64,000 bases of DNA, from NCBI GenBank assembly GCA_965243395.1, contig CBDEUS010000002.1:107444-171443 (forward strand), given 5' to 3'. This document shows positions 1-64,000 of the stretch, piece after piece; positions within the stretch are counted from its first letter, which is position 1; each line of letters begins with the position of its first letter. The notes under the pieces are model-generated. The model was not told where the DNA came from. It worked only from the letters and a program-made list of their open reading frames with translations, and did not search any database. The translations under genes were made by a program, and so were the position numbers. The stretch comes from Gammaproteobacteria bacterium. Its GTDB lineage: Bacteria > Pseudomonadota > Gammaproteobacteria > UBA4575.

Positions 1-362
1 GGAAGCCATTCCATCGTTGCATTTTCTTTGACGACAATATTTTGATTTTGAAATGCAGTATGCCCATTTGATTGATAAAATTTATTTGCTGCAGGTGTTG
101 TAATAAGTGTAGAAGTATTTTTCTTGCAGCTTACATCTATATTTAAGCTATCTCCTCCGACGACTCCTCCAGGAGGATGTAATATATATAAGTGACATGT
201 TTCTGCTTCAGGATAAAAAGCGCGCTGAATTCTCAAAGGCCCTTCATGTCGAAGCTTGTCCAGAACGGTTCTATCGTGTTTTTTTTGCAAGCTCAACTGT
301 AATCTTGCTTCCCAGTTACTAGACGGGACTTCATCAACACGATTTTTAGCTACAGCAAGCAC
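1..362 (-). CDS. ureD: urease accessory protein UreD/UreH, N-terminal part (gene continues left of window)
   Basis: minus-strand translation of 1-362 reads ...WEARLQLSLQKKHDRTVLDKLRHEGPLRIQRAFYPEAETCHLYILHPPGGVVGGDSLNIDV..., the conserved UreD N-terminal region; probable GTG start at 362; in-frame stop just upstream. Confidence 0.6.
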   Translation of the reverse strand, partial: MLAVAKNRVDEVPSSNWEARLQLSLQKKHDRTVLDKLRHEGPLRIQRAFYPEAETCHLYILHPPGGVVGGDSLNIDVSCKKNTSTLITTPAANKFYQSNGHTAFQNQNIVVKENATMEWL

Positions 363-366
363 AAGG

Positions 367-573
367 TTATTTTTTGCGAGTTTTATTATTTAAAAATGCC
401 TTACAAATACCAACACCTACGAACAACAAAACTAACGCAATAACTGTATATGCAAGCAAGTTTTGTGAATTAGCCAACGCATCATGAGGCCAATGCCCGG
501 GATGTGCGAATAAGCTTATTGGCACTATTATTCCGGCAATAATTGATAAAATTATAATATAGGGTTTAATCAC
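367..573 (-). CDS. small two-helix membrane protein with HPGHWPHD motif (possible HupE/UreJ-like fragment)
   Basis: 68-aa ORF, two hydrophobic segments, His-rich HPGHWPHD between them; sits between ureD and urtE. Confidence 0.3.
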   Translation of the reverse strand: MIKPYIIILSIIAGIIVPISLFAHPGHWPHDALANSQNLLAYTVIALVLLFVGVGICKAFLNNKTRKK

Positions 574-599
574 ATTTACTCCTTATTAAGAATAGACAA

Positions 600-1283
600 T
601 TATACTTTTAAATAGCGATCGATAAGATCATCGTTTAGTTCGTTTATCTTTCCTCCCGCCATCATGGAGCCTTTTTCCATAATGCTGAAATCACTTGCTA
701 CTTTTCTGGCGAAAGGTAATTTTTGTTCTACTAATAATACAGTCAAGCCAAGATCTTTATTCAGTTTGTTTATGATATCGCCTATTTCTGAAACAATATT
801 AGGCTGAATACCTTCCGTGGGTTCATCCAGAATTAAGAGCTCAGGCTCTATTGCCAATGCCCTGCCAATTGCCAACTGCTGCTGTTGCCCTCCTGACAAA
901 TCTCCGCCTCTACGATTTAACATTTCTTTTAATACTGGAAATAGCTCATATATTAATGTGGGTAATTTTTTACCTGATGCAATTAATCCTGTTGCTAAAT
1001 TTTCCTCAACGGTTAACTGTGAAAATATTTCTCTACCTTGAGGAACATATGCAATTTTGTGACGAGCTCGTTGCTCTGAGGGTTTGGATGAAAACTCAAT
1101 TCCATTAAATTTAATTTCTCCATTTTTAACTGGCTCTAGACCCATAATACATTTAAGAAGTGTTGTCTTACCGACTCCATTTCTTCCCATTAAACACATG
1201 CACGCCCCTTTCTCGATTTCCATATCGATATTCCAAAGCGTATGACTTTCACCATAATAATGATCAAGATTGCTAATTTTCAC
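600..1283 (-). CDS. urtE: urea ABC transporter ATP-binding protein UrtE
   Basis: Walker A GRNGVGKTT, ABC signature LSGGQQQ, LivF-type; last gene of urt operon. Confidence 0.85.
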   Translation of the reverse strand: MKISNLDHYYGESHTLWNIDMEIEKGACMCLMGRNGVGKTTLLKCIMGLEPVKNGEIKFNGIEFSSKPSEQRARHKIAYVPQGREIFSQLTVEENLATGLIASGKKLPTLIYELFPVLKEMLNRRGGDLSGGQQQQLAIGRALAIEPELLILDEPTEGIQPNIVSEIGDIINKLNKDLGLTVLLVEQKLPFARKVASDFSIMEKGSMMAGGKINELNDDLIDRYLKV

Positions 1284-2065
1284 TGTTCACCCAAATATAC
1301 TTCGATCACTTTTTGATTATTTTGCACGCTGTCCATAGAACCCTCCGCCAATACACTGCCTTGATGTAGCACAGTTACTCGGTTAGCTAGTGAGCGTACA
1401 AATTCCATATCATGTTCCACCACTACTACAGAATGTTTTTCAGCAAGCTTTGTTAACAGCTCCGCAGTATGTTCTGACTCTTGTTTAGTCATTCCTGCAA
1501 CAGGCTCATCCACCAACAGTAGTTTAGGGTTTTGCATAAGCAACATGCCTATTTCTAACCATTGCTTTTGTCCATGCGAAAGTTCGCCTGCTTCACGAGA
1601 TAAATAATCTTGCAAGGCAATAATTTCGAGTACCTCATGAATTCTATCGTTGTCTTCAGCTGTTAATTTGAAAAATAAATTTTCAAATACTTTTCTTCTA
1701 CCTTCCAAAGCGAGTTTTAAATTTTCAAAAACGGTATGATTTTCAAATACAGTGGGCTTTTGAAATTTACGACCAATCCCTAAATTAGCAATATCCGCTT
1801 CACTGGTTACGGTAAGATCTGTCATGTCATCGAAAATGACTCTTCCCTCATCCGGTCGTGTTTTGCCTGTGATGATATCCATCATGGTTGTTTTACCGGC
1901 ACCATTGGGTCCGATAATACTTCTTAACTCATTTTTATTTACATAAAGGCTCAAATTGTTTATTGCTTTAAAGCCATCAAAACTTACTGTCACACCATCC
2001 AGATATAGAATACTTTCATCAGGCAAATGTAATGCAGAGGGTTCTTGAACACTTGGAATAGTCAT
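1280..2065 (-). CDS. urtD: urea ABC transporter ATP-binding protein UrtD
   Basis: Walker A GPNGAGKTT, signature LSHGQKQ, LivG-type; 4-nt overlap with urtE. Confidence 0.85.
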   Translation of the reverse strand: MTIPSVQEPSALHLPDESILYLDGVTVSFDGFKAINNLSLYVNKNELRSIIGPNGAGKTTMMDIITGKTRPDEGRVIFDDMTDLTVTSEADIANLGIGRKFQKPTVFENHTVFENLKLALEGRRKVFENLFFKLTAEDNDRIHEVLEIIALQDYLSREAGELSHGQKQWLEIGMLLMQNPKLLLVDEPVAGMTKQESEHTAELLTKLAEKHSVVVVEHDMEFVRSLANRVTVLHQGSVLAEGSMDSVQNNQKVIEVYLGEQ

Positions 2066-2069
2066 AACA

Positions 2070-3212
2070 TTAACCTACATTTACTTTTTTTGTGTCGGGT
2101 TCAATAGGTTTACTAGACTTTGTCGCAAAGTTTTTAACTGCTCCTACAATTCCTTTTGGCAAAAACAGCGTCACAAAAACAAACAGGCCGCCTAACATGA
2201 ACAACCAAACCTCGGGAGCAGCCGCAGTGAAATATGTTTTAGCGAAATTAACCACTACTGCACCTAAGGCAGCACCATACAGTGTGCCTCTTCCCCCAAT
2301 GGCCACCCAAATCACCATTTCGATTGAATTGATTGGTGAAAATTCACCTGGGTTAATAATGCCAACCTGCGGAACATAAAGCGCGCCTGCAAGGCCTGCT
2401 AACATGGCAGCTACTACAAAGACGAATAATTTGATGTATTCATCTCTATAACCTAAAGCGCGCACCCTACCTTCCGAGTCACGTATAGCGGTTACCAGAC
2501 TTCCAAGTCTTGATTGCACAATAAACTTACAAATCAGGTAACCAAAAATTACCGCAAGACCTGAACAAATGAATAGCACAACTCGTGTTGCATCAGACTG
2601 AAGATCAAATCCTAAAATATCTTTAAAGTCTGTGAGTCCGTTGTTACCGCCAAAACCAAAATTATTTCTAAAAAATGCAAGCATGAGTGCATACGTTAAC
2701 GCTTGAGTAATGATGGATAAATAAACTCCCGTTACCCTGGAGCGAAATGCAAGCCACCCAAATACAAAAGCAAGCAAACCGGGTACAAAGAAAATCATAA
2801 TGAAAGCAAACCAAAACATATCAAAGCCATACCAGAACCATGGCAACTCTTTATAATTCAAGAAAACCATAAAATCCGGTAATACTGGGTGGCCATAAAC
2901 ACCGCGATCACCAATTTGCCTCATGAGATACATCCCCATTGCGTACCCACCTAATCCAAAAAATGCTCCATGTCCTAAACTCAAAATTCCCAAATACCCC
3001 CAAACGAGATCTAAAGAAATTGCGAGTAATGCGTAGGTTAAATATTTGCCAACCAAGGTAACAACGTAAGTAGACATGTGAAATACAGATGTCTCTGGCA
3101 CAACTAAATTGCAGAAAGGGACTATCACCATAAGAGCTAAAATAACTGCTAGAAAGTAGCGACCTCCTTTATCGATTTCTAATAAACGAAAAATGATGGG
3201 CTTGTATTTCAT
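2070..3212 (-). CDS. urtC: urea ABC transporter permease UrtC
   Basis: 380-aa polytopic LivM-type permease between urtB and urtD. Confidence 0.8.
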   Translation of the reverse strand: MKYKPIIFRLLEIDKGGRYFLAVILALMVIVPFCNLVVPETSVFHMSTYVVTLVGKYLTYALLAISLDLVWGYLGILSLGHGAFFGLGGYAMGMYLMRQIGDRGVYGHPVLPDFMVFLNYKELPWFWYGFDMFWFAFIMIFFVPGLLAFVFGWLAFRSRVTGVYLSIITQALTYALMLAFFRNNFGFGGNNGLTDFKDILGFDLQSDATRVVLFICSGLAVIFGYLICKFIVQSRLGSLVTAIRDSEGRVRALGYRDEYIKLFVFVVAAMLAGLAGALYVPQVGIINPGEFSPINSIEMVIWVAIGGRGTLYGAALGAVVVNFAKTYFTAAAPEVWLFMLGGLFVFVTLFLPKGIVGAVKNFATKSSKPIEPDTKKVNVG

Positions 3213-3214
3213 TT

Positions 3215-4846
3215 TTAACTTTCTGCCGCTCTACCCTTAAGTGCAAACATGCCTCTTGGATACTTTTGTATAAATAAAATAATAAAAATAAGCACGAGAA
3301 TTTTTGCAAACACAGCGCCCGTAAAGGGTTCCATAAATTTGTTAGCGATTCCTAATGTCATGGCGCCAAAGAATGTTCCCCATAAATTTCCAACACCACC
3401 AAAGACAACAACCATGAATGAATCAACAATGTAAGCCTGTCCTAAATTTGGCCCCACGTTTGTAAGCTGGCTAAGTGCCACACCACCAACACCTGCAATT
3501 CCAGAACCCAAACCAAAAGTTAGTGAGTCAACCCAGTTGGTTCGGATGCCCATTGCTTTAGCCATGTTGCGATTCTGGGTTACCGCGCGCATTTGTAACC
3601 CAAATGAAGTTTTCTTAAGTAACCACAGCAACGCAAATAAAACCAATAAGGCAAACAAAACAATGTACATTCTGTTATAGGTAAGAGATAAAGCCGGATT
3701 GAATTCATATGACCCGCTCATCCAATCCGGTGTAATCACAGAACGATTAAGCGGTGAAAAGATTGATCGAACCGCCTGTTGCAGAATTAAACTTAAACCA
3801 AATGTCGCCAATAAAGTTTCAAGAGGTCTGCCATATAAATATCGAATGATCCCACGCTCTATACCTATCCCTACTAAACCTGTAAATATAAATGCAGCCG
3901 GAATAGCGATGAATAATGAATATTCAATCGAATTTGGCATGAGTTGCTGAATGACAAACGTCGTATAGGCACCCAGCATTAACATTTCTCCATGAGCCAT
4001 ATTAATTACACCCATTACACCAAACGTTATCGCCAAGCCCACTGCCGCAAGCAGTAAGACTGATCCTAAACTCAAGCCAAAAAAGATATTTTCGATTTGT
4101 TTATAAAATCCCTTCTTAAGTTTCGTGGACTGTATGGACTCATCTAATGCTTCTAGAAGTTCTGTATCTTTTTCAGGTTTTGCAAGTTGTTCAGCATTTA
4201 ATTTATCAAGCAAAATACCAATCTCTGGATAAAGAGATCCTGACAATGATTTTATGGCATGAACTTGTGTGTCTCGATCATCAGATTGCGCATCCACTGC
4301 GTGGATACAAATTTGCATAAGCTGTCTAACGTCTTCATCAGATTCCTGCTTGACTGCGTTTCTTATTATTTCGATTGACGATGGATTAAGATTTTTTAAG
4401 ATATTTCTTGTTGCTTGTAAGCGAGTTTCTTTATTTTCGCTATAAATAGTTAGCGCTGCTATTTTTTCATTTAACAAGCCGCGTAATTTATTATTTATTC
4501 CTACTTTTCTAAGCTCTTTCTTTTTCTTTTCACCTAACGCTTCATTATTTATTGGATCAAATGTTTTAAAATTTTTTGAATTAATCTTTTCAATTTTGAC
4601 AACTTGTTTGTCTTTTTTTCCGTAATACAACTTCCCATCTAATAAGTTAGATAAGATACTCAGCGCAGACGGATGCCCAGAATCAGAAATAGCATCAATT
4701 GCTTTTGTTTTATCTGAAAAGCTTTTGGAAGTTAAAAGCTCAAAACTGCCTTCAAGTGAGTTGATATTTTCAGAAGACTCACTTGCAAATAAATTGTGTG
4801 TCGAGAACACAAAAAGCAACAGCATTACAGAGTAAAGCTTCATCAT
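3215..4846 (-). CDS. urtB: urea ABC transporter permease UrtB with ~250-aa N-terminal secreted extension
   Basis: C-terminal ~290 aa LivH-type permease; N-terminus has signal peptide plus helical repeat-like domain. Confidence 0.8.
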   Translation of the reverse strand: MMKLYSVMLLLFVFSTHNLFASESSENINSLEGSFELLTSKSFSDKTKAIDAISDSGHPSALSILSNLLDGKLYYGKKDKQVVKIEKINSKNFKTFDPINNEALGEKKKKELRKVGINNKLRGLLNEKIAALTIYSENKETRLQATRNILKNLNPSSIEIIRNAVKQESDEDVRQLMQICIHAVDAQSDDRDTQVHAIKSLSGSLYPEIGILLDKLNAEQLAKPEKDTELLEALDESIQSTKLKKGFYKQIENIFFGLSLGSVLLLAAVGLAITFGVMGVINMAHGEMLMLGAYTTFVIQQLMPNSIEYSLFIAIPAAFIFTGLVGIGIERGIIRYLYGRPLETLLATFGLSLILQQAVRSIFSPLNRSVITPDWMSGSYEFNPALSLTYNRMYIVLFALLVLFALLWLLKKTSFGLQMRAVTQNRNMAKAMGIRTNWVDSLTFGLGSGIAGVGGVALSQLTNVGPNLGQAYIVDSFMVVVFGGVGNLWGTFFGAMTLGIANKFMEPFTGAVFAKILVLIFIILFIQKYPRGMFALKGRAAES

Positions 4847-4954
4847 TTGAGCCTGGATTTGTTATTATTTTAATTGGCGCCACCCCCTCAGTAGAGGATG
4901 GCGCAAGTTTGATTATAGTTTAAGAACAACTATATTTTTAGGGGGATACTGTGT

Positions 4955-6244
4955 TTAGTAATTCTGACCTGAGCATTTTTTAGTCTCAGTATTGTAATTA
5001 CCGCAGTTAATGGGATCAGTCCAGTCTGCAACAATAATCTTGCTTTCTGGTAACCAATCCGTCCAAGCATCTCCTTCAACTTCACCATCAGTCGACCAAA
5101 CAATATCAAATTGACCGTCATCTTGAATCTCACCGATTAAGACTGGCTTTGATAAGTGATGGTTGGGGTGCATGATAGCCGTTCCACCCGTTAGATTAGG
5201 TACTTCAATTCCGTATAACGCGGGGCGCACGGTATCAACATCGGTAGAACCTACTTTCTCAACCGCTTTTGCCCACATCTTGAAACCGATATAGGTCGCT
5301 TCCATTGGATCATTTGTTACACGATCTTCATCACCAATAAATCCGTGCCATGCTTCAATGAATTCGTCGTTTACTTCAGACTCAGCACTCATGAAGTAAT
5401 TCCAGGCTGCTAAGTGTCCAACCAAAGGACCAGTATCAATACCAGATAGTTCTTCTTCACCTACTGAAAATGCAACAACTGGAATGTCCTCTGCAGACAA
5501 GCCCTGGTTACCAAGTTCTTTGTAGAACGGAACATTTGCATCACCATTAATGGTCGAAACCACAGCAGTTTTCTTTCCTGCTGATCCAAAAGATTTAATG
5601 TCTGAAACAATGGTTTGCCAGTCAGAATGTCCGAATGGCGTGTAGTTAATCATGATGTCTTCTTCAGCAACACCTTTTTGCTTTAAGTAAGACTCCAGAA
5701 TTTTGTTAGTCGTACGTGGATATACATAATCCGTACCCGCTAATACCCAACGTTCTGCACCTACTTCATTCATTAAATAGTCAACAGCTGGAATTGCCTG
5801 TTGGTTTGGTGCAGCACCTGTATAGAAAACATTTTTAGAAGACTCTTCACCTTCATACTGAACTGGATAAAAAAGCAATCCATTCAACTCTTCTACAACG
5901 GGTAATACGGATTTACGTGATACTGAAGTCCAGCAGCCGAATATCACATCGACTTTATGTACTTCGATTAATTCACGCATTTTTTCCGCAAATAATGGCC
6001 AGTCTGATGCCGGATCAACAACAACCGCTTCGAGTTCCTTTCCTAGTAATCCACCGGCTTTATTCTGTTCTTCTACCATCATTAAAACCGTATCTTTAAG
6101 TGTGGTTTCACTAATTGCCATGGTCCCTGATAACGAATGCAAAACCCCAACTTTAATTATATCGGCAGACAAACCAATCTGAGGTATAAACATGATTAGT
6201 ACTGCCATGAGTATTGTTTTAAACAAGGGCACTTCTTTCCTCAT
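4955..6244 (-). CDS. urtA: urea ABC transporter substrate-binding protein UrtA
   Basis: 429-aa periplasmic binding protein with signal peptide, first gene of operon. Confidence 0.85.
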   Translation of the reverse strand: MRKEVPLFKTILMAVLIMFIPQIGLSADIIKVGVLHSLSGTMAISETTLKDTVLMMVEEQNKAGGLLGKELEAVVVDPASDWPLFAEKMRELIEVHKVDVIFGCWTSVSRKSVLPVVEELNGLLFYPVQYEGEESSKNVFYTGAAPNQQAIPAVDYLMNEVGAERWVLAGTDYVYPRTTNKILESYLKQKGVAEEDIMINYTPFGHSDWQTIVSDIKSFGSAGKKTAVVSTINGDANVPFYKELGNQGLSAEDIPVVAFSVGEEELSGIDTGPLVGHLAAWNYFMSAESEVNDEFIEAWHGFIGDEDRVTNDPMEATYIGFKMWAKAVEKVGSTDVDTVRPALYGIEVPNLTGGTAIMHPNHHLSKPVLIGEIQDDGQFDIVWSTDGEVEGDAWTDWLPESKIIVADWTDPINCGNYNTETKKCSGQNY

Positions 6245-6358
6245 TTTACTTCTCCTGAGTTTTTTAAATTTTTAATGCTTCATGAAAGTAAAATCTCATT
6301 AATTACTACTCTCACAAACTCACACTTGTACAAATTTGCACAATTGCTCTACATTGGA

Positions 6359-6374
6359 GCAATATGTATGCCAA
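6359..6374 (-). promoter_or_regulatory. sigma-54 (-24/-12) promoter for urtA operon
   Basis: minus strand reads cTTGGCATacataTTGCTcc = TGGCAT-N5-TTGCT, matching the TGGCAC-N5-TTGCW consensus with correct spacing, ~115 nt upstream of urtA start. Confidence 0.6.
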
Positions 6375-6467
6375 GTAATAGAATTGACTGAATACAATAA
6401 GAAGATCAGTCGCTTACCGAAATTTTTAAGGTTTTATCGTTGACCTGAATTTCTGATATCGAATGAA

Positions 6468-6484
6468 TTGCACAGATATAGTGC
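6468..6484. promoter_or_regulatory. NtrC-type enhancer palindrome upstream of the sigma-54 promoter
   Basis: TGCACAGATATAGTGCA (TGCAC-N7-GTGCA) ~100 bp upstream of the -24/-12 element; a further GTGCA half-site follows at 6489-6493. Confidence 0.5.
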
Positions 6485-6580
6485 ATAGATGTGCAGTATT
6501 AGAGCATTGGGGTTAAGTAAGATACGAGTTAGGTTGGAAGTAGAATGTTTATACAAACATCCGCAAATAAAGACAAATAT

Positions 6581-7168
6581 TTAATCAACCGTTATATATA
6601 TATTTTTAAATTCATAATACGAATTTTCATGTGCATGAACTATGGTTTCTCCAGATTCTATTTCTAGATACCACACTAAAGTATTCCATATATCTTCACA
6701 CTTAATTTCGAGCGTATTGTATTTTCCCCGAATGGTTTCGACCTGATAACTCAACCCAACTTTACATGTTCTAACTAAAACCTGATCGCCTAAATTTATT
6801 TTAAAATAAAATTTCCTATCCTTTTCCAACGGCCATATTCTCCCGCCATACTCAACAGTAACAGCATTGTCTTGAAAGGGCTTACAGTTTTTCCACAAGC
6901 TCGGAAATGAAAATTGAAAAAGTCTTTTAATAATGCAACCTTCGTTATCAATCCATGTGAGGCCGCTCTTATCTATCGCTGTGAGGGTTGATTTATAGGG
7001 TTTGCCATTTAGTAATGCTGAATATGTATCACCGATTTCAACTTTCTCCGGATGAAGAATTGTAAAAGTTTCATCAAGTTCAATTATTATCGGCTCATCA
7101 GCAAAGATATTTGCACTGAAAGTAATACTAGCCAGCAGCAAGAAATACTTTATACATCTCGTCAACAT
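6581..7168 (-). CDS. hypothetical secreted protein
   Basis: 195-aa ORF with N-terminal signal peptide, flanked by AT-rich intergenic DNA. Confidence 0.5.
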   Translation of the reverse strand: MLTRCIKYFLLLASITFSANIFADEPIIIELDETFTILHPEKVEIGDTYSALLNGKPYKSTLTAIDKSGLTWIDNEGCIIKRLFQFSFPSLWKNCKPFQDNAVTVEYGGRIWPLEKDRKFYFKINLGDQVLVRTCKVGLSYQVETIRGKYNTLEIKCEDIWNTLVWYLEIESGETIVHAHENSYYEFKNIYITVD

Positions 7169-7558
7169 AAGTTATCCAACTCCTAACAAGAAACATTTTT
7201 ATCTAAATTTATTTTTTCAAGCAGGTTGACTCATTCGATCTTATCCAAGGATTTATATACTTAGTGAGTCTCACAAGTTTTGTGATACATCAGTGTAAAT
7301 TTAAAAATAACTTTATTCTATTGTTTTGGAGTAACAAAAGAATATTTTGATTATCCTAATTAAGAAAATTTCTAACTTATAGTAAATTTCTTAAGTTATT
7401 CATAGGTTTGGCAAAAAGTAATTTGCAAATGAGAATATCTAATTTGTATAAAATTTTTTTTAATAAATATTTAAATCAATTTCATAACTGATAAACAATT
7501 ATCAATAGCCTTGAAACTCCAATTAATTTATTCGTATTTAATGCATACGAAGTAGGTT

Positions 7559-8959
7559 TTAAACGTGAACTTTAATCCACCTATTTTGACGAAAAATTAT
7601 CAATGAAATAACAGCCATAAGGCTTTCCGCAATAAAGATGGCCCAGAAAACACCATCGGGATGCTCAAGAACCTTCAATGAAAACCAGTATGCAAATGGG
7701 ATCTGAATTATCCAAAAACAAATAATATTTATCCAAGTGGGTGTATAGGTGTCACCCGCACCGTTAAAGGCTTGTATCATTGCCAATCCCAACCCATACA
7801 ACCCAAAACCGTAACTTAAAATACGCAAACATTTAGCACCAATATCAATGACATCTGCTTCATGAGTAAACAACCCGATAATAAATTCAGGAATTACAAT
7901 AAATACAAAAGAAATTAAAATCATTAAAGCAACGTTGTATTTAGTAACTTGATAGACCGCCTGTTTTGCTCTTTCTGTATTTTTTGCACCCAAATTTTGG
8001 CCGACTAATGTTGATACCGAATTACTCAAACCCCATACGGGCATAATAATAAAATCGATAACACGTATAGCAATGGTGTAACCCGCAAGTGCTGTACTGC
8101 CAAATTCCGCGATTATTTTCATTAAAAAAATCCAACTCGATGTGGCAATAAAAAATTGCAAAATTCCACCTATGGATACTTTTACCAATAACACGAGTTC
8201 ATCAATAACGAGGGTCAAATCTTTAAATGCTAATTGAATTCTTGAAGAACCTTTATACAAACTGTAAGCCACATACACTATTCCAATACCGCGCCCAAAA
8301 GTTGTGGCAATCGCAGCACCTTCTATACCCAACTTTGGAAAAGGACCTATGCCAAAAATCAAACACGGGTCTAAAAAAATGTTAATGATGCTTGCTATCC
8401 AAATTGCTTTCATAGCAATAACAGGATTCCCTGCGCCCCTGCATATTCCATTTAAAATAAATAACAACAGAATGGTTGCAGACCCGCCGAGCATAATAGC
8501 GGTATAACCATAATACTCATTTATGATTGTTTCAGAGGCGCCTACAAACGATAAAATATCTTTTGCAAATACGAAGCCACAAACTCCTATCACAATAGAA
8601 AGCACGATGCCTAACAATATTGATTGTCCGGCTAGTACTTTCGCACGTTGTATTTCATTTTCACCAATTCTTCTTGCCACTAGTGCTGTTACAGAAATGC
8701 TCAATCCAATTCCAATGGCATACAACAATGTAATCACGGCTTCCGTGATTCCCACCGTAGCCACAGCTTCGGTTCCAAGTTTGGCAACAAAGAAAATATC
8801 CGTGATCGCAAACAGGGCCTCTATAGAAGTTTCCAACATCATCGGAATCGCAAGAAGCACAACTGCTTTATTCAAAGGAATACGTGTATAGTCATACTCA
8901 TCACCCTGCAACGCAGACTTAACGAGCGCCCACCAATTCATTTGTTCAATCGTTTTCAT
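7559..8959 (-). CDS. MATE family efflux transporter
   Basis: 466 aa, 12 predicted TMs, MATE-like composition. Confidence 0.75.
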   Translation of the reverse strand: MKTIEQMNWWALVKSALQGDEYDYTRIPLNKAVVLLAIPMMLETSIEALFAITDIFFVAKLGTEAVATVGITEAVITLLYAIGIGLSISVTALVARRIGENEIQRAKVLAGQSILLGIVLSIVIGVCGFVFAKDILSFVGASETIINEYYGYTAIMLGGSATILLLFILNGICRGAGNPVIAMKAIWIASIINIFLDPCLIFGIGPFPKLGIEGAAIATTFGRGIGIVYVAYSLYKGSSRIQLAFKDLTLVIDELVLLVKVSIGGILQFFIATSSWIFLMKIIAEFGSTALAGYTIAIRVIDFIIMPVWGLSNSVSTLVGQNLGAKNTERAKQAVYQVTKYNVALMILISFVFIVIPEFIIGLFTHEADVIDIGAKCLRILSYGFGLYGLGLAMIQAFNGAGDTYTPTWINIICFWIIQIPFAYWFSLKVLEHPDGVFWAIFIAESLMAVISLIIFRQNRWIKVHV

Positions 8960-9888
8960 GATGCTTTACAACTTTTACAATTAAGTTCATTGCCTGCACA
9001 TAGTTTTGAAGATGACTTATTTGCAGGTAATTCAAAAAGAGCTAATCCAAACAAAATGAGCCCTCCACCAACAAAGATGGAAACCGATAGAGGCTCATTA
9101 TTTAAATAAGAACCCAGTAGTAAGGCACACACCGGTGTTATTAATGCTATGAGTGAAACTTTCACTGCATTTAACTTATTCAATATGTAGTAATACATTG
9201 AAAAACCGGCCGCAGTCGCGATAGCCCCTAAATACAAAATCGAGAGAACAGGTCGAGTAGTAAAATTGCCAACGGACTCACCCGATAATAAAAAAGTCAC
9301 CATGATTAATGGTACGGCTACAAGCAAACCTCCAAACGTAGATTGTGTTCCTGTAATAGGTGCATTGATTTTCTTCAGAATCACAGCACTTGTAGCATGC
9401 GCAACTGTACTCATTAGCATGGCAAGCACACCAAATATTGAATGGATACCCATAGCAGCACTGGTATGAAAAATTACAATTAACCCAATAATTCCTAAAA
9501 CCATTCCAAGTGTTTTATATTTTGTGAAATGGTTTTCATCTAATAAGACAATCGAAGCAACACCCGTGAAAATGGGGGATAAACCAAAAATCACAGAGAT
9601 CCATCCAGATGGAATGTATTGAGCACTCCAATATACAAGTGACATCGCAAAATAAATTCCCAAACCAGCAGCCAGATAGGCAACACAAGCTTGCATATTG
9701 AAAATTAGCTTTTGTCTGGAAACAGCAAATAATACGCCCAGCACAACAAGACCGAGACTCATACGAGACATCAGTCCAAATAACATTCCAGATTCAATGC
9801 TCCACTGGATAGCAAGAGGAGTAGTACTCCAAATCAGCATGACAGATATATAAGTTGTTTTAACCATTAGTAATTTTTCATAAGGCAA
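8956..9888 (-). CDS. DMT/EamA family transporter
   Basis: 310 aa, 10 TMs in two repeated halves; overlaps MATE start by 4 nt. Confidence 0.7.
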   Translation of the reverse strand: MPYEKLLMVKTTYISVMLIWSTTPLAIQWSIESGMLFGLMSRMSLGLVVLGVLFAVSRQKLIFNMQACVAYLAAGLGIYFAMSLVYWSAQYIPSGWISVIFGLSPIFTGVASIVLLDENHFTKYKTLGMVLGIIGLIVIFHTSAAMGIHSIFGVLAMLMSTVAHATSAVILKKINAPITGTQSTFGGLLVAVPLIMVTFLLSGESVGNFTTRPVLSILYLGAIATAAGFSMYYYILNKLNAVKVSLIALITPVCALLLGSYLNNEPLSVSIFVGGGLILFGLALFELPANKSSSKLCAGNELNCKSCKAS

Positions 9889-9918
9889 AAAAAAGGCCGC
9901 TAGTTTTACCTGCGGCCT
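9886..9918 (-). terminator. rho-independent terminator (minus-strand sense)
   Basis: AGGCCGC...GCGGCCT hairpin; minus strand reads hairpin then TTTTTTTT; downstream of the histidine-kinase gene. Confidence 0.5.
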
Positions 9919-10320
9919 TTCGAAACGAATTCTTTGATTCAGCTCAACATAAACACACAGGCAAGGAATTATCTGGACGCACTACCAGATCCCAAGTGAT
10001 TTTTAGTTTTGTGGCTGAAATATTCATGGCGCGAATTCTACATTTACATAATGCCAAGTCAATAGGATTTTCAAAATATTTAAATAAATATGGACGAGTG
10101 GTTAGTCAATTTTGACAGTAGAGTTACATATAAAAGTAATTGGTGTTTTAAACGATGTGAAAAATTTCGGATCTATATGTGTGATCCCCATCAACTTTAA
10201 CATCTTCCAATGCTCCCTTAGCCAAATCTATATCCGCTTGGCTATTTTCTATTAAATTATTCTTTCTGATAGATAGCCCATATCAATATCAGTTATATAT
10301 TAGGTTTTTTTAAGTTATTG

Positions 10321-12300
10321 TTAGGCAGCAATACTATTAATATTTTCTACAGTATATCGATCATCAATTGGCAAAGTAAAAATAAATGTAGATCCTTCGT
10401 TTGGTTTTGATTCTAATGTGATTTTTCCCCCATGTCGCTCAACTATTTTCTTACAAATAGACAATCCAATCCCTGTGCCAGGATATTTATCTCGTGTGTG
10501 TAATCGCTCAAATATTAAGAATATTTTTTCATGATGTTTTTCTTCTATACCAACACCATTGTCTGTTATATAAAACTTCCAATATTCAGATTCTTTGCAT
10601 GCTTTTATGTGGATTTTTGGTGGCTTACTGAGATTATACTTAATGGCATTACTTATAATATTTTGAAAAACAGTTTTTATTTGCACTGGATCAGCGTAAA
10701 TAGTTGGCATTTCATCCCATGAAATCAAAGAATATGTTTCATTAATTTTAATTTTCAGATCATTTTTAATCTGACGCAAAATTTTCTCAATCCATATGGA
10801 TTCCTTTGGTGTATTTTGTGTATCTACACGAGAAAACTTTAATAACCCGTCAATTAGTGATTCCATTCTTGAGCAACCTGATAGAACATAATCAATGAAT
10901 TTATCCGCATCTTTATCTAATTCATTTGAATATCGTTTTGATAATAACTTTGAATAACTGCTTATAGCTCGTAATGGTTCTTGCAAGTCATGAGAGGCTA
11001 CATAAGCAAATAAACTAAGATCTTCATTTGACCTTTTCAGCAATATTGATTGTTTTCTTAACTTCTCGTTTATAACTTTTCGTTCTGAAATTTGATTTTT
11101 TAATGTATCTAGTGCAAGAGATAACTTCGAAAATTCATCATTACCCGAGGTGTCGATCTCAAAGTTTAAATTTTCTTTAGATAACATGTTTGTCACATCA
11201 GATAAATTTGAGAGTCTCAATACAATATCTTTATAAACAAATTTAACTATAATGAATATGAAAATAATAATTGATAAAAGAGCAATTAAATAAAAAATAT
11301 ACTTGCTAGTTAAAATTGTATTACTTAAAGTATTTGCTGAATTTTCAGTACTATCTTTTACAGATTCACTCAATTGATTTACATTTTCATTTATTTTTTT
11401 TGTCAATAAGAAATTTTCTCCGTGAATTTCGTATACTTTTTTATGTGTATTAATTAAATTTAGTTTTAATTCAAATATGTCAGGTGTATCTTGCCCATAT
11501 TTAATTAATGTTAAGATGTGTTTGCCTAATACATCTTGTAGCTGAAGCTCTTTATTGCTCACAACTTCTCTGGTAATCGCCCTCAGCGAATGATCAAATT
11601 CCTGCTCAATTCCTAAAACACTATTCCGAGTACTAGCCTCGTCAATCACTATCAAGTCTTTACGCAATTCAGCAGATCTGGCTATTAAATCAGAAATAAC
11701 TTCAAGATTTAAAATGCTAGTCGTTGTATATTTCTCATATTCCTTTTTATTACGTATTTCCTTTGTATGCTCAGAAATATCTGCTTTTACATTAATTTTC
11801 TTTAGTGATATTAATTGAGTTAATTTTTCTAATGCTTCACGCATCAAAATTGTTTCATTATTATAATTAATTTGACGTTGTAAATTACTAGCTAACGCAT
11901 TGTATTCAAGATTCAAATTAACTTCCAAGATAAGTAGCGTAGATTTTACATTTTTAATTATTTCACTATATTGCAAATTATTTTTTAAGCCCTCAAGTTC
12001 GATATGCATATTATGAATAGATTCAAAAGATTCATCTGTTCTTGTATTTAATTCATATATTGTTTTTGATTCACTCATTTTGATAGTTGACTGTGCAAGA
12101 TCATGTGCATACGTAGACATGGTATTTACACTAACAAGCGCGGGGATAGAAGAATCAGTTAATGCATATTTAGATTCTTCAATTTTACGCAATATTACAC
12201 TTGAAATAATTACAGTAATAATAACTAAAAATAATCCTATTGAAAAAAATAGGATTAGCTTTTGACTAATCTCAAAAGAATTAAACTTATTTAAAAGCAT
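10321..12300 (-). CDS. sensor histidine kinase (HisKA + HATPase_c), membrane-anchored with long coiled-coil; no cognate response regulator in window
   Basis: H-box VASHDLQEPLR, G-boxes DNGVGI and GTGIGLSICK, N-terminal TMs. Confidence 0.8.
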   Translation of the reverse strand: MLLNKFNSFEISQKLILFFSIGLFLVIITVIISSVILRKIEESKYALTDSSIPALVSVNTMSTYAHDLAQSTIKMSESKTIYELNTRTDESFESIHNMHIELEGLKNNLQYSEIIKNVKSTLLILEVNLNLEYNALASNLQRQINYNNETILMREALEKLTQLISLKKINVKADISEHTKEIRNKKEYEKYTTTSILNLEVISDLIARSAELRKDLIVIDEASTRNSVLGIEQEFDHSLRAITREVVSNKELQLQDVLGKHILTLIKYGQDTPDIFELKLNLINTHKKVYEIHGENFLLTKKINENVNQLSESVKDSTENSANTLSNTILTSKYIFYLIALLSIIIFIFIIVKFVYKDIVLRLSNLSDVTNMLSKENLNFEIDTSGNDEFSKLSLALDTLKNQISERKVINEKLRKQSILLKRSNEDLSLFAYVASHDLQEPLRAISSYSKLLSKRYSNELDKDADKFIDYVLSGCSRMESLIDGLLKFSRVDTQNTPKESIWIEKILRQIKNDLKIKINETYSLISWDEMPTIYADPVQIKTVFQNIISNAIKYNLSKPPKIHIKACKESEYWKFYITDNGVGIEEKHHEKIFLIFERLHTRDKYPGTGIGLSICKKIVERHGGKITLESKPNEGSTFIFTLPIDDRYTVENINSIAA

Positions 12301-12507
12301 ATTAAAGAAAATACGAAAAGTGCCGACATACAGTGTACTTGCTTATAACTAAATTACATTGCTGCAAACCGATCGCGGAATAATGAAACAAAGTGTTTTC
12401 AAACTTGCACACAAATCCCTTGTATAAATATTTGAGTAGAAATTAAATTAGCCTTAAAAACTATAGACTATATAACGGCAATGAGTGTGAAAAATTGAGG
12501 TGGGAAA

Positions 12508-13983
12508 ATGAAATATAGCTTTTCAAAAAGTCGTCGAAATTTGATCAAAAATACTGTCTACGCAACAATAGCTTCGCAATTTTCATCTAATGCACTATTT
12601 GCAAGGTCTAACCAAGCTAAATTCATGCTTGAGAATTTAGATTCACAAATAGTAGAACGGGTTAAAAAGATGACAAACGGTAAAGCGTTATCTTTATCAA
12701 TTTTACAACCTAAAGGCTCGCTAGGAAATGTTAAACCTGTTGGGGATAAATTTTCACAACTAACAGGAGTAAAGGTAAATTATATTGAAGCATCACTTGA
12801 TGAAATAAATGTAAAGATACTATCTCAATCACTCTCTAATGAAACATATTTTGACATATCTCTTCCTGCTACTTTTGGATTACCTGATTTAATAGAAGCA
12901 GGTTCAATACGAGAATTAGATGAATTCGTTGAGAAATATGAACCGACTAATTTTGATAGTGAAATGCTTTATCCTATTGGGGATTCCTATAAAGGTAAAT
13001 TTTATGGATACCAAACTGATGGTGATACCTATTTAATGTTTTATAACAAAGTTTGGTTAGAAGATGAAACAGAACAAAATAATTTCTATGAAAAATATGG
13101 TTACCCGCTAGACACCCCTCAGACATGGGAACAACTTGATCAAATGATCGAATTTTTCCATCGGCCAGAGAAAAATATGTATGGTGGTGCTTTATATCGA
13201 AATAAAGATTACATTGCATGGGAATGGTGGACACGTTTTCACGCAAAAGGATATTATCCTTTTAATAATTTGCTACAACCACAAATTAACACACAAGAAG
13301 GTGTTGACGCTCTTTCAGAATTAATTAAAACAACAAAATACTTATACCCTCAATCTAAAACGAATGGACTCTTTGAAAATTGGGAAGCATTTGCAGAAGG
13401 AAATATGTTTTGCAACATTGGCTGGGGAGGAACTCAAAAGTACTTAAATGGACCTAAATCTAAAATTAAAGGTAAATTAGCTTTTGGACCTACTCCGGGT
13501 GGGATCGTAAATCATAAATTGCTGCATACCCCTTATTTCAACTGGGGATGGAATTACACAGTATCCAATTTTTCAAGACATCCTGAGATTGCATATTTAT
13601 TTACGCTTTATGCATGCAGCCCGAATATGTCTACAGAGGCTGTTAAATTTGCGGATGGTTATTTTGACCCATTTCGCAGCGAACATTACGTTAACAAAGA
13701 AATTATCAAAACCTACTCTGAGCCATTTTTAGCTGCACATAAATTTAGTATGGAGAATAGCATTCCTGATTTATATCTCTCAGGACAAGGAGAATATTGG
13801 GACATACTAAAAGAAAACATTGATCTAGCAGACCGTGGCACTCTTAGTCCCGAAATAGCATTAAATACAACGGCTAAAGCATGGAATCAAATTACTTCAC
13901 GATATGGTAAACAAGAACAGTTAGAACAGTGGCGTTTCTTAAAAAGTAAGTATCCAGAAAATATAAGAACTAAACTAATTTAG
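12508..13983 (+). CDS. periplasmic ABC-type solute-binding protein (family 1), Tat-like signal
   Basis: 491 aa, N-terminal SRRNLIK twin-arginine-like signal; divergent from the kinase. Confidence 0.65.
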   Translation: MKYSFSKSRRNLIKNTVYATIASQFSSNALFARSNQAKFMLENLDSQIVERVKKMTNGKALSLSILQPKGSLGNVKPVGDKFSQLTGVKVNYIEASLDEINVKILSQSLSNETYFDISLPATFGLPDLIEAGSIRELDEFVEKYEPTNFDSEMLYPIGDSYKGKFYGYQTDGDTYLMFYNKVWLEDETEQNNFYEKYGYPLDTPQTWEQLDQMIEFFHRPEKNMYGGALYRNKDYIAWEWWTRFHAKGYYPFNNLLQPQINTQEGVDALSELIKTTKYLYPQSKTNGLFENWEAFAEGNMFCNIGWGGTQKYLNGPKSKIKGKLAFGPTPGGIVNHKLLHTPYFNWGWNYTVSNFSRHPEIAYLFTLYACSPNMSTEAVKFADGYFDPFRSEHYVNKEIIKTYSEPFLAAHKFSMENSIPDLYLSGQGEYWDILKENIDLADRGTLSPEIALNTTAKAWNQITSRYGKQEQLEQWRFLKSKYPENIRTKLI

Positions 13984-14004
13984 TCCAGTAACTTTCAAAT
14001 TTAA

Positions 14005-14049
14005 TGGTAGCCAGCGGCAGAATCGAACTGCCGACATGAGGATTTTCAG
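14005..14049 (-). repeat. direct repeat 1: 3' half of a tRNA-Phe(GAA) gene (anticodon loop to CCA), att-site remnant
   Basis: minus strand reads CTGAAAATCCTCATGTCGGCAGTTCGATTCTGCCGCTGGCTACCA: Phe anticodon loop, GTGTC-type variable loop, T-arm and acceptor 3' strand, no 5' half; 42/45 identical to 47417-47461. Confidence 0.75.
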
Positions 14050-14510
14050 AATCACCCGAAATTATTCTCATCTAATAATACCAGTTTCCTCAATCTCAAT
14101 TATGTGGATAAGAGTATCACCAAACAGCTTTGCACTTTGTCAGTACATGTGTATGCGCGTGTTAGATGTCACTATTAACAATGGTATATAACAGAGAAGC
14201 AACAGCCACGTACAACTAAGCAGTAGCTATCACATTTGAGTAAAAAGCTCTTTTGGAAGTTTTATCGTTCTCTGCTTTTGCATGCTTAGTACCCATATGA
14301 GCTGTAAGAGCTAGATCATATGCTCTTATATTACTTTACAAATTTTATTTACGTAAAAGTATGTTCATCGTTAAAAAATGTCCGTTTATTTCTAAAACGA
14401 TGCCATATAACTCTATTTGGCTGGTGAATTATGACTCTACAAGAAGAATAAATTTTTATTCGTTCCTGCCGATAAATTCTTAATTCAATTTACTTTCTAG
14501 CAACAACACA

Positions 14511-15980
14511 ATGAATACAATCAAACTTATTGCTTTATCACTTTTTTCTTTATTTATTCTATTTCCTTTTAATGCGTACGCAGCAACTGCATCACATGAA
14601 ATACAAAATTTTACGACGCACTGGGCTGGAATTCTTGCATTAGTTATATTTGCAATTTCTTATTCTCTGGTAATTTTTGAAGAGCAATTACACTTAAGAA
14701 AATCCAAACCAGTACTTGTTTCTGCCGGTATAGTTTGGCTAATAGTTGCACTTGTATACATATCACATGGAGACACTCATACAGCTGAAGTATTAGTTCG
14801 TCATAATATTCTTGAGTTTGCAGAGTTGTTTTTATTCTTACTCGCTGCAATGACATTTATTAATACAATGTACGAGCGGGGGATATTTGACTGGCTGCGT
14901 GCATGGATGTTGAAAAAAGGATTTAGTCTACGAGGTGTGTTTTGGGCAACAGGTGTTGTTTCATTTTTCCTTTCACCCATAGCGGATAACCTTACAACAG
15001 CTTTACTTATGGCCACCGTCGCCATGGCTGTGGGTGGCACCAATATCAAGTTCACAAGTATCGCTTGTGTCAATATTGTCGTTGCCGCAAATGCCGGTGG
15101 TGCATTCAGCCCATTTGGTGATATCACCACATTAATGGTTTGGCAAAAAGGAATCGTTGAGTTCCAAGAGTTCTTTGTATTATTCATTCCATCAGTGGTG
15201 AATTGGATAATACCTGCAGTAATTTTAAGTTTCTTCATTTCTAACTCAAAACCAGAAAGTGTTCATAAAGAAGTCGTACTACGACAAGGTGCATGGATTG
15301 TAGTAATTTTATTTTTACTAACGATTGCAATGGCTGTATGCACACATAACTTCTTACACCTCCCTCCTGTCCTCGGCATGATGACAGGCTTAGGAATACT
15401 CAAGTTTTTTGGGTATTACTTAAAAATGACAGACAAAGACTCATTTGAAGGAGAAGGAATTGATGAGATTGAAGACGAAGCACTAGATATTGAAGATGAT
15501 GCGACACCAGTAGAATATGAACAAAAAAGACTGCATGAAAAATTTGATATATTCAAATCGATAGAACGTGCCGAGTGGGACACCCTCATGTTTTTTTACG
15601 GTGTTATTTTAAGCGTAGGTGGATTGGGTGCACTGGGTTACATGGCGCTAGGATCCGAATTAATGTATGAAGGGTTAGGTGCTACGAATGCAAATATTCT
15701 TGTAGGTTTCCTTTCTGCATTATTCGACAACATCCCAGTGATGTTTGCGGTACTCGCCATGGAACCGGCAATGAGCCATGGTCAATGGCTGCTTGTAACT
15801 TTAACCGCCGGTGTCGGTGGCTCTATGCTTTCTATTGGGTCGGCTGCAGGCGTTGCCGTAATGGGACAAGCACGCGGAATTTATACATTCTTTGCACATT
15901 TGAAATGGTCTTGGGCCATAGCACTCGGTTATGCCGCAAGTATATGGACACATTTTCTAGTGAATGGAAATTTATTTTAG
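14511..15980 (+). CDS. NhaD/ArsB-superfamily ion transporter (NhaD-like Na+/H+ antiporter)
   Basis: 489 aa, signal-like N-terminus, multiple TMs, SPFGDITT motif, central acidic loop. Confidence 0.6.
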   Translation: MNTIKLIALSLFSLFILFPFNAYAATASHEIQNFTTHWAGILALVIFAISYSLVIFEEQLHLRKSKPVLVSAGIVWLIVALVYISHGDTHTAEVLVRHNILEFAELFLFLLAAMTFINTMYERGIFDWLRAWMLKKGFSLRGVFWATGVVSFFLSPIADNLTTALLMATVAMAVGGTNIKFTSIACVNIVVAANAGGAFSPFGDITTLMVWQKGIVEFQEFFVLFIPSVVNWIIPAVILSFFISNSKPESVHKEVVLRQGAWIVVILFLLTIAMAVCTHNFLHLPPVLGMMTGLGILKFFGYYLKMTDKDSFEGEGIDEIEDEALDIEDDATPVEYEQKRLHEKFDIFKSIERAEWDTLMFFYGVILSVGGLGALGYMALGSELMYEGLGATNANILVGFLSALFDNIPVMFAVLAMEPAMSHGQWLLVTLTAGVGGSMLSIGSAAGVAVMGQARGIYTFFAHLKWSWAIALGYAASIWTHFLVNGNLF

Positions 15981-15998
15981 CGATTAAAATTAATACTA

Positions 15999-16805
15999 AT
16001 GGTTAATCTAGATAATAATATTAAGAAAAAGAAGCTGAGTAAAAAATACTACCAAAAAGAATTACTACACTTACAAAAAGAACTCATCAAATTACAAGAA
16101 TGGGTAAAACAAGAAAAATTACGTGTAGTAGTAGTATTTGAAGGACGCGATGCTGCGGGTAAAGGCGGTGTAATTAAACGCATTATGCAACACCTAAACC
16201 CACGTATATGTCATATTGTTGCACTCGGCACCCCTAGCGATCGTGAACGCAGTCAGTGGTATTTTCAACGCTATGTTGCGCATCTTCCTGCTGCCGGAGA
16301 AATCATGCTATTTGATCGCAGCTGGTACAACCGTGCAGGTGTGGAACGCGTAATGGAGTTTTGTAATGATGATGAATATTGGCAGTTTTTACGCGACTGT
16401 CCTCAGTTTGAAAGAATGTTAATTCAATCTGGCATCATTCTTCGAAAATATTGGTTCTCGGTCAGCAACGAAGAACAAGAACGTCGTTTTCAAGCAAGAA
16501 ATAATGAGCCAACTAAACGCTGGAAACTCAGCCCAATGGATATTGAAGCACGCAACCGGTGGAATGACTATTCACGCGCCAAAGACATTATGTTCGATCA
16601 TACAGATATTCGTGAAGCACCTTGGCATATTGTTGATGCAGATAATAAAAAACGTGCACGTCTAAATTGTATAAGCCATCTACTTAGTTCAATTGACTAC
16701 AAAGATCTAACACCAAAAGTGTCTAAGCTACCGACACGCGTTATAAAGAACAACTATGTCCGTGCACCTATAAATAAAAATAATCTTGTTGACCAAGGTT
16801 ATTAA
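15999..16805 (+). CDS. ppk2: polyphosphate kinase 2 family protein
   Basis: Walker A GRDAAGKGG, PPK2 core VVVFEGRDAAGKGGVIKRIMQHLNPR, lid region FDRSWYNR. Confidence 0.8.
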   Translation: MVNLDNNIKKKKLSKKYYQKELLHLQKELIKLQEWVKQEKLRVVVVFEGRDAAGKGGVIKRIMQHLNPRICHIVALGTPSDRERSQWYFQRYVAHLPAAGEIMLFDRSWYNRAGVERVMEFCNDDEYWQFLRDCPQFERMLIQSGIILRKYWFSVSNEEQERRFQARNNEPTKRWKLSPMDIEARNRWNDYSRAKDIMFDHTDIREAPWHIVDADNKKRARLNCISHLLSSIDYKDLTPKVSKLPTRVIKNNYVRAPINKNNLVDQGY

Positions 16806-16929
16806 CTTTTTTAGATCAAACTTTTGGATGTCAGTGTTTAAGCTGAAATGTTAACTCTTCTTTTAATTGCGAATAGAAGATCTTCTATCCTCTATTCCTG
16901 AGTATATTGATAAGGGGAACACCAATCCT

Positions 16930-16966
16930 CATAGCTCTATGTGCTAAAAGATGACACATAGAGCTT
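16930..16966. terminator. hairpin between convergent ppk2 and flotillin genes
   Basis: inverted repeat CATAGCTCTATGTG...CACATAGAGCT; flanks not strongly T-rich. Confidence 0.35.
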
Positions 16967-17038
16967 ATTGAATAGTAGCATTTGAATCTTACATAAAATG
17001 TATAAGCAGTAAGCTGCATAAGACTAAATAAAAATTAT

Positions 17039-18808
17039 TTAATCGCTATGGTTTTCGCCATTAGTTACTTTTTGTTTTCTTGCTAGCGATTGCGTAAGTC
17101 CATTTAGACTTTCACCATCAATACCAATTTCACTTAACAAGGAATCAACAATTGGGGACTGCACTTTATATTTAAGCGCACTGTTTACGACTTGGTCTGC
17201 AAGATTGGAGTCATCACCTTTACCTGTCCCAGATGACCCATTCCCATTTCCACCACTACCGATAGAATTTAAACCATCAATTTGCATGATTTTAATTCCA
17301 TCAATTTGTTCCATTGGTTTAACACTTTCACGAATGATGTCTGGCATATGTTTAACAATTGCCATTTTCACCTGCATTTCAATTTGCTCTGCAGATAAAA
17401 TATTACTTGCTTCATTGATAGAACGCTTACCTTCTGCATCGACCATATAGCGCATTTTGGCGGCATCAGCAGCAAGCTTTTCAGCATCTGCTGCACCTTG
17501 TGCCTCTATTCTTGCGCTATCTGAATCACCGACTGCTAGAGTTCGTACTGCCTCTGCCTTATCTTCGGCAGCTTGCTTTTCCGCCTCAGCAGCAACTGTG
17601 ACAGTAATTGCTTCACGTTCTGCAATCTTTCTAGCTTCAATTAATTCGATTTGTTTTTGTCGATCTGCAATTTCCTGTTCTTGTGCTGTAACTACTCGCT
17701 CTTCTTCTTTTACGGCTTCTGCCCGTGCAATAGAGGCAGCAGCTTCGGCTTCAGATGTTTCCCTGGATTTCTCAGCAATCACAATAGCCCGATCTTGCTC
17801 GGCAAGTTCAACAGTTTTTATCTTATCGATGTCAGTAGTTTCAATTGCTTTGGCTTTTTGAATATCTTTTTCTTTGATTTGTCTATCTTTCTCGATTCTT
17901 TCTTCTTCAACAGCTCGTTCAGCAAGAATATTTGCTAAGTCTATTTTTTGTTGGGCAGTAATTTGTGCTTCTTCAGCTTCACGTTTTTTTCTAGCTTGTT
18001 CTGAAGCAATTTCCGCAGACTGGGCGGCTCTTTGTATTTCAATTTCACGCTGTTGTTCTAATCTTGCATATTCTTCTTCTTTACCAATTTCAAGCTTTTG
18101 TCTTTCAGCCTCAAGATCCTTAGTTTTTATAGCAACCATAGTATCTTGCTCTATTTCGTTCCTGCGCTTTTTACGTACTTCAATTTCTTCTGTAAGTTTT
18201 GTGAGACCCTCTGCATCAAATGCATTGTTAGGATTAAAATACTCTTTGCTTGTTTGGTCTAATCCAGTCAATGAGACAGCCTCTAATTCTAAACCGTTTT
18301 TAAGTAAGTCTTCTGATACTACTTGTTGCACTTTTTGAACAAAGTCCACACGTTGTTCATGTAACTCTGTCATCGCCATTTCGGCCGCAACAGCTCGCAA
18401 TGCATCAACAAACTTACCTTCTACTAAATCTCTCAATGAGTCTGGCTTCATCGTGCGTAAACCAAGAGTTTGTGCAGCATAAGCTATAGATTCTTGATTT
18501 GGCTTAACACGAACATAGAACTCTGCTAACACGTCTACTCTCATTCTATCTCTTGTAATCAATGCTTGTTCATTTGCGCGTCTTACTTCTAAGCGCAAAG
18601 TATTCATGTTAACGGGAATGATTTCATGGAGAACTGGAAACACTAATGCACCTCCATTCATTACAACCTTTTGGCCGCCAAAACCTGTTCGCACAAAAGA
18701 TACTTCTTTTGATGATCTTTTATATAAGCGCGCAAAAATTAAACCAATTGCAAAAAAAGCAAAAAGAATTATTCCCGCATAAATAACAATGTCATATAGT
18801 TGATACAT
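17039..18808 (-). CDS. flotillin-like SPFH/band-7 protein with long coiled-coil (YqiK-type)
   Basis: N-terminal TM plus SPFH domain, then ~350 aa E/A/K/Q-rich coiled-coil. Confidence 0.75.
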   Translation of the reverse strand: MYQLYDIVIYAGIILFAFFAIGLIFARLYKRSSKEVSFVRTGFGGQKVVMNGGALVFPVLHEIIPVNMNTLRLEVRRANEQALITRDRMRVDVLAEFYVRVKPNQESIAYAAQTLGLRTMKPDSLRDLVEGKFVDALRAVAAEMAMTELHEQRVDFVQKVQQVVSEDLLKNGLELEAVSLTGLDQTSKEYFNPNNAFDAEGLTKLTEEIEVRKKRRNEIEQDTMVAIKTKDLEAERQKLEIGKEEEYARLEQQREIEIQRAAQSAEIASEQARKKREAEEAQITAQQKIDLANILAERAVEEERIEKDRQIKEKDIQKAKAIETTDIDKIKTVELAEQDRAIVIAEKSRETSEAEAAASIARAEAVKEEERVVTAQEQEIADRQKQIELIEARKIAEREAITVTVAAEAEKQAAEDKAEAVRTLAVGDSDSARIEAQGAADAEKLAADAAKMRYMVDAEGKRSINEASNILSAEQIEMQVKMAIVKHMPDIIRESVKPMEQIDGIKIMQIDGLNSIGSGGNGNGSSGTGKGDDSNLADQVVNSALKYKVQSPIVDSLLSEIGIDGESLNGLTQSLARKQKVTNGENHSD

Positions 18809-18821
18809 ATAATGCCCCTTA

Positions 18822-19478
18822 TCAATTTTCGAGAGATTTGTTCGGATTGCGAATTACTTTAAAAACACTTCCTGATTTACTTACTATTAGTACTTTTTCA
18901 CCTTGACTAATTGATTCATCACCATTGTCAGGCTCAACCATTACGTAATGTGTTTGGTTGTGAGAATCAATGAGCTTAGCCTCAGCTGGTGAACCTTTTT
19001 TTGCTGAGCCTAATGTTATTGTTGCTACTCTTCCTTTAAATGAATCTACTGATACAGCTTCAGTTTCATCTCTAGGCATAATCTTATTAATCAAACCGCC
19101 AAAAACTCTCATGCATGGTAATGCACCTAATACAGCTGGGATTGAAGCAAGTGGGCTTGGTAACAAGTGACCTGTCATTCCAATAGCACCCTTTTGAATA
19201 ATTAATCCAATTAAACCAAAAGCGGTCAAAAAGACTATTAATAAAACTAAAAATGGCACTTCTCCAATTCTTAACCATCCCAAGAAGTGTGATAACGTAG
19301 TGTTAGAATCTAAATTTGGACCATCAATATCGAAATCCATATCTGGTAACATAGATTCGAGAACGTTAGAAATCCCTAGACCAATTAATGCACCAACACC
19401 TTCTAAGGCAGCAATAAAAATCATTACTGCAATTGATACAGTAAAAGGAAGATTTTGAGCTTCTAGAAAAAAGTCCAT
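18822..19478 (-). CDS. NfeD/YqiJ-like membrane protein with C-terminal OB-fold
   Basis: 218 aa, N-terminal TMs, C-terminal beta-rich segment; immediately upstream of flotillin. Confidence 0.6.
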   Translation of the reverse strand: MDFFLEAQNLPFTVSIAVMIFIAALEGVGALIGLGISNVLESMLPDMDFDIDGPNLDSNTTLSHFLGWLRIGEVPFLVLLIVFLTAFGLIGLIIQKGAIGMTGHLLPSPLASIPAVLGALPCMRVFGGLINKIMPRDETEAVSVDSFKGRVATITLGSAKKGSPAEAKLIDSHNQTHYVMVEPDNGDESISQGEKVLIVSKSGSVFKVIRNPNKSLEN

Positions 19479-19493
19479 TTAAACCTTCTTCTC

Positions 19494-20180
19494 TTAGCCT
19501 TTTTTCTCAGCCTTAATTTTTGCCAAACGTTCTTTTATTCGATTTTGATGACTTAATTTATCAAGCTCTGCTATTTGTGCTGCAGTCTTTGTATCGGTAG
19601 TGCTTGATGAAGATGGTCCAATCCCGGTTCCTTTTTCCATAATTCGATCAAACGCTTCTTGAGCCTTCTCAACTTTTGCAACTACATCAGAGGAGCCGCT
19701 AATAGTTTTTCCATCTTCTTGCTTGGTTACAGTTTGCTTTCTACTTTCAACAAAGCTTCGAAGCTCTTCCCTCATCTCACGCTTTTTAGCTTTCAAAGCA
19801 ACAATATATCCTTCAAGCTCTTTTTCGCTTTCTGTTGCTTCAGTAATGCTTTTTTCTAATACTGGAATTTGTGCTTCAATATTTATCTGTTGTGCAATAG
19901 CTGCTTCTGCAAGATCATCACGCCCTTCATTAACAGCAAATTCAATTTTTTCAGATAAATCTTCATATTTTTTGTTTTCTTCCATCATTCTTTTATTCGC
20001 TAAATGACGGTTGGCTACTACAGTTCCTAATTCAGAGCGCACATCATATATTGCGCTGTCTATTTCTCTAATCGCTTCTTCCATCACTAGGTCTGGTGCA
20101 GAATTCTCTATAGAGTCAATGATTGCATTGATCCCACCACTCAAAATTCGCCCAACACGTGAACTAATACTTTCGCTCAT
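19494..20180 (-). CDS. PspA/IM30 family protein
   Basis: 228 aa all-helical, N-terminus like PspA (RVGRILSGGINAIIDSIEN...), heptad repeats. Confidence 0.7.
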   Translation of the reverse strand: MSESISSRVGRILSGGINAIIDSIENSAPDLVMEEAIREIDSAIYDVRSELGTVVANRHLANKRMMEENKKYEDLSEKIEFAVNEGRDDLAEAAIAQQINIEAQIPVLEKSITEATESEKELEGYIVALKAKKREMREELRSFVESRKQTVTKQEDGKTISGSSDVVAKVEKAQEAFDRIMEKGTGIGPSSSSTTDTKTAAQIAELDKLSHQNRIKERLAKIKAEKKG

Positions 20181-20182
20181 TA

Positions 20183-20689
20183 CTATGTCTCCTTAATTAA
20201 CTTCGTTTCATTGTCTAGCAAGCGTAATAGCTGTATGTATGTATTAAGCTTGTTTCTAAATATATTCTTTCGAGTAGTATTCGTACTTTGAATAACACCA
20301 AGATGAATCGTCCTCTCGAATAATCTTGATACCCGCTCCATCAATTCATTTTCAAATTCTTGACAACTTAATATGTTTTCCACATTTCTACCTGATGAAA
20401 TGAAGTAAGCTAATATTTCTGCTATTGAATCTCGAATAGGCTCTATAACTTGTGAGTAAGTGTTTTCATCATGCTGAACCTGTTTTATTTGCCTCGATAT
20501 AGGTAGTAAATAGTTCTCAATATTCGTCAGCACTTCACTGTAGTCACTACCGCTCAGATCAGATTTTCGTTTCTCTTTTATTATCGCTCGAATTTTGTCA
20601 CTTGGTGTTTTAGCACCTTCGATATCCAAATTAGCAATAAACTCAGCGTCTTCATGCGAAATTCGCACGCTTAGTGGAATAGTCTTCAT
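20183..20689 (-). CDS. hypothetical protein with N-terminal ribbon-helix-helix-like motif (candidate operon regulator)
   Basis: 168 aa; beta-strand-then-helices pattern LSVRISHEDAEFIANL; stop overlaps pspA-like start. Confidence 0.4.
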   Translation of the reverse strand: MKTIPLSVRISHEDAEFIANLDIEGAKTPSDKIRAIIKEKRKSDLSGSDYSEVLTNIENYLLPISRQIKQVQHDENTYSQVIEPIRDSIAEILAYFISSGRNVENILSCQEFENELMERVSRLFERTIHLGVIQSTNTTRKNIFRNKLNTYIQLLRLLDNETKLIKET

Positions 20690-20725
20690 TTACAGTAAAC
20701 ATGTGTATTCAAATAAATACCTATT

Positions 20726-20743
20726 GTATACATATGTATACAT
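20726..20743. promoter_or_regulatory. perfect 18-bp palindrome TGTATACATATGTATACA, candidate operator
   Basis: self-complementary 18-mer ~35 nt upstream of the RHH-pspA-nfeD-flotillin operon start. Confidence 0.45.
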
Positions 20744-21019
20744 TTGTCAACAAATATCATATGGGTACAACAAACCACAATAATACAAATAGTTACAAAT
20801 TATCTAAATAGCTAAAAATGACGCTCGACTGGAATTATTAAGTCTCTATCAGTTTTTGATCACACTGCAAAGACGGATATTGAGAAATAAACATTAAAAA
20901 TTTGAGTAGATTAAGGGAGATGTACTCCTCTAATCACCTCAGAATTGGCGTATTGATAACGACTAGTTAGTGAATACCACTTATCTGGATAAGAATATCC
21001 ACCTAATTTCCACCAAATT

Positions 21020-21460
21020 CTAAGCTTTGCTAATGCTCGGCGTATCTGCATGAATCAACGATTGAGCGCTATATAGTAAGAATAATACTATTGCCGCCAT
21101 CGTTAGATTTAAGCCAACCCCAAGATAAACTTCGTAATAAACACATAGTGCAGTATCAAAAACCACCCACATAAGTATCGAAACAAGTAACACATTCCAT
21201 GTCCTTTGACTTGGGTTTTCAAAATATTGATTTACAACAAATGTAAATAAAACACCCCAACTGGCTAAAGTTGGACCAAATACACTTAATAAGAATATAG
21301 TGGGGTATGTAGTAGTTCCCGCACCAAATATTAATTCAATACCTTGTTGATGTACTTGTGAAAAAAACGGAAATAGCGTAAGTGCTAAACCAGCAAGCAC
21401 ATGAATTGGTCCTATTATTTTTAGTAGTCGATAAATTTTCATATGTAATAATCTCTGCAA
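21020..21460 (-). CDS. hypothetical membrane protein
   Basis: 146 aa, 4 hydrophobic helices. Confidence 0.5.
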   Translation of the reverse strand: MQRLLHMKIYRLLKIIGPIHVLAGLALTLFPFFSQVHQQGIELIFGAGTTTYPTIFLLSVFGPTLASWGVLFTFVVNQYFENPSQRTWNVLLVSILMWVVFDTALCVYYEVYLGVGLNLTMAAIVLFLLYSAQSLIHADTPSISKA

Positions 21461-21925
21461 TTATAAAAAAGGTTTGGATACCATCAACCAATACAAAACT
21501 AGAACGGAGAAAAATGCGGGAAATCCAAGGCTAAACCAAGTTTTGTAAATCCTATGGTATGAGTCTGGTAACGATTCCCAATTAGCTGTCGCGTATGCAA
21601 TATCTCTCAACCTTGTTTGCATAACTACTACCGGTATCCAGCAAACACCAATCAAAATATACAACCCTATTACAAGATAAAACCATATTGAGTCGAAAGG
21701 ATAATTCAATAAATGCATTAAATGGAATCCAGTAACAGGTTGTATGATTACTGCAGGTGTCGTGAAAATCCAATCTGCAAATACGACAGAGCTAGAAGTG
21801 CTTCTTAATGTATTAATGTCATTGCTTAAATTTGCTCTTACCATGAAGAACGCTGTTCCAAGTCCAGTGCCAAACAATATTGTCGAACTTACTATATGTA
21901 AAAGTTTAAGTATTAAATATTCCAT
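21461..21925 (-). CDS. DUF2269-like integral membrane protein
   Basis: 154 aa, 4 TMs, LKLLHIVSSTILFGTGLGTAFF start typical of that family. Confidence 0.5.
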   Translation of the reverse strand: MEYLILKLLHIVSSTILFGTGLGTAFFMVRANLSNDINTLRSTSSSVVFADWIFTTPAVIIQPVTGFHLMHLLNYPFDSIWFYLVIGLYILIGVCWIPVVVMQTRLRDIAYATANWESLPDSYHRIYKTWFSLGFPAFFSVLVLYWLMVSKPFL

Positions 21926-21926
21926 T

Positions 21927-23036
21927 TTAATGCCTCACAATTTCCCAACTGATATCAAGATGTGCCACTGCATCATCAAATTCATTTAAACTAATCAGCT
22001 CAAAACAAGGCATTGCACCTGTGTGTGCAATATCTTTATTTGCTAATTTTTTTGCGAGAATAATGGCTGGTATTATAGGTATTTCAGGGCCATGTCCATT
22101 TAATGCAGTTAAATACCATGTTAGTTCCTTCAACTTATTATCCTGATCTTTTCCAATTAGATTTATAAACATTCCACCATCCGGTGTTCCCATAAAATTG
22201 AGCACATCGCCAATCTTCTTTATAAGTTTTGCATGTCTATCAGGATTTTTAATTATTCCTAGACGTGATAAGGAAGCTATCAACCAAAATCCGAATTGGG
22301 ACGTTTTCGTTTCAAGAGCAGCATGAAATAAAACCGTCTTTGTATTTGTATACCGCTCAGGGAAAAGACTTAAGTCCGGCACATCGCAAATGCCTAGCCA
22401 TCTTTTTCCTAATTTTGGAAAATCATGTGCATGGATATCTTGCCAACCAAACAACGTTTTCCATTCACCATTAACCCAACATAAAATTGGTTTGCCGCAA
22501 TACGAAAGTACTGCTGCTATCGTTGACTCACCTCTTGGCGCTTTATTCCCGGGAGTGATACAAGTTTTTATTGATTCAATTGAATTAAACTCATGTTTGA
22601 AATGCTTTATAACGGCTGATGACAAACCAGGCAACGTACTGGCGCCCGTAACAAGCAGTACATCTTTATCTTTAGCTTCGTTATTAAAATTCGTAAATCC
22701 TTCTACGAATGATCTTCCATCTGCAAGGTCAATATAGTGGGTTTTAGTTTGGATGCATGCCTCAGCTACTGAATAATCTTGTCCTTGATACGGCCCACTC
22801 GTATGGATCAAACAATCAACATTTAATGACTCAAGCCTTTTAATAAATTCACTGGAATTTTGATCTATGCTTATTGCGACATGGTTGTCTCTATTTTCCA
22901 GCCTTCTTAATAAGGTATTCGCTCTATCTAGACTTCTACCAGCTACGAATAGTTGTATATTCGGATCTCCCGACAAAGCATTACAAATGCGTGTGCCGAA
23001 ATTTCCATATCCACCAAGGACCAAAATCCTATACAT
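21927..23036 (-). CDS. saccharopine dehydrogenase-like NAD(P)-binding oxidoreductase
   Basis: N-terminal Rossmann LVLGGYGNFG, saccharopine-dehydrogenase NADP-binding pattern. Confidence 0.65.
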   Translation of the reverse strand: MYRILVLGGYGNFGTRICNALSGDPNIQLFVAGRSLDRANTLLRRLENRDNHVAISIDQNSSEFIKRLESLNVDCLIHTSGPYQGQDYSVAEACIQTKTHYIDLADGRSFVEGFTNFNNEAKDKDVLLVTGASTLPGLSSAVIKHFKHEFNSIESIKTCITPGNKAPRGESTIAAVLSYCGKPILCWVNGEWKTLFGWQDIHAHDFPKLGKRWLGICDVPDLSLFPERYTNTKTVLFHAALETKTSQFGFWLIASLSRLGIIKNPDRHAKLIKKIGDVLNFMGTPDGGMFINLIGKDQDNKLKELTWYLTALNGHGPEIPIIPAIILAKKLANKDIAHTGAMPCFELISLNEFDDAVAHLDISWEIVRH

Positions 23037-23056
23037 ATCTCAGTGTCACTTCTTTA

Positions 23057-23476
23057 TTAAAATCGATCATTACCTTTAATCTCTAGGTTGTTTATTTTTG
23101 TTTTACCTAAAATTTTTAGTAATAAGTTTCGACAAGAACGTAATACTGGATATAAAAAATATGATCGAGCTTTGGATTTGAATATCCAATAATTTAATCT
23201 ATTGAAAATGCCGGACTTGCTGCTAATTAAAGCCAGCGCATGTATTGCATCTGAGCCATAGAAAATTTTATCATTCATCTTCAGTACCATCCCTTGGTCA
23301 ATGTCTAACCCCATCTTGGTAATTTCCTCACGCACATCACTTTCCTCGCGTGCATCAACTATTTTTAGATTTCCAATATCTTCACGAATGCGAACAACTT
23401 GGCAGTAGTTATTACACGCCGGGCATTCCTTGTCGTACACAAGTAAAATTTCTTCTTTATCCATGATCATTAACAA
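23057..23476 (-). CDS. DCC-type thiol-disulfide oxidoreductase (DUF393)
   Basis: 139 aa, CPACNNYC near N-terminus. Confidence 0.65.
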   Translation of the reverse strand: MLMIMDKEEILLVYDKECPACNNYCQVVRIREDIGNLKIVDAREESDVREEITKMGLDIDQGMVLKMNDKIFYGSDAIHALALISSKSGIFNRLNYWIFKSKARSYFLYPVLRSCRNLLLKILGKTKINNLEIKGNDRF

Positions 23477-24386
23477 TTATTTCTGACACGAGAAACTCTG
23501 CCATCTTTTTAACACCATATCTTTCCAAAGGCTCGAAGTACCACGAAGGATCTAATTTTCGGTCAAACATAATATTCAGCCTGACACGTGTCTCATTTTC
23601 TGAAATTTTTTCAAGTTCAACATGCGTGCCTTTAAAATCAATATAGTTTGATATGTAACTCGTGTCTTTCAAAATTTCTGTCTTTAGGTAGTCATCTCCC
23701 ACATCTGCAATTTTTAATTCTGTATGACCTTCATGAATATTTGTGAAAAACCATTTCTTGTATCGATAGTAAATTTTGTGAACTGCACCTTTGTCTATAT
23801 TTCCGGCCTCTACTTTGTACGGCATTGGGAACATTCTTAGAAACCAATGCCTCTCTTTTTGCAAGTCAATTGGTCTAACCATCCTTTCTTTTATTGTTTC
23901 AATATCAAATGAAACTACTGTTTCAAAACTTACTGTATTATCCCTATCAAAGCTTAAATCTTCATGTGTACCTTCAAACGCAGAAATAAGAACTATTAAG
24001 GGAAGCAAATGCACATATAAACTTCCTTTTCCTTTACCTTTTACTTTTCTCCAAATAAGTTCATAAATAAACCCTAATGTCATCACACCAAAATAAATTG
24101 GCATAAACATCACTACACATAAAAATCCTTCAAATAAAAGGACTGAGCTTCCCAGCATCACAATCAATGAACCTCTTGCAACATTCCAATAACCAGTCCA
24201 CCAATTTTTCTTAGGCTCTTGTCTACTTGTCATCACAGCAAGTATCACTGCAATTAAGAAAGGAGCAGCAACATATAACAATGCAGAGTTATGAAAGTTG
24301 TACCCAATTAATAAACGTACCGCTAGCGATCCAATTGCAGCTAGAAATAATAAAAATAAAATTGTTTTAGTATTCATTTTTCTCAA
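23457..24386 (-). CDS. hypothetical membrane protein with soluble C-terminal domain
   Basis: 309 aa; four N-terminal TMs then ~180-aa soluble domain. Confidence 0.5.
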   Translation of the reverse strand: MRKMNTKTILFLLFLAAIGSLAVRLLIGYNFHNSALLYVAAPFLIAVILAVMTSRQEPKKNWWTGYWNVARGSLIVMLGSSVLLFEGFLCVVMFMPIYFGVMTLGFIYELIWRKVKGKGKGSLYVHLLPLIVLISAFEGTHEDLSFDRDNTVSFETVVSFDIETIKERMVRPIDLQKERHWFLRMFPMPYKVEAGNIDKGAVHKIYYRYKKWFFTNIHEGHTELKIADVGDDYLKTEILKDTSYISNYIDFKGTHVELEKISENETRVRLNIMFDRKLDPSWYFEPLERYGVKKMAEFLVSEIIVNDHG

Positions 24387-25276
24387 CCTATTAGTTGCAA
24401 ATCATCTCTTAGCACTTCAGCTCTCGGGATTCCGATATTGCTTGCGAGATTTAAATGCTTAAGAATTTGGATAACTCTCCATCCTGGATCACATTGACCT
24501 TTTTCAATGCCAATTTGGGCAGATTCTGGAAATGCATGATGATTGTTGTGCCAACATTCCCCATAGGTGGCAACGCCCAGTCCAGGAATATTAGATGCTT
24601 GAACATATGCATCTTTAACCCGCCAATTACCAGGCCCGGGATTGTGACAAAAGTACGTGATTGTCCAGTGACCAACTACGCTGACGGACACTCTTACAAA
24701 TACACCCCATACAACCCAAGACCAACCTCCAAATAAATATAAAGGAACCGCTAAAAGTAGTTGGTGGAATCTCCAGGTTTTCTCCATAAATACAAACCAT
24801 GGATCCTCAGCAATCTCTTTTTCAATGATTATTTTTGGAGGCTTTGCATAGTTAAATTTAGATGTTAACTGCCACCAAATATCTAAAAAGAAATTTCTTC
24901 GATGGGAGAAAAAGTCATGACACTCATTTTGTCGTTGCGCCCAATCCCTTTGATCATGAATACGAATAACGCCAAACGGACCTGCCATGCCAACCAAAAC
25001 CCCAACATATACAAGTAGTCTTGATGCCCACTTAGGAGATTCAAACGTTCTATGAATAAGTAAGCGATGCATTCCAACACTATGCCCAATTAGAAGAGAA
25101 AAGTAAGTTGTCACAACAAATAGTGTAAAAGCACTCCAAGTGAAAGTGATGGGGGCTAATATCACTGCTAGCAATATCATTGATAAATTCCAAGCAGCTT
25201 TTTTAGAATCGATACTAATAGTTCCCTCATTAGCTGAAGCATGTGTAGCCTTAATTCTTAAAACTGGTTTCATCAT
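24383..25276 (-). CDS. membrane fatty-acid desaturase-like His-box protein (paralog 1)
   Basis: His boxes GMHRLLIHRTF and WHNNHHAFP; canonical HxxHH second box replaced by HDQRDWAQRQNECHDFFSH. Confidence 0.6.
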   Translation of the reverse strand: MMKPVLRIKATHASANEGTISIDSKKAAWNLSMILLAVILAPITFTWSAFTLFVVTTYFSLLIGHSVGMHRLLIHRTFESPKWASRLLVYVGVLVGMAGPFGVIRIHDQRDWAQRQNECHDFFSHRRNFFLDIWWQLTSKFNYAKPPKIIIEKEIAEDPWFVFMEKTWRFHQLLLAVPLYLFGGWSWVVWGVFVRVSVSVVGHWTITYFCHNPGPGNWRVKDAYVQASNIPGLGVATYGECWHNNHHAFPESAQIGIEKGQCDPGWRVIQILKHLNLASNIGIPRAEVLRDDLQLIG

Positions 25277-25286
25277 AATCAGTACC

Positions 25287-26267
25287 TCAATTATTTGTAG
25301 CTAATGTTGTCTTGGTGTTATCCAAATCATATTGCCCAGGAAGTTTTCTTTTAGTTATGGATTTAAGTTCTTTTCTTAATGGCATGTCTTCTGGAAGTTT
25401 TATATCCCATACAAGACCAATCTCAGATAAAAACATTAACACCCACCATCCCGGATCAACTTGATCTTCATAAATACCTAATAACGCAGAGCCGGGATAA
25501 GCATGATGATTATTGTGCCAACACTCTCCCATAGTGATCCAACCTGTATATTTAATGTTATATCCTTGAACGGCGGCACCTTCAACTTCCCAATCACGAT
25601 GACCTTCGTTATGTGCAAAGTAACCAATTAACCAATGCCCAGTAACAGAAACACTAACGCGGCAGCAGATGCCCCAAATAACCCAAGAAATACCTCCAAA
25701 ATAGAAAAGTAATATTGCCCACGGTAATTGTTGCAACATCCATGTGTTCTCCATGAATTTATAAACTTTGTCATTTGAAATTCGTGTTTCTGGCTCAAAT
25801 AAAGGTGGGTTATCAAGATTCAAATCACAATGTATTTGCCACCATCCATCTTTAAGAAAACTATTTCCATGACAGAAATAATCATGGCACTCACTTTGTC
25901 GCTGTGCCCAATCTCGTATATCGTGTGTTTTAACCATTCCGATTGGCCCAGCCATTCCTACTAATGTTCCCAAGTGAACAAAAAAATATTCAATCCACTT
26001 AGGACATTCATAACTGTTATGTATTAATCTACGATGCATCCCTAATGAATGCCCTAAACAAAGCGTTGTTGCAGTGAAAATAATAAATACGAAAAAAGCA
26101 CTGAGTGAGAACGTTAAATAGCCACCAACTAATGACGAAACATACATACTTGTAATCCAAATTGATTTTTTGGGTGACCATCTCACTGTTCCATTTATTG
26201 GATTCGCGCCATTCGTATCATTAATTCTTGGCACTCCATTATTTGTATTCATCGTTACACCCCCCAT
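25287..26267 (-). CDS. membrane fatty-acid desaturase-like His-box protein (paralog 2)
   Basis: same boxes: GMHRRLIHNSY, THDIRDWAQRQSECHDYFCH, WHNNHHAYP; tandem paralog. Confidence 0.6.
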   Translation of the reverse strand: MGGVTMNTNNGVPRINDTNGANPINGTVRWSPKKSIWITSMYVSSLVGGYLTFSLSAFFVFIIFTATTLCLGHSLGMHRRLIHNSYECPKWIEYFFVHLGTLVGMAGPIGMVKTHDIRDWAQRQSECHDYFCHGNSFLKDGWWQIHCDLNLDNPPLFEPETRISNDKVYKFMENTWMLQQLPWAILLFYFGGISWVIWGICCRVSVSVTGHWLIGYFAHNEGHRDWEVEGAAVQGYNIKYTGWITMGECWHNNHHAYPGSALLGIYEDQVDPGWWVLMFLSEIGLVWDIKLPEDMPLRKELKSITKRKLPGQYDLDNTKTTLATNN

Positions 26268-27016
26268 TCATTTGTATTAAATTCACGTTTTTTTAAAGGA
26301 AGAATCCACATTTGATAAATAGATGTGAACCACATAAAAGTCGAAGCAGCTGTGTAACCAAAACCACCGATTAAAGTGAACCATGCAAATATTGGAATCC
26401 ATTTAGTAAGCCACCATGACATGACATCTACAATTAAAAACAAGAAAGGTAGAGCGATTGCTGATGCCTTAAGCCAATTAGGAATTCCAACCGCAAAGCT
26501 AAAAATCAATCCTACAAAGAAGAAAATAAATGAAATACCAAACAAATGAATATGTGAAACTCTTGTTAGCGAACCAATAGAAGCACCTTCATCTATTTCG
26601 CTCACAGATTTAACGTTTTCAAACTTAGTAAAGTCTGGTAGTCCAGGTTCTTCATCATGGCAAAAGACACAATTCTTTTGAAAAATAATGTTTATGTTTT
26701 CATTCCAACCTTTTTCTGATGCACCTTCTCTTACCCATTTAATAATTTGTGCGCGATCATGCGATGATGCTTTGTCTTTCATCGAGCCATTTAATTTATT
26801 CTCTAATTTGCTATTTTCACGATTGCCGTAGTAGCTATAGACGATGTCATCTACTGAGACACCAAGCTTTCCATCCGCCATGCCGTGAGTAAGTAAAATT
26901 TGCATTCCTGCCATCAATAACCCCAAACCTATCGCTAATAAATAACCAGTAAATAGCACACGAACGGATAGTGCTAATGATGGTAGATTCATATACTCGC
27001 CATATTTGGTCTTCAT
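26255..27016 (-). CDS. membrane protein with a single CxxCH haem-c motif
   Basis: 253 aa; N-terminal TM, CVFCH motif, C-terminal TM bundle; overlaps desaturase paralog 2 start. Confidence 0.5.
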   Translation of the reverse strand: MKTKYGEYMNLPSLALSVRVLFTGYLLAIGLGLLMAGMQILLTHGMADGKLGVSVDDIVYSYYGNRENSKLENKLNGSMKDKASSHDRAQIIKWVREGASEKGWNENINIIFQKNCVFCHDEEPGLPDFTKFENVKSVSEIDEGASIGSLTRVSHIHLFGISFIFFFVGLIFSFAVGIPNWLKASAIALPFLFLIVDVMSWWLTKWIPIFAWFTLIGGFGYTAASTFMWFTSIYQMWILPLKKREFNTNEWGV

Positions 27017-27186
27017 ATTCTTCCCTTAAAAAATGAGATCTATTAGTTAATAAACTGTGTTCAGCAGGAAGATTAGGGGGCAAACAAGGAAATAACTTCC
27101 CGCTTTATAGAGAAGGAATAGAAATAAAATTTACTGTTGAAAACCAGTAAGTTAGATAATTACTGGTTTATAAAATAGGAATGTAA

Positions 27187-28200
27187 TTAGTCAGATTCTA
27201 GGTTTTTTCTGTAGTTTCCTGGGGACATCCCAGTAATTTCACGAAATGCCGAGTAGAAGTTGGACTGGGACTTAAACCCGTTTGCTAAGCCTACAGAAAG
27301 TACTGATGCATTAGGCTCATTGGTTAGCATATTTTTAGCCTCAGTAACGCGTCTTTCTCTTATGAATCGAGGAAATCCACAGTCATATTGTGTATTGATT
27401 AATTCAGATAATTGATGACTATTAATATCGAGCATTTCTGCAAGCATGCTTAAACTTAGGTTCTCATTTTGATAAACCTTGTCATCATTCATAAGTTTTT
27501 CTAAAGAAGCACGCACAGATTCAACATTGATGCCTCCTAAAGTAGATTTTGCGTAGGCAGCTTCCGTAATTTCAACAATGTCACTTAGCAATTCAGGAAA
27601 GATAATTACCGATGCTGTAACTAATAACATTGCAATCCCTATTGAAGAGGCATATGCGCCAAAAAAGATTGTGTGGTTTATATAAGGCACAGATAAACCG
27701 AGTATCAAAGCTAACAAAGCCATCAACGCAAACAACAAACCAAAGAATATTTCAAATTTGAAACGACTACTCTGAGGGCGTAATTGGAAAATAATTCTTG
27801 CAATCCAAAATGTATATCCTGTTCCAATTAAAAAAGCGATTACCGGAATTATTTTTACAGGAAGAAATAAACCTATAGCGACTGGCACAAAGTGAAGAAT
27901 ATGATAGATGCTTAGCTTCGATTCCGGGAATAAAACTACTCGACTGAAAAAATAAAACGTCATTGGAACAAAAAGCAATAAATATAAATATCCACGATTA
28001 TTGAGTAAATCAGTATCGTTGGAAAAATATAGATAATGCCAAAATTGCAAACCAGAAAGAGAAATCAGCAATGCAACACAAGACAACTTGCTGATGAAGT
28101 TCTTCCTAATATTTGGGAGAAAAAATAAATATGAAAAAAGAAGAATAACTGCGCTGAATATAGAAAACCCAGCTATCAATTGTACAAATGTAGATACCAT
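27187..28200 (-). CDS. AraC-family transcriptional regulator with N-terminal 6-7 TM domain
   Basis: C-terminal AraC HTH (SQSNFYSAFREITGMSPGNYR); N-terminal 200 aa hydrophobic. Confidence 0.7.
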   Translation of the reverse strand: MVSTFVQLIAGFSIFSAVILLFSYLFFLPNIRKNFISKLSCVALLISLSGLQFWHYLYFSNDTDLLNNRGYLYLLLFVPMTFYFFSRVVLFPESKLSIYHILHFVPVAIGLFLPVKIIPVIAFLIGTGYTFWIARIIFQLRPQSSRFKFEIFFGLLFALMALLALILGLSVPYINHTIFFGAYASSIGIAMLLVTASVIIFPELLSDIVEITEAAYAKSTLGGINVESVRASLEKLMNDDKVYQNENLSLSMLAEMLDINSHQLSELINTQYDCGFPRFIRERRVTEAKNMLTNEPNASVLSVGLANGFKSQSNFYSAFREITGMSPGNYRKNLESD

Positions 28201-28368
28201 CTTATTGTTCTTGTGCCCCAGCTAAATATACATCTACATTCTATATGTGATTAGCCGACATGTATTCATCGGATCAATAAATTTAAGCCAAATAAAAACA
28301 GTAGATTACGATTTATATGACTCTTGTTTGAATAATATCCACCGTACTTCCACCAAAGTATTGATTAT

Positions 28369-29151
28369 CTATACCCAAGTGCTATTCAAGGTATCCCTAA
28401 AATAGTTATTTAAACCCTCAGCTTCAGCCTCAGAGCTTTTTTGAGCAAATTTTGTGTCCTCTAATCGATTTAATTCAGATTCAATAAACTCATTTAGTAC
28501 TGTAATCTTTTCTGAAGTATCTTTCTCAAATCCAGATTTTTTTCGCTCTAGCAAGTTATTTATGGCACTAAGAAGCTTATTGTCATCAACTAACTTTTCT
28601 ATTAGTTTGGAAAATTCAGTGGGCACCACGCCATAATCATTTTCTATCCATTGCACTGCTAATAATGGGCGAAGAACATAAAAATATTTTTTTAAACGAA
28701 CTTGTTCTTTCTGCAAATGCTCTTTATATGTTCTTTTAGCCATACTTAAATAATGATAGGCGCATGAAACTGGTGAAAAACTTTTTGGGAGTAAGTTTTG
28801 AAACCCATCAGAAAATTTTTCCTTATCTTTATAGACAATAGGAGACCCTATCCACTCAATCAAAGGTGGATTAGATTTTCGTAACAATCCGAGTGCCTTT
28901 CTCAGATCCCAACCATTTATATCAAGCAAATCATCTATAGGTAATTCGATCACATCTCTTTTGTGTTCAAGATCAATAGATAGATACCACTCAGGTGGAT
29001 GTATATAAATAAAACGTACGTCAAAATCACTATCTTTAGATGCAAACCCCCACGCTCGACTACCCGATTCACAGGCATACAAAACTTGAACATTATATTC
29101 ATCTTCAATTTCATCAAGCTTTTGAAGGATCTCTTCTTTTCTTTCTATCAT
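28369..29151 (-). CDS. Pol-beta-superfamily nucleotidyltransferase (RtcB-associated RlaP-like family)
   Basis: GS...D.D motif in CESGSRAWGFASKDSDFDVRFIY; ~260 aa; operonic with rtcB. Confidence 0.5.
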   Translation of the reverse strand: MIERKEEILQKLDEIEDEYNVQVLYACESGSRAWGFASKDSDFDVRFIYIHPPEWYLSIDLEHKRDVIELPIDDLLDINGWDLRKALGLLRKSNPPLIEWIGSPIVYKDKEKFSDGFQNLLPKSFSPVSCAYHYLSMAKRTYKEHLQKEQVRLKKYFYVLRPLLAVQWIENDYGVVPTEFSKLIEKLVDDNKLLSAINNLLERKKSGFEKDTSEKITVLNEFIESELNRLEDTKFAQKSSEAEAEGLNNYFRDTLNSTWV

Positions 29152-29159
29152 AGGTATAT

Positions 29160-29459
29160 CTAGAAAAAAGTTTTAACAGTTAAAACTATTCCTAAGATTG
29201 GTAGCAATAAAAGCCAAATAATAAATATAGTGGCAATTAATATATTAGCTAAATACGAAGACTCCACTCCTTCGTCTTCCCAATCTTCATCTGCACAAAT
29301 TACAGATACAAAATCTGAATTAAACTCAACATTAGAATGTTTATTATCAATTGCGATATCAATCGCATCTTTTAGTAACATTAAACCATCCTTATTGCCT
29401 GCAATATTATCTTCATATCTTTCACTGTAAATTTTTACCCAAGCTGTTTCATTATACAT
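29160..29459 (-). CDS. hypothetical protein with C-terminal membrane anchor
   Basis: 99 aa, acidic N-terminal part, single C-terminal TM; between the nucleotidyltransferase and rtcB. Confidence 0.4.
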   Translation of the reverse strand: MYNETAWVKIYSERYEDNIAGNKDGLMLLKDAIDIAIDNKHSNVEFNSDFVSVICADEDWEDEGVESSYLANILIATIFIIWLLLLPILGIVLTVKTFF

Positions 29460-29473
29460 TCAACTACTCCTAA

Positions 29474-30670
29474 CTATCCTTTTACACATACAACTTGACG
29501 CAAAGTGTGTTCAACGCTTACTAAATCATTTTGGTTTTCCATCACCACATCAATATCTTTATATGCGCCAGGAATTTCATCTAACACACCTTTGTCTTTA
29601 CGACATTCAACACCAGCCGTTTGCGCTTCAATATCTTCTTCATTGAAATGGCGTTTTGCTTTACCACGACTCATACGTCGACCTGCACCATGCGAACATG
29701 AACTAAATGATTCAGGGTTACCTTTGCCACGAACAATGTAAGATTTAGCGCCCATACTACCCGGAATAATTCCAAGCTCATCCACACCAGCACGAATCGC
29801 ACCTTTGCGTGTAATGTAAACATTTTCACCAAAATGGTTTTCCATAGACACATAATTATGATGACAATTGATGGCTTCTTTAGTGATACCAAATTTCGGT
29901 AACACTTTTTTTAATGCATCAATTATCAAGCGCATCATTTCTTTGCGATTTTCCATTGCGTAATCTTGAGCCCAGTTCACTGCATTTACATAGTCATCAA
30001 AGTGCTCTGCCCCTTCAGTAAAATATGCTAAATCTTTATCTGGCAAATTATGAATATGCTTTTGCATATCTTTTTGTGCTAATCGAATAAAGAATTGGCC
30101 AATAATATTCCCTACTCCACGGCTACCCGAATGAAGCATAATCCATACATCATTATTTTCATCTAAACAGATTTCAATAAAATGATTCCCACCACCAAGT
30201 GTGCCTAGTTGACGCACCCAAGTTTGATAAGGCTTTTTCTGCATCTTTAAAAGTTTGGGGTGTTTTTCTAGTAAGCGATCTAAACCGTCAGATAAAGGTC
30301 GTATAGTTGAATTGCGAGCTTTATCTGACTTATGCATATCAAAACCAACAGGTATTGCAACTTCAATAGCAGTACGCACTTTGCGTAAGTTATCTGGAAG
30401 ATCATTAGCATTCATTGAAAGACGCAAAGCATTCATTCCACAACCAATGTCTACACCAACCGCAGCAGGAATAATTGCACCTTTACATGGAATTACCGAA
30501 CCCACAGTCGCACCTTTACCAAAGTGCACATCCGGCATCGCCGCAATATGACTATGGATAAAAGGCAACTGTGATAGGTTGCATAGTTGCTGGTAGGCTT
30601 CGTGCTCTATGTCATCAGTATAGATTTTTACTCGCACATTACCTTTGGTAATGACTTTTTTAATTGGCAT
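29474..30670 (-). CDS. rtcB: RNA-splicing ligase RtcB
   Basis: 398 aa with RtcB metal/GTP-binding His motifs (HNYVSMENHFGENVYITRKGA, GSMGAKSYIV, SCSHGAGR). Confidence 0.85.
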   Translation of the reverse strand: MPIKKVITKGNVRVKIYTDDIEHEAYQQLCNLSQLPFIHSHIAAMPDVHFGKGATVGSVIPCKGAIIPAAVGVDIGCGMNALRLSMNANDLPDNLRKVRTAIEVAIPVGFDMHKSDKARNSTIRPLSDGLDRLLEKHPKLLKMQKKPYQTWVRQLGTLGGGNHFIEICLDENNDVWIMLHSGSRGVGNIIGQFFIRLAQKDMQKHIHNLPDKDLAYFTEGAEHFDDYVNAVNWAQDYAMENRKEMMRLIIDALKKVLPKFGITKEAINCHHNYVSMENHFGENVYITRKGAIRAGVDELGIIPGSMGAKSYIVRGKGNPESFSSCSHGAGRRMSRGKAKRHFNEEDIEAQTAGVECRKDKGVLDEIPGAYKDIDVVMENQNDLVSVEHTLRQVVCVKG

Positions 30671-30718
30671 ATGTCACCCTAATTAATCTCTAAAATATTC
30701 ATTTCTATTAGAACCATC

Positions 30719-30884
30719 ATGTCGCTTTTTCTTCAAGCAACAATTCTTGAAATCTACGCCCTGATCCACATACACATGGATCATTCCGGCCGAACTTCTC
30801 GCTAAGTTCTTTATTGCCATGAACGATTCTATTTCCTCGTTTAACGTTTGTTTCTGATGGGAATCCTTTACGACGTTTACTCAT
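30719..30884 (-). pseudogene. small SEC-C-motif-like ORF, apparently frameshifted
   Basis: minus strand: [55 protein letters not shown]; the +1 frame after CGSGRR reads [13 protein letters not shown], completing CxCGSG...K.CC only with a frameshift. Confidence 0.25.
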
Positions 30885-30950
30885 ACGCTCAAAAGGATTG
30901 ATCCTTATTTTTAAATTTACACATGTTGCACCTCACATTACTAAACTAAA

Positions 30951-31337
30951 TCAGTTGTATTTTTTGCGATAGTTACTGGTAAAAGGTTGCGCAACAATTT
31001 GATAATCATCTTGATAGCGTATCCTTCCAATTTCCTCACATTTAATCATATCTACAGCAATACCTTTATTTTGTATTACAGAAAAGAGCTTCCACATAAC
31101 GCGTATATGCTCTTGTGCACTAGGTTTAAACCAACACAGGCAGCGATAGTTACCGGGTATCTTCAAAATAGGAGGCACAATTAAATTTCTATCAATCCAT
31201 CTAAACACATATTGAACTTCTTCATATTCATAATCAGTGAATGAATTGTTGTATTTTAGCTTGTACGCAAGATGTATTAGGCCTTGTTCATAACGTGACC
31301 TCCTGTCTTGGCACAGCCCAATAAATCGTAAGTACAT
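30951..31337 (-). CDS. hypothetical protein
   Basis: 128-aa ORF upstream of the SPFH gene. Confidence 0.4.
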   Translation of the reverse strand: MYLRFIGLCQDRRSRYEQGLIHLAYKLKYNNSFTDYEYEEVQYVFRWIDRNLIVPPILKIPGNYRCLCWFKPSAQEHIRVMWKLFSVIQNKGIAVDMIKCEEIGRIRYQDDYQIVAQPFTSNYRKKYN

Positions 31338-31426
31338 TTTTAATATCCATTTATATTATTTCTCAAATTTAATTAAATGACGCAGGCCCTCAAATAATAG
31401 AGGGCCTTTGTCAGTTTATACTCACG

Positions 31427-32575
31427 CTACCCATCAACTTTGATTTGTACCGTGTCTTTTAGGATGCCATCCAAACCTCCGAAGACAGTTAGTTTGTCTA
31501 CTTTGTCAGTGACTTTTTCCAACGTCTCCAACTCTTTCAAGCGCATCAAGGTTGGGTTGTCATCCATCAATTTCGCAGTGTTCAACAATGAACGTGTAGC
31601 TGCAGTTTCTTCACGTCTTTTAATGACATTTGCTTGCGCCACTTTTTCTGCTTGAACTACTTGGTTCAAGATATCTTTCATGTCGCCTGGCAAAATGACA
31701 TCTTTCACGCCAACGCTGCGAATTTCGATACCGTATTCAGATACGTTTGCTTTAACAGATTCGTAGACGTATTTGTCTAGTTCATCTTTAGTTACAAGCA
31801 ATGCATCCAAAGTGCGTGTACCAATTACCTGACGAAGTGCAAATTGCATTTCGCGGTAAATGTATCCAGCAAGGTCTACCAATTCATGACGCGCTTTAAT
31901 TGGGTCACGAATTTGATATTGAGCTGACAAGTTTGCACGTAGGCTAACTTTGTCTTTTGTCAAAACCTCTTGACCTTGCACTTCCATGCTTTGCATTCGC
32001 AAATCAACTTGTTCAACTATTACGTTGCGGTTGTATTTCCAGTATGCGTACAAGCCTGGTTGCAATGATTCTTTTAATTCACCATCCACAACCAATAGGC
32101 CAACATAGTTGTCTGCAACTTCTGCGATGTAAATTGAATTAATCAATTCACTTGGTACTTGTTTCGCACGTGTGTGCACAAACTGACCCACTTTATTTGC
32201 AGGCAATGCAAAATCTTCTGCAATATTTTGCACTTCAACTGTCATTTCAACTGGACCTTTCCAAAATAATTGGCGTGTACCAGGTGCTACAACAGTGCTC
32301 AATTGGCCACGTTGATAAACCAATCCAACTTCATATGCGTCGGTTTCAACAACTTGGAAGTATTTTGTTACTATCTCAGGTTGTTCTTTTACCAAGACAT
32401 CCACATATTTGTGGTTGAATTGCGCTTCCGTTACATCATAAATCTCGACTTGAATTCGGCCGAAAATATCGAAATATCGATATACGCCTGGTTCAAGCAC
32501 TTTTACAATGCTTCGGTTTTTCAAGTAAATTCCTCGCTCATGCTGCGCAATAACAATTCTTTTAAATCCGAACAT
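31427..32575 (-). CDS. SPFH/band-7 domain protein (soluble, no N-terminal TM)
   Basis: 382 aa; SPFH core then coiled-coil with DVILPGDMKDILNQVVQAEKVAQANVIKRREETAATR. Confidence 0.65.
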   Translation of the reverse strand: MFGFKRIVIAQHERGIYLKNRSIVKVLEPGVYRYFDIFGRIQVEIYDVTEAQFNHKYVDVLVKEQPEIVTKYFQVVETDAYEVGLVYQRGQLSTVVAPGTRQLFWKGPVEMTVEVQNIAEDFALPANKVGQFVHTRAKQVPSELINSIYIAEVADNYVGLLVVDGELKESLQPGLYAYWKYNRNVIVEQVDLRMQSMEVQGQEVLTKDKVSLRANLSAQYQIRDPIKARHELVDLAGYIYREMQFALRQVIGTRTLDALLVTKDELDKYVYESVKANVSEYGIEIRSVGVKDVILPGDMKDILNQVVQAEKVAQANVIKRREETAATRSLLNTAKLMDDNPTLMRLKELETLEKVTDKVDKLTVFGGLDGILKDTVQIKVDG

Positions 32576-32724
32576 AATTACTCCTTATTAAATAAAGTTT
32601 CGGGAAATGCTCCACATATAAATTGCGGGTAAACTCCTGTTGTAGTAACGGGTCTAAAATCTTTCGCATGTCATTGCGATACCCCAACTATCGCTTTGAA
32701 CATGTTTCAGTCTCTAGACTGGTT

Positions 32725-32740
32725 ATCACAAGCTTGTGAT
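32725..32740. promoter_or_regulatory. 16-bp perfect palindrome ATCACAAGCTTGTGAT upstream of the SPFH gene
   Basis: self-complementary 16-mer ~150 nt upstream of the SPFH start codon. Confidence 0.3.
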
Positions 32741-32836
32741 CACGCAGGCAATCTACATGTTGCGACATAAAAAACTCTCAACCGTAGTTGAGCTATTTGA
32801 AATGTCGCGGGAACATTTCCCTGGTTAGTGTTTTCA

Positions 32837-32895
32837 CACAAAATGCGGATTCGAACCGCAGGCTTTCGCCATTACCAATGAACAACGTTTAAAGT
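32837..32895 (-). other. tRNA-like remnant (T-arm TGCGG-ATTCGAA-CCGCA) without a foldable anticodon arm
   Basis: clear T-arm; downstream sequence does not form anticodon or D arms. Confidence 0.25.
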
Positions 32896-32897
32896 TG

Positions 32898-32969
32898 TCG
32901 AAAGAACAGGAATCGAACCTGCAACATTTCCGTTATCAGCGGAATGCTCTCCCTTTGAGCTATCTTTCA
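32898..32969 (-). tRNA. tRNA-Ile (anticodon GAU), CCA not encoded
   Basis: minus-strand cloverleaf: T-arm ACAGG-AATCGAA-CCTGC, anticodon arm TTCCG/TTATCAG/CGGAA (anticodon GAT), D-arm GCTC...GAGC. Confidence 0.55.
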
Positions 32970-33193
32970 CTGGTGTATCGGACCACTTACAACTTTGTAT
33001 ACACATTGCAATCACCTTTCGGCTTAGCTTTTGTGCACAGGTCTGAATTCAAGAATCAGATCCGCTAAGTAAATAAATGTCTCTCAATACTCATGAACTC
33101 AATGTTTATAAAACATCGAATTACAATTCTTTAAATACAGGTGACCTGCCCCATTGCAGGCCACCATTTTTCACGCCCCCTTTCTCCTAAAAT

Positions 33194-33760
33194 TTAACGT
33201 CGCTCTTTAGGACATTGTGTTTTCAAGAACGCCATTTGGTCTGCCAAAATTTTGCGGTTAGATAAAATCAATCCTTCTGCATAATTTGGCTCATATGGAA
33301 TTCCTAATAATGAAATTCCTATTCTTTCTGCCTCACTAGGCATTAAGCTATCTTTACGTGCATTACATGCACGGCATGCTGTAACCACATTCATCCATGT
33401 GTTTTTCCCACCACGTGATAGTGGAATCACATGATCGCGCGTTAAGCGATTTCGAGAATATTGATCACCGCAATACATGCACATGTAATCATCACGTCGA
33501 AACAATCTTGCATTTGTCAGTGCAGGCACTTCACGAATGTGGTCGTCTGATCGCATCACACCATGTGTTGCAACAATACTGTTCACATCAATAAATGAAC
33601 GAGTTCTTGTTCTGCGATTTACACCACCATGAATACGAAAAGAATTTGAACCCATTTCGTAAACAACTTGTTCTCGTGCATACACTAATGCTGCATATTC
33701 CCAGTTCATCCATTCAACTGGACGCCCAGCTACGTCTAAACGCAAAATTAAATTTTCCAT
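33194..33760 (-). CDS. HNH endonuclease (free-standing, within tRNA array)
   Basis: CMYCGDQYSRNRLTRDHVIPLSRGGKNTWMNVVTACRACNARK = HNH C-x2-C...H...N...C-x2-C motif. Confidence 0.8.
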   Translation of the reverse strand: MENLILRLDVAGRPVEWMNWEYAALVYAREQVVYEMGSNSFRIHGGVNRRTRTRSFIDVNSIVATHGVMRSDDHIREVPALTNARLFRRDDYMCMYCGDQYSRNRLTRDHVIPLSRGGKNTWMNVVTACRACNARKDSLMPSEAERIGISLLGIPYEPNYAEGLILSNRKILADQMAFLKTQCPKERR

Positions 33761-33820
33761 TTAACTTTTCTCTTTTATAAAGTTACTGTTTAACAATTTG
33801 GATGATTGAAGAGTTTAATT

Positions 33821-33897
33821 TGGTACGCAGCCCCAGATTTGAACTGGGAATCAAGTAGGTTTGAGCTACTCAGGTCTTCCAATTGCCTCAGCTGCGC
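33821..33897 (-). tRNA. class-I (77 nt) tRNA with Leu anticodon CAA
   Basis: TGG-T-acceptor ACGCAGC, T-arm CCCAG-ATTTGAA-CTGGG, 5-nt variable loop, anticodon arm AGTAG/GTTTGAG/CTACT (anticodon CAA, U33 A37), D-loop with GG, A73. Confidence 0.6.
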
Positions 33898-33909
33898 AAA
33901 AATTTAATT

Positions 33910-33986
33910 TGGTATCCCTGGCAAGATTCGAACTTGCAACATTCTGGTTTTAAGTCAGATGCGTCTTCCGGTTGCGCCACAGGGAC
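33910..33986 (-). tRNA. class-I (77 nt) tRNA with Leu anticodon UAA
   Basis: T-arm GCAAG-ATTCGAA-CTTGC, 5-nt variable loop, anticodon arm TCTGG/TTTTAAG/TCAGA (anticodon TAA), A73. Confidence 0.6.
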
Positions 33987-33997
33987 GTAATGTAATT

Positions 33998-34076
33998 TGG
34001 TAGCCACCCTCGGATTTGAACCGAGATGCACCATGTTCTAAGCATGGTAGGTATGCCAATTCCCGTCAGATGGCCA
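33998..34076 (-). tRNA. class-I (79 nt) tRNA with Leu anticodon UAG
   Basis: T-arm CTCGG-ATTTGAA-CCGAG, 5-nt variable loop, anticodon arm CCATG/TTCTAAG/CATGG (anticodon TAG); acceptor closes with two G-U pairs. Confidence 0.55.
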
Positions 34077-34118
34077 AAATTTTTATTTTTATAATTTAGT
34101 TATACATAAATTATGATT

Positions 34119-34193
34119 TGGTACCCCTAGTAAGATTCGAACTCACATCAACTGATTTAGAAGATCAGTGCTTTTCCAATTAAGCTATAGAGG
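34119..34193 (-). tRNA. tRNA-Arg (UCU)
   Basis: T-arm GTAAG-ATTCGAA-CTCAC, anticodon arm CTGAT/TTAGAAG/ATCAG. Confidence 0.65.
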
Positions 34194-34217
34194 TAAAAAA
34201 CTAATTGAATTATTTTT

Positions 34218-34313
34218 GGTACCCCAACCAAGATTCGAACTTGGATCTACCACTAATCTGGTGCGTGAATCACGGGATATAAATCCGCTGCTTTACCGTT
34301 AAGCTATTGGGGC
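34218..34313 (-). tRNA. 96-nt tRNA-like gene with intact acceptor, T and D arms but no canonical anticodon arm
   Basis: acceptor ACCCCAA/TTGGGGC, T-arm CCAAG-ATTCGAA-CTTGG, D-arm GCTT-TACCGTT-AAGC; 61 nt between T and D arms with only a CGTGA-A-TCACG mini-hairpin; best weak fold gives anticodon UAU. Confidence 0.4.
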
Positions 34314-34322
34314 AAAATTTTT

Positions 34323-34396
34323 TGGACACTCCGCTCAGAATTGAACTGAGTCCTCAAGGGTTGCAACCTTGCGTCTTGCCGATCGACCACGGAGTG
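34323..34396 (-). tRNA. tRNA-Cys (GCA)
   Basis: T-arm CTCAG-AATTGAA-CTGAG, anticodon arm CAAGG/GTTGCAA/CCTTG, U73 discriminator. Confidence 0.7.
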
Positions 34397-34472
34397 TTGG
34401 CACATCCGGAAAGATTTGAACTTTCATCTTTGGGTTTGGAGGCCAATGTTCTGCCAATTGAACTACAGATGC
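34397..34472 (-). tRNA. tRNA-Trp (CCA)
   Basis: T-arm GAAAG-ATTTGAA-CTTTC, anticodon loop TTTGGAG (anticodon CCA), D-arm GTTC-TGCCAATT-GAAC. Confidence 0.65.
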
Positions 34473-34474
34473 TC

Positions 34475-34550
34475 TGGCTGGGAGTCCTGGACTCGAACCA
34501 AGATCTCAAGAGTCAAAGTCTTGCGTCTTAACCAGTTAGACGAATTCCCA
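34475..34550 (-). tRNA. tRNA-Gln (UUG)
   Basis: T-arm CCTGG-ACTCGAA-CCAAG, anticodon arm CAAGA/GTCAAAG/TCTTG. Confidence 0.7.
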
Positions 34551-34559
34551 TTTTTGTTT

Positions 34560-34635
34560 TGGCGCGGTTGGAAAGACTCAAACTTTCATCTTCGACTTTC
34601 GTAGAGTCGTGCTTTATCCGATTAAGCTACAACCG
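34560..34635 (-). tRNA. tRNA-Arg (ACG)
   Basis: T-arm GAAAG-ACTCAAA-CTTTC, anticodon arm CGACT/TTCGTAG/AGTCG, acceptor GCGGTTG/CAACCGC. Confidence 0.7.
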
Positions 34636-34644
34636 CAAAAACTT

Positions 34645-34720
34645 TGGTAGCCCGAATCCGATTCGAACGGATAACTTTCGCTTTGTAAGAACGACACTCT
34701 GCCAATTGAGTTATCGGGCT
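34645..34720 (-). tRNA. tRNA-Val (UAC)
   Basis: T-arm ATCCG-ATTCGAA-CGGAT, anticodon loop TTGTAAG, acceptor AGCCCGA/TCGGGCT. Confidence 0.65.
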
Positions 34721-34728
34721 AAAATTTT

Positions 34729-34800
34729 TGGTAGTTACGGTTAGAATCGAACTAACAAGTCCAGGGTTATGAGCCCTAGCCGAAGACCACTTCCGTAACT
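34729..34800 (-). tRNA. tRNA-Met (CAU), initiator-like anticodon stem, shortened D-arm
   Basis: RNA anticodon arm TAGGG-CTCATAA-CCCTG (GGG/CCC stem as in initiators); only 12 nt between anticodon arm and acceptor (4-bp stem, 4-nt loop); total 72 nt. Confidence 0.5.
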
Positions 34801-34808
34801 AAAGTATT

Positions 34809-34882
34809 TGGTGGATCCAGTAGGAGTCGAACCTACCTCTGCGGGTTAAAAGCCCGCTGCACAACCGCTATGCCATAGATCC
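34809..34882 (-). tRNA. tRNA-Lys (UUU)
   Basis: T-arm GTAGG-AGTCGAA-CCTAC, anticodon arm GCGGG/TTAAAAG/CCCGC. Confidence 0.7.
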
Positions 34883-34883
34883 T

Positions 34884-34959
34884 TGGCACGCCTGAAAGGA
34901 GTTGAACCTTTATCTCACTGGTTCGAAGCCAGTGGCTCTTCCAATTAAGCTACAGACGT
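34884..34959 (-). tRNA. tRNA-Arg (UCG)
   Basis: T-arm AAAGG-AGTTGAA-CCTTT, anticodon arm ACTGG/TTCGAAG/CCAGT. Confidence 0.65.
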
Positions 34960-34961
34960 AT

Positions 34962-35052
34962 TGGCGGAGAAGAACAGATTCGAACTGTTGAATGAAAAAT
35001 TTCCATCCCTCCTTTAGCAAAGGAGTGCTTTAAACCACTCAGCCACTTCTCC
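34962..35052 (-). tRNA. tRNA-Ser (GCU), class II
   Basis: 91 nt; T-arm AACAG-ATTCGAA-CTGTT, 19-nt variable arm, anticodon arm CTCCT/TTAGCAA/AGGAG. Confidence 0.7.
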
Positions 35053-35112
35053 AATTTATAATTTGCAGCGCTTCGCGATATTTAATTTGCGAGTAATACC
35101 CACTCGCAAGCG

Positions 35113-35188
35113 TGGGGTGAACTACCGGACTCGAACCGGTATCTACCAGATTCACGTTCTGGGGCTTTGCCATTAAGCTAAGCTCACC
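35113..35188 (-). tRNA. tRNA-His (GUG) with encoded G-1 and C73
   Basis: T-arm ACCGG-ACTCGAA-CCGGT, anticodon arm CCAGA/TTCACGT/TCTGG (anticodon GTG, position 33 = C), C73, extra 5' G at 35188. Confidence 0.65.
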
Positions 35189-35199
35189 ATAATTATTTT

Positions 35200-35291
35200 T
35201 GGCGGAAGGCGGAGGGCACGATCCCCACCAACTAAAAAGCCAGCCACCAGTTTTCAAGACTGGGACACCCCCACTGGGTGAATCACCTTCC
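35200..35291 (-). tRNA. tRNA-Ser (UGA), class II, non-canonical T-loop
   Basis: 92 nt; anticodon arm CCAGT/TTTCAAG/ACTGG; T-loop reads GCACGAT rather than ATTCGAA. Confidence 0.5.
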
Positions 35292-35316
35292 TTATATATG
35301 TAAATTTGGAGCGGAT

Positions 35317-35391
35317 AATCGGATTCGAACCGATATTTATGGTTTGGAAGACCATCACTCTGCCAATTGAGTTATACCCGCAGATTTGGTC
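35317..35391 (-). tRNA. tRNA-Gly (UCC)
   Basis: T-arm ATCGG-ATTCGAA-CCGAT, anticodon arm ATGGT/TTGGAAG/ACCAT. Confidence 0.7.
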
Positions 35392-35396
35392 TGAGT

Positions 35397-35474
35397 GGCT
35401 GGATTCGAACCAACGACCTCTCGCTTCCAAGGCGAGTACTCTGCCCAGGCTGAGCTACACTCAGAGAATTAATT
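35397..35474 (-). tRNA. tRNA-Pro (UGG)
   Basis: T-arm GCTGG-ATTCGAA-CCAAC, anticodon arm CTCGC/TTCCAAG/GCGAG, acceptor CTGAGTG/CACTCAG. Confidence 0.65.
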
Positions 35475-35491
35475 AAATATAAAAAATTATT

Positions 35492-35567
35492 TGGTGCATC
35501 GAGTTGGACTTGAACCAACGACCACACGATTATCGGTCGTGCGCTCTACCAACTGAGCTATCGATGC
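35492..35567 (-). tRNA. tRNA-Ile (GAU)
   Basis: canonical D-arm GCTCTACCAACTGAGC, T-arm GTTGG-ACTTGAA-CCAAC, anticodon arm CACGA/TTATCGG/TCGTG (anticodon GAT, position 33 = C), acceptor GCATCGA/TCGATGC. Confidence 0.7.
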
Positions 35568-35568
35568 T

Positions 35569-35644
35569 TGGTGTTCCTGACCAGAATTGAACTGGCATCT
35601 CGAGTTTGAAAGACTCGTGACCTCACCATTAGTCGACAGGAACT
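35569..35644 (-). tRNA. tRNA-Glu (UUC)
   Basis: anticodon arm CGAGT/TTGAAAG/ACTCG, acceptor GTTCCTG/CAGGAAC. Confidence 0.7.
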
Positions 35645-35657
35645 AATAAAATATTTT

Positions 35658-35733
35658 TGGCGGACCCGATCGGACTCAAACCGACATCCCCTTTATCGAC
35701 AGTAAAGTGCTTTATCAATTAAGCTACGAATCC
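35658..35733 (-). tRNA. tRNA-Asp (GUC)
   Basis: anticodon arm CTTTA/TCGACAG/TAAAG, T-arm ATCGG-ACTCAAA-CCGAC. Confidence 0.65.
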
Positions 35734-36088
35734 AACTTTTGTTTAAAGGTTGAGACTATGCCTTTAAAAATCACTCTTTTGTTGAAGTACCTAACGCATT
35801 GCTGTGCGATAGTTGCCAACGTGTCCACATTACCCTGGTTGCTCCAGCGATTATGTTAGTGATCATGACTGCTTTTTTTAAAGTGTAGCGATTCACTTGT
35901 CGCGTTAATCTATTCAGCTATTCACTTACCGAGAACCTTGCCAGGCTCTAAACGGAGGCTATCCGAACGTGCAATGAAGTAACTAAAGTTCTTTGGCTTG
36001 CGACCGCAGAATCTTCCATGTTCCCAAGTGGGCATGGACTTAAGTCATTTTCAATTAACACCGAGACGCGTCTTTGCGTTTCACCGTA
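35734..36088 (-). other. 355-nt non-coding spacer inside the tRNA array; candidate structured or stable RNA
   Basis: no minus-strand ORF, no recognisable tRNA; short palindromes AGACGCGTCT and TGATCA. Confidence 0.25.
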
Positions 36089-36165
36089 TGGTGATCTATG
36101 TGGGAGTCGAACCCACGACCTATTGATTCTAAGTCAATCGCTCTACCAATCTGAGCTAAAAGATC
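36089..36165 (-). tRNA. class-I (77 nt) tRNA with Leu anticodon UAG (second copy)
   Basis: T-arm GTGGG-AGTCGAA-CCCAC, 5-nt variable loop, anticodon arm ATTGA/TTCTAAG/TCAAT (anticodon TAG), canonical D-arm, A73. Confidence 0.6.
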
Positions 36166-36605
36166 AGGTACTACTAAGACGTGCACGTCTCAGTTGCTTC
36201 ATTATTTTTTGAATAACGAAATACAACACGCCTTTTGTCTTTCCTCTGCCGAGTACTTAACCGAATATTCGGATCATGGCTTCCACCCATTTCCCTAATA
36301 ATCTGCACAACCGCACTTGTCTGCAAAACTCGTACTATGTTGTACTACCTGTTATCTCTCGTAGTACGCAATCTAGTATCACGGGTTACAGCACTACCTG
36401 TATCTTTCTCACGACCCGTATTCCCAAGTAAACCTGGTACGTCAATCGTGGTACTTCCGCGTATTGCTTGGCTACTATTGCCGATTGAATTACGACAACA
36501 TGGAGACCAGGCTTGCTTGGTTTGACCTACTTTGAAAAGTGGGCGAAATACCGTAGTCGTATTCCTTTCCTATCGTTGCCGATAGTTATCGTGCCAAGCC
36601 ACATA
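36166..36605 (-). other. 440-nt non-coding spacer inside the tRNA array; candidate ncRNA
   Basis: no minus-strand ORF; 14-bp perfect palindrome AGACGTGCACGTCT at 36176-36189; + strand ORFs here are antisense and implausible. Confidence 0.25.
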
Positions 36606-36681
36606 TTTGGTGGAGGATCACGGATTTGAACCGTGCGCCTTCTGTTTGCAATACAGACGCTCTGCCAACTGAGCTAATCCC
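36606..36681 (-). tRNA. tRNA-Ala (UGC) with G3:U70
   Basis: anticodon arm TCTGT/TTGCAAT/ACAGA; acceptor strands GGGGGAT/ATCCTCC give the G3:U70 Ala identity pair. Confidence 0.75.
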
Positions 36682-36690
36682 CCAAACTTA

Positions 36691-36765
36691 TTTGGCTGCG
36701 ACGGTTGGACTCGAACCAACATTGCTTCGCTTAACAGACGAATGTTCTACCATTGAACTACATCG
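36691..36765 (-). tRNA. tRNA-Asn (GUU)
   Basis: anticodon arm TTCGC/TTAACAG/ACGAA, T-arm GTTGG-ACTCGAA-CCAAC. Confidence 0.65.
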
Positions 36766-36775
36766 CAATTATATT

Positions 36776-36852
36776 TGGTGCATCAGGATGGATTCGAACC
36801 ACCATCGCGTCGGGCTTCAACCGACCGCTCTACCCATTGGAGCTACCGATGC
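36776..36852 (-). tRNA. tRNA-Phe (GAA); sequence differs from the att-site Phe fragments
   Basis: anticodon arm GTCGG/GCTTCAA/CCGAC, D-arm GCTCTACCCATTGGAGC; its T-arm and acceptor differ from the 14005/47417 repeats. Confidence 0.7.
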
Positions 36853-36860
36853 AAAAATAA

Positions 36861-36945
36861 TTGGTGGAGAGAGATGGATTCGAACCACCACGCTAATAAT
36901 TAGCACTGGGTTACAGCCAGCGTGTCTCACCAATGACTGTCTCTC
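36861..36945 (-). tRNA. tRNA-Tyr (GUA), class II
   Basis: 85 nt; 15-nt variable hairpin ACGCTAATAATTAGC; anticodon arm ACTGG/GTTACAG/CCAGC. Confidence 0.65.
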
Positions 36946-36959
36946 CTAAAGTTAAAACT

Positions 36960-37035
36960 GGAGCTGGTGATAGGCGTCGAACCTACAACCTACTGCTTAC
37001 AAAGCAGTTGCTCTGCCATTTGAGCTACACCAGCA
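36960..37035 (-). tRNA. tRNA-Thr (UGU)
   Basis: anticodon arm ACTGC/TTACAAA/GCAGT, acceptor GCTGGTG/CACCAGC. Confidence 0.7.
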
Positions 37036-37039
37036 AAAA

Positions 37040-37075
37040 ATATGGGACAGTCGCACATGCGCACAACTCAACTTA
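37040..37075 (-). promoter_or_regulatory. candidate sigma-70 promoter for the tRNA array
   Basis: minus strand reads TTGTGC-N18-TATTTT about 7 nt upstream of the first tRNA 5' end; weak match. Confidence 0.25.
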
Positions 37076-37161
37076 GGAGTTGGGCATAATTTAAAAATTA
37101 AATTACGCACTGCCCCGCCTACTTCAATCATCCAAATTGTTAAAGAGCTACTGCCAGGACT

Positions 37162-37204
37162 AAAAAACCCCGGAAGGCGAACCTAACCGGGGTTTTATTT
37201 TGAT
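37162..37204. terminator. bidirectional rho-independent terminator hairpin
   Basis: AAAAAACCCCGGAAGGCGAACCTAACCGGGGTTTTATTTT: 8-bp GC-rich stem flanked by an A-run and a T-run; separates gene 37495-38148 from the tRNA array. Confidence 0.6.
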
Positions 37205-37494
37205 TCCGGAAGGCTCGCAACGCGCACCCTCCGAATTAATTTGGAAGGTACTACGTAATTGGGTCCTCTAAGGTGGCCCCAATAAAATTATTTGTGCCGA
37301 GATTCGATATCTCATGCACAGCAACACACCACAAAAAACACGACGGCTTTAATAACCGCTGCATTAGTTGCGCTGAAAAACTAGTTGTATATGTACTTCT
37401 ATTCATAGTGCGCGAAAGTCTAATGATATGGATTTTAAAGTCAAGTAATATTTTACTAAGTAAAGTGTGAATTTACGCCCAATTATCGGCCAAA

Positions 37495-38148
37495 TTAATC
37501 CTCAAGGGCTGACAAAAAAGAAATCATTGCTTTACGTTGTTTTTCATTTAAAGAGAGTGATGCAGAAATTATTTCTTGAATGTCCGTTAATTGTTTTTGA
37601 AATTCTTTATTGTTCAATTCTTTAGGTGCTTCATCCAACCAACCTACTGGTTTTTTTGCTGCAACTTCAATTCCTCTTGCAAACTCATCACTCATGCTTG
37701 GAATAAATGGTGTTTTGTAATGTTGTTGAAATAATTCCCATGATACTCCTGCTGATTCACATTCTTTTTTAGAACAAACCTTATTACCAGACTTTCCACA
37801 TAGGGTCTTAAAGTTTGTAAATCTAACGATTTGAAGAAATGGGTCTAAGTTTTTTACAGGAGCAGTGCCAAATAATAACCAATTGGTGGAATATCCAGTA
37901 ACTTTGCTAATACCTTCAATGATTTTTAAATTTGGGTTTTGTGGAGCCGACGTTTCGTAAAGAGAAAGAAGTTGTTTTGACACCTTTAGTCTTCTTTTTT
38001 TCAATAATTGCATCATCTCACTTGGATCAATGCCATTAACTACACGTGCAAAACGCACCCTTGATGAAACTGTAGCTAATTCATTTTTTCGTTTTGAACT
38101 ACTAGTTGATTTTTTGGAGACACGACGTTTAGATTTATTTTTTACCAT
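37495..38148 (-). CDS. hypothetical protein with strongly basic N-terminus
   Basis: 217 aa; N-terminal MVKNKSKRRVSKKSTSSSKRKNE; no recognisable domain. Confidence 0.45.
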   Translation of the reverse strand: MVKNKSKRRVSKKSTSSSKRKNELATVSSRVRFARVVNGIDPSEMMQLLKKRRLKVSKQLLSLYETSAPQNPNLKIIEGISKVTGYSTNWLLFGTAPVKNLDPFLQIVRFTNFKTLCGKSGNKVCSKKECESAGVSWELFQQHYKTPFIPSMSDEFARGIEVAAKKPVGWLDEAPKELNNKEFQKQLTDIQEIISASLSLNEKQRKAMISFLSALED

Positions 38149-38199
38149 TCGTTTTTCACTTCATGTTTTCAAGCAATAATTTTAAATTCTTATTATTTT

Positions 38200-39915
38200 C
38201 TATGGTATGACGGGTACTCGCATATGCGTAGGCGTTTCTCCTCCGAAACAAATTTTTTGCATAGCACTTATTGCCTCAGTCTCATAAGGAATGGAATCTC
38301 CAGTGTTTGGGTTTCGATCAAATCTTGGGAAACTGCTGCTTGTGATATGGACCCTAATTTGATGTCCCTTTTTGAAAACATAACTTGTAGGCCACAGTTC
38401 AATCTCAATCTTTTTCGCATTTTTACAGCTTTGTCCTTCTAATTGATACTCCGCTCTTTTTATGCCATCAGTAACGTTATAGGAACTTCCATCTTCAAAT
38501 ACATCCGTAATTCTAACTACAAAATCTGTATTACTTACATTTGTTTGCACATAAAGAAATGCAGATACAGGACCAGTTATTTCAGTATCTTCATTCAGCA
38601 CTTCGCTTGTATAAACAAGTACATCTTTTCTCGATTCGATTTCATTTTGCAGTGCGATCCCAGCCCGTGGACCTAAAACTACTCCACCATTTGATGGAAC
38701 TGGAATATTTGGATCATAGACATAATGATCAAACCCAAATTTTTCAGGATTAGCCCAAGTTAATTTTCCCGAATGTGCTGAAGTACCCGCAGTTCCATCA
38801 CTGGAAATGTATAAATTCTTAAATTGAGTCCTCGCTAATGGCCATTCGTTTTCATATCTCCATTCATTCTTACCAAGTACAAATAATTTAATTTTTCCCA
38901 AGCCATTTTTCTCATTGTTTTGTTCTAATAATTTTTTGTCAAACCAATTTAAGGCTTCTTTGATACTTGTCTCTCTATATGTTGGTACTTTATTTAAACT
39001 AGGTATTTTTACTTCTCTTGCATGTGACCACGGACCGACTATTATTTCTCCCTGTTTTAATTGCACGAAATCATTAATTTGAGAGGGTAAAAATGGGTCA
39101 AACCAGCCAGCAAGCATTTGCACGGGGGCACTTATTGTTTTTGCTCTATCGACACCATCAATATTAATCCAGTAGTTATTTTTAGTATTGTTTAGTACCC
39201 AGTCGTTAAAAAACTGTATGTCTTTATCAGCGCGCTCGTCTGCTTCAATTAATGGGAACCCATCAAATCCTTTTTCCATATCCTTAATTTTAGGTTCGAT
39301 GTCTTTTTTGCCACCACTTTGAAGTGACCATCTAAGTGCGCTCTCAAGAGAGAAAGCACCGCCTGGGTAAAACATGTCATAGAAGCTAGTACTAACAATA
39401 TGCAAGTGGTAAGCACTGATACTTGGATTAATTTGATCAGAGATGGCTAGCTGTGTGTATCCAAAAGCAGAACCACCCCACATGCCAAGTTGTCCATTGA
39501 ACCATGGTTGCTCGTTCAACCATTGCAATGTTTCGATTCCATCACTTCTTTCATTTATTAATGGATAGTAATCACCTTGAGATTTATAACGCCCACGTGT
39601 TCCTTGAATAACAACATTGTATCCACGAGATGCCCAGTATCTTGCGACTGATTCTGATTTCAAACGATTCGAGAATGTATTTGTAAAAGGTATTCTTACT
39701 AAAATCGTAGGTACCGGTTTATTAACAATTGGCCTATAGACATCAGAGACAAGAGTTATATTGTCTGATGTAATTAAACTTTTATCTTCATGTTTTACTA
39801 CTTTATATTCTCTTGATCGAACTCCTTCATTCGGAAGAAATAATTCTTGTGTAATGGTTTGACAACCATATAACAGAAAAAATAACAAAAAAGAAAGATA
39901 TCTAAAAAGTTTCAT
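38200..39915 (-). CDS. CocE/NonD-family hydrolase (S15 X-Pro dipeptidyl-peptidase fold), secreted
   Basis: 571 aa, signal peptide, catalytic-Ser context GGSAFGY, alpha/beta-hydrolase plus C-terminal beta-sandwich. Confidence 0.7.
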   Translation of the reverse strand: MKLFRYLSFLLFFLLYGCQTITQELFLPNEGVRSREYKVVKHEDKSLITSDNITLVSDVYRPIVNKPVPTILVRIPFTNTFSNRLKSESVARYWASRGYNVVIQGTRGRYKSQGDYYPLINERSDGIETLQWLNEQPWFNGQLGMWGGSAFGYTQLAISDQINPSISAYHLHIVSTSFYDMFYPGGAFSLESALRWSLQSGGKKDIEPKIKDMEKGFDGFPLIEADERADKDIQFFNDWVLNNTKNNYWINIDGVDRAKTISAPVQMLAGWFDPFLPSQINDFVQLKQGEIIVGPWSHAREVKIPSLNKVPTYRETSIKEALNWFDKKLLEQNNEKNGLGKIKLFVLGKNEWRYENEWPLARTQFKNLYISSDGTAGTSAHSGKLTWANPEKFGFDHYVYDPNIPVPSNGGVVLGPRAGIALQNEIESRKDVLVYTSEVLNEDTEITGPVSAFLYVQTNVSNTDFVVRITDVFEDGSSYNVTDGIKRAEYQLEGQSCKNAKKIEIELWPTSYVFKKGHQIRVHITSSSFPRFDRNPNTGDSIPYETEAISAMQKICFGGETPTHMRVPVIP

Positions 39916-40658
39916 CTTGGTTTTTTTCGCTTCACACCTAGCAATTTAGCAAACCCCCATTTTCTGAAACCGAGCATCATTGCAACACCATTACGCTTAT
40001 TAGCAGGTATTTTCAAATCTTCGCTAATTAACTGGTCAAAGTATCTTGCAACTTCATCAAGCTTCTCATGCATTTTATGGATTGCCCCGTCGGTAAGCAT
40101 TCCGCCAACGAAATGGAGTTTTTCATCTTGATGCAAAAATTTAGTTTTTAGAAACTCTGTTAACACTTCTTGATTGAAAAACTTTTGTACAGGCCCATTG
40201 TCAGACCATTTAAAATTTCGAGCCGTTAATACTCGAATTCGATTGAATGGTTGTAGCTCTATAAGTCCAATTTTTTCTAATTTTATAAAATGCTTGTTAA
40301 GCTCGGCTTCAGATATATCAAACGTATCTTTTATTTCATATTCTTTCCAATGATTGAGAACAAGGTAAGTGACGAGTAGTAAACGATGATTATTCACAAA
40401 CTCTTTTTCTTGCTCTAGCGTAAGTTGTGTCACCAAAGGTTGTTGTTGCTCAGAATCTAAAACAATTTCTTTGATATCGATTCCAAGCCAACTGCACAAA
40501 GTTTCAAGTCGATTTAAAGATAGTCCTCCCGTGGAAAAGAGTCTTCTGATACTGGGCTCACTGAGCTGTAATACTTTTGCTGCATCGCTGTATGTTTTCC
40601 CCTGCTCCCTTATCCGTTTCTTTAGAGCAACATGAATTGATTTGCTTTGAATTGCCAT
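39912..40658 (-). CDS. HTH-domain transcriptional regulator
   Basis: 248 aa; N-terminal HTH (KTYSDAAKVLQLSEPSIRRLFSTG); 4-nt overlap with the hydrolase; divergent from the lipid operon. Confidence 0.5.
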   Translation of the reverse strand: MAIQSKSIHVALKKRIREQGKTYSDAAKVLQLSEPSIRRLFSTGGLSLNRLETLCSWLGIDIKEIVLDSEQQQPLVTQLTLEQEKEFVNNHRLLLVTYLVLNHWKEYEIKDTFDISEAELNKHFIKLEKIGLIELQPFNRIRVLTARNFKWSDNGPVQKFFNQEVLTEFLKTKFLHQDEKLHFVGGMLTDGAIHKMHEKLDEVARYFDQLISEDLKIPANKRNGVAMMLGFRKWGFAKLLGVKRKKPR

Positions 40659-40768
40659 AATGTATTATATATTGATACATATTGACTATATTTTGCAATT
40701 ATTTAGATAAATATTGCAAATATTGAGACAAAACGGAAATATACTCTCAAATACAAGGGAGTATCAGC

Positions 40769-41500
40769 GTGAGTCCATTTGTCATAATTGTCGCTATAGG
40801 GATCAGCATGATCATAATTGAAAGATTGTGGCCAAACGCTGTGTTACCCAATACTCCACGTTGGTGGGCAAGAGCTTTTACATTTAATTTTGCCCAAGCG
40901 TTAATCAGTTTTATTGCGGCGGTTACTTGGGACAAGTGGTTTCCATACTTCAATTTATTTGATATCGACACACTTCCTAACGCTGTTCAAATATTTATTG
41001 GCTACATCACAATTACATTTATCTATTATTGGTGGCATCGTGCACGACATGAAATTCCTTTGCTGTGGAATGTGTTTCACCAAATTCATCATAGTCCAGC
41101 AAGACTAGAGGTAATCACAAGCTTTTATAAACATCCGCTAGAAATATTCGTAAACGGAGTACTATCAAGTTGGTTGTTACATAGCTTATTAGGTGTAACA
41201 CCCACCGTTGCTGCCTCTGTTGTGATGATCACCGGTCTTGCTGAATTCTTTTATCACTGGAATATACGCACACCTTACTGGTTAGGATACTTGTTTCAGC
41301 GCCCAGAAAGTCATCGCGTGCATCATCAGCATGGGCTTCATCATTTTAATTATTCGGATTTACCGGTTTGGGACATGTTATTTGGAACATTCAATAATCC
41401 TAAATCAACACCCATGCAAACAGGATTTGAAATTAAAGATGAATTACAGCTTAAAACCATGTTGCTTGGAAAGCCTGTTGTTAATAGGAAAACATCATGA
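40769..41500 (+). CDS. fatty-acid hydroxylase / sterol desaturase family membrane protein
   Basis: His boxes HRARHEIPLLWNVFHQIHHS and HRVHHQHGLHHFN. Confidence 0.7.
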   Translation: MSPFVIIVAIGISMIIIERLWPNAVLPNTPRWWARAFTFNFAQALISFIAAVTWDKWFPYFNLFDIDTLPNAVQIFIGYITITFIYYWWHRARHEIPLLWNVFHQIHHSPARLEVITSFYKHPLEIFVNGVLSSWLLHSLLGVTPTVAASVVMITGLAEFFYHWNIRTPYWLGYLFQRPESHRVHHQHGLHHFNYSDLPVWDMLFGTFNNPKSTPMQTGFEIKDELQLKTMLLGKPVVNRKTS

Positions 41501-41994
41501 AGCATAAAATAATTTTTTTATTCTTAATATTCATAGGCAGTGTACGCGCAGTTGCAGATATTGGTGGATATTCAAACGTATCTTCGTTTTTCTCATTATT
41601 TAATGCATCACCCGCTATGAAAGTTTTCACGGCACACAAAAATTATGAGACATTTTCACCAATTTTTATGCTTGATTTTCATGGAAACAATGGTGCTTCC
41701 ACATCTGTTGAATTAACACCTGAACTCTATAGAAAATTAGAAGGCCCTTACAATCGAAGAAACATATTTGGCGCTGCTATTTCCTATGGTCCTGTTCTCG
41801 TAAGCAATCAAAATACAGCAGATTTATTTTACAGTGTTGCTAGGTATAGTTTTTGTAATCCAGGTAAGCTGATTAAAGAATTAGAAATTGATGTGCCGGA
41901 TGATGTAAACAAAGTGACGGTTCGTTATCTTCATCAAGAAAATGTAAATACTGATTATCCTGTTCAATTGGAGGTGGACTGTGAAAAATTCTAA
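41497..41994 (+). CDS. hypothetical secreted protein
   Basis: 165 aa with signal peptide; 4-nt overlap with the upstream gene. Confidence 0.45.
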   Translation: MKHKIIFLFLIFIGSVRAVADIGGYSNVSSFFSLFNASPAMKVFTAHKNYETFSPIFMLDFHGNNGASTSVELTPELYRKLEGPYNRRNIFGAAISYGPVLVSNQNTADLFYSVARYSFCNPGKLIKELEIDVPDDVNKVTVRYLHQENVNTDYPVQLEVDCEKF

Positions 41995-43219
41995 CTGGAC
42001 TGCTGGTATGTTCGCAATCTTCAGAATTTTACTAGGATCGTATTTAGTAGTGCACTTTCTACATCTTGTACCATGGGGCGCAGAAGTTTTTGGTAACAAT
42101 GGAACGCTACATAGTTCTTCAGTCAGTCCACTCATGGGTATCATACCGAACCCACTAAACACATTAGGTGATAGTTATTTTATAAGTGTATTACTTGTGA
42201 TCGGTGCAATAAGTGGAATACTACTTGTATTAGGCAAGTGGGACCGCATAGGTGCTGCTATTTCATTGGTTGTATTAGCATGGCTCTATCAACGAAATCC
42301 TCTGATTGCGAATCCTTCGTTACCATTACTTGGTTGGATGTTGCTTGCTTATTGCTTTATACCTTTAGGAGGAATAGGCCGGGCATTTATAAATAACCGA
42401 GATACGACAAATTTTAACTGGCGATTACCAGGATCTGTATGGTGGGCAGCATGGATCGTATTAGGTGTAGCTTATACATATAGTGGCTATACAAAGTTAT
42501 TAAGTCCATCATGGGTGGACGGCTCTGCAATAAGTATTGTTCTAGAAAATCCTCTAGCAAGAGACTATTTTTTAAATAGTTTCCTTTTATCTATAGATCC
42601 ATGGTTTTTAAAAGGCCTTACGTGGGCAATTACATGGATTGAATTATTATTTCTACCACTAATTGCATTTAAGTCAACGCGATTTATTGTGTGGGCGTTG
42701 ATGTTGATTGTGCAGTTTGGCTTTCTTTTCTTGCTTAACTTTGCAGATTTAACGTTTCCAATGTTGCTTATCCATTTATTGCTATTCGACCCTCAATGGA
42801 TCAAACCAAAGCCAAATAAAAAAGAAACGATTTTCTATGATGGAAATTGTGCATTGTGTCATTCTGTTATACGCCTTGCATTATCTGAAATGCCAAGAGG
42901 ACGATACACATTTTCACCACTTCAAGGTAAATTGTTTGAAAATGCAATTCCAGAAAGTGCACGTTCACAATTACCCGATTCCTTTCTCGTTCTTACAAGT
43001 GACAATAAAGTGAAAGTCGAAGGTGATGCAGTTTTGCATGTGCTTCGTAGCTTTGGAGGACTGTGGTACTTATTAGGAACAGCTTTGAGTATTTTACCCA
43101 AAGTGATAATAAATTTCGGATATCGGGTTGTAGCAATAGTAAGATACCGATTATTTGGAACAAAAAGTAATTTGTGCCCGATAGTACCAACTGAATTCCA
43201 AAAATTATTCGTTAGTTAA
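41981..43219 (+). CDS. HTTM-like membrane domain fused to DCC thiol-disulfide oxidoreductase domain
   Basis: N-terminal ~290-aa polytopic HTTM-like domain; C-terminal FYDGNCALCH... matches the DUF393/DCC motif. Confidence 0.6.
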   Translation: MKNSNWTAGMFAIFRILLGSYLVVHFLHLVPWGAEVFGNNGTLHSSSVSPLMGIIPNPLNTLGDSYFISVLLVIGAISGILLVLGKWDRIGAAISLVVLAWLYQRNPLIANPSLPLLGWMLLAYCFIPLGGIGRAFINNRDTTNFNWRLPGSVWWAAWIVLGVAYTYSGYTKLLSPSWVDGSAISIVLENPLARDYFLNSFLLSIDPWFLKGLTWAITWIELLFLPLIAFKSTRFIVWALMLIVQFGFLFLLNFADLTFPMLLIHLLLFDPQWIKPKPNKKETIFYDGNCALCHSVIRLALSEMPRGRYTFSPLQGKLFENAIPESARSQLPDSFLVLTSDNKVKVEGDAVLHVLRSFGGLWYLLGTALSILPKVIINFGYRVVAIVRYRLFGTKSNLCPIVPTEFQKLFVS

Positions 43220-43223
43220 AACT

Positions 43224-43658
43224 ATGAGCAAGAGTAGTAAATATGCAATTGTTCTTTGGGTATTGCTTGGACTTTTCTGTTTTCGAGTACTTGCACAACT
43301 ATTTCAATTTATTTTTGATAGCCCATTTTTGCCACCGTTTGATGCTTGGTACAGCGGAGCGTTGGCCTATCCTTATTTGCTGATTTCTCAGGTGCTGATT
43401 ATCAGTATTTATTCATTTATCTGCATTCAATTTACCAAAGGTGTCTTTACGCCATCTAATCGGGTAGGAGTATTTTTCTTAGCAATTGGGGGCGTTTATG
43501 TGTGCTTTATGCTAGGAAGATTGCTTATTGGTCAGCTATTTACTTCTTCTGCTTGGTTTCACGCTTACATTCCCATTTTCTTTCATTTTATTCTTGCGCT
43601 ATTCCTAATTGTAGTTGGAATATTTCATATCAGAAATAAGAATATAGATGACTACTGA
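43224..43658 (+). CDS. hypothetical membrane protein
   Basis: 144 aa, 4 TMs. Confidence 0.45.
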   Translation: MSKSSKYAIVLWVLLGLFCFRVLAQLFQFIFDSPFLPPFDAWYSGALAYPYLLISQVLIISIYSFICIQFTKGVFTPSNRVGVFFLAIGGVYVCFMLGRLLIGQLFTSSAWFHAYIPIFFHFILALFLIVVGIFHIRNKNIDDY

Positions 43659-46236
43659 AGCAGTAAATAGATGGTTACCATGGGTTGCATACCCGCTTGG
43701 TATTGGAATAGGGATCTATCTGCATTTAACTATGCTGTCTTGGGGTATTGATATTCAAATTAGTACTTATGTACCAGTATTCCTTGCAGCTGGAATAATT
43801 ACATTGCTTGAGATTTATTTTCCATATTTACAACAATGGAAACCCAATACTCAAGATATAAAAAATGATGCAATGTACATGCTTGTGGTACAAACGATCT
43901 TGCCAAAAGTATTGGCATTTCTTACTGCATTAGTACTGTTACGTTATTCAAACGAAAGTGGATTATTTAATTTAAACCTTTGGCCTCATCACTTACCGGT
44001 TTGGCTTCAGGCAGTGCTAATGATTTTAGTGGCTGATTTTCTCCGTTACTGGCTTCATGTTGCTTCTCATAAAAATCGTTTCTTATGGAGATTTCATGCA
44101 GTTCATCATTCTCCTAAAAAATTGTATTGGATAAACACCGGAAGATTTCATCCCATTGAAGAAGTTGCTCAGTTTTTACTCGATGCTTTACCTTTCATTC
44201 TATTGGGTGTCAGTGAATATGTTTTGGCATTTTATTTCGTTTTCTATGCTATCAATGGTTTTTTTCAGCACTCCAATATAAGACTTAAGTTTGGTGTATT
44301 GAATTACGTAATTAGCACAGCAGAACTACATCGTTGGCATCATTCACGTCTTGAGAATGAATCTAATTCTAACTATGGAAATAACACAATTATCTGGGAT
44401 CTAGTCTTTTGTACAAGATACCTGCCTAGTGATAGAAGCATTGAAAAAATAGGGCTCATTAATTCTAAATATCCCATAACGTTTTTAGATCAACTTAAAA
44501 CACCATTTGTTGGAGGACTGGATAAAAAGTATTTGCCATTGCCTAGCATTAAACAGCTAATTGTGAACGGTTTAATTAAGCTTCAAATGAACATTACCAA
44601 ACATACTATTTGGAAACCTATGCTAAAAGCTGCCATAGACCCTATGCATACGCAATTTAGTTTCCTAAAAAAACTCATTGAAGAAAATGCTGATACTGAA
44701 TTCGGCAAAGAACATCATTTTAAAAAAATTAACTCTTATGAAGATTACTGCAGGCTTGTTCCTATTCAGTCATACGAAAGCTTAAGTCCATATTTTACAA
44801 AACAAGATAAGTTAAAAGAATTTTCGATAAACAGCCAACAACCGTTTATGTATGCCGTTACAAGCGGTACTACGGGTGCATCTAAACTTATACCGATTCT
44901 TGATAAGACAGTTAAACAAAATAAAAAACACCAGAAGCTTTTTACCTATATTCAATACAGAGACAATCCGGGAACATTCAGCGGTAAAATGCTTGGAATT
45001 GTAAGCCCTGCGATTGAAGGATATACAGAGCCAGGTACGCCATTTGGCTCAGTATCTGGTGTTCTATATAAAAACATGCCTTCGATCATGAAATCGAAAT
45101 ATGTGCTTCCATTTGAAATTTTTTCAATTGAAAACTATGACCTTAAATATCAGCTAATTCTTAGGATTGCTCTATCACACAAAGATATCACCTACTTTGT
45201 TACAGCAAATCCATCAACTTTACTATTACTCAACAAAATACTAAACGAGGATATTTCTGTATTAGCAAATGAAATTGAGCAAGGAGATTTTAGAGAATAC
45301 GAAACTTTACCAAAGAGCATCCAAACATTTATTACAAAGAATTTGAAGCCAAATCCTGATCGGGCAAATGAACTACGTCAGCTGATATTGAATAAAAAAG
45401 AAATTACTTTTGCGGATGTGTGGCCACAATTACAAACTGTTGTTACTTGGACGGGTGGTAGTTGTGGTATCGCAATAGATGCGGTTAAGCAAAAACTTCC
45501 AGCCATTACAAAAGTAATCGAGCTAGGTTATATGGCTACTGAAGTCAGAGGGACTATAACAATTGATGCAGAAAAAAATCTTGGTTTACCTACAATTCAA
45601 GATAATTTCTTTGAATTTGTTGAAAGAGATGATTGGGAGAATGAAAAACATAACTTCATAACAATTGATCAACTATCTAAAAACAAAGAATACTATATTT
45701 TCATAACAACAAACTCTGGTCTTTATCGATATTTCATCAACGACATAGTAAGAGTAAATGGAAAAATTGAAAATACACCTACTATTCAATTCATACAAAA
45801 AGGAAAAGGTGTAACTAGTATTACTGGCGAAAAATTATATGAATGTCAGGTTATTGAATCGATGAAACTAACGGAAAAAGAATTTAATTTCTCAAACATT
45901 TTTTACATGATGCTTGCTGATAATGTACATTCAAACTACGAATTATTCATTGAGACACCTGAGAATTATGACCCTCCTTTGGAAGCAATAAGAGACTATA
46001 TTGAGACTTGTCTATGCAAATTAAATATTGAATACCAAAGTAAGCTTGCAAGCGGGAGATTAAAACCACTTTCTTTGCATCATATAAAAAGTGGGACAAG
46101 AGAAAGTTTTAAGAAATTTTATATTGAAAAAGGTCAAAAAGAGAGTCAATTTAAAATCGTGGCACTTCAATATAAGGATGAACTAGAGTTTGATTTTGAG
46201 AATTATATTATAGAATTATTTGAAAAGGCGAGTTAA
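43648..46236 (+). CDS. fusion protein: N-terminal fatty-acid hydroxylase domain + C-terminal GH3-family acyl-acid amido synthetase domain
   Basis: residues ~1-260: TMs and His boxes HVASHKNRFLWRFHAVHHS / HRWHHS; residues ~300-862: GH3 nucleotide-binding motif YAVTSGTTGASKLIP. Confidence 0.65.
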   Translation: MTTEAVNRWLPWVAYPLGIGIGIYLHLTMLSWGIDIQISTYVPVFLAAGIITLLEIYFPYLQQWKPNTQDIKNDAMYMLVVQTILPKVLAFLTALVLLRYSNESGLFNLNLWPHHLPVWLQAVLMILVADFLRYWLHVASHKNRFLWRFHAVHHSPKKLYWINTGRFHPIEEVAQFLLDALPFILLGVSEYVLAFYFVFYAINGFFQHSNIRLKFGVLNYVISTAELHRWHHSRLENESNSNYGNNTIIWDLVFCTRYLPSDRSIEKIGLINSKYPITFLDQLKTPFVGGLDKKYLPLPSIKQLIVNGLIKLQMNITKHTIWKPMLKAAIDPMHTQFSFLKKLIEENADTEFGKEHHFKKINSYEDYCRLVPIQSYESLSPYFTKQDKLKEFSINSQQPFMYAVTSGTTGASKLIPILDKTVKQNKKHQKLFTYIQYRDNPGTFSGKMLGIVSPAIEGYTEPGTPFGSVSGVLYKNMPSIMKSKYVLPFEIFSIENYDLKYQLILRIALSHKDITYFVTANPSTLLLLNKILNEDISVLANEIEQGDFREYETLPKSIQTFITKNLKPNPDRANELRQLILNKKEITFADVWPQLQTVVTWTGGSCGIAIDAVKQKLPAITKVIELGYMATEVRGTITIDAEKNLGLPTIQDNFFEFVERDDWENEKHNFITIDQLSKNKEYYIFITTNSGLYRYFINDIVRVNGKIENTPTIQFIQKGKGVTSITGEKLYECQVIESMKLTEKEFNFSNIFYMMLADNVHSNYELFIETPENYDPPLEAIRDYIETCLCKLNIEYQSKLASGRLKPLSLHHIKSGTRESFKKFYIEKGQKESQFKIVALQYKDELEFDFENYIIELFEKAS

Positions 46237-46244
46237 CCGCAGTC

Positions 46245-47369
46245 ATGCTGATTGAAAACGCCAATCTAAAAAAAATAGATATCCCCTTTGTAGTCTCTTT
46301 TAAACACTCCTCTGCCGAACGATCTAAAACGGAGAGTGTTCTCGTAGAGATGATTTCCAAAAGCAGTATATCTGGTTATGGGGAATCATGTCCAAGAGAA
46401 TATGTAACATCAGAAAATATTGAGAGTGTAAAAGTATTTTTTAATAAAAATATTCTCTCTTTCAAAGATTATGTAAATGACATAGATAGCCTAAAAATTT
46501 GGTTGGGAAACAATATTGAAAGTATTGATCTTAATCCTGCAGCAATGTGTGCTATTGAAATGGCCTTTTTAGATATGTTTTCAAAAAATAAGGGTATATC
46601 AATTGAGAATTCAATAGGCATTCCTGAACTGCAAGGTCAATTTAAATATACAGCAGTAATTGGAGATAGTAGTTCAGAAATATTTTATAGCATTCTTAAA
46701 AAGTATATTGATATGGGTTTTGATGATTACAAAATTAAGCTCTCTGGTATCTTAGAGAAGGATCAAGAAAAATGTCATATATTAAATACTAAACTAACAT
46801 TCCCTTTTCGCTTACGCTTCGATGCTAATAATTTATGGAATAATCATGAAACTGCGATCAGTTACTTATCTAAACTAGATATCGATTATTTTGCAATTGA
46901 AGAACCCCTTACACCAAATGATTATCTAGGTTTAGCCAAACTCTCAAGTGAGCTAAATAAACAAATCATATTAGATGAGAGTTTTTTGAACCTTGGTCAA
47001 TTCGATAACCTCTTTGAAAATCCTGAAATGTGGATAATTAATCTTCGAGTATCAAAAATGGGCGGTTTATTAAGATCAATGAAGATTATTGATATAGCAA
47101 AAAATCATGGGATTAAAATAATTATCGGTGCTCAGGTCGGTGAAACAAGCCTTCTTACAAGAGCAGCTCTAACTATTGCAAATTATGCAAGAGATATTCT
47201 TATTGCCCAAGAAGGTGCGTTTGGAAATTTATTACTGAAATCAGATTTATGTGATTCACCCATTATGTTTGGTAAATCAGGCATCCTTGATTCTTCCAAA
47301 TTACAAACAACCAGCTCTGGCTTTGGGTTTGAACTTAAAAACTACGAACACTTCGAGCAGCTAAGTTAG
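46245..47369 (+). CDS. enolase-superfamily enzyme (MR/MLE subgroup; OSBS / N-acylamino-acid racemase / dipeptide-epimerase-like)
   Basis: catalytic pattern KIKLSG, DANNLW, IEEP, ILDES, NLRVSKMGG. Confidence 0.65.
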   Translation: MLIENANLKKIDIPFVVSFKHSSAERSKTESVLVEMISKSSISGYGESCPREYVTSENIESVKVFFNKNILSFKDYVNDIDSLKIWLGNNIESIDLNPAAMCAIEMAFLDMFSKNKGISIENSIGIPELQGQFKYTAVIGDSSSEIFYSILKKYIDMGFDDYKIKLSGILEKDQEKCHILNTKLTFPFRLRFDANNLWNNHETAISYLSKLDIDYFAIEEPLTPNDYLGLAKLSSELNKQIILDESFLNLGQFDNLFENPEMWIINLRVSKMGGLLRSMKIIDIAKNHGIKIIIGAQVGETSLLTRAALTIANYARDILIAQEGAFGNLLLKSDLCDSPIMFGKSGILDSSKLQTTSSGFGFELKNYEHFEQLS

Positions 47370-47416
47370 TTTGCTACTTAAAGAAATACTATCAAGTTTG
47401 TAAAAAACTGACTCAA

Positions 47417-47461
47417 TGGTGGCCAGGGGCAGAATCGAACTGCCGACACGAGGATTTTCAG
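47417..47461 (-). repeat. direct repeat 2: 3' half of a tRNA-Phe(GAA) gene, att-site remnant
   Basis: minus strand reads CTGAAAATCCTCGTGTCGGCAGTTCGATTCTGCCCCTGGCCACCA; identity to a tRNA ends exactly at the 5' side of the anticodon loop. Confidence 0.75.
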
Positions 47462-47585
47462 CCTGCTTCATAACTGTAGATACTCGTGCACGTTTCGTGT
47501 TTAATAGTAATTAAATCTTACACTTAAAACGTTTAATTAATTTTAAACGTGTCTAATCGTAGCACGAAATCTTCCACCAAATGGT

Positions 47586-48881
47586 ATGAAAAAAGTGCAA
47601 GGGTGGTGCAAAGTTCGCTACGAGGATTTTTTGGAGGATGACCATATGAGTAAACATCAAATCCACTTAACCAAACACGATGTACAAAACTATCCACGAC
47701 CCGAACAAGGAATGCTTCGATTGTGGGACAGCGAGATTGAAGGTTTGTATGTTTTAATTCCAGCTGCAGGAAAACGAACCGCATACTTTCGTTATCGCAT
47801 TCAAGGACGCCAACGTGATTTTCGCATTGGTCGCATCGATCGTCTGAGCTTGAAGGCAATACGTGATGAAGCCAAAAAGTGCGCCGCGAGAGTCGAGCTT
47901 GGCCAAGACATACAAGAAGCCAGAAATGCAGCTAAGCTTGCGCTACGTGAAGCCAAAAATAATCAAGGTGCGCCCAATCTCCAATTGTTTGGAGACTTCT
48001 ATCAACACTATTACATCGATTATGCAAAAGCGACACTGAAAGATTATCGAAAACGTCTACGAGCCATCGAATTTAACTTTTCACAATGGTTTGATAAACG
48101 TTTAGATGAAATCAATGTGCCGTTAGTGGCTAGTTGGCGTAATCACAAACTGGCAACACCTGTTACAGTAGGCAAAGGCGACAATCAAAAACAACGTGAA
48201 CGTACTACCGGCGCGATCAATCGACCGGTTGGCTATTTGAAAGCGCTACTCTCCGTTGCTTATGAAGAAGCGGAGCTTTTGGATCATCACCCTCTTGATC
48301 GACTCAAACCTTTGAAAGAACCTCGACACAAGCGTGATCGGTTCTTAACCAATGAAGAATTTAAACGTTTACGTAATAGTTTGCGCGGACGTGATGATTA
48401 TCTACCGGTTTTAATAGAACTGGGTATTAACACAGGTTTGCGTTTGAATGAGATGCTCACCTTAGAATGGGGATCAGTTGATTTACGTAATCAGACGCTG
48501 ACGGTGGAAAGTCATTACGCCAAAAGCAAACGCAAGCGAACCGTTCCACTCAATAATTCGATTACCGCAGTCATACGTGATTGGAAACTTCGTACTCAAC
48601 GCTTTGGTCCATGGGTATTCACCAATCCGAATACCGATAATCACTACGTCTCCATTTACCGCGCATGGAATACAGCGATGCAAGAAGCCGGCATTGAAAA
48701 CTTCGTGCGTCATGATTTACGCCGTACCTTTGGCAGTTGGCTCGCCGAACGCGGTGAGAGCATTTATGTGATTAAGAATTTACTCGGACACTCCAGTGTG
48801 AAAGTCACCGAAGAAAGTTATGCGTATCTACAAGACAAATCTCAACGCGATGCGGTAGAACGCCTTGAAGCGATCGCATAG
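47586..48881 (+). CDS. int: tyrosine recombinase, P4-type integrase
   Basis: 431 aa; C-terminal catalytic box HDLRRTFGSWLAERG...LLGHSSVKVTEESYAY (R, H-x-x-R, Y). Confidence 0.85.
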   Translation: MKKVQGWCKVRYEDFLEDDHMSKHQIHLTKHDVQNYPRPEQGMLRLWDSEIEGLYVLIPAAGKRTAYFRYRIQGRQRDFRIGRIDRLSLKAIRDEAKKCAARVELGQDIQEARNAAKLALREAKNNQGAPNLQLFGDFYQHYYIDYAKATLKDYRKRLRAIEFNFSQWFDKRLDEINVPLVASWRNHKLATPVTVGKGDNQKQRERTTGAINRPVGYLKALLSVAYEEAELLDHHPLDRLKPLKEPRHKRDRFLTNEEFKRLRNSLRGRDDYLPVLIELGINTGLRLNEMLTLEWGSVDLRNQTLTVESHYAKSKRKRTVPLNNSITAVIRDWKLRTQRFGPWVFTNPNTDNHYVSIYRAWNTAMQEAGIENFVRHDLRRTFGSWLAERGESIYVIKNLLGHSSVKVTEESYAYLQDKSQRDAVERLEAIA

Positions 48882-49194
48882 TACTGCATGGAATAGTGTC
48901 ATTCATGACATTAAAAACCTCGTTGTACCCGATGCGAAAGAGCTCGCCCATTTGCTCGTATCCGAAAAAGAAATCCCTGGCATCGTACGCCTGTGGCTTG
49001 GGATGTATATTCTTAGCCATCTTAAACCGGATGGAAAACTGCTTAGAAGACACCAACGAAATCTCGTTCGCGATATTTATCAAGAGGCAATTAAAAATAA
49101 TATGAAACGTAAAGATGCAATCGAGTTTATCAGTAAACAAATCCACAAAAGCCCAAAAACCATCGAGGGTTACATCGATTCTCCACGTGAGTGA
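48865..49194 (+). CDS. hypothetical small protein (uncertain)
   Basis: 109-aa + strand ORF just downstream of int; competes with a minus ORF 48805-49320. Confidence 0.3.
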   Translation: MKRSHSTAWNSVIHDIKNLVVPDAKELAHLLVSEKEIPGIVRLWLGMYILSHLKPDGKLLRRHQRNLVRDIYQEAIKNNMKRKDAIEFISKQIHKSPKTIEGYIDSPRE

Positions 49195-49393
49195 GGTGCA
49201 GAGCCCAAATCCTCGCCTCATATAAAACAATCCACTCGGTTTCTGACAGTTACGACAAAGATTTAACGAACAGTTATTTTTTCCACTGTTGTTCCACCTA
49301 AAACACCTGAGTTTTTTCAAAAAATTCCGGTTTTAACCATTATTAACCGTCGCTATGGTGCATGCTTCATAGATCGAACACGAAGGTATCAAC

Positions 49394-49660
49394 ATGGAAC
49401 AAATGAGTAAAATAATTGGTTCAATACAAAATGGTGAAATCTTCACTTCAGGAGAAGCCGCAAAGTATTTAGGCGTATCGTACGAAACTCTAAAACGTGC
49501 CCGCTATACCAGCAAACTCAATGGGCAACCTGCTCCCAAACACATGCGTCTCAACTATCGAACTGTGGTCTATCGTAAAACCAGTTTGGATGAATGGCTG
49601 AACTCACTAGAAGAATTTGAAACTGGCGCAGAGGCCAATACGGCTCTGTATGAGAAATAG
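49394..49660 (+). CDS. AlpA/excisionase-like HTH protein
   Basis: 88 aa; HTH FTSGEAAKYLGVSYETLKRARY; typical position downstream of a P4-type int. Confidence 0.55.
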   Translation: MEQMSKIIGSIQNGEIFTSGEAAKYLGVSYETLKRARYTSKLNGQPAPKHMRLNYRTVVYRKTSLDEWLNSLEEFETGAEANTALYEK

Positions 49661-50123
49661 AGAAAAACCATTTCGATTTAAATGGGCAGATGCAGTACGA
49701 AATTCAGACTTACCCGCTACAACAAAACACGTGTTATTAGCGCTATCGACTTATATGAAGAATACAGGAACAGACTGTTGGCCTTCTTATCAAAGGATTG
49801 CCAAAGATACGAGTCGCAACCGAACCACAGTAATTAAGCATATACAAAATGCGGTGAATTTAGGTTGGATAGTCAAAAAAGTCAGGCACGATGTTCATGG
49901 TGATCATACAAGTAATGTGTATCTACCCAGAATTCCTAACAGTAGTCTTACTAAACAACTACCTGGTTGCAAACAACAACAACCTTGGTCAAAACTAAAT
50001 GGGACAGTAGTAGCAGCAGCCGACTCTAACAATACAATTAACCATATAACTAACAAGACGAATACGGTTATTAATGTAGAAGAATCAAGAAAACAAGTGC
50101 GTGAACTCGTAGGCTTAAAGTAA
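49617..50123 (+). CDS. phage/plasmid replication-associated HTH protein (HTH_36-like)
   Basis: TTKHVLLALSTYMKNTGTDCWPSYQRIAKDTSRNRTTVIKHIQNAVNLGWI. Confidence 0.5.
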   Translation: MKLAQRPIRLCMRNREKPFRFKWADAVRNSDLPATTKHVLLALSTYMKNTGTDCWPSYQRIAKDTSRNRTTVIKHIQNAVNLGWIVKKVRHDVHGDHTSNVYLPRIPNSSLTKQLPGCKQQQPWSKLNGTVVAAADSNNTINHITNKTNTVINVEESRKQVRELVGLK

Positions 50124-50137
50124 CAGGAATTTCAAAG

Positions 50138-50365
50138 ATGGATGATGGTTATGTACATATTTCAGTAGTTGAACATTTAGTATCGTTAGGCTTCGATGAT
50201 GTGACAATGTGCAGCTTAAATGAGAAGCAGCTAAAAGCGATGGAAACATTAGCAAAAGAAGCAGGTATCAAGATACTCGATGAAAATCCAGAAGAGTATT
50301 TAAAAATTAATAATTATTCCCCACATTTCAAATTGATTAAGGGCGGCGGGAAAGGGAGACAATGA
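50138..50365 (+). CDS. hypothetical small protein
   Basis: 75-aa ORF following the replication-HTH gene. Confidence 0.35.
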   Translation: MDDGYVHISVVEHLVSLGFDDVTMCSLNEKQLKAMETLAKEAGIKILDENPEEYLKINNYSPHFKLIKGGGKGRQ

Positions 50366-50396
50366 CTTAAATTAATTACTAAATTAGAAAGCCAAA

Positions 50397-51155
50397 TTAT
50401 TCAGAAAAAAATTCTTTTATAATATATTCACTACCTGAAATTATATTTTCATATAAAGCAAATGAAAAACTTAATAAACTTAATAATAATAATATCAAAA
50501 TCACTATCCTAACTGGCTTTCGTATAGTCGAGTACCTCCCAAATACCTCCCAAAATAATTCACGCTCAACCTCTTTAGTCTGTTCTATATCAAGCTCATT
50601 ATCTGAATTTAATATAGGCATGCCTAAAGAATAAATTTTACTTTTGTACTCAAAATATAGTACTGATTGATTTTCTTGAACATTAACTAATGGTATATCA
50701 GAAGCCTTAATGCCAAAATTTGATAATTCAGACTTACTTAGCTCTTTTATATATCCTTTTGTTTTTATTCTTTCAAAAAATTTTGGGAGCTCACTTTTTG
50801 CTTTCACAATATCTAATGAAATCCATGCAATCCAGCGTGGAGCATGTTTGTGAGACTTATAATCTGAAAATGATGAGTATGTCTTGATAAATTTTGGGCA
50901 AAATATCATATAAAGTATATATGCAATGACAAAAAACAAGGATGCAGCCCAAAGATATTGCCATGTAAATGGAAGTTGAAAATTTATAGTTAACGAAGAA
51001 TTTTCATTAACTTTGAATATAACTTGCTCGGGAACATTTTCTAATATTTTTGCAATTGCAGGTACAATTGCAAACCAAGCCACAAGATAGCGAAATACAG
51101 TTATATTAAATTTTTCGTTATACCATTGCCAATGAGAATATACATTATTCAACAT
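50397..51155 (-). CDS. hypothetical membrane protein (partner of radical-SAM gene)
   Basis: 252 aa; TMs at N-terminus, middle and C-terminus; start overlaps the radical-SAM stop by 7 nt. Confidence 0.45.
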   Translation of the reverse strand: MLNNVYSHWQWYNEKFNITVFRYLVAWFAIVPAIAKILENVPEQVIFKVNENSSLTINFQLPFTWQYLWAASLFFVIAYILYMIFCPKFIKTYSSFSDYKSHKHAPRWIAWISLDIVKAKSELPKFFERIKTKGYIKELSKSELSNFGIKASDIPLVNVQENQSVLYFEYKSKIYSLGMPILNSDNELDIEQTKEVERELFWEVFGRYSTIRKPVRIVILILLLLSLLSFSFALYENIISGSEYIIKEFFSE

Positions 51156-52375
51156 TTCACTTTATCCCACTTATAAATTTTCCTTCCGGATTTATCTTTA
51201 TCACCATTAAAGTATACTCCATAAAAAGTTGTTGGGTTAAATGGTGAATCCAGATTTTGCCAACGATGAAGCAAATAATCCTCAACAGTATTATGTGCAT
51301 TATTTCTTTTTGGTAATCGAGAATTTGAATTTAAGTGTTTATCAATTGATCCAGCTGGTTTCCAATATTTTTGGATTCGATCGTATGTAATATTTTCAAA
51401 TCCAGATTTTTTAACCGCATGACTTATTTGATACTTATTCCAATTTTCAAATCCATCAAATTGATCTACTCCACTACAACAACAGTTTGTGTCTGACATA
51501 TATTGAAGCTCATTATCAGCAGCACCAAATGTTATCCCAAATTTATTAGAAGCTGATTTAACTTCTTTTAGTCGTTCAATCTTATATTCAGGAGGTAGCA
51601 CATATTCTCTACCATCACGATTGGCTTTAGATAATTTATAATGATTATTTATATCAAAATCTAACTTAAGCGATAGGCGTCGCCATAACTCATTATTTTT
51701 TTCAATTGGTAGTTTCAAGTGTTCTAAACCGAGATGCTTTATCCCACTTGCAGCAATTGCGCTTACAAACTTGCTTGGATCTTCACTTACATTTGGTATA
51801 TATGGTTGCCATCTAACAGTTGTATTAATACCATTTCGCGATAGCTTACTTATTGCTTTTAATTTTTCTGAGGATGTAGGCGCATGTGGTTCAGAATAAT
51901 TAGAAATCTCATTTATTGCACTAGAGAAAGAATACTGAACAACTAAATGTGGATTAGATTTTAGAACATCTAAATATTCTTTTTCAGCAACTAGCGGTGA
52001 TTTTGTACTTATTACTACAGGATAATTTATCTCACATAAATATTTTAAAATCGCTAATGACACCCCACTTTTTTTCTCTGCAGGTTGAAATGGATCACTC
52101 ATACCTCCGAAATGTAGCGGAAGTCGATGTCTTATAGCTTCTGAAACAATACCTGTGGCCGTATCCGGATGTTTTATCGCAAATTTAAATCTTTTAATAA
52201 TTTTTTCAGGATCTGCAATTTTTAATTTTTTAGATGAAGTATTTCCCCCTCGAAGTCTGGCAAAACAGTAGCTACAGTTAAAATTACATCCCGAATATGT
52301 ATCAAGCCTAAAAGGTAAACCACAAAAACTGAATTGGCTAGTGATTCCAATTGGCGTCGTATATTCTATTGTCAT
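51149..52375 (-). CDS. radical SAM protein, spore-photoproduct-lyase-like (COG1533-type)
   Basis: CNFNCSYC = Cx3Cx2C near N-terminus; 408 aa. Confidence 0.65.
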   Translation of the reverse strand: MTIEYTTPIGITSQFSFCGLPFRLDTYSGCNFNCSYCFARLRGGNTSSKKLKIADPEKIIKRFKFAIKHPDTATGIVSEAIRHRLPLHFGGMSDPFQPAEKKSGVSLAILKYLCEINYPVVISTKSPLVAEKEYLDVLKSNPHLVVQYSFSSAINEISNYSEPHAPTSSEKLKAISKLSRNGINTTVRWQPYIPNVSEDPSKFVSAIAASGIKHLGLEHLKLPIEKNNELWRRLSLKLDFDINNHYKLSKANRDGREYVLPPEYKIERLKEVKSASNKFGITFGAADNELQYMSDTNCCCSGVDQFDGFENWNKYQISHAVKKSGFENITYDRIQKYWKPAGSIDKHLNSNSRLPKRNNAHNTVEDYLLHRWQNLDSPFNPTTFYGVYFNGDKDKSGRKIYKWDKVKC

Positions 52376-52592
52376 TCCTGTGGCTATAAATTAAGAATAA
52401 ATACAGGGTTGTCACATAGTATATTCCGATCAATATCGAAAAAACTCTGGATAGTATCTGCCTAATTCAATTTGTTAAAATTCAGAGTCGTGAATATGAG
52501 AAATCTCCCTGAGTGCAGTGAACCGCTTATCTGCCTAACTTGAAAAATTGTGAAATCTTGGCATAAAAAAGAGGTTTATTTGATATAATTAA

Positions 52593-52667
52593 TGGAGGCC
52601 AGGGTCGGAGTTGAACCGACGTATTACACCTTGCTGGGGGTATGCATCACCACTCTGCCACCTGGCC
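52593..52667 (-). pseudogene. degenerate tRNA-like gene (Cys-like: anticodon GCA, U73) with broken anticodon stem and A33
   Basis: acceptor GGCCAGG/CCTGGCC, T-arm GTCGG-AGTTGAA-CCGAC, D-arm GCA-TCACCACTC-TGC; no 5-bp anticodon stem; loop CAGCAAG lacks U33; overlaps the ImmA stop by 21 nt. Confidence 0.4.
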
Positions 52668-53270
52668 TTTTAAGCTCACTCTTTGCAAATTTGCTAAAAT
52701 CTTCATTGCTTCGATTAAGGAGCAATCGTAAATTCTCATAATTTTTTCTTTATCTCTTTCGTCTCCAAGTAATCTTGAATCTAATAAAAACGCATCTCTA
52801 AATAAATCTGCTTGGCACTCGGAATCAGTATGTCTATCTACTGATTGAAATTCATCAGTTAAGTTTAGGTACTTGGATTTGTGATTACAGAAATAATGTC
52901 CAAGTTCGTGTGTAATTACTTGGAGAGCATCAAAAGAATATGATTCAGCAGCTGCCCAGATGCTTTCTCTAAACTGAAAAAAATTGGATGGATTATCTGT
53001 ATTATCTTTAGGACAAAATCTAGCTGGCCCGAAGTCCAATAAATCATCCTCAAGCAATTCAAAGTATGGATAATTGTTATCTGGGCTATGCTTAATACTA
53101 AAATATGTAATTAATTTTGTTGGATCTGCAAGATTTTTATTATTATTTCTAACAAATCCATATTCCAAACAGTAGTCTATAGCCTGATGTGCGATAGAAA
53201 CAATCTCATCATCTGATTTATACGGTACTTTGCAACCATAATTTCTTGTATCACGTAGAGTACTCATCAA
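52647..53270 (-). CDS. ImmA/IrrE-family metallopeptidase
   Basis: HExxH in THELGHYFCNH; 207 aa; overlaps the upstream XRE gene. Confidence 0.7.
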   Translation of the reverse strand: MMSTLRDTRNYGCKVPYKSDDEIVSIAHQAIDYCLEYGFVRNNNKNLADPTKLITYFSIKHSPDNNYPYFELLEDDLLDFGPARFCPKDNTDNPSNFFQFRESIWAAAESYSFDALQVITHELGHYFCNHKSKYLNLTDEFQSVDRHTDSECQADLFRDAFLLDSRLLGDERDKEKIMRIYDCSLIEAMKILANLQRVSLKGQVAEW

Positions 53271-53610
53271 GAATAGCCTTTATTCTTTTTTTGTCCTCAA
53301 CAGAAAGTTTTTTAAATCTTTGATGAAATGAATGAGTTAAAGCCCTCTCATCCAAACTATAATCATCAAGGTTAAGTTTTAATTGATTAATTGATAATTC
53401 CGCCCACTCATTCCATTGTTTTTTTGTAATCCCAAGGTTTTTAAAGAATTTGTAAGTCTTATTAATTATGTCTGTAGAAATTGGTTTCTTGCCATTCTCA
53501 ACCGCTGATAAATAACTAAGTTTGATACCCAAATACTCAGCCATTTCTGTCATGGTTACACCTTTATCTGTTCTGGCAATTCTGGCTTCTCTACCAAATT
53601 TTGTAATCAT
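53251..53610 (-). CDS. XRE-family HTH transcriptional regulator
   Basis: MTEMAEYLGIKLSYLSAVENGKKPIS; classic XRE-ImmA pair. Confidence 0.7.
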   Translation of the reverse strand: MITKFGREARIARTDKGVTMTEMAEYLGIKLSYLSAVENGKKPISTDIINKTYKFFKNLGITKKQWNEWAELSINQLKLNLDDYSLDERALTHSFHQRFKKLSVEDKKRIKAILDEYST

Positions 53611-53721
53611 ATTAAAATCACTCCAATATAATCTATTCGGGTTAAAATATTAACCTATATAGGTTAACTTTTCAAGACTAGGCAGAAGTAATTTAATGAC
53701 CATGTAATTGCTTGTTTTTGA

Positions 53722-53752
53722 AGGTGGAACCGGTAGAACTCGAATCTACGGT
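53722..53752 (-). repeat. tRNA 3'-end fragment (T-arm + acceptor strand only)
   Basis: GGAACCG then GTAGA-ACTCGAA-TCTAC; no foldable anticodon or D arm follows. Confidence 0.4.
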
Positions 53753-53822
53753 CAAAGGATTGTGTGGTTTCTTATTTTGTAAGAATTGAGGATATTTGAA
53801 TCAAGTTGGATCCTGATGATCA

Positions 53823-54413
53823 TTAATCATTAAATCCGACTATAAATGAGATGCTATACATATCATTCCCTTCCGCATCGGTAATGATAGTGATGTTTTC
53901 TTGGGTAAGTATTTGATGCTCTTTTGGAATGTATTCTTGTTCAAGTACGGGACGCACTAATTTTAACAAAGACCGAGGTGATAACGACTCAATATCAATT
54001 ACTGAGAAAAATAAGGTAATGGCTGTCATCCCATCTTGCCACCATAATTCCAACCGGTAAGGTCTCTGGTTTTCTAACATACCGGATTTAGCACCAAGAT
54101 CCCCTTCACGTAATTGAGAATCATTACAATATTGATTAGGTATAAATTTAGATCGATTAGGTACTGGATACTTTGAAGTAGATTCAGAGTAACTACAATT
54201 ATGTGCAAAAGATCTAGAACCAATTTTCATGCGCTCTTTTTGTTGATCTTCTTGCCACCAAAAATATCCTATTATTCCACCCAGCATGAGGACAAGTGCG
54301 TTACCAGTGGTCAGTCCATGATCTAACACATAAACGGTTCCTAATATCAGAGCTGAAAGCCCGATAAGGTAAACGATCGTTTTGCCTGTATTTTTAATGG
54401 CCTTTAATTGCAT
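53823..54413 (-). CDS. hypothetical membrane protein
   Basis: 196 aa, two N-terminal TMs. Confidence 0.45.
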   Translation of the reverse strand: MQLKAIKNTGKTIVYLIGLSALILGTVYVLDHGLTTGNALVLMLGGIIGYFWWQEDQQKERMKIGSRSFAHNCSYSESTSKYPVPNRSKFIPNQYCNDSQLREGDLGAKSGMLENQRPYRLELWWQDGMTAITLFFSVIDIESLSPRSLLKLVRPVLEQEYIPKEHQILTQENITIITDAEGNDMYSISFIVGFND

Positions 54414-54469
54414 TCTTGTTTCATGAGTATATAGGTTTTACTTACTGTAGACTATAGTCCGTAGACTAT

Positions 54470-54733
54470 ATGTCACATCTGGATAAGGTCTATCACATGA
54501 TAGACCAACGGATTCTGCAAGATTGTTTTGGAGATGTGCTCCGAGAAGCTAGATTGCGTGCATCCTTATCACAAGAAGCCTTAGCGATGGAATGCGAGCT
54601 AGATCGTACTTTTATTTCAATGTTAGAGCGAGGTCAAAGACAGCCTTCACTCTCAACAATTTTTGCTCTATCTGATGCCCTTGGTATTAGACCCTCTACT
54701 CTATTGAAAAAAGTAGAAACTGCAACTGAGTAG
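54470..54733 (+). CDS. XRE-family HTH transcriptional regulator
   Basis: LSQEALAMECELDRTFISMLERGQRQPSLSTIFALSDALGIRPSTLL. Confidence 0.6.
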   Translation: MSHLDKVYHMIDQRILQDCFGDVLREARLRASLSQEALAMECELDRTFISMLERGQRQPSLSTIFALSDALGIRPSTLLKKVETATE

Positions 54734-54972
54734 AGGATATGTATACTGAATGTCGCTCTAAAAATTGGAGCAACTATCAAATAGTTAATTAATAGTTGAT
54801 ATATACATAATTGATTTCCACCTAATTTCCATCAAATAAACTTCAATAATTCAGTTTATTTTAAACCCTTCTTCAGTATGCTTTCAGCTAGTCTTCAGCA
54901 CGAAAAACTAGTCAAAAACCTCCCCGCAGTAACCTATTTATTTAATATAGAAATGCGGACAATCAAACCTCA

Positions 54973-54996
54973 ATGCTTCAATATCCGCTTTCAGCC
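54973..54996. repeat. intergenic imperfect-palindrome repeat, copy 1
   Basis: ATCCGCT-TTCAGCCAAT-AGCGGAT; a related half-site TGCGGACAAT lies 20 nt upstream. Confidence 0.55.
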
Positions 54997-55027
54997 AATA
55001 GCGGATAAAAATATAATTACCTGGCGA

Positions 55028-55702
55028 TTAATCCCAATTAACAAACTTTTTATGAGAAAAAAACAAAATATTAATAATCCAATACAAAATAACTATCAGT
55101 ACCAACATTGTCGGAATACCAACAATGTAAAATACTTGCTCTATTGGCATTTCTTTAACGTTAGAACCTTGCATTTTTATAATCTTATCCGTGAATGCTA
55201 ATAGGGCCCAAATCAGAGAAAATCCGATTCGCCATACATGTCTAATTATGCGTTGATTTCCTGATAAGCCTGATAGATATAAATTTCGGATATCTCCAAT
55301 TGCACAAAGAAAGGCAAAGCCTGCCCAAAAAAGATAAACACTTGGAACATTTACATCACGCCAACCAGCACTTACAAAAAGTGCAGCTATAGCAAAGATA
55401 ACAATCCATGCTAGAGCCACATATTCCATGAAGCCAGTTTCATATTTTTTATGCTTCGCTGTTAGCCATGCAGTGAATACTGTATAGATCACAACAGCAC
55501 TTAAAAACATGTCATCTGTGGATTCTTTTAAATGTGCGGCTACGAATCCTGAAACTAGCATGATGGTCATTGAAACAGTGAACCAATTACCAGCTTTCCG
55601 ATGACTAATGCCTCCTTTGATTACGAACAAGGCAACAACAGCAGTAATGAGTCCAATGGCTCCTGTAGGAGTATGAATCATCCAAACTACTATTTCTTTC
55701 AT
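55028..55702 (-). CDS. hypothetical polytopic membrane protein
   Basis: 224 aa, ~6 TMs. Confidence 0.5.
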   Translation of the reverse strand: MKEIVVWMIHTPTGAIGLITAVVALFVIKGGISHRKAGNWFTVSMTIMLVSGFVAAHLKESTDDMFLSAVVIYTVFTAWLTAKHKKYETGFMEYVALAWIVIFAIAALFVSAGWRDVNVPSVYLFWAGFAFLCAIGDIRNLYLSGLSGNQRIIRHVWRIGFSLIWALLAFTDKIIKMQGSNVKEMPIEQVFYIVGIPTMLVLIVILYWIINILFFSHKKFVNWD

Positions 55703-55769
55703 TTAATTATTCTCTATCTGTTGAACTATTAAATAAAATGAATGACCGCTTTGGCTCGTTAGCAGTCAT

Positions 55770-55799
55770 TTTGAACGTTTGTTTTCAAGCTTCCAACCA
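55770..55799. repeat. intergenic imperfect-palindrome repeat, copy 2
   Basis: AATGACCGCT-TTGGCTCGTT-AGCAGTCATT. Confidence 0.55.
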
Positions 55800-55824
55800 A
55801 ACTTCCCTTAAATTAATCTAAATT

Positions 55825-55852
55825 ATGTCCGCTTTCGGCCAATAGCGGACAT
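55825..55852. repeat. intergenic imperfect-palindrome repeat, copy 3 (25 bp right of copy 2)
   Basis: ATGTCCGCT-TTCGGCCAAT-AGCGGACAT; 9-bp perfect arms, 10-nt spacer. Confidence 0.6.
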
Positions 55853-55859
55853 TCATGAA

Positions 55860-56429
55860 CTAACCTTTTTCAAATAAATATTCATAGTTATTTCCATCAT
55901 CTTCTGATTCATGGATTAGTTCCCAGCCTGCATTATTAGCTAGTTCATTATATGCAGCCGAACCTAGGGAATAATATTTAAAAGAAATACCATTCATCTC
56001 ACCTATTGTTGTGTTTTTTTCCTTCGCAGACGTAAACAGAAATCGTCCACCACTAGCTACTGAATTAAAAACATTGTTTAGAACTTCTATCTGATCATCA
56101 GGATTGAGATGAAATAGTGCACCCCAACAAAGAACACCATCAATTGTAGTCTTAGGAAAAACATAATCTTGTAGACGTGAGTGGATTACAGCTGAGTTAG
56201 TAAAGTTTGATTTAAAAGATTCAACCATTAACCTTGAACTATCAACACCAAGTATATTCATCCCCATCTGTTTTATTGTATTGGCAAGCGGTAATCCTGT
56301 ACCGCAACCTAAATCAACAATAGTTGAACCTGGCTTTAAATTTTTGAATGCTAACTTAACAGAATCAACTCCCACGTCGTCATTCCTAGATTTAAGATAC
56401 CAGTCAAATATTTGATCGTATTCTTTCAA
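55860..56429 (-). CDS. class I SAM-dependent methyltransferase
   Basis: motif I VDLGCGTGL; 189 aa. Confidence 0.7.
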   Translation of the reverse strand: MKEYDQIFDWYLKSRNDDVGVDSVKLAFKNLKPGSTIVDLGCGTGLPLANTIKQMGMNILGVDSSRLMVESFKSNFTNSAVIHSRLQDYVFPKTTIDGVLCWGALFHLNPDDQIEVLNNVFNSVASGGRFLFTSAKEKNTTIGEMNGISFKYYSLGSAAYNELANNAGWELIHESEDDGNNYEYLFEKG

Positions 56430-56470
56430 GATTGTTAAATTGGTTTTTATCTGTTTTGGATCGTTTCAGT

Positions 56471-56932
56471 CTAATTTATCTTGTATTCTTTTTCCCAGTT
56501 ATCTAACTCAGCAAGTGTTAGTTCAATCATACGATCAGGGTTATTTCTCAGCAGCTTTAGTTTTTCTTTCGGTATATACACCAAATCATCTAAGTGCCTG
56601 CTAGACCATCGAACAAGATGAGTAAGGGTATGAACCAAGTCCTTACCGCTTTGAGTTAAATAATAAAGTTTACGGGTTCCATATTCAGGATGCGGTATCA
56701 CATCAATCAACTCATACTCAAGCAATCGATCTAGTCGGTTGCTCAGAATATTAGTGGAAATACCTTCCTCAGCGTCAAGTAGCTCTTTGTACTCATGTCG
56801 ATTGAAAAACAGTAGATCACGGATGATAAGAAGCGTCCATTTATCGCCAAGGACATCTAAGGCACACGCCACTGGACATTTCGTACGTTCACAGTGCAGT
56901 TGCTTAGGTGATGCCATATATATTACTTGCAA
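56471..56932 (-). CDS. HxlR-family winged-helix transcriptional regulator
   Basis: CPVACALDVLGDKWTLLIIRDLLFFNRHEYKEL. Confidence 0.65.
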   Translation of the reverse strand: MQVIYMASPKQLHCERTKCPVACALDVLGDKWTLLIIRDLLFFNRHEYKELLDAEEGISTNILSNRLDRLLEYELIDVIPHPEYGTRKLYYLTQSGKDLVHTLTHLVRWSSRHLDDLVYIPKEKLKLLRNNPDRMIELTLAELDNWEKEYKIN

Positions 56933-56973
56933 AATAAAAGTGATGTGTCTATAGTTTCATATCCACTTCCATT

Positions 56974-57696
56974 TTGCAAGTGGTATTTACTGAGGACATT
57001 ATTATGCCAACACATAACGTCGTGACACATAGAGAATGGGTAGCCGCTCGCAAACAACTGCTCGTAGAAGAAAAAGAATTTACTCGTCTTCGAGACCAGC
57101 TAAGCCAAAAACGTCGAGATTTACCTTGGGTAAAACTTGAAAAAGAATATGTATTTGATGGACCCAGTGGTCAGCATACTCTTTCAGATTTATTTGAGGG
57201 ACAAAGCCAGTTAATAGTGTATCACTTCATGTTAGGGCCTGATTGGGATGAAGGTTGTAAGAGCTGTTCGTTTTGGGCAGACAATTTTGAAGGTACAGAT
57301 ATTCATCTAAAGCATCGTGATATTACCTTTCTTGCCATATCAAGAGCTGAAATTGAAAAAATTGAAGCTTATAAAAAACGTATGGGCTGGACCTTTAAAT
57401 GGTTTTCTTCATTCAATACAGATTTCAATTATGACTTCCAAGCCTCGTTTACTTCGGATCAGAAAGAAAAGAATGAAGTGATCTATAACTACATTAAACA
57501 ACCCTATTTTATAGATGAGATGGCAGGGGTAAGTGTATTTATCAAAGATGAGAATAATAACATCTTTCACACCTACTCTACTTATGCTCGTGGTTTGGAT
57601 ATTTTAAATGGTGCCTACAACTATATTGATTTAACACCTATGGGACGTAATGAGGAAGACGGCATGTCATGGCTACGGCATCATGATCAATATTAG
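56974..57696 (+). CDS. DUF899 thioredoxin-like family protein
   Basis: 240 aa; CKSCSF motif; divergent from the HxlR regulator. Confidence 0.55.
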   Translation: MQVVFTEDIIMPTHNVVTHREWVAARKQLLVEEKEFTRLRDQLSQKRRDLPWVKLEKEYVFDGPSGQHTLSDLFEGQSQLIVYHFMLGPDWDEGCKSCSFWADNFEGTDIHLKHRDITFLAISRAEIEKIEAYKKRMGWTFKWFSSFNTDFNYDFQASFTSDQKEKNEVIYNYIKQPYFIDEMAGVSVFIKDENNNIFHTYSTYARGLDILNGAYNYIDLTPMGRNEEDGMSWLRHHDQY

Positions 57697-57723
57697 TTTC
57701 AAATATAAATCTATCAATACCAT

Positions 57724-58119
57724 ATGAAAGCTTTAACTAGTGGCAGGTGCATGTGCGGTGCAATACGTTATGAATTTAACGACAAACCTTTATATTCACT
57801 CATCTGCCAATGTACACAGTGTCAAAAAATTACTGGCGCTGGTAATGCGCCTTCCATAGCAATTGCAAATGAAACATTCAAGCTTGAAGGAAAACTAAGT
57901 TATTTTAAACAGTTAGCAGAAGATGGAAATACGGTCAGCAATGGGTTTTGTTCAAAATGTGGAAATCCCATTCTCAAAACAACCACCGCATTTCAAGACC
58001 GAGTTTACCTGCATGTAGGTAGTTTAGATGATCCAGGAAAGTTTGAACCAGAATTCGTTGTATTTAGTAGAAGTGGGTATTCATGGGACACCGTTGATCC
58101 TAAATTAAAGCGGCTCTAA
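57724..58119 (+). CDS. GFA-family (CENP-V / glutathione-dependent formaldehyde-activating-like) zinc protein
   Basis: CMCGAIRYEF, CQCTQCQKITG, CSKCGNP cysteine pattern. Confidence 0.65.
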   Translation: MKALTSGRCMCGAIRYEFNDKPLYSLICQCTQCQKITGAGNAPSIAIANETFKLEGKLSYFKQLAEDGNTVSNGFCSKCGNPILKTTTAFQDRVYLHVGSLDDPGKFEPEFVVFSRSGYSWDTVDPKLKRL

Positions 58120-58161
58120 TTAAAGCTAATTAATCTTAATCAATAGAAGAAAAGAATTACC

Positions 58162-58572
58162 ATGAAAAAATTTATTCTCGCTACACTTTCATTTTTCATT
58201 TTAACTATGCCCTGGGCATATTCGTGGCATGTGATTTGGTTTCATGAGCTTTATGGACAACTAGGAGCATTTACGCGCACATCGCCCATTATGCCTCTTG
58301 GTATTGCGGCGGTATTAATACAAGGTGCTGTTATATCTTATCTCTATCCATTTTATTACCGAGGTGGGCATCCAATATTTCAAGGAATTAAGTTCAGCTT
58401 AATTATCGGTTTAATGGTGTATACAGTGATGGGTTTTGCTAATGCTGCAAAGCTTGCGATTGAGCCTATTTCAACCTACTTGGCGTACCATACAATTTTT
58501 CAGCTCATTCAGTTCGTTGTTACCGGTGCAGCACTAGGATTAATTTATGGTAGAACACTGAACTCAGCATAA
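58162..58572 (+). CDS. hypothetical membrane protein
   Basis: 136 aa, 4 TMs. Confidence 0.45.
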   Translation: MKKFILATLSFFILTMPWAYSWHVIWFHELYGQLGAFTRTSPIMPLGIAAVLIQGAVISYLYPFYYRGGHPIFQGIKFSLIIGLMVYTVMGFANAAKLAIEPISTYLAYHTIFQLIQFVVTGAALGLIYGRTLNSA

Positions 58573-58579
58573 ATAATTT

Positions 58580-58607
58580 ATGTCAGATTTCGACCATTAG
58601 CGGTCAT
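58580..58607. repeat. intergenic imperfect-palindrome repeat, copy 4 (degenerate left arm)
   Basis: ATGTCAGAT-TTCGACCATT-AGCGGTCAT, between convergent genes. Confidence 0.5.
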
Positions 58608-58612
58608 TCCTT

Positions 58613-58975
58613 TTACAAATCAACCAAGACATTAAACCCACCCATAATCATTCTATTGATTTCAAATGGCATATTATTTTCATCACAGCTTTCTTTCATG
58701 CGTGGATCTTGAAATACCTTTTGATTGACTTCATCACGATGTTCTCTTGATTTATATACGACAAATGCAAATATTACGGTCTCACCATCGGATGAATTGG
58801 CCGCTTTGCGGAATGCGCCATTAGACATTTCTGAATCAATATCATCAGCGATGCATTCTTTATAAGCTAAAGCACCATGCTCCATCCAGACTGCACCCAT
58901 TTTCTTTGCCAAATCTTTATATGCATCAATATTAGATTCAGGTAGTGGGATTACATAACCATCGACATAACTCAT
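58613..58975 (-). CDS. DUF1428-like small protein
   Basis: 120 aa, MSYVDGYVIPLPESNIDAYKDLAKKMGAVWMEHGALAYKECIADD. Confidence 0.45.
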   Translation of the reverse strand: MSYVDGYVIPLPESNIDAYKDLAKKMGAVWMEHGALAYKECIADDIDSEMSNGAFRKAANSSDGETVIFAFVVYKSREHRDEVNQKVFQDPRMKESCDENNMPFEINRMIMGGFNVLVDL

Positions 58976-59012
58976 TTTTTAATTCCTAATATAATTACTT
59001 TTATAAGACTAA

Positions 59013-59040
59013 ATGTCCGCTTTGGGCCGTAAGTAGTCAT
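59013..59040. repeat. intergenic imperfect-palindrome repeat, copy 5 (degenerate right arm)
   Basis: ATGTCCGCT-TTGGGCCGTA-AGTAGTCAT. Confidence 0.5.
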
Positions 59041-59177
59041 CTTAAACCATGACCTGGTGAGATGTATTCCTTGTTTCAGATACTTGAAAGGCGATATGCG
59101 GACCACCAATCCCCTGTTCTTAATAAGTATAGCTAATTTTTATAATCACTTTTGTAGCAAAGGAAGAAAATAATATG

Positions 59178-59582
59178 TTAATCATGTTTGGGTAAGTCGT
59201 CTACAATATCAATTATGCGCCTACCATAGAAAAAATGACTATCAGAATGTAATTCTTCAGGTAGTTCATTGTTATTACATTTTCTGATTAAAAGCTGAGA
59301 GAAAACACGCCAGTCCATCGCATTTGTGTTGAAAAGTGTTTCGCCACAACTCGAACAAAATACTCGTTTCATCTCTAAGGTTGGATGTTGATGACTTGAT
59401 AATTTCTCCTCTCCCTGCACGATATTAACTTGATCTTTATTCCAAGCAGTTACGGAGTGAAAAGGAATGCATAGTAAGTCACGACAATCCTCACAATGGC
59501 AAAACCCTTTTACTCTTGGCTTACCAGATAGGGATATTTTAACTTCACCACATTCACATTTTATTTGATATTGTTTATCCAT
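59178..59582 (-). CDS. GFA-family zinc protein (second copy)
   Basis: CECGEVKI, CHCEDCRD, CSSCGETLF cysteine pattern. Confidence 0.6.
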   Translation of the reverse strand: MDKQYQIKCECGEVKISLSGKPRVKGFCHCEDCRDLLCIPFHSVTAWNKDQVNIVQGEEKLSSHQHPTLEMKRVFCSSCGETLFNTNAMDWRVFSQLLIRKCNNNELPEELHSDSHFFYGRRIIDIVDDLPKHD

Positions 59583-59611
59583 TATTAAAATCTCAATTAC
59601 TTTATACTGTA

Positions 59612-60196
59612 TTAAAATATTTTATTTAGATGTCCTGAAAATCGTTTAAGGTCGCTATCAATCTGCGGGTTTTTCATTACATCGAAACATGCAAATGTTT
59701 CTAGCGCTGTCATGCCAAAAAAACGAAAGTTCATGTGCATCGGGAAAAACAAATCATCTACTTTTTTTCCTTGAAATAGATATTCACTCTGATTTTCAAA
59801 TGATTCTTCAGGTGCATTGAAAGTTAATGAAAGCATATACTTAGTATTAGTTAGTGTGCCACCTCCCCCATAGTTTAATTTTGGGTTCTCGGTTGTTCTG
59901 CCATCTCCATTGCATAAGTCACCACCCATACCGGCTGAATATACTTCATCCATATACTTCTTAAAACTCCATGGTACTCCCATCCAATTAACGGGACTTT
60001 GCAAAATGATGTAGTTCGCCCATTTATGTTTTTCTAATTCATCCTTTACATCATATTCCTCTGCACTAACCGTCCTTTGTACTTGGTAACCTTTTTCTTT
60101 TAAATAAGAGATAGCGCTATCCGTTAACGTTTGATTAAGTTTGCCTTCTGAAAATGGATATGGCTGATGCGCTTTAATATGTAGAATATTTTTCAT
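59612..60196 (-). CDS. flavodoxin-like-fold NAD(P)H dehydrogenase (quinone) family protein
   Basis: 194 aa; N-terminus [12 protein letters not shown]... and [15 protein letters not shown] match the Flavodoxin_2/KefF-like family. Confidence 0.6.
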
Positions 60197-60281
60197 ATAA
60201 GCTAGTCTCTAATAATTTTACGGTTAACTGCGAGTTGAAACATTCATTTGATATTCCAACTCGCATCTGGATTAAATGCCA

Positions 60282-61115
60282 TTACGCTACTTTTGCTTTA
60301 TTTAAGTCTGGCCCAACTTGTAGATCCCAAAGACTGTCTTGGTACTTTTTACAATCTTCAATAAAACGCTCAGGATAAACATTGCGAAAGTTATGATTGT
60401 CCTTTGGTATAACATCAACCATAAACTCAATCATACTTTGTGGATCAAGTTGTAACTCATCACCAGAAAACAAACCTTGAATTTCACGAATGGGTGCTTC
60501 GGCACTAAAATTATTGCTAGGCTCATACCACTGATCTAAGGTGTCATACATACGATCATTAAACCCTGTACGGAAAGGCCCTGGGTTAATCGTTGCGATA
60601 GTGACGCCTGTATCTTGCATTTCTTCACGCATCAATTGAACAATTGCTTCAAGTGCATGTTTTGAAGCAACATAAGGCGCAAGATATGGAAAGGTTGAAA
60701 ATCCGACGATAGAAGAAGTAAATATAATTTTGCCTTTCCCTTTTTCAACAAAAGCTTTTGCAAATGCTTGAGCTAATTCAAGTGTATTAAATACATTGAC
60801 TTCAAAAACTTGTCGAATCCGATCTACAGGGATTTCTGCCACAGGTCCTGTTTGTCCAGTCGCTGCATTTGGTACAAATATATCTACTTTATCTGAATAT
60901 TTTCGGATAATGGTTTCATGGTCATCCTTGTTTAAGTAATCTAACTTAGTCACTTCTAACTCAACACCCTCTGTATTAGCTGCTTCCATTAATGCCGAAA
61001 CCTGTGGCCAATTTTCACAAGTGGCAATTACATTGTGACCATTTTTCGCAAGCCCAATTGCCGTACCTTTACCAAGTCCTGAGCCTGCACCTGTAATTAA
61101 AATTGTTTTACTCAT
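60282..61115 (-). CDS. SDR-family oxidoreductase
   Basis: TGAGSGLG cofactor motif, catalytic YVASK; 277 aa. Confidence 0.75.
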   Translation of the reverse strand: MSKTILITGAGSGLGKGTAIGLAKNGHNVIATCENWPQVSALMEAANTEGVELEVTKLDYLNKDDHETIIRKYSDKVDIFVPNAATGQTGPVAEIPVDRIRQVFEVNVFNTLELAQAFAKAFVEKGKGKIIFTSSIVGFSTFPYLAPYVASKHALEAIVQLMREEMQDTGVTIATINPGPFRTGFNDRMYDTLDQWYEPSNNFSAEAPIREIQGLFSGDELQLDPQSMIEFMVDVIPKDNHNFRNVYPERFIEDCKKYQDSLWDLQVGPDLNKAKVA

Positions 61116-61144
61116 TTTTCATACCTCATATATTAAAATGTGAA

Positions 61145-61465
61145 TTAAATGATTTGATGTCCTTTATGAATGACTGGATTTCTCTCCAGTACATTAGTTA
61201 ATTTCTCAATGGCTGAATTCAGATGAGGTGTTTCCCAATGAGCACTCTCATCATCTACAGTCCTCCATTTTTCATACGATAAAATAGTGTTAGCTTTCTC
61301 TTTATCGTGGATAAAGAAATATTCGATTGCCCCAGCTTCCTTTCGAGTATTTGTTGCTAGGTCATTTAGAATCGCTTTCAACTCATCATATTTGCCATCT
61401 TTGGCAGTGAGTTCTGCAATGGTGTACATGTATTCACTCATAGTATTTTCTCCTTTCAATCTCAT
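61145..61465 (-). CDS. ABM (antibiotic-biosynthesis-monooxygenase-like) domain protein
   Basis: 106 aa, ferredoxin-like fold pattern. Confidence 0.5.
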   Translation of the reverse strand: MRLKGENTMSEYMYTIAELTAKDGKYDELKAILNDLATNTRKEAGAIEYFFIHDKEKANTILSYEKWRTVDDESAHWETPHLNSAIEKLTNVLERNPVIHKGHQII

Positions 61466-61545
61466 GAATTTTTCAATGTTGAAAAATATATCGATTCAGG
61501 TTACTATAATCAACCAGTATACTTTTAGTAACCTAATAAGTTTTC

Positions 61546-61902
61546 ATGGAAAGTAGAGTAAAAACAGATAGTAAAGGCCGTAAAAGTGTCATTGAGCCAT
61601 GTTTAGAACCATGTCCAATTGAACGTGGTATGCGAATACTTGGAGGCAAATGGAAAGGATCTATTTTGTGGCATTTGAAAGATGAGCCAGTTCGATTTAA
61701 TGACCTAACACGAATGTTGGGTGGTGCTAGTAAGAAGATGGTTGATCAGCGGTTGAAAGAAATGGAAAAGGAAGGATTAATTGTTCGTAAAGTTCTAAGT
61801 GAACGCCCGATTGCTGTTACCTACCAAGCGACAGAATTTGGCAAAAGTGCTTTAAGCATTCTTGATGGCTTAAAAACTTGGACTGAAGCAAATAATCTCT
61901 AA
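61546..61902 (+). CDS. HxlR-family winged-helix transcriptional regulator
   Basis: CPIERGMRILGGKWKGSILWHLKDEPVRFNDLTRML; divergent from the ABM/SDR genes. Confidence 0.7.
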   Translation: MESRVKTDSKGRKSVIEPCLEPCPIERGMRILGGKWKGSILWHLKDEPVRFNDLTRMLGGASKKMVDQRLKEMEKEGLIVRKVLSERPIAVTYQATEFGKSALSILDGLKTWTEANNL

Positions 61903-61923
61903 AAGACCAAACTTTTCTAGTAA

Positions 61924-61950
61924 ATGTCCGCTTTAGATCGTTAGCGGTCA
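61924..61950. repeat. intergenic imperfect-palindrome repeat, copy 6
   Basis: ATGTCCGCT-TTAGATCGTT-AGCGGTCA, between the HxlR gene and terS. Confidence 0.5.
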
Positions 61951-62153
61951 ATTTAAACTATGCTCTGCAGAGATGTATTCATCCAATCAGCTAAATTTAA
62001 TTAAAGTAAAACAGTGTATTACGCACTGCATGACACCGAATAGACTTCTATCCACCATACTTCCACCAACTCTCAGCTTTTTTAGCATCAATAATTCTCT
62101 TATCTATGAGCTCATGATGCCTAAAACCTGTCATTTCCTGTATTTTAGTCTTT

Positions 62154-62609
62154 ATGAAAATCTGTTCCAAAAACTTAAAACGAGATCTGTTTGTCCGTCA
62201 TTATCTAAACCATCTCAACATTAATGAGGCATATAAACGAGCGGGGTTTTCGCCAGATGATGCCAATGCAAATCGATATTTCCATCGCAAAGATGTCCAA
62301 TTAGCATTGGAAGCACATGCTGCTAAGACATTACAGAAACTTGATATCAGTATTGACAAAACGATCAAGCATCTTGCTGCTATAGCTTATGGAAACGCTC
62401 TAGACGTAATGGAATATGAGACTGGGAAATGGAAGTTTAAAGAACTTCATGAACTCCCGCCTTGGGTCGCAGTATCGTTAAGAAAGTTTGATAAACAAGA
62501 TAATAGAATATCTTATTCTTTTGAACCAAAAATTCCAGCTCTTAAACTTTTACTTAAGTACCTTGAACTAAGAAAATTACTAAACAGACAGTCACAAGTC
62601 GGAAATTGA
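62154..62609 (+). CDS. terS: phage terminase small subunit (Terminase_2 / P27-like), orphan
   Basis: N-terminus KRDLFVRHYLNHLNINEAYKRAGFSPDDA matches the FV-EYL-NATEAA-RAGYS signature; no large-subunit or structural genes nearby. Confidence 0.65.
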   Translation: MKICSKNLKRDLFVRHYLNHLNINEAYKRAGFSPDDANANRYFHRKDVQLALEAHAAKTLQKLDISIDKTIKHLAAIAYGNALDVMEYETGKWKFKELHELPPWVAVSLRKFDKQDNRISYSFEPKIPALKLLLKYLELRKLLNRQSQVGN

Positions 62610-62645
62610 AATTTAGCTATGTTCTTATTAAACAACCAAATCTTT

Positions 62646-63263
62646 CTAGTTTGAAATTTCATTTATCGCATCTGCAATTTCTTGACTTAACTCTGCAAGG
62701 GCTTCACTTTCAGCAACAACTATTGCGTCATAATTATCCGCAGCTGGTATTTTTGAAATCTTTGACCTCTTTCTCATTATTTCCTTTCTTCCACGATCAG
62801 TTAATAGTGACCAACGAGCCTCAATTGTTGCCTCTTCACCAATTACGCTATCAAATCTGGTGACATCAATTGCGACTTGATAATCAATAGGTACAAATCG
62901 ATTCCATGGGTATGTATTTATTTTTTCTGTACCTAGTAAAGTTGCGAAATTGTCGCTAAGCACTCTAGATACATTGTTATTCAATGACTCTGCCCAACGA
63001 TGGAACTCATCAATGACGAGTTCATTCCCACCGTTTTTTGTGACAATCTGGGGTCGATTAACATAGTCAGGTAATTTAATTGGACCGATACCAATCGAAA
63101 GTGTATCCCCGCTAAGACTATTTGGAATGTTATCAACCTCTGCAAGTGAAGTAAGTACATAAAATTTTGTTGGCTTACTTGAGCATCCACTAACACTTAA
63201 CGCAATTAAAGTTAGTGTGACACATGCAATCTTTGTTAATTTAAAAATATTTTTAGTATTCAC
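62646..63263 (-). CDS. pqiC: PqiC/YmbA-like ABC-transport auxiliary lipoprotein
   Basis: lipobox LSVSGC; ~205 aa; immediately downstream of an MCE-domain gene. Confidence 0.6.
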   Translation of the reverse strand: MNTKNIFKLTKIACVTLTLIALSVSGCSSKPTKFYVLTSLAEVDNIPNSLSGDTLSIGIGPIKLPDYVNRPQIVTKNGGNELVIDEFHRWAESLNNNVSRVLSDNFATLLGTEKINTYPWNRFVPIDYQVAIDVTRFDSVIGEEATIEARWSLLTDRGRKEIMRKRSKISKIPAADNYDAIVVAESEALAELSQEIADAINEISN

Positions 63264-63274
63264 ATTGTCCTCTC

Positions 63275-64000
63275 TTATTTTTTACCAGCTATAAGTGCTT
63301 CTGGATGTCGTTCTAAATAGTTTGTTAATACACGGATTGACTGAGCCATCTCTTTAAATTCAACCATCATGTTGGCTAAGTCATATTGAAGAGCTGAATC
63401 AGGTGCGACTATTCCATCTACCGATTCAAGTGTTTGTGTAGCTTGCACTAATGTTTCGTTGGTAGAGTGAATAATATTTTTCATATCCGGGTCATTAATC
63501 AAATGATTCATGCCTTGGGTTGTTTCAAGTAAATTTTGCCCAATTTCATCAAGTGGTAGATTTTGGAAGTTTCTAGCCACTTTCGTAATCATTTCTTCAA
63601 TTTCTGCTATTGTAGTTGGTATTGTTGGTAACTCTGGATGGGCATGTTCGATTCTTGCCAGCTTCATCTCTGCATTTGGGTGAAACTCCAAATCAACAAA
63701 CAATTGACCTGTTAGCATACTGCCTGTTTGCAATTGTGCCTTCAGACCGCGCTCAACAAGAGCACCAATAACATCTTCATCACTTCTTTCTACAAGTTGT
63801 TTGCCGTTGATGTATGGGATTCGCTCTGGTTCTAACTCTACTGTTACAGGAATGTATATTTCTAGTGATTCCGGATCCTCCATGATATGAATATCTGTTA
63901 CCTCACCTAACTTAATACCACGAAATTCAACTGGAGCACCAACACTCAAACCACGAACTGAGCCACTAAAAAACATTACATAAGGAATTTTTTCATCGTA
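63275..64000 (-). CDS. pqiB: PqiB-like MCE-domain protein, C-terminal part (gene continues right of window)
   Basis: MCE-domain sequence GSVRGLSVGAPVEFRGIKLGEVTDI; frame stays open upstream of the listed Met to position 64000. Confidence 0.6.
   Translation of the reverse strand, partial: YDEKIPYVMFFSGSVRGLSVGAPVEFRGIKLGEVTDIHIMEDPESLEIYIPVTVELEPERIPYINGKQLVERSDEDVIGALVERGLKAQLQTGSMLTGQLFVDLEFHPNAEMKLARIEHAHPELPTIPTTIAEIEEMITKVARNFQNLPLDEIGQNLLETTQGMNHLINDPDMKNIIHSTNETLVQATQTLESVDGIVAPDSALQYDLANMMVEFKEMAQSIRVLTNYLERHPEALIAGKK

What the first reader, a model, noticed from the sequence alone, without database searches (positions are those of the whole stretch)
33821..34076. Four class-I-sized tRNAs carry Leu anticodons (CAA, UAA, UAG, UAG); no class-II tRNA-Leu in the array
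The tRNAs at 33821-33897, 33910-33986, 33998-34076 and 36089-36165 are 77-79 nt with 4-5-nt variable loops. Their anticodon loops read CUCAAAC, CUUAAAA, CUUAGAA and CUUAGAA, i.e. anticodons CAA, UAA and UAG, all for Leu codons. Bacterial tRNA-Leu is normally class II with a long variable arm; the Ser and Tyr genes in this same array do keep long variable arms. All four have A73, which is compatible with Leu identity. They could be unusual short-arm Leu isoacceptors, or tRNAs of another identity that decode Leu codons.
Basis: seen in the sequence. Interest (0 to 1): 0.75.

Follow-up and report, generated by a model that had tools for sequence, protein, structure and literature searches.

The report
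Short-arm leucine tRNAs, mobile tRNA array
Three of the four genes are real leucine tRNAs that lack the usual long extra arm, a design that is common in phage and mobile tRNA arrays and native to Actinobacteria, and the fourth is an unrelated tRNA embedded in a giant GOLLD RNA, so the finding is real but not new in kind.

Summary
Four 77-78-nt tRNA genes on the minus strand have 5-nt variable loops, Leu anticodons (CAA, UAA, UAG, UAG), A73 and encoded CCA. No class-II Leu gene exists in the 28-gene array, while Ser and Tyr keep long arms.

The four genes are two different things.

**The tandem trio (33821-34075).** These have the Leu-specific D arm of class-II tRNALeu, plus A15:U48 and A20a. 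Those are the elements E. coli-type LeuRS uses, and LeuRS does not need the long arm. A pattern for this design hits at least 110 viral contigs and at least 119 bacterial loci:
- phage arrays, including vibriophage KVP40, where the genes are annotated tRNA-Leu;
- mobile bacterial arrays;
- single chromosomal genes in Actinomycetota.

A73 and U48 are invariant in 181/181 family members and the stems covary. A 2019 paper on Mycobacterium tRNA clusters already remarked on a short-loop tRNALeu(UAG).

**The fourth gene (36089-36165).** It lies in the linker of a GOLLD RNA and has a generic class-I body (G15:C48, 4-bp D stem). Its amino-acid identity is unknown.

The array sits on a roughly 8.7-kb island (HNH, SPFH, RtcB) in a marine gammaproteobacterium.

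By-catch: a long-arm tRNA(UAU) whose extra arm carries a GAU-type loop.

The parts
33821..33897 (-). tRNA-Leu(CAA), 77 nt with CCA, 5-nt variable loop, G1.U72, A73, Leu-type D arm (U8 G9, AGG/CCU 3-bp stem, C13.A22, A14 A15 UU G18 G19 A A20a G A), U48
   Evidence: ARAGORN. Scores 75.6 bits with the short-arm-Leu model R1, the 2nd best hit in the array. Identical in the related island L001.
33910..33986 (-). tRNA-Leu(UAA), 77 nt with CCA, 5-nt variable loop AUGUU, A73, Leu-type D arm (GCG/CGC), A31.C39 mismatch at the bottom of the anticodon stem
   Evidence: ARAGORN. Rfam tRNA 56.2 bits. R1 84.1 bits, the top hit. Identical in L001.
33998..34075 (-). tRNA-Leu(UAG) copy 1, 78 nt, a divergent member. 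It has one extra nucleotide at the 5' side of the D stem, so only 2-3 D-stem pairs form. D loop GAAUUGGCAUA, U48, A73.
   Evidence: ARAGORN. R1 58.1 bits with a 1-nt insertion. It differs from the L001 copy at 9-10 positions, but all stem changes keep pairing: 29:41 A-U to G-C, 6:67 U.G to C-G, 30:40 U-A to U.G. The same 78-nt D-arm variant occurs in viral contig L029.
36089..36165 (-). tRNA with anticodon UAG, copy 2, inside the GOLLD linker. Generic class-I body: U8 A9, 4-bp D stem GCUC/GAGC, G15:C48, variable loop AGGUC, A73, CCA, U6.U67 mismatch.
   Evidence: ARAGORN. Rfam tRNA 71.1 bits. R1 only 52.7 bits, in the middle of the non-Leu tRNAs. Its nearest relative in the array is Ile(GAU) at 74% identity. 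Identical in L001.
35747..36234 (-). GOLLD RNA (Rfam RF02032 span). The 5' hairpin is at 36234-36170, the linker holds the tRNA, and the conserved 3' domain runs to 35747. The non-coding stretch 36235-36607 upstream is probably the variable 5' domain.
   Evidence: Rfam 153.5 bits against a gathering score of 150, E = 7e-43, covering model positions 1-416 with the tRNA as an insertion in the linker. About 96% identical in L001, whereas array spacers are about 46% identical.
32897..37034 (-). tRNA array of 28 genes. Their anticodons together can read all 61 sense codons. Nearly all genes encode CCA.
   Evidence: ARAGORN found 25 genes and Rfam added 3. Between the two islands the tRNAs differ at 0-4 positions each, against 301 differences in 560 spacer columns.
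34217..34313 (-). 97-nt tRNA with anticodon UAU (AUA codon) and a roughly 27-nt variable region that contains a hairpin with loop CAGAUUA
   Evidence: Rfam tRNA 55.3 bits with a 24-nt insertion in the variable region. Fold. Identical in L001. Relatives.
33194..33760 (-). HNH endonuclease gene inside the array, between Leu(CAA) and the last Ile tRNA
   Evidence: Pfam HNH_5/HNH, E = 1.7e-16. The identical protein is encoded on the L001 contig.
29474..32575 (-). Island cargo next to the array: the SPFH/Band_7 protein (31427-32575) and the RtcB RNA ligase (29474-30670). The RlaP nucleotidyltransferase at 28369-29151 lies just outside the stretch shared with L001.
   Evidence: Pfam. BLAST against L001 shows the shared segment runs from about 29478 to 38115 at 92-93% identity with unrelated flanks.
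37495..38148 (-). 217-aa ORF with no family match, at the upstream edge of the island
   Evidence: No Pfam or NCBIfam hit. Present at the same position in L001.

Best explanation
The window carries a horizontally mobile island of about 8.7 kb in a marine gammaproteobacterium. Its core is a 28-gene tRNA array that can decode all sense codons.

**The three tandem genes (CAA, UAA, UAG).** These are genuine tRNALeu isoacceptors of a widespread 'short-arm' class. Each is the class-II tRNALeu core with a 5-nt variable loop in place of the long arm. The core comprises U8-A14, a 3-bp D stem, an unpaired 13.22, A15, G18G19 in the Leu register, A20a and A73.

Bacterial LeuRS reads A73 and the D/T-loop tertiary core, including the A15:U48 pair. 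It does not read the anticodon or the long arm. The host LeuRS should therefore charge them with leucine (inferred), and they would read UUG, UUR and CUN.

**The fourth gene.** This is a separate entity: a tRNA module in the linker of a GOLLD RNA, which forms a 14-mer nanocage. It has a generic class-I body and lacks A15:U48 and A20a. It is strongly conserved, so it is functional in some sense. Whether it is cut out and leucylated, or stays tethered to GOLLD, is not known.

**Array as a whole (inferred).** It acts as a phage-derived back-up or supplementary tRNA set. RtcB sits beside it in both copies of the island, which fits a role in surviving tRNA damage.
For: **Structure and coordinates:**

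**The D arm is Leu-specific.**
- The motif U8 G9, 3-bp stem, N13, AAYYGG-N-A-[G/U]-A occurs in 2 of 1351 non-Leu class-I tRNAs from the fetched loci.
- It occurs in 0 of 147 Ser and 0 of 66 Tyr tRNAs.
- It is present in class-II Leu, 7-17 of 63 depending on stringency.
- It is present in E. coli tRNALeu(CAG), whose sequence I verified in 5426 of 5426 E. coli genomes. The E. coli D arm is UG GCG G AAUUGGUAG A CGC. The window's are UG AGG C AAUUGGAAG A CCU and UG GCG C AACCGGAAG A CGC.

**The family is large and constrained.**
- There are 192 distinct sequences, and 181 form clean cloverleaves.
- Features the pattern did not impose are near-invariant: A73 in 181/181, U48 in 181/181, C13 in 175/181.
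- On 80 sequences, 99.1% of cells pair, against 35-45% when partners are slid. 19 of 20 pairs change on both sides.

**Family-specific model.** Built without the window's sequences, it scores UAA at 84.1 bits, CAA at 75.6 and UAG-1 at 58.1. UAG-2 scores 52.7, among the ordinary tRNAs.

**Purifying selection.** Between two islands that are 92-93% identical, spacers show 301 differences in 560 columns. CAA and UAG-2 have 0 differences. UAG-1 changes only in ways that keep pairing.

**LeuRS rules.** PMC9976931 states that A73, A15-U48, G18G19 and A20a are essential, that the long arm's sequence and fold are irrelevant, and that variants lacking the arm still charge.

**Precedents.**
- KVP40 annotates such genes as tRNA-Leu.
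- Mycobacterium HGT tRNA clusters have a short-loop tRNALeu(UAG), plus GOLLD with an internal tRNA and an HNH gene (PMC6582537).
- In M. tuberculosis only tRNALeu-2, -3 and -5 are named as having long loops (PMC11541572).
- Single short-arm Leu genes sit among housekeeping genes in Actinomycetota.

**GOLLD:**. tRNAs in the GOLLD linker are reported in PMC12286853.

**Host:** the best named relatives of UrtA are marine Gammaproteobacteria.
Against: - Nothing here measures expression, processing or aminoacylation.
- The general Rfam tRNA model did not report the CAA or UAG-1 genes even at E <= 10.
- UAG-1 has a weakened D stem and evolves faster than its neighbours, so it may be decaying.
- UAA has an A31.C39 mismatch.
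- All three have G1.U72, which is seen in only about 25% of the family.
- LeuRS identity rules come from E. coli, Aquifex and M. tuberculosis, not from this host.
- The promoter and terminator scans give no excess over shuffles.
- The family survey is ascertained by a pattern I designed, so it says nothing about what fraction of phage Leu tRNAs are short. An array found independently (L244) has class-II Leu.
- For UAG-2 there is no positive evidence of Leu identity beyond A73 and elimination of the synthetases that read the anticodon.
Confidence: 0.8

Rival explanations
1. The short-arm genes are decaying pseudogenes or inert relics of a phage array, and are not used in translation.
For: UAG-1 has a disturbed D stem and 9-10 differences between the two islands. 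Rfam's general tRNA model misses CAA and UAG-1. In M. aubagnense the tRNA inside GOLLD was called a pseudo-tRNA and no expression was detected (PMC6582537).
Against: CAA and UAG-2 are identical, and UAA is identical or nearly so, between islands whose spacers are about half changed. Every stem change in UAG-1 keeps pairing, including one compensatory double change. The family shows near-perfect pairing with extensive covariation, and A73 and U48 are invariant. Native single-copy members sit in housekeeping regions of Actinomycetota chromosomes.
Confidence: 0.05
2. Some or all are tRNAs of another amino-acid identity that read Leu codons (sense-codon recoding or deliberate mistranslation). This applies mainly to the GOLLD-embedded UAG tRNA, whose body resembles Ile, Lys or Thr-type class-I tRNAs.
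For: UAG-2 lacks A15:U48, A20a and the 3-bp D stem. It scores like non-Leu tRNAs with the Leu model, and its nearest relatives are Ile, Thr, Ala and Lys tRNAs. Other viral contigs carry generic-body tRNAs with anticodon UAG, one of them with G73, which is incompatible with LeuRS. There is precedent in yeast mitochondria, where tRNAThr(UAG) and tRNAAla(UAG) exist (PMC7609411).
Against: For the trio, every known LeuRS element is present and no identity element of another synthetase is evident: no G3.U70, no G73, no long arm for SerRS. For UAG-2, most other synthetases read the anticodon and would reject UAG, it has no G3.U70, and a second tRNA that decodes CUN as Leu stands in the same array.
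Confidence: 0.12
3. The genes serve mainly outside decoding, for example as decoys or replacements aimed at tRNA-targeting toxins and anticodon nucleases. On this reading the long arm was lost because it is the feature such enzymes use to recognise the tRNA.
For: The array travels with the RtcB RNA ligase in both islands, and with RlaP in the window. Phage tRNAs that evade anticodon nucleases have been proposed (PMC10264068, listed). Some toxins use the long variable loop as a handle: MenT3 does so on tRNASer (PMC11541572). SLFN11 papers appeared in the list but I did not read them.
Against: No Leu-specific nuclease that depends on the variable arm is identified here. Ser and Tyr tRNAs in the same array keep their arms. 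Native actinobacterial short-arm Leu genes show that the design works as ordinary translation hardware.
Confidence: 0.1

Closest known systems
Short-variable-loop tRNALeu(UAG) in horizontally acquired tRNA clusters of Mycobacterium (Behra et al. 2019, PMC6582537), including the M. aubagnense 32-tRNA cluster with GOLLD and HNH
   Same: It is a mobile multi-tRNA cluster with an HNH endonuclease gene inside, a GOLLD RNA with a tRNA predicted within it, a tRNAIle(UAU), and a cluster-encoded tRNALeu with a short variable loop.
   Different: The host is different (a marine gammaproteobacterium at about 36% GC, versus Actinomycetota at about 67% GC). Here three Leu isoacceptors are short. The GOLLD-internal tRNA here is a high-scoring tRNA (71 bits) rather than a called pseudo-tRNA. 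I could not compare sequences because the mycobacterial loci were not fetched.
Vibriophage KVP40 tRNA-Leu-1 and tRNA-Leu-2, and at least 110 IMG/VR viral contigs
   Same: They have the same 74+CCA architecture, the same D-arm motif, A73, U48 and C13, and they lie in phage tRNA arrays.
   Different: Identity to the window's genes is 70-81%. They are phage-borne, not on a bacterial chromosomal island.
Native chromosomal short-arm tRNALeu(UAA/CAA) of Actinomycetota (for example Gleimia, Aestuariimicrobium, Nocardioides, Propionibacteriaceae; implied for M. tuberculosis tRNALeu-1 and -4)
   Same: The cloverleaf and the invariant A73, U48 and C13 are the same. Anticodons are UAA or CAA.
   Different: They are single genes in housekeeping neighbourhoods and do not encode CCA. 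They are presumably the organism's only decoders of UUR, which is an inference.
E. coli class-II tRNALeu and its engineered arm-less or minimalist variants (Asahara 1993/1998; Larkin 2002, as summarised in PMC9976931)
   Same: The D arm and the identity set (A73, A15:U48, G18G19, A20a) are the same. The engineered arm-less variants are still leucylated.
   Different: Natural E. coli tRNALeu has a 16-nt variable arm and G13. The short-arm class has a 5-nt loop and C13.
Animal mitochondrial tRNALeu
   Same: It is a class-I-sized tRNALeu whose identity rests on A73 and A14 without a long arm.
   Different: The mitochondrial molecules have degenerate D and T loops and a dedicated LeuRS. The present genes keep canonical loops.
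GOLLD RNA (RF02032; Weinberg 2009; cryo-EM 14-mer nanocage, PMC12286853)
   Same: It reaches the Rfam gathering score over the full model, lies in a tRNA island, and has a tRNA in the linker, as reported for some GOLLDs.
   Different: The score is only just above threshold (153.5 against 150). Eleven other viral GOLLDs that I fetched score 155-326 bits and have no tRNA within the model span.

Membership tests
Bacterial tRNALeu (E. coli-type LeuRS identity set) | Discriminator A73 | tested here: met
   All four genes have A73. A73 is present in 181/181 family members.
Bacterial tRNALeu (E. coli-type LeuRS identity set) | A15:U48 tertiary pair, G18G19 in the Leu register, and A20a in the D loop | tested here: met
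   Met for CAA, UAA and UAG-1 by direct reading of the sequences. Not met for the GOLLD-embedded UAG-2, which has G15:C48 and no 20a.
Bacterial tRNALeu (E. coli-type LeuRS identity set) | Long variable arm (class II). This is a hallmark of the family but is reported not to be an identity element in bacteria. | tested here: not met
   All four have 5-nt variable loops. PMC9976931 states that the arm is dispensable for E. coli LeuRS.
Bacterial tRNALeu (E. coli-type LeuRS identity set) | Actual leucylation by LeuRS | not testable with these tools
   This needs in vitro charging or acid-urea northern blots.
Short-arm tRNALeu class of phage and mobile arrays and Actinomycetota | 74-nt cloverleaf with U8 G9, a 3-bp D stem, C13, the AAYYGGNAGA D loop, a 5-nt variable loop ending in U48, and A73 | tested here: met
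   CAA and UAA match the pattern exactly and are the top two hits of model R1. UAG-1 matches with a 1-nt insertion and G13 (58.1 bits). UAG-2 does not match (52.7 bits, indistinguishable from non-Leu tRNAs).
GOLLD RNA (RF02032) | Reaches the Rfam gathering score over the whole model, including the conserved 3' domain | tested here: met
   153.5 bits against 150, model positions 1-416, E = 7e-43.
GOLLD RNA (RF02032) | Assembly into a homo-oligomeric nanocage | not testable with these tools
   Known only from cryo-EM of GOLLD env-38 (PMC12286853).
Prokaryotic tRNA array unit (Tran et al. 2016: at least 20 tRNA genes at 2 or more per kb) | Gene number and density | tested here: met
   28 tRNA genes in 4.1 kb, 32897-37034. 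Definition from PMC4758250.

The most novel reading that the evidence does not exclude
Mobile tRNA arrays rebuild the variable region on purpose.

- Leu tRNAs shed the long arm. That costs nothing for LeuRS, but it may remove a handle used by enzymes that target class-II tRNAs.
- The array's AUA decoder, tRNA(UAU), gains a variable arm. Its covarying 4-bp stem presents a near-invariant 7-nt loop, CAGAUUA, with G-A-U at the anticodon positions. This would be a second, tRNAIle(GAU)-like 'anticodon loop' that could recruit a host IleRS that otherwise rejects U34.
- The GOLLD-embedded UAG tRNA is not a leucine tRNA at all. It is a tethered module of the RNA cage.

Under this reading the window shows three different ways of uncoupling tRNA shape from tRNA identity.
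Probability: 0.15. Interest if true: 0.8.

Novelty: new member of a known kind. Interest (0 to 1): 0.35.

Why it matters
Reviews still state that tRNALeu carries a long variable arm everywhere except in animal mitochondria (PMC9976931). The survey prompted by this finding shows otherwise. Arm-less tRNALeu is a large natural class: hundreds of phage and mobile-array genes, and native genes in Actinomycetota. The LeuRS identity elements are perfectly conserved across it.

- **For annotation.** A class-I-sized tRNA with a Leu anticodon and this D arm should be called Leu and should not be flagged as suspect.
- **For biology.** The class offers natural test cases for what the Leu variable arm is for. 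It also gives compact LeuRS substrates for engineering.

This particular locus is a clean example of a complete-set tRNA array with GOLLD, HNH and RtcB that moves between marine gammaproteobacteria. It adds no new principle about Leu tRNAs.

Tried and rejected
1. **Phage origin of the window.** Megablast of the array against INPHARED found nothing. Flanking genes are chromosomal: urea ABC transporter, NhaD, PPK2, PepX. The window is therefore a bacterial chromosome carrying an island, not a phage.

2. **A hidden variable arm or mis-parse.** Rejected on gene spacing, encoded CCA and model alignments.

3. **The 94-nt tRNA as the missing class-II Leu.** Rejected, because its anticodon is UAU.

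4. **GOLLD homologues in the Leu-ascertained arrays.**
   - nhmmer with the window's GOLLD found only L001.
   - Rfam on 14 arrays found no GOLLD.
   - A GOLLD 3'-end pattern recovered 11 viral GOLLDs, none with an internal tRNA.
   - So I could not test whether the UAG anticodon is conserved among GOLLD-embedded tRNAs.

5. **Relatives of the UAG-2 tRNA.** An exact pattern on its anticodon arm gave 0 viral hits. A looser pattern gave 9 contigs with unrelated generic tRNA(UAG) genes.

6. **Att-type direct repeats at the island ends.** None found.

7. **Promoter and terminator scan.** No excess over shuffles.

8. **The window's own contig in the protein-position index.** Not on record. The host is therefore inferred only from UrtA relatives.

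9. **Morgado et al. 2020 on GOLLD in Mycobacterium arrays.** Not held in the library.

10. **tRNAscan-SE isotype models.** Not available. I substituted a custom covariance model.
Full report
**1. The observation**

ARAGORN finds 26 tRNA genes in the window. Twenty-five of them lie on the minus strand between 32897 and 37034. Four have Leu anticodons:
- CAA at 33821-33897;
- UAA at 33910-33986;
- UAG at 33998-34075;
- UAG at 36089-36165.

The drawn cloverleaves show 7-bp acceptor stems, 5-nt variable loops, A73 and an encoded CCA. Lengths are 77, 77, 78 and 77 nt.

The three tandem genes are 12 and 11 nt apart, so no long arm can be hidden.

Rfam adds three tRNAs that ARAGORN missed: Ser(UGA), a CAU tRNA, and a 94-nt tRNA whose anticodon is UAU. 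None is a Leu tRNA. Ser(GCU), Ser(UGA) and Tyr keep long arms.

**2. Context**

The window is not a phage. It encodes a urea ABC transporter, NhaD, PPK2, a MATE pump, a histidine kinase and PepX. The best named relatives of UrtA are marine Gammaproteobacteria: Litoricola, Oleibacter, Ketobacter and MAGs.

An 822-kb metagenomic contig (L001) carries the same HNH protein. It shares with the window only the stretch from about 29478 to 38115, at 92-93% identity, with unrelated flanks. That stretch contains:
- a 217-aa ORF;
- five tRNAs;
- a large non-coding region;
- the rest of the array;
- an HNH endonuclease;
- one more tRNA;
- an SPFH/Band_7 protein;
- RtcB.

The array is therefore on a mobile island. 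Its 28 anticodons cover all 61 sense codons (read).

Between the two islands the spacers show 301 differences in 560 aligned columns. Most tRNAs differ at 0-4 positions, which indicates strong purifying selection on the tRNA genes.

**3. The three tandem genes are tRNALeu without the arm**

Their region 8-26 has the architecture of class-II tRNALeu: U8 G9, a 3-bp D stem, an unpaired 13.22, then A14 A15 Y Y G18 G19 N A20a G A.

| tRNA | Positions 8-25 |
|---|---|
| E. coli tRNALeu(CAG) | UG GCG G AAUUGGUAG A CGC |
| Window CAA | UG AGG C AAUUGGAAG A CCU |
| Window UAA | UG GCG C AACCGGAAG A CGC |

I checked the E. coli sequence against 5426 E. coli genomes.

- 2 of 1351 non-Leu class-I tRNAs;
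- 0 of 147 Ser;
- 0 of 66 Tyr;
- present in class-II Leu.

The 5-nt variable loops all end in U, which gives the A15:U48 pair.

According to the identity review (PMC9976931), E. coli LeuRS depends on A73, A15-U48, G18G19, A20a and the D/T-loop tertiary pairs. It does not depend on the anticodon or on the long arm, and variants without the arm remain substrates. All of these elements are present in the trio. Leucylation by a gammaproteobacterial LeuRS is therefore the expected outcome. This is inferred, not shown.

**4. They belong to a large family**

I searched for this pattern, which encodes class-I spacing, the Leu D loop and a Leu anticodon: TGNNNNAAYYGGNAGA-N9-CTYARA-N16-TTCRAAT.
- The window gives 2 hits against 0 expected.
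- IMG/VR gives 110 viral contigs.

Of 192 distinct sequences, 181 fold into clean cloverleaves. Positions the pattern did not fix are near-invariant: A73 in 181/181, U48 in 181/181, C13 in 175/181. All four Leu anticodons of the YAR type occur.

On 80 of the sequences, 99.1% of cells form pairs, against 35-45% for slid controls. Nineteen of 20 pairs show changes on both sides. Cloverleaf filtering inflates the first figure somewhat.

A covariance model built from those 80 sequences, none from the window, was run over the array with filters off:

| tRNA | Score (bits) |
|---|---|
| UAA | 84.1 |
| CAA | 75.6 |
| Val | 64.9 |
| UAG-1 | 58.1 |
| Arg | 57.9 |
| UAG-2 | 52.7 |
| Remaining tRNAs | 22-53 |

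CAA and UAA are clear members.

UAG-1 is a divergent member. It has one extra nucleotide at the 5' side of the D stem, a variant also seen in viral contig L029. It differs from its L001 counterpart at 9-10 positions, but every stem change preserves pairing, including a compensatory A29-U41 to G-C.

**5. Where the family lives**

- **Viral loci.** They are mostly arrays, with a median of 8 tRNAs per fetched stretch. One is vibriophage KVP40, whose GenBank record annotates the genes as tRNA-Leu-1 and tRNA-Leu-2.
- **Bacterial arrays.** 35 loci have at least 10 tRNAs. They come from Acidobacteriota, Planctomycetota, Nostoc, Calothrix, Tolypothrix, Clostridia and others.
- **Bacterial singletons.** 58 loci hold one or two tRNAs (the short-arm gene usually alone). 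Nearly all are from Actinomycetota, have anticodons UAA or CAA, and do not encode CCA.

The singletons sit among housekeeping genes:
- PolA, an ANTAR regulator, pyruvate kinase and Lgt in Gleimia;
- DivIC, DUF501 and Ppx in Aestuariimicrobium.

They are therefore native.

Three papers fit this picture:
- A paper on M. tuberculosis tRNAs names only tRNALeu-2, -3 and -5 as having long variable loops (PMC11541572).
- Behra et al. 2019 (PMC6582537) explicitly noted that a cluster-encoded tRNALeu(UAG) in Mycobacterium 'has a short variable loop'. They described a 32-tRNA cluster with GOLLD, an internal tRNA, HNH and tRNAIle(UAU), which is the same module as here.
- A cyanobacterial survey tabulated Leu variable loops of 5-18 nt without comment (PMC6933170).

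The phenomenon is thus on record, though only in passing.

**6. The fourth gene is something else**

Rfam places a GOLLD RNA at 35747-36234 (153.5 bits, gathering score 150, E about 1e-42). The alignment puts the tRNA in the linker, between the 5' hairpin and the conserved 3' domain. The 373 nt upstream, as far as tRNA-Ala, are non-coding, about 96% conserved in L001, and probably form GOLLD's variable 5' domain.

This tRNA has U8 A9, a 4-bp D stem, G15:C48 and an AGGUC variable loop. It lacks A20a.
- Within the array its nearest relative is Ile(GAU), at 74% identity.
- Elsewhere its nearest relatives are Thr, Ala, Lys and Arg tRNAs.

It scores 71 bits with the general tRNA model and is identical in both islands, so it is conserved. 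Its identity cannot be assigned. A73 and the UAG anticodon leave LeuRS as the least implausible synthetase, but two LeuRS elements are missing.

I could not find other GOLLDs with internal tRNAs for comparison.

**7. Function of the whole island (inferred)**

A complete-set array with encoded CCA ends, an internal HNH gene and an adjacent RtcB ligase matches the phage-derived arrays described in Acidithiobacillus, Mycobacterium and cyanobacteria (PMC4758250, PMC6582537). In the window RlaP sits next to RtcB as well.

A back-up or supplementary tRNA supply under tRNA damage or translational stress is the most economical reading. Nothing here tests it.

**8. Verdict**

The interpretation 'short-arm Leu isoacceptors' is right for three genes and undecided for the fourth. 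The design is neither rare nor new. The locus is a new member of a known kind, and interest is moderate to low.

**9. By-catch**

The 97-nt tRNA at 34217-34313 has anticodon UAU and an extra arm.

The same design recurs in eight unrelated loci that were fetched for other reasons. It has A73, a 4-bp variable-arm stem and a 7-nt loop. The loop is CAGAUUA in three of those eight (as in the window and L001); the other five read CAGAUCA, CAGAUUG, CCGAUUA, CUGAUAU and UGGACUA. G and A at loop positions 3-4 are invariant.

- One scan fixed the loop. It gave 116 clean cloverleaves, 89 distinct, with A73 in 115/116.
- The other fixed only the D arm. It gave 102 distinct sequences. The loop is CAGAUUA in 96 and CCGAUUA in 2, while the stem covaries: CCGC/GCGG, GCGC/GCGY, CCUC/GAGG, GCAC/GUGC and GCCC/GGGC.

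The loop has G-A-U where an anticodon would be, and so resembles the tRNAIle(GAU) anticodon loop CUGAUAA. I found no description of this in the searchable literature. The allo-tRNA(UAU) of PMC5389517 has a different 8/4 or 9/3 fold and is Ser-like. An IleRS-recruiting mimic is a speculative but testable idea.

Noticed in passing
window 34217-34313 (-); also L010, L029, L039, L072, L075, L099, L113, L222 and >=120 viral contigs (L255-L397): This is a 89-97-nt tRNA with anticodon UAU (AUA codon), A73 and a variable arm. The arm has a covarying 4-bp stem that presents a near-invariant 7-nt loop, CAGAUUA. The loop has G-A-U at the anticodon positions, like the tRNAIle(GAU) loop. Most viral members also have a 1-nt 8/9 linker, a GACU-UGGU-AGUC D arm and a 7-bp anticodon stem. 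Among isolates it is annotated tRNA-Ile in Sinorhizobium phage Phosso and unannotated in Synechococcus phage S-SRM01. I found no published description. It may be an IleRS anticodon mimic, which is speculative.
   Followed up: partly
window 35747-36607 (-): A GOLLD RNA sits inside the tRNA array with a tRNA in its linker. The Rfam score is only just above the gathering threshold (153.5 against 150). The region is about 96% conserved in the second island.
   Followed up: partly
window 28369-30670 (-): The RtcB RNA ligase and an RlaP (RNA-repair nucleotidyltransferase) gene lie next to the tRNA island. RtcB is part of the segment shared with L001 and RlaP is not. L001 has a PcfJ-domain gene where the window has a 128-aa ORF.
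   Followed up: partly
window 34729-34800 (-): This is the only CAU tRNA of the array. It has three G-C pairs at the bottom of the anticodon stem, which is initiator-like, but a paired 1:72 and an odd, short D arm. It scores weakly (30.8 bits, Rfam). Whether it is an initiator, an elongator or an Ile2 tRNA is unclear.
   Followed up: no
window 32844-32860 (-): An isolated T-arm-like hairpin, UGCGGUUCGAAUCCGCA followed by U-rich sequence, lies just beyond the last tRNA-Ile. It could be a tRNA fragment or a terminator. No matching repeat was found at the other end of the island.
   Followed up: partly
window 52593-52667 (-): ARAGORN calls a tRNA-like gene here with a 4-base anticodon (cagc). It lies about 4 kb from a P4-type integrase gene (47586-48881) and next to a radical-SAM gene.
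   Followed up: no
window 33821-33897 and 33998-34075 (-): The general Rfam tRNA model (RF00005) reports neither the CAA nor the first UAG gene, even at E <= 10 in a 551-nt search. ARAGORN and a family-specific model find both. Annotation pipelines that rely on that model may undercount this class.
   Followed up: partly
L079 2869-3272 (+) and L099 528-902 (-): Two viral contigs with large tRNA arrays also encode a full-length bacterial class-A RNase P RNA (196 and 176 bits).
   Followed up: no
L234, L236, L237, L240: Viral contigs that carry GOLLD also carry a tmRNA gene within about 1-2 kb of it (Rfam 70-78 bits).
   Followed up: no
L251 9594-9667 (-); L246-L254: Other viral contigs carry generic class-I tRNAs with anticodon UAG. 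One has G73, which is incompatible with LeuRS identity. This hints that not every phage 'tRNA-Leu(UAG)' accepts leucine.
   Followed up: no
L112-L225 singletons, e.g. L149 4763-4836, L171 6181-6254: Actinomycetota chromosomes carry single, highly conserved short-arm tRNALeu(UAA/CAA) genes among housekeeping genes. This contradicts the review statement that bacterial tRNALeu always has a long arm.
   Followed up: partly

Follow-up and report, generated by a model that had tools for sequence, protein, structure and literature searches.

A widespread GH3-hydroxylase-enolase cassette, joined to a separate membrane cassette in a gammaproteobacterial operon, is a candidate for N-acyl amino-acid lipid synthesis

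Background

Jasmonate, auxins and benzoates are substrates of plant GH3 enzymes, and thousands of bacterial GH3 homologues have unknown substrates according to the authors of the OlsH study (PMC12493201). Aminolipid synthesis that depends on GH3 was not demonstrated until 2025, and then in a single planctomycete, Singulisphaera acidiphila; OlsH was established experimentally as a fatty acid:ornithine N-acyl synthetase that requires ATP and Mg (PMC12493201). It is a soluble, stand-alone protein of 526 aa, and its operon partner OlsI is an alpha/beta-hydrolase O-acyltransferase. OlsE of Rhizobium tropici and Agrobacterium is a member of the di-iron FA_hydroxylase superfamily and has three His boxes; it is likewise a stand-alone protein and acts on finished ornithine lipid, in which its target is C4 of the ornithine head group (PMC12971839). 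For the enolase superfamily, no description of a long-chain N-acyl substrate was found in the literature consulted. Here we describe an operon in which a GH3 domain is fused to an OlsE-like hydroxylase and followed by an enolase-superfamily gene.

Organization of the operon and of the divergent genes

In the window, i.e. the whole stretch of 64,000 nucleotides that was analysed, ORF calling placed six tightly packed genes, all on the plus strand, in positions 40769-47369. Together with the two genes on the minus strand, the features are:

38200..39915, minus strand: CocE/NonD (S15) alpha/beta-hydrolase (TIGR00976, Peptidase_S15, PepX_C)
39912..40658, minus strand: Cro/C1-type HTH regulator, divergently transcribed (HTH_26 3.8e-05, Pfam)
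40659..40768, no strand: predicted divergent promoter/operator region (inverted repeat, ATATTG repeats, ribosome-binding site)
40769..41500, plus strand: cassette A gene 1, FAH1, free-standing membrane di-iron FA_hydroxylase, 243 aa (Pfam 7.7e-27)
41497..41994, plus strand: cassette A gene 2, p165, small protein, 165 aa (signal peptide; neighbour conservation)
41981..43219, plus strand: cassette A gene 3, HTTM-DCC fusion, 412 aa (DCC1-like HMM; GGCX-like fold)
43224..43658, plus strand: cassette B gene 1, p144, small protein, 144 aa (four predicted TM helices)
43648..46236, plus strand: cassette B gene 2, OlsE-like di-iron hydroxylase fused to GH3, 862 aa (Pfam, NCBIfam)
46245..47369, plus strand: cassette B gene 3, MLE-subgroup enolase-superfamily enzyme, 374 aa (MR_MLE_C 8.2e-27)

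The junctions between the six ORFs measure -4, -14, +4, -11 and +8 nt, in agreement with a single transcript; within cassette B, the last two suggest co-translation. Pfam matches above the gathering cut-offs were obtained for FA_hydroxylase (twice), GH3 N/M/C, MR_MLE_C and the DCC1-like domain. Two hydroxylase domains, one of them fused to GH3, a DCC domain and a divergent HTH regulator had all been described in the earlier note and were found again, and the GH3 and enolase assignments, on which that note had staked its reading, are both supported by HMMs. Two small genes of the span, p165 and p144, were missing from the earlier list.

The region between the divergent genes contains a perfect 8-nt inverted repeat (TTTGCAAT/ATTGCAAA, at 40692-40699 and 40713-40720) and repeated ATATTG motifs, and the GTG start at 40769 is preceded by a GGGAG ribosome-binding site; this region may act as promoter/operator. 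The regulator gene overlaps by 4 nt with that of the CocE/NonD hydrolase (TIGR00976, 340.7 bits; Peptidase_S15, 1.1e-43; PepX_C, 4.2e-37), which carries a lipoprotein signal with an LYGC lipobox and is a predicted lipoprotein. Homologues of this hydrolase were present in 13 of the 81 cassette-B loci (~16%), in most cases as an immediate neighbour of the same orientation, and likewise in the relative L082. The hydrolase is an accessory partner of cassette B.

The two cassettes are conserved independently

The operon is real, but it is built from two independently conserved cassettes, A and B. Cassette A occurred without GH3 or enolase genes in all 80 metagenomic loci and in L086-L088. Cassette B lacked cassette A in 79 of the 81 scanned loci and also in L082-L084, among them L082, whose core relative is 83% identical. 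Each cassette is found without the other and therefore works independently. The two were joined only in the window, in L002 and in L085, and in the latter two the order is the same (L002, 87% identity; L085, 58% identity for the fusion protein and 81% for HTTM-DCC). Judged from these sequences, cassette A was probably recruited into the operon only in a small gammaproteobacterial lineage. The regulator family is common to both cassettes: it stands divergently beside cassette A alone in 16 of 80 loci and beside cassette B alone in L082, L015 and L075. In L036 and L038, both of Poribacteria type, MR_MLE is followed by a second free hydroxylase.

The earlier note had assigned all genes to one dedicated pathway, and a product of such a pathway would be a single, multiply hydroxylated N-acyl (D-)amino-acid lipid. 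Tight packing of the six genes, which overlap or are separated by no more than 8 nt, the recurrence of the A+B order in L002 and L085, the regulator family shared by A alone and B alone, and the second hydroxylase of L036 and L038 are in line with this idea; however, the autonomy of cassette A in every metagenomic locus, and that of cassette B up to its 83%-identical relative, make it unlikely. The claim of conserved neighbourhood held for hydroxylase/GH3 with MR_MLE (80/81 loci) and failed for cassette A, which stands apart.

Cassette B: p144 and the hydroxylase-GH3 fusion

In cassette B, p144 produced no Pfam match in profile searches; it is characterized by the conserved motifs FLPPF..W, GG.YF and FHLVLA, and 53 of 81 cassette-B loci contain a homologue, for the most part immediately upstream. 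The 862-aa protein encoded next contains an N-terminal hydroxylase part (about residues 1-290; FA_hydroxylase 5.4e-30 at residues 123-256) with the His boxes H137xxxH141, H150xxHH154 and H228xxHH232, and GH3 N/M/C at residues 328-840 (3.6e-56, 1.1e-18 and 6.1e-13, Pfam). The GH3 domain aligns full-length with plant GH3 structures (GH3.6), and neither its nucleotide motifs (TSGTTG..K413, GSVSG471 and YRYxxND699) nor the three His boxes vary among 22 homologues of 45-83% identity.

The sole curated NCBIfam relatives of this protein are OlsE (184.3 bits, E 3e-54, model positions 20-284 of 293) and OlsH (111.1 bits, in two partial stretches), and these matches point to OlsH for the GH3 part and OlsE for the hydroxylase part as the nearest characterised relatives. 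Both scores lie far below the equivalog cut-offs of 620 bits for OlsH (NF052613) and 475 bits for OlsE (NF052566), so that substrate identity is not transferable.

What the locus shares with the OlsH/OlsI pathway is an ATP-dependent acyl-acid amido synthetase of bacterial GH3 fold in which the nucleotide motifs are conserved; OlsH provides the only curated GH3-type NCBIfam match here, and in both systems an alpha/beta-hydrolase gene is nearby. Unlike soluble OlsH, the GH3 enzyme here is fused, and elsewhere adjacent, to a membrane hydroxylase; OlsI and OlsG are missing; the hydrolase is of the CocE/NonD type and on the opposite strand, whereas OlsI is an O-acyltransferase; and the enolase-superfamily partner, near-invariable here, is absent from the OlsHI operon. 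The hydroxylase domain differs from OlsE in being fused or coupled to a synthetase.

Relatives of the hydroxylase-GH3 protein were found in at least 560 species representatives from more than 10 phyla. Carriers in culture include Bdellovibrio sp. HCB185ZH and HCB337, Gracilimonas and Kaarinaea lacus. Hydroxylase and GH3 were fused in 30 loci and encoded by adjacent separate genes in 51, which constitutes Rosetta-stone evidence. MR_MLE was present in 80 of the 81 fetched cassette-B loci, again from more than 10 phyla, and hydroxylase and enolase genes were coupled in 78 of 81; three Bdellovibrionota-type loci contained GH3 and MR_MLE without hydroxylase. Since the cassette also occurs in monoderm lineages (Dehalococcoidia and Acidimicrobiia), an outer-membrane role is not general. 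Among 85 loci, no O-acyltransferase (OlsI/OlsA-like) was conserved near cassette B, and a two-chain membrane aminolipid is therefore not implied.

Cassette B: the enolase-superfamily enzyme

The 374-aa protein aligned to 3jva with all catalytic and metal residues of the MLE subgroup present (K163-x-K165 at strand 2, the metal ligands D193, E219 and D244, and K271 at strand 6), i.e. the KxK, D, E, D, K set of NSAR/OSBS and L-Ala-D/L-Glu-type dipeptide epimerases, and these residues are at least 95% conserved among 78 family members. Its best PDB relatives, 3jva, 3r0k, 1jpm, 1wuf, 2p88 and 1sja, are dipeptide epimerases and NSAR/OSBS enzymes with matches of at most 86 bits, and the residue that the nearest solved ones epimerise is the carboxy-terminal one of a dipeptide or N-acyl amino acid, as the earlier note had supposed of its functional relatives. 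The best NCBIfam match was the OSBS model TIGR01928 with 122.2 bits against a cut-off of 200.65, the other models falling further short of theirs, and a cis-3-hydroxy-L-proline dehydratase model matched with 61.6 bits; as every NCBIfam equivalog cut-off was missed, the protein falls in no characterised isofunctional family (OSBS, NSAR, AEE, DgcA). Cross-phylum comparison within the family gave E-values of 1e-80 to 1e-110, while the best PDB protein reached 2e-23; the MR_MLE protein therefore forms a distinct orthologous family, defined by its GH3 neighbour.

Racemases, dehydratases and cycloisomerases of the MLE subgroup have the same catalytic residues. With OSBS as the best model in addition, racemisation and elimination are not distinguished by these data. 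An improbable alternative is thus that the enzyme is a dehydratase or cyclising enzyme and the product an N-acyl dehydro- or cyclic amino acid: after hydroxylation of the head group, the alpha-proton would be abstracted and the hydroxyl eliminated, as by OSBS or cis-3-hydroxy-L-proline dehydratase. The coupling of the hydroxylase to the enolase gene in nearly all loci would suit such a sequence of reactions, but the three loci without hydroxylase would not, the closest solved proteins are epimerases and racemases, and OlsE hydroxylates C4, which is gamma and not beta to the carboxylate, so that elimination is not favoured.

Cassette A: a separate unit with a proposed membrane oxygenase/redox role

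FAH1 contains the His boxes H90xxxH94, H104xxHH108 and H182xxHH186 and scored 57.1 bits with the NCBIfam OlsE model, against the equivalog cut-off of 475. Its gene precedes those of p165 and HTTM-DCC in 63 of 80 metagenomic loci, the remainder being mostly truncated contigs. p165 adjoins HTTM-DCC in 76 of 80; it begins with a signal or anchor helix, is predicted to be secreted, and contains GPYNRRN and Cys motifs that are invariant. Neither did profile searches detect a Pfam match for p165 nor did its AlphaFold model (pLDDT 83.2) match any PDB fold at E<=0.001.

HTTM-DCC consists of a GGCX-like membrane domain (residues ~1-270) and a DCC1-like domain (residues 284-393; PF04134, 7.9e-16, 59.7 bits vs a cut-off of 27.8), in which the CxxC motif of DCC1/YuxK thiol-disulfide oxidoreductases, C290ALC293, is invariant in 21 homologues. 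The HTTM label of the earlier note lacked an HMM match on the window protein, with PF05090 silent even at E<=10, and was rescued indirectly: PF05090 matched 5 of 21 family members (best 6.6e-7), and in Foldseek searches the AlphaFold model (pLDDT 83.9) had human gamma-glutamyl carboxylase as all of its top 15 PDB matches (E 2.6e-6, prob 1.0, about 280 aligned columns). What matches is the HTTM membrane fold; identity to GGCX is 17-18%, and the lumenal domain of GGCX is absent. For the fusion with its fixed partners, the di-iron hydroxylase and p165, there is no characterised counterpart. Cassette A is a separate unit, probably a membrane oxygenase/redox one.

Discussion

We favour, at a rough probability of 0.45, a model in which two autonomous cassettes are placed under one divergent regulator and cassette B is the core, devoted to synthesis and modification of an N-acyl amino-acid lipid. 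The cassette B core most likely makes a modified fatty-acyl amino-acid lipid. Starting from the observed domain identities, catalytic motifs, gene order, co-conservation and fusion/split patterns, we infer every substrate, reaction step and product of cassette B, including stereochemistry, as follows. The cytoplasmic GH3 domain would adenylate a free fatty acid with ATP and join it to an amino acid at the alpha-amino group, giving, by analogy with OlsH and ornithine, an N-acyl amino acid (lyso-aminolipid). The tethered, membrane-embedded di-iron domain would then hydroxylate that lipid, much as OlsE modifies ornithine at C4. The enolase-superfamily enzyme, whose gene is translationally coupled, may bind the free alpha-carboxylate via Mg2+ and abstract the alpha-proton with its two lysines, whereby the head-group amino acid would be epimerised from L to D, the kind of reaction known from dipeptide epimerases and N-acyl-amino-acid racemases. 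Trimming, transfer or turnover of the product may fall to the lipoprotein CocE/NonD hydrolase, and cassette A may further modify the lipid or answer the same signal.

It is quite improbable that the cassette instead acylates, racemises and deacylates amino acids, for interconversion or salvage of D-/L-amino acids or for detoxification of free fatty acids, with GH3 as the acylating enzyme and the CocE/NonD hydrolase as the deacylase. A Geobacillus operon with a succinyl-transferase, an NSAR and a desuccinylase is a precedent, and both the similarity to NSAR-type racemases (1wuf, 2p88, 1sja) and the hydrolase beside the cassette in 13/81 loci and in the window agree with it. However, the hydrolase is absent from ~84% of loci, the one in the window, a predicted lipoprotein, would be separated by compartment from GH3 and MR_MLE, which are cytoplasmic, and the GH3-fused membrane hydroxylase and the conserved p144 would have no role. 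The acyl substrate could also be a non-lipid carboxylic acid (aromatic, isoprenoid or quinone-derived) joined to an amino acid to give a diffusible signal or secondary metabolite, as hinted by the substrates of plant GH3 enzymes, by the MenC-type OSBS model as best curated MR_MLE match, which next to an adenylating enzyme echoes MenC/MenE chemistry, and by the vitamin-K-carboxylase-like domain of the neighbouring cassette, but this is very unlikely as the partner hydroxylase is specifically OlsE-like, i.e. of a lipid head-group type, no aromatic-acid or quinone biosynthesis genes are conserved beside cassette B, and hardly any cassette-B locus contains the HTTM cassette.

Returning to the lipid model, cassette B is an uncharacterised variant of GH3-dependent aminolipid synthesis, and no earlier characterisation of its core (p144, OlsE-like hydroxylase, GH3 and enolase-superfamily enzyme) is known. 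The claim that the architecture is unfamiliar from characterised systems thus stands for the cassette and not for GH3-based aminolipid synthesis in general, for which OlsH is the example (PMC12493201). The proposed N-acyl amino-acid lipid gains from the GH3 precedent of N-acyl-ornithine (PMC12493201) and from the OlsE-like domain, whereas its extension to one pathway for all genes does not survive. A more far-reaching and doubtful reading takes cassette B as a widespread and hitherto unrecognised pathway (at least 560 species, more than 10 phyla) to hydroxylated N-acyl-D-amino-acid lipids with the first known lipid head-group epimerase, the product being processed further in the window lineage by a GGCX-like oxygenase with a CxxC recycling domain, i.e. 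a prokaryotic analogue of the GGCX/VKOR cycle.

The cassette provides a sharply defined, testable GH3 sub-family, in which the synthetase is joined physically or genetically to an OlsE-like hydroxylase and almost always followed by a racemase/epimerase-type enolase-superfamily enzyme. Cassette A deserves attention in its own right as a bacterial relative of vitamin K carboxylase that is still uncharacterised. If true, the proposal would extend the bacterial lipoamino acids by a new class, possibly D-configured, and the enolase superfamily by a new substrate class, and it would give a function to genes of marine, soil and sponge-associated bacteria that are annotated only as 'GH3 auxin-responsive promoter family protein'.

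Gene organisation and regulatory region

Six plus-strand ORFs fill the stretch from 40769 to 47369, with successive junctions of -4, -14, +4, -11 and +8 nt.

Genes of the operon and its immediate surroundings
38200-39915, opposite strand to operon: CocE/NonD S15 hydrolase with lipoprotein signal
39912-40658, opposite strand to operon: Cro/C1-type HTH regulator, 4-nt overlap with the CocE/NonD gene
40769-41500, plus strand: FAH1, free-standing fatty-acid hydroxylase, 243 aa
41497-41994, plus strand: p165, 165 aa
41981-43219, plus strand: HTTM-DCC, 412 aa
43224-43658, plus strand: p144, 144 aa
43648-46236, plus strand: hydroxylase-GH3 fusion, 862 aa
46245-47369, plus strand: MR_MLE enolase-superfamily enzyme, 374 aa
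47586-48881, plus strand: P4-type tyrosine integrase (Arm-DNA-bind_3 and Phage_integrase)

The six-gene run would most simply be read as a single transcript. Scanning of the window for promoter- and terminator-like sites revealed no convincing terminator inside the operon; terminator-like sites occurred at chance level and promoter-like sites numbered 18 vs 32 expected. The 110-nt gap between the divergent genes carries ATATTG repeats and a perfect 8-nt inverted repeat (TTTGCAAT-N13-ATTGCAAA), a candidate regulator site.

The integrase gene lies 216 nt 3' of the operon and has no adjoining tRNA. In the comparison locus L082, an 83% relative, a relaxase gene is found less than 9 kb away. The cassette may lie on the margin of a mobile element.

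Domains and catalytic motifs

The Pfam search upheld the fatty-acid hydroxylase, GH3, enolase and DCC labels that the earlier note had assigned. FA_hydroxylase matched FAH1 (7.7e-27) and residues 123-256 of the fusion (5.4e-30), and the N, M and C parts of GH3 matched residues 328-840 of the latter protein (3.6e-56, 1.1e-18 and 6.1e-13). MR_MLE_C was detected in the 374-aa protein (8.2e-27), and the 412-aa protein matched DCC1-like at residues 284-393 (7.9e-16). Catalytic motifs are intact throughout: three His boxes in each hydroxylase, TSGTTG..K, GSVSG and YRYxxND in GH3, and K163-x-K165, D193, E219, D244 and K271 in MR_MLE; the DCC domain keeps C290xxC293. For p144 and p165 Pfam gave nothing usable, even at E<=10.

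The proposed HTTM-DCC fusion stood in its DCC half by Pfam, while the HTTM half had to come from homologues and a structure model, as the HTTM HMM did not match the window's protein even at E<=10. PF05090 (HTTM) matched 5 of 21 homologues (best 6.6e-7), and the top 15 PDB matches of the AlphaFold model (pLDDT 83.9) were all human gamma-glutamyl carboxylase (GGCX; E 2.6e-6, probability 1.0, about 280 aligned columns, 17-18% identity). On the strength of these homologues and the predicted structure, the assignment of a GGCX-like HTTM fold holds. The pairing of a CxxC domain with one resembling vitamin K carboxylase in a single protein is reminiscent of the GGCX/VKOR redox cycle. The p165 model, a confident prediction (pLDDT 83.2), gave no fold match in the PDB at E<=0.001; the protein has an invariant GPYNRRN motif.

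Two cassettes of separate distribution

Two cassettes stand side by side in this operon, an arrangement specific to the lineage. The first, cassette A (FAH1 followed by p165 and the GGCX-like HTTM-DCC; 40769-43219 in the window, L086-L168 among the comparison loci), is an autonomous three-gene cassette, widely distributed, chiefly in soil metagenomes. HTTM-DCC is a large family in its own right, with 899 matches. Of 80 metagenomic cassette-A loci, 76 have an adjoining p165 and 63 an adjoining FAH1; most of the rest are truncated contigs. A regulator of the window's family is located divergently upstream in 16, and none has GH3 or MR_MLE. This pattern recurs in the genome-scale contigs L086-L088. 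In L088, a second HTTM-DCC paralogue and two large thioredoxin/AhpC-TSA-domain proteins flank the cassette (814-2007, 2928-4184 and 9013-10254), which hints at a thiol-redox context.

Cassette B is composed of p144, the OlsE-like hydroxylase/GH3 and MR_MLE, to which the S15 hydrolase is added in some loci. The fusion family comprises at least 752 protein clusters, and a relative is encoded in at least 560 of the 600 pattern matches listed for one-genome-per-species GTDB contigs. Carriers are found in Gamma-, Beta- and Alphaproteobacteria as well as in Dehalococcoidia, Acidimicrobiia, Acidobacteriota, Nitrospirota, Bdellovibrionota, Poribacteria, Bacteroidota and Balneolota. In Bdellovibrio sp. 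HCB185ZH the cassette is located near 1.44 Mb of NZ_CP178624.1. When 81 cassette-B loci were scanned with the window's proteins as queries, the co-conservation of hydroxylase/GH3 and enolase expected from the earlier note was confirmed.

Homologues of the window's proteins in 81 cassette-B loci
MR_MLE: 80 loci, almost always directly downstream
p144: 53 loci, mostly directly upstream
CocE/NonD hydrolase: 13 loci, mostly adjoining on the same strand
HTH regulator: 3 loci, divergent
FAH1, p165 and HTTM-DCC: 1 locus (L002, 87% identity), arranged as in the window

A single protein combines hydroxylase and GH3 in 30 loci, against 51 in which they are encoded by neighbouring separate genes; no hydroxylase accompanies GH3 and MR_MLE in three loci of Bdellovibrionota type. 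Read-through at in-frame stops between hydroxylase and GH3 (nine split loci) was dropped as an idea because the distribution over frames (9/15/27) shows no bias towards the same frame. Clustering of the neighbours in 85 loci gave no further conserved partner, and no acyltransferase, methyltransferase or transporter was conserved there, save generic ABC components. In Gracilimonas, a P450 and an acyltransferase-like gene lie upstream in place of the cassette-A genes.

A single seven-gene pathway, in essence the earlier proposal of one dedicated route to a hydroxylated N-acyl (possibly D-) amino-acid lipid, could appeal to the combined arrangement, found only in the window, L002 and L085. Such a pathway is unlikely, given that GH3 and MR_MLE are missing from all 80 metagenomic cassette-A loci and that L082 carries the S15 hydrolase and regulator together with all of cassette B (p144, the fusion and MR_MLE) but not the three cassette-A genes. 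The regulator family common to both cassettes hints at related physiology, not at obligate cooperation.

L002, a gammaproteobacterial MAG, is the nearest relative of the window genome (about 36% GC). Its regulator and HTTM-DCC genes are each split into two overlapping ORFs (6271-7015 and 8306-9569), which could reflect indel errors of long reads or decay of cassette A into pseudogenes.

Other features of the window

A minus-strand array of 25 tRNA genes (32897-37034), a nearly complete decoding set in about 4 kb, has an RtcB-family RNA ligase gene just upstream (29474-30670). Embedded in it is a minus-strand full-model match to GOLLD RNA (Rfam RF02032; 35747-36234; 153.5 bits, gathering 150; E 4.7e-41), inside which tRNA-Leu(tag) is located (36089-36165). 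GOLLD is a large structured RNA of unknown function, and a copy beside RtcB in a gammaproteobacterium-like genome of this GC content may merit a separate look. A minus-strand tRNA-like gene at 52593-52667 (Rfam tRNA 45.9 bits), to which ARAGORN assigned a 4-base anticodon (cagc), adjoins a PA0069-like radical SAM gene (51149-52375).

A candidate pathway for cassette B

In cassette B, the alternation of fused and split hydroxylase/GH3 and the presence of the enolase gene in nearly every locus point to a three-enzyme pathway on one intermediate. On homology, the simplest scheme would have GH3 join an acyl chain to an amino acid; the resulting N-acyl amino acid would be hydroxylated by the di-iron domain tethered to GH3, and the MLE-type enzyme would abstract the alpha-proton beside the free carboxylate, most simply leading to epimerisation.

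The best solved relatives of MR_MLE are the dipeptide epimerases 3jva (86 bits), 3r0k and 1jpm, and the NSAR/OSBS enzymes 1wuf, 2p88 and 1sja; its best curated NCBIfam model is low-GC OSBS (122 bits vs a cut-off of 200.65). Dehydration in place of racemisation by MR_MLE appears doubtful, and a cycle of acylation, racemisation and deacylation is still less probable, as is a non-lipid acid as GH3 substrate.

NCBIfam returned only two curated relatives of the fusion, OlsE (184 bits, E 3e-54, model positions 20-284 of 293; equivalog cut-off 475) and OlsH (111 bits; cut-off 620). Membership in the OlsH, OlsE, OSBS/NSAR or AEE isofunctional families was rejected, because the equivalog cut-offs were missed by a wide margin. 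OlsH, described in 2025, converts free fatty acid, with ATP and Mg2+, to N-acyl-ornithine, and its O-acyltransferase partner is the alpha/beta-hydrolase OlsI (PMC12493201). In ornithine lipids, OlsE adds a hydroxyl group at head-group C4 (PMC12971839). Literature searches on GH3 with a hydroxylase or enolase found only the paper on OlsH and a review of 2026, and a hydroxylase fusion or enolase partner is mentioned neither there nor in PMC12971839.

The three-enzyme cassette plausibly operates in the manner of a GH3-based aminolipid pathway to which a head-group epimerase has been added. The cassette with the GGCX-like/DCC protein is a separate, uncharacterised system that merits a follow-up of its own. 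Cassette B is very widespread, sharply defined and directly testable in carriers that grow in culture, namely Bdellovibrio sp. HCB185ZH and HCB337, Gracilimonas and Kaarinaea lacus.

What the first reader, a model, noticed from the sequence alone, without database searches (positions are those of the whole stretch)
47417..62640. Island with PICI-like backbone (int, alpA-like, rep-HTH, XRE/ImmA, terS) but stress/detox cassette cargo
From the att fragment rightwards: P4-type integrase, excisionase-like HTH, replication-type HTH protein, radical-SAM + membrane pair, ImmA/XRE pair, second XRE, then ~7 kb of small oxidative/electrophile-stress genes, and finally a lone terminase small subunit directly abutting core pqiC. 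These stress genes include a methyltransferase, two HxlR regulators, a DUF899, two GFA, an NAD(P)H-quinone reductase-like protein, an SDR and an ABM protein. An orphan terS plus int/alpA/rep without structural genes is the hallmark of phage-inducible chromosomal islands that hijack helper-phage packaging. The cargo here is unusually large and metabolic.
Basis: partly seen in the sequence, partly recalled or inferred. Interest (0 to 1): 0.6.

Follow-up and report, generated by a model that had tools for sequence, protein, structure and literature searches.

The report
Mosaic tRNA-Phe island with orphan terminase

Summary
Observation confirmed. A 47-nt tRNA-Phe 3' fragment (47417-47463) is followed by a P4-type integrase, an HTH_17 excisionase-like gene, an HTH_36 Rep-O-like gene, a radical-SAM/membrane pair, ImmA/XRE, a second XRE, about 7 kb of redox/detox genes, and a Terminase_2 terS 36 bp from pqiC.

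Interpretation partly supported. Against a related MAG contig (L003), everything from 47392 to 62121 is extra DNA, so it is not core. It is a mosaic:
- about 7.5 kb integrase module, whose int-to-HTH_17 part is higher in GC and recurs elsewhere with other cargo and no terS in view;
- about 7 kb of HxlR-regulated detox operons separated by REP-like palindromes;
- a discrete 675-bp terS module that recurs elsewhere without an integrase.

No primase/helicase, capsid-remodelling gene, right-hand att site, intact tRNA-Phe or helper prophage is present in the window, so PICI membership fails.

In relatives, terS sits next to tRNA-Phe or its fragment, occurs twice in a tandem array and is under purifying selection (dN/dS 0.07-0.23). 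I read this as a family of tRNA-Phe islands with terS at the tRNA-proximal end, possibly moved by phage packaging. That mechanism is inferred, not shown.

The parts
47386..47463 (-). Left attachment-site copy: the 47-nt 3' part of tRNA-Phe (47417-47463, CCA end to anticodon loop) plus about 30 nt of conserved downstream flank.
   Evidence: Exact match to intact tRNA-Phe in L003, L001 and L007; identity stops at the anticodon loop. Blast of 47386-47461 against L001 18197-18273 gives 91%. The same fragment lies directly before the integrase homologue in L016.
47586..48881 (+). P4-type tyrosine integrase with an arm-binding domain.
   Evidence: Phage_integrase 97.6 bits, Arm-DNA-bind_3 50.3 bits; phrog_1 210 bits. 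Homologues at 85%, 59% and 56% identity in L014, L015 and L016.
48865..49194 (+). Small ORF (109 aa) of unknown function between int and the HTH_17 gene.
   Evidence: 31% tblastn match at the same position in L014. No hit in Pfam, PHROGs or PADLOC.
49394..49660 (+). HTH_17 excisionase / AlpA-like DNA-binding protein (88 aa).
   Evidence: PF12728 30.8 bits, gathering score 27; phrog_66 'excisionase and transcriptional regulator'. 86%, 68% and 60% identical in L014, L015 and L016.
49617..50123 (+). HTH_36 protein (168 aa) matching only the N-terminal DNA-binding part of lambda-O-like replication initiators.
   Evidence: PF13730 52 bits. PHROG replication-initiator families match only about the first 150 positions of profiles 280-455 long. 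No homologue in L014-L016. No convincing iterons.
50397..52375 (-). Radical-SAM enzyme (PA0069/SplB-like, 51149-52375) with an overlapping 252-aa membrane protein (50397-51155); accessory cargo of unknown role.
   Evidence: Radical_SAM 38.6 bits. NCBIfam rSAM_PA0069 80.6 bits, below its cut-off. PADLOC gives only a trivial pVip motif hit.
52593..52667 (-). tRNA-like gene with a full cloverleaf, encoded CCA and an 8-nt anticodon loop; its acceptor stem is identical to that of tRNA-Phe.
   Evidence: ARAGORN 'anticodon cagc'. Rfam tRNA 45.9 bits. The ImmA-like ORF terminates inside its 5' end.
52647..53610 (-). ImmA-like HExxH metalloprotease (52647-53270) and its XRE partner (53251-53610).
   Evidence: HELGH motif visible in the translation; phrog_87 metallo-protease; weak capP/capH-like PADLOC hits; HTH_3.
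53823..54733 (.). 196-aa unknown ORF (53823-54413, -) and a divergent 87-aa XRE / C-protein-like regulator (54470-54733, +); probable right edge of the integrase-linked module.
   Evidence: HTH_3 52.9 bits. A 59% identical homologue lies about 5 kb downstream of the integrase in L015, where REP palindromes also begin 1.6 kb further on.
54981..61950 (.). REP-punctuated redox/electrophile-stress cargo. Module M1: 224-aa membrane protein (55028-55702). M2: MTase and HxlR divergent from DUF899, GFA and a 136-aa ORF (55860-58572). M3: DUF1428 (58613-58975). M4: GFA, Flavodoxin_2, SDR and ABM divergent from HxlR (59178-61902).
   Evidence: Pfam. Six copies of the 26-27-nt palindrome TGTCCGCTTT-N6-AAAGCGGACA at 54981, 55742, 55825, 58580, 59013 and 61924, and none elsewhere in the window. 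The same palindrome is scattered in related genomes L017, L007, L015, L016, L001 and L002.
61970..62070 (+). About 100-nt repeat element ('E110'): GAGATGTATTC ... ATCCACC-N5-TTCCACCAA, with a paired TGGTGGA motif at 11-bp spacing on the - strand.
   Evidence: Further copies at window 20917-21016 and 28257-28356, and in L001 (twice), L002, L003 and L006. No conserved RNA fold. Its reverse complement aligns with the terS-to-tRNA-Phe spacer of L001, L003, L005 and L007 at the paired motif.
62154..62609 (+). Orphan terminase small subunit (151 aa). The discrete module E110 + terS + 35 bp spans 61970-62644.
   Evidence: Terminase_2 55.8 bits and phrog_51. The module is 92% identical to L006 1539-2213 and 81% to L002, with different neighbours on both sides. 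dN/dS is 0.07-0.23 among seven copies.
14005..14049 (-). Second, slightly decayed tRNA-Phe 3' fragment (3 mismatches) in the same orientation, at the left edge of a 24-kb insertion relative to L003. It lies outside the finding but belongs to the same att-site array.

Best explanation
Window 47392-62644 is a composite island at a tRNA-Phe integration hotspot in an uncultured Legionellales-like gammaproteobacterium. It has three parts with different histories.

1. An integrase module of about 7.5 kb. It runs att fragment, int, small ORF, HTH_17, then a Rep-O-like HTH, the radical-SAM/membrane pair, a tRNA-like gene, ImmA/XRE, and ends at the second XRE. It recombines at the anticodon-loop-to-CCA part of tRNA-Phe.
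2. About 7 kb of chromosome-style DNA carrying HxlR-regulated electrophile/redox-stress operons, separated by REP-like palindromes.
3. A 675-bp module holding an intact, selectively maintained orphan terS.

In relatives the same terS family is the gene nearest the tRNA at tRNA-Phe islands. The order there is terS, then a spacer with paired TGGTGGAA repeats, then tRNA-Phe or its fragment. In L001 two such units sit in tandem.

Inferred mechanism: islands of this family insert by Int at tRNA-Phe and pile up in tandem. TerS recognises a site in or beside its own gene and recruits a helper phage's large terminase. The island and neighbouring integrase-less cargo are then packaged and transduced, either as in a satellite or by in-situ (lateral-transduction-like) packaging.

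The window copy has lost the spacer and the tRNA-side att site, so Int-mediated excision is probably disabled.

Shown: the anatomy, the insertion relative to a relative, the modularity, the linkage of terS to att sites in relatives, and purifying selection on terS. Inferred: packaging, the existence of a helper phage, the role of the repeats, and the order of events.
For: - Insertion: L003 matches window 43252-47391 at 88% identity and then goes straight to terS and an intact tRNA-Phe.
- terS is linked to att sites. L001 copy 2, L003 and L007 have terS, a 95-nt spacer and an intact tRNA-Phe; in L001 and L007 yggX and mutY follow. L001 copy 1 has terS, the spacer, a tRNA-Phe fragment, then 7 kb of integrase-less cargo, then the second terS. 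L002 has a tRNA-Phe fragment 2.3 kb to the left of terS.
- The integrase end is conserved: the att fragment lies directly before int in L016, and int - ORF - HTH_17 recurs in L014, L015 and L016.
- terS is functional and exchanged horizontally. dN/dS is 0.07-0.23. The two L001 copies are 72% identical. Window and L003 terS are 70% identical in protein although the flanking GH3 and MR_MLE proteins are 92% and 89% identical.
- Mosaic structure: the GC step, REPs confined to 54981-61950, and the terS module sharing exact boundaries with L006.
- terS has a full-length HMM match.
- Known precedent: PICI TerS redirects packaging (PMC6092414), and PICI-mediated lateral transduction moves adjacent chromosomal DNA (PMC12829572).
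Against: - No locus in hand shows int and terS-spacer-tRNA in one uninterrupted unit, because the contigs are short.
- The window's terS has no spacer and no tRNA-Phe to its right, and its paired repeats lie upstream in inverted orientation. The window-type and L003-type modules are therefore not simply the same island end.
- No helper phage, terL or pac site has been identified. The nearest phage TerS proteins are 33% identical or less, from Bacillus, Faecalibacterium and Fusobacterium phages.
- The family is tiny in public data: 13 proteins, and almost nothing in the metagenome and IMG/VR scans.
- terS next to tRNA-Phe could instead be a resident chromosomal gene that incoming islands merely flank or copy.
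Confidence: 0.5

Rival explanations
1. Canonical PICI: one coherent phage-inducible chromosomal island that excises, replicates from its own origin and is packaged through its TerS, and that carries unusually large metabolic cargo.
For: int, an AlpA-like HTH, a Rep-like HTH and terS lie in the SaPI-like order int ... terS. No structural or lysis genes are present. PICIs may carry accessory genes (PMC10085698, PMC6092414).
Against: No primase-replicase module and no capsid-morphogenesis or interference gene, which makes it at best a 'Type C' element. The authors of PMC10085698 exclude Type C as possibly defective elements or random aggregates. No right-hand att site or intact tRNA. int and terS modules occur separately in relatives. 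About 12 kb of REP-bearing, heterogeneous DNA separates rep from terS.
Confidence: 0.12
2. Only the integrase module (about 47.4-54.9 kb) is a mobile element. The detox genes and terS are older resident or recombined chromosomal DNA, and the TerS-like protein has been co-opted for a non-packaging role, for example as an att-site architectural or directionality factor or a transcription regulator that binds the paired TGGTGGAA repeats.
For: terS is always beside an att core or the paired repeats, which look like arm-type sites. REP palindromes typical of the lineage's chromosomes fill the cargo. The cargo's GC matches the genome. terS is kept intact without any other phage gene.
Against: terS alleles are far more diverged than the flanking genes, and two divergent alleles sit in one tandem array. 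That pattern fits import with incoming DNA better than a resident host factor. The HMM match covers the whole Terminase_2 profile, not only the HTH. The cargo is absent from L003, L004 and L005 at this locus.
Confidence: 0.2
3. terS is a leftover of a decayed prophage that once sat at tRNA-Phe, and its proximity to the integrase island is coincidental.
For: tRNA genes are common prophage sites, and no other packaging gene is nearby.
Against: All seven full-length copies are intact, with dN/dS 0.07-0.23 and synonymous sites near saturation in many pairs. The gene is conserved in at least five contigs, each time without any other phage gene. Independent decay would not leave the same single gene each time.
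Confidence: 0.05
4. The cargo is an integron-like cassette array, with the palindromes acting as attC-type recombination sites.
Against: There is no integron integrase. The only integrase is P4-type with an arm-binding domain, and it scores far below the integron-integrase cut-offs. The palindromes are 26 nt long and lack the R''/R' core boxes. Genes lie in both orientations, and modules hold up to five genes with their own regulators. The same palindrome is scattered through ordinary intergenic regions of relatives, with at least 10 copies in 20 kb of L017, as REP elements are.
Confidence: 0.03

Closest known systems
Phage-inducible chromosomal islands (PICIs, including SaPIs and Gram-negative PICIs such as PmCI172)
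   Same: Integrase at one end and terS near the other. An AlpA/excisionase-type HTH lies after int. No structural or lysis genes. Accessory genes are tolerated. TerS-directed hijacking of helper capsids is the obvious way an orphan terS could work (PMC6092414, PMC10085698).
   Different: No primase/helicase replication module and no origin iterons. No capsid-size or interference genes. Regulators are not placed between int and rep. About 12 kb of REP-bearing metabolic DNA lies between rep and terS. The right att site is missing. int and terS modules are found apart in relatives. The site is a tRNA gene with tandem accretion.
P4-like satellites and other P4-type-integrase tRNA islands (CP4-57-type genomic or defence islands)
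   Same: P4-family integrase with an arm-binding domain. The att site is the 3' part of a tRNA. AlpA-like HTH. Variable accessory cargo downstream (for example AAA_15/AAA_21 with a ClpX-like gene in L014, and MazG and UDG/SocA in L015). Tandem arrays form at one tRNA.
   Different: No psu-delta-sid genes, no ash, and no alpha primase-helicase. Here int lies next to the displaced tRNA fragment, not next to the intact tRNA. terS is not a P4 component.
PICMIs (phage-inducible chromosomal minimalist islands, Vibrionaceae; PMC10803314)
   Same: A minimalist satellite idea: int and alpA plus few other functions, no capsid remodelling, and a hotspot with high cargo turnover.
   Different: PICMIs require a DUF3987/DUF5906 primase, integrate beside fis and have no terS. 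None of these three features holds here.
PICI- or phage-mediated lateral transduction platforms (PMC12829572, PMC8575950)
   Same: A terS/pac unit fixed in the chromosome beside blocks of accessory genes, with tandem island copies. This would explain how integrase-less cargo next to terS moves between genomes.
   Different: Lateral transduction has been shown only for complete prophages and SaPIs with a known helper. Here no helper, pac site or packaging direction is known.

Membership tests
PICI (core components as listed in PMC10085698) | Integrase | tested here: met
   Phage_integrase 97.6 bits plus Arm-DNA-bind_3; phrog_1.
PICI | Regulation module (alpA, merR or stl homologue) | tested here: inconclusive
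   The 88-aa protein matches HTH_17 (PF12728) at 30.8 bits and phrog_66, but no Phage_AlpA (PF05930) hit was listed. The NCBIfam 'excise' model scores below its cut-off. The XRE/ImmA pair lies 3 kb away, not between int and rep.
PICI | Primase-replicase module with an adjacent origin | tested here: not met
   Only a 168-aa HTH_36 domain that matches the N-terminal third of O-like initiators. No primase, helicase or loader domain in any ORF. No iteron array. The gene is absent from the related integrase modules L014-L016.
PICI | Capsid-morphogenesis or phage-interference gene | tested here: not met
   No head, scaffold, cpm, ppi or rpp-like hit by Pfam or PHROGs among the ORFs scanned. The PHROGs scan covered 10 ORFs only.
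PICI | Small terminase subunit | tested here: met
   Terminase_2 55.8 bits against a gathering score of 26.1, nearly full profile; phrog_51 57.1 bits.
PICI | No tail, holin or other structural genes | tested here: met
   None found in 47.4-62.6 kb or elsewhere in the window.
PICI | Flanked by attL and attR direct repeats; specific att site | tested here: not met
   Only the left copy (47417-47463) is present. The only other copy in the window is at 14005-14049, to the left. There is no copy and no intact tRNA-Phe between 47464 and 64000.
PICI | Helper-phage-dependent induction, replication and packaging | not testable with these tools
   Needs a culture or virome data. No prophage is present in the 64-kb window.
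PICMI (PMC10803314) | int, alpA and a DUF3987/DUF5906 primase, integrated next to fis | tested here: not met
   No primase domain and no fis gene; the site is tRNA-Phe.
P4-like satellite (PMC10085698) | psu-delta-sid, ash (epsilon) and alpha primase-helicase in addition to int and alpA | tested here: not met
   No such hits in the Pfam or PHROGs scans of the ORFs between int and the radical-SAM gene.
Integron cassette array / CALIN | attC sites with R''/R' boxes, co-oriented single-gene cassettes, IntI nearby | tested here: not met
   The palindromes are 26 nt and REP-like, and occur widely in the intergenic regions of relatives. Genes lie in both orientations and in multi-gene modules. The integrase scores 46 bits against a 265-bit cut-off for the integron-integrase model.
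tRNA-targeting P4-family integrative island | Tyrosine integrase with an arm domain, an att site equal to the 3' part of a tRNA, and absence from the same locus in a relative | tested here: met
   The same fragment-int junction is present in L016.

The most novel reading that the evidence does not exclude
A previously undescribed family of islands in uncultured Legionellales-like bacteria, in which a TerS gene next to the tRNA-Phe attachment site is the only conserved and selectively maintained function. It would act as a minimal 'terS-only' satellite or built-in transduction platform. It would let blocks of chromosomal cargo, including integrase-less units stacked in tandem, be packaged by a helper phage's large terminase. 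The paired TGGTGGAA repeats would serve as the TerS recognition site or as integrase arm sites.
Probability: 0.25. Interest if true: 0.7.

Novelty: new variant of a known kind. Interest (0 to 1): 0.45.

Why it matters
If the orphan terS really directs packaging, this would be a satellite-like strategy stripped of replication and capsid-remodelling functions. It would occur in a lineage (Legionellales-like bacteria) for which almost no phages or satellites are known. It would also tie phage packaging to the turnover of stress and detoxification operons at a tRNA hotspot. It shows as well that searches for 'int + alpA + terS' can assemble apparent PICIs from independent modules that only happen to be neighbours. 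If terS proves to be a co-opted att-site factor, that would be a new use for a terminase fold.

Tried and rejected
- Exact-protein look-ups for the window's pqiC, terS and integrase found nothing.
- The region 17-37 kb has no match in the phage collection. Pfam shows it is not a prophage, so there is no helper candidate in the window.
- The island against the plasmid collection matched only the tRNA fragment, in a Legionella adelaidensis record.
- Scans of metagenome and IMG/VR contigs with the terS alignment gave one hit and four distant hits, too few to widen the family.
- terS against known phages gave 33% identity or less, so no helper clue. The PDB profile search gave only weak matches to SF6-type TerS.
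- The AlphaFold model of TerS had mean pLDDT 58.7, too poor for a fold search, so none was run.
- The iteron search was negative.
- PADLOC found no known defence system in the integrase module.
- The E110 repeat has no conserved RNA structure, so an sRNA reading was dropped.
- The promoter/terminator scan around terS was uninformative.
- I considered whether the tRNA-like gene at 52.6 kb is the island's right att site. It shares only the acceptor stem and a generic T-arm with the fragment, so I rejected that reading.
- I considered whether pqiCBA is island cargo. A relative (L017) has the operon in another context without terS, so it is most likely chromosomal.

Full report
**1. Observation**

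- The left edge carries a perfect 47-nt copy of the 3' part of tRNA-Phe, from CCA to the anticodon loop, on the - strand at 47417-47463.
- There follow a P4-type integrase with an arm-binding domain (47586-48881), a small ORF, an HTH_17 excisionase-like protein (49394-49660) and an HTH_36 protein (49617-50123).
- Next come a membrane-protein/radical-SAM pair (50397-52375), an ImmA-like HExxH protein with its XRE partner (52647-53610), a 196-aa ORF and a second XRE (54470-54733).
- Then there are about 7 kb of small redox/electrophile-stress genes.
- The last gene is a 151-aa Terminase_2 protein (62154-62609; 55.8 bits against a gathering score of 26.1; phrog_51). Its stop codon lies 36 bp from that of a pqiC-type gene.

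**2. It is an insertion, and its left end is a true att copy**

- A terS homologue led to contig L003 (NCBI GCA_020357715.1). L003 matches window 43252-47391 at 88% nucleotide identity; the GH3 and MR_MLE proteins are 92% and 89% identical.
- In L003, MR_MLE is followed after 55 bp by terS, then a 95-nt spacer, then an intact tRNA-Phe on the - strand.
- Window 47392-62121 is therefore extra DNA relative to this relative, so the right portion is not conserved core.
- The identity between the window fragment and the intact tRNA stops at the anticodon loop, as expected for an att core of a P4-family integrase.
- The same fragment lies immediately upstream of the integrase homologue in L016.
- Legionella adelaidensis has tRNA-Phe next to yggX, as do L001 and L007, which place yggX-mutY there. 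This points to a Legionellales-like host; the related loci are labelled only 'MAG: Gammaproteobacteria'.

**3. The island is a mosaic of three parts**

(a) Integrase module.
- GC is 40-44% over int to HTH_17, against 31-38% elsewhere.
- int, the small ORF and HTH_17 recur in L014 (85% and 86% protein identity), L015 and L016. The downstream cargo differs each time: AAA_15/AAA_21 with a ClpX-like gene in L014, and MazG, UDG/SocA and SRAP in L015. No terS is visible in the up to 10 kb downstream.
- The Rep-like gene is not shared with these loci.
- The second XRE has a 59% identical homologue about 5 kb downstream of int in L015, where REP palindromes also begin 1.6 kb further on.
- I therefore place the right edge of the integrase-linked module near 54.9 kb.

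(b) Cargo, 54981-61950.
- Six oriented copies of a 26-27-nt palindrome (TGTCCGCTTT-N6-AAAGCGGACA) delimit four modules. Two of the modules are complete divergent HxlR regulons.
- The palindrome occurs nowhere else in the 64-kb window.
- It is scattered through intergenic regions of related genomes, with at least 10 copies in 20 kb of L017 and further copies in L007, L015, L016, L001 and L002.
- It is therefore a lineage-wide REP-like element, not an integron attC. This marks the cargo as chromosome-type DNA, possibly imported from a REP-rich relative.

(c) terS module, 61970-62644.
- This consists of a roughly 100-nt repeat element (E110), terS and 35 bp.
- It is 92% identical to L006, where the neighbours are pirin and a nitroreductase on one side and unrelated genes on the other. 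It is 81% identical to L002.
- Homology with L006 ends at 62644, one base before the pqiC stop codon.

**4. What terS does in relatives**

- All 13 homologues found are 58-91% identical and full length.
- In L001 copy 2, L003 and L007 the order is terS, spacer, intact tRNA-Phe.
- In L001 copy 1 it is terS, spacer, a tRNA-Phe fragment, then 7 kb of integrase-less cargo (GDT1, Phenol_MetA_deg, a 17-kDa antigen, DUF5666), then the second terS, spacer and the intact tRNA. That is a tandem array in which each unit ends in terS.
- L002 has a tRNA-Phe fragment 2.3 kb to the left of terS. L005 keeps the spacer and a fragment without terS.
- The spacer begins with TGGTGGAAGATTGGTGGAA, a pair of repeats one helical turn apart. 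E110 carries the same pair in inverted orientation.
- dN/dS among seven copies is 0.07-0.23 wherever synonymous sites are not saturated.
- The two L001 copies share only 72% identity. The window and L003 proteins share 70%, although the flanking genes are about 90% identical.
- terS is therefore a functional gene that is exchanged horizontally and travels with att-proximal DNA. It is neither a decaying prophage remnant nor a plainly vertical core gene.

**5. Inferred architecture and mechanism**

- Combining the two ends seen in different contigs gives this family layout: tRNA-Phe fragment, int, ORF, HTH_17, variable cargo, terS, repeat-bearing spacer, tRNA-Phe.
- The window follows this order but lacks the spacer and the intact tRNA. 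The only other att copy in the window is at 14005-14049, to the left. No tRNA-Phe of this type exists in the window. Int-mediated excision of this copy is therefore unlikely unless a partner site lies beyond 64 kb.
- The most economical function for a conserved orphan TerS is the one established for PICIs: it recognises a pac site on its own element and recruits the helper's large terminase (PMC6092414).
- Because the gene sits fixed beside blocks of accessory DNA and in tandem arrays, in-situ packaging of the kind described for SaPI-mediated lateral transduction (PMC12829572) would also explain how integrase-less units move.
- All of this step is inference. No helper, terL or pac site is known, and the nearest phage TerS proteins are 33% identical or less.

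**6. Comparison with known families**

- PMC10085698 lists five PICI core components: integrase, regulator, primase-replicase, capsid morphogenesis and terS.
- Here integrase and terS are met. The regulator is arguable (HTH_17). The primase-replicase and capsid components are absent.
- The element would be at best 'Type C', a class those authors set aside as possibly defective elements or chance aggregates.
- The missing right att site and the separate occurrence of the int and terS modules in relatives weigh further against membership.
- PICMI membership fails: no primase, no fis site, and PICMIs lack terS (PMC10803314).
- P4-like membership fails: no psu, delta, sid, ash or alpha genes.
- The integron-cassette reading fails (section 3b above).
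- Membership of the broad class of P4-integrase tRNA islands is met.

**7. Surroundings**

- Relative to L003 the window has two further insertions.
- The first spans 13984-38200 and starts with the decayed tRNA-Phe fragment. It carries CitMHS, PPK2, flotillin/YqiJ/PspA, desaturases, AraC, RlaP and RtcB, an HNH endonuclease, 25 tRNA genes and a GOLLD RNA.
- The second spans 40522-43252 and carries a fatty-acid hydroxylase and a DCC1-like protein.
- Neither is a prophage.
- The whole stretch from 14 to 62.6 kb thus looks like an old, rearranged accretion zone around tRNA-Phe att copies. I could not reconstruct the order of events.
- pqiABC is conserved in another relative (L017) without terS, so it is probably chromosomal.

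**8. Verdict**

- The region is a new variant of a known kind: a tRNA-targeting integrative island, mosaic and probably crippled. Its notable feature is an att-linked, selectively maintained orphan terS shared by a small family of islands in uncultured Legionellales-like bacteria.
- Interest is moderate at 0.45. The satellite or transduction-platform reading is plausible (probability about 0.25 for the strong form) and testable, but nothing functional has been shown.

Noticed in passing
window 35747-36234 (-), inside the tRNA array 32897-37034: A GOLLD RNA (Rfam RF02032, 153.5 bits, gathering score 150) with an embedded tRNA-Leu. It sits in an array of 25 tRNA genes, next to an HNH endonuclease (33194-33760) and upstream of RtcB (29474-30670) and RlaP (28369-29151). 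The whole set lies in a 24-kb non-prophage insertion. It may be a tRNA supply and repair island.
   Followed up: partly
window 52593-52667 (-): A tRNA-like gene with a perfect cloverleaf, encoded CCA and 60% GC, but an 8-nt anticodon loop (CCCAGCAA; ARAGORN 'cagc'). Its acceptor stem is identical to that of tRNA-Phe. It is a candidate quadruplet-decoding or frameshift-suppressor tRNA, or a damaged tRNA. The ImmA-like ORF ends inside its 5' end.
   Followed up: partly
window 13999-14086: A second tRNA-Phe 3' fragment (3 mismatches) in the same orientation as the one at 47417. It lies directly after the SBP gene, at the left edge of a 24-kb insertion relative to L003. The 36 bp after it match the left end of the integrase-less island in L001.
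   Followed up: partly
window 20917-21016, 28257-28356, 61970-62070; also L001 5332 and 11106, L002 9813, L003 2983, L006 1539: A repeat element of about 100 nt with conserved ends (GAGATGTATTC ... ATCCACC-N5-TTCCACCAA) and a variable centre, often next to a REP palindrome. In L003 it sits exactly where the window has the 24-kb insertion. It has no conserved RNA fold. It shares the paired TGGTGGA motif with the terS-to-tRNA spacer. It may be a recombination or protein-binding site.
   Followed up: partly
window 54981-61950; L017, L007, L015, L016, L001, L002: A REP-like 26-nt palindrome family (TGTCCGCTTT-N6-AAAGCGGACA). It is common in related genomes but confined to the cargo part of this window. 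This suggests the cargo was imported from a REP-rich relative.
   Followed up: partly
window 40522-43252: A 2.7-kb insertion relative to L003, L004 and L005. It carries a second fatty-acid hydroxylase (40769-41500), a 165-aa ORF and a 412-aa protein with a DCC1-like thiol-disulfide oxidoreductase domain.
   Followed up: no
L014 4963-7921; L015 5482-8519: Islands with the same integrase family carry cargo that looks like defence genes: AAA_15/AAA_21 ATPase with a ClpX-like AAA protein in L014, and MazG_C, UDG/SocA_Panacea and SRAP in L015. The space downstream of int - HTH_17 appears to be a cargo hotspot.
   Followed up: no
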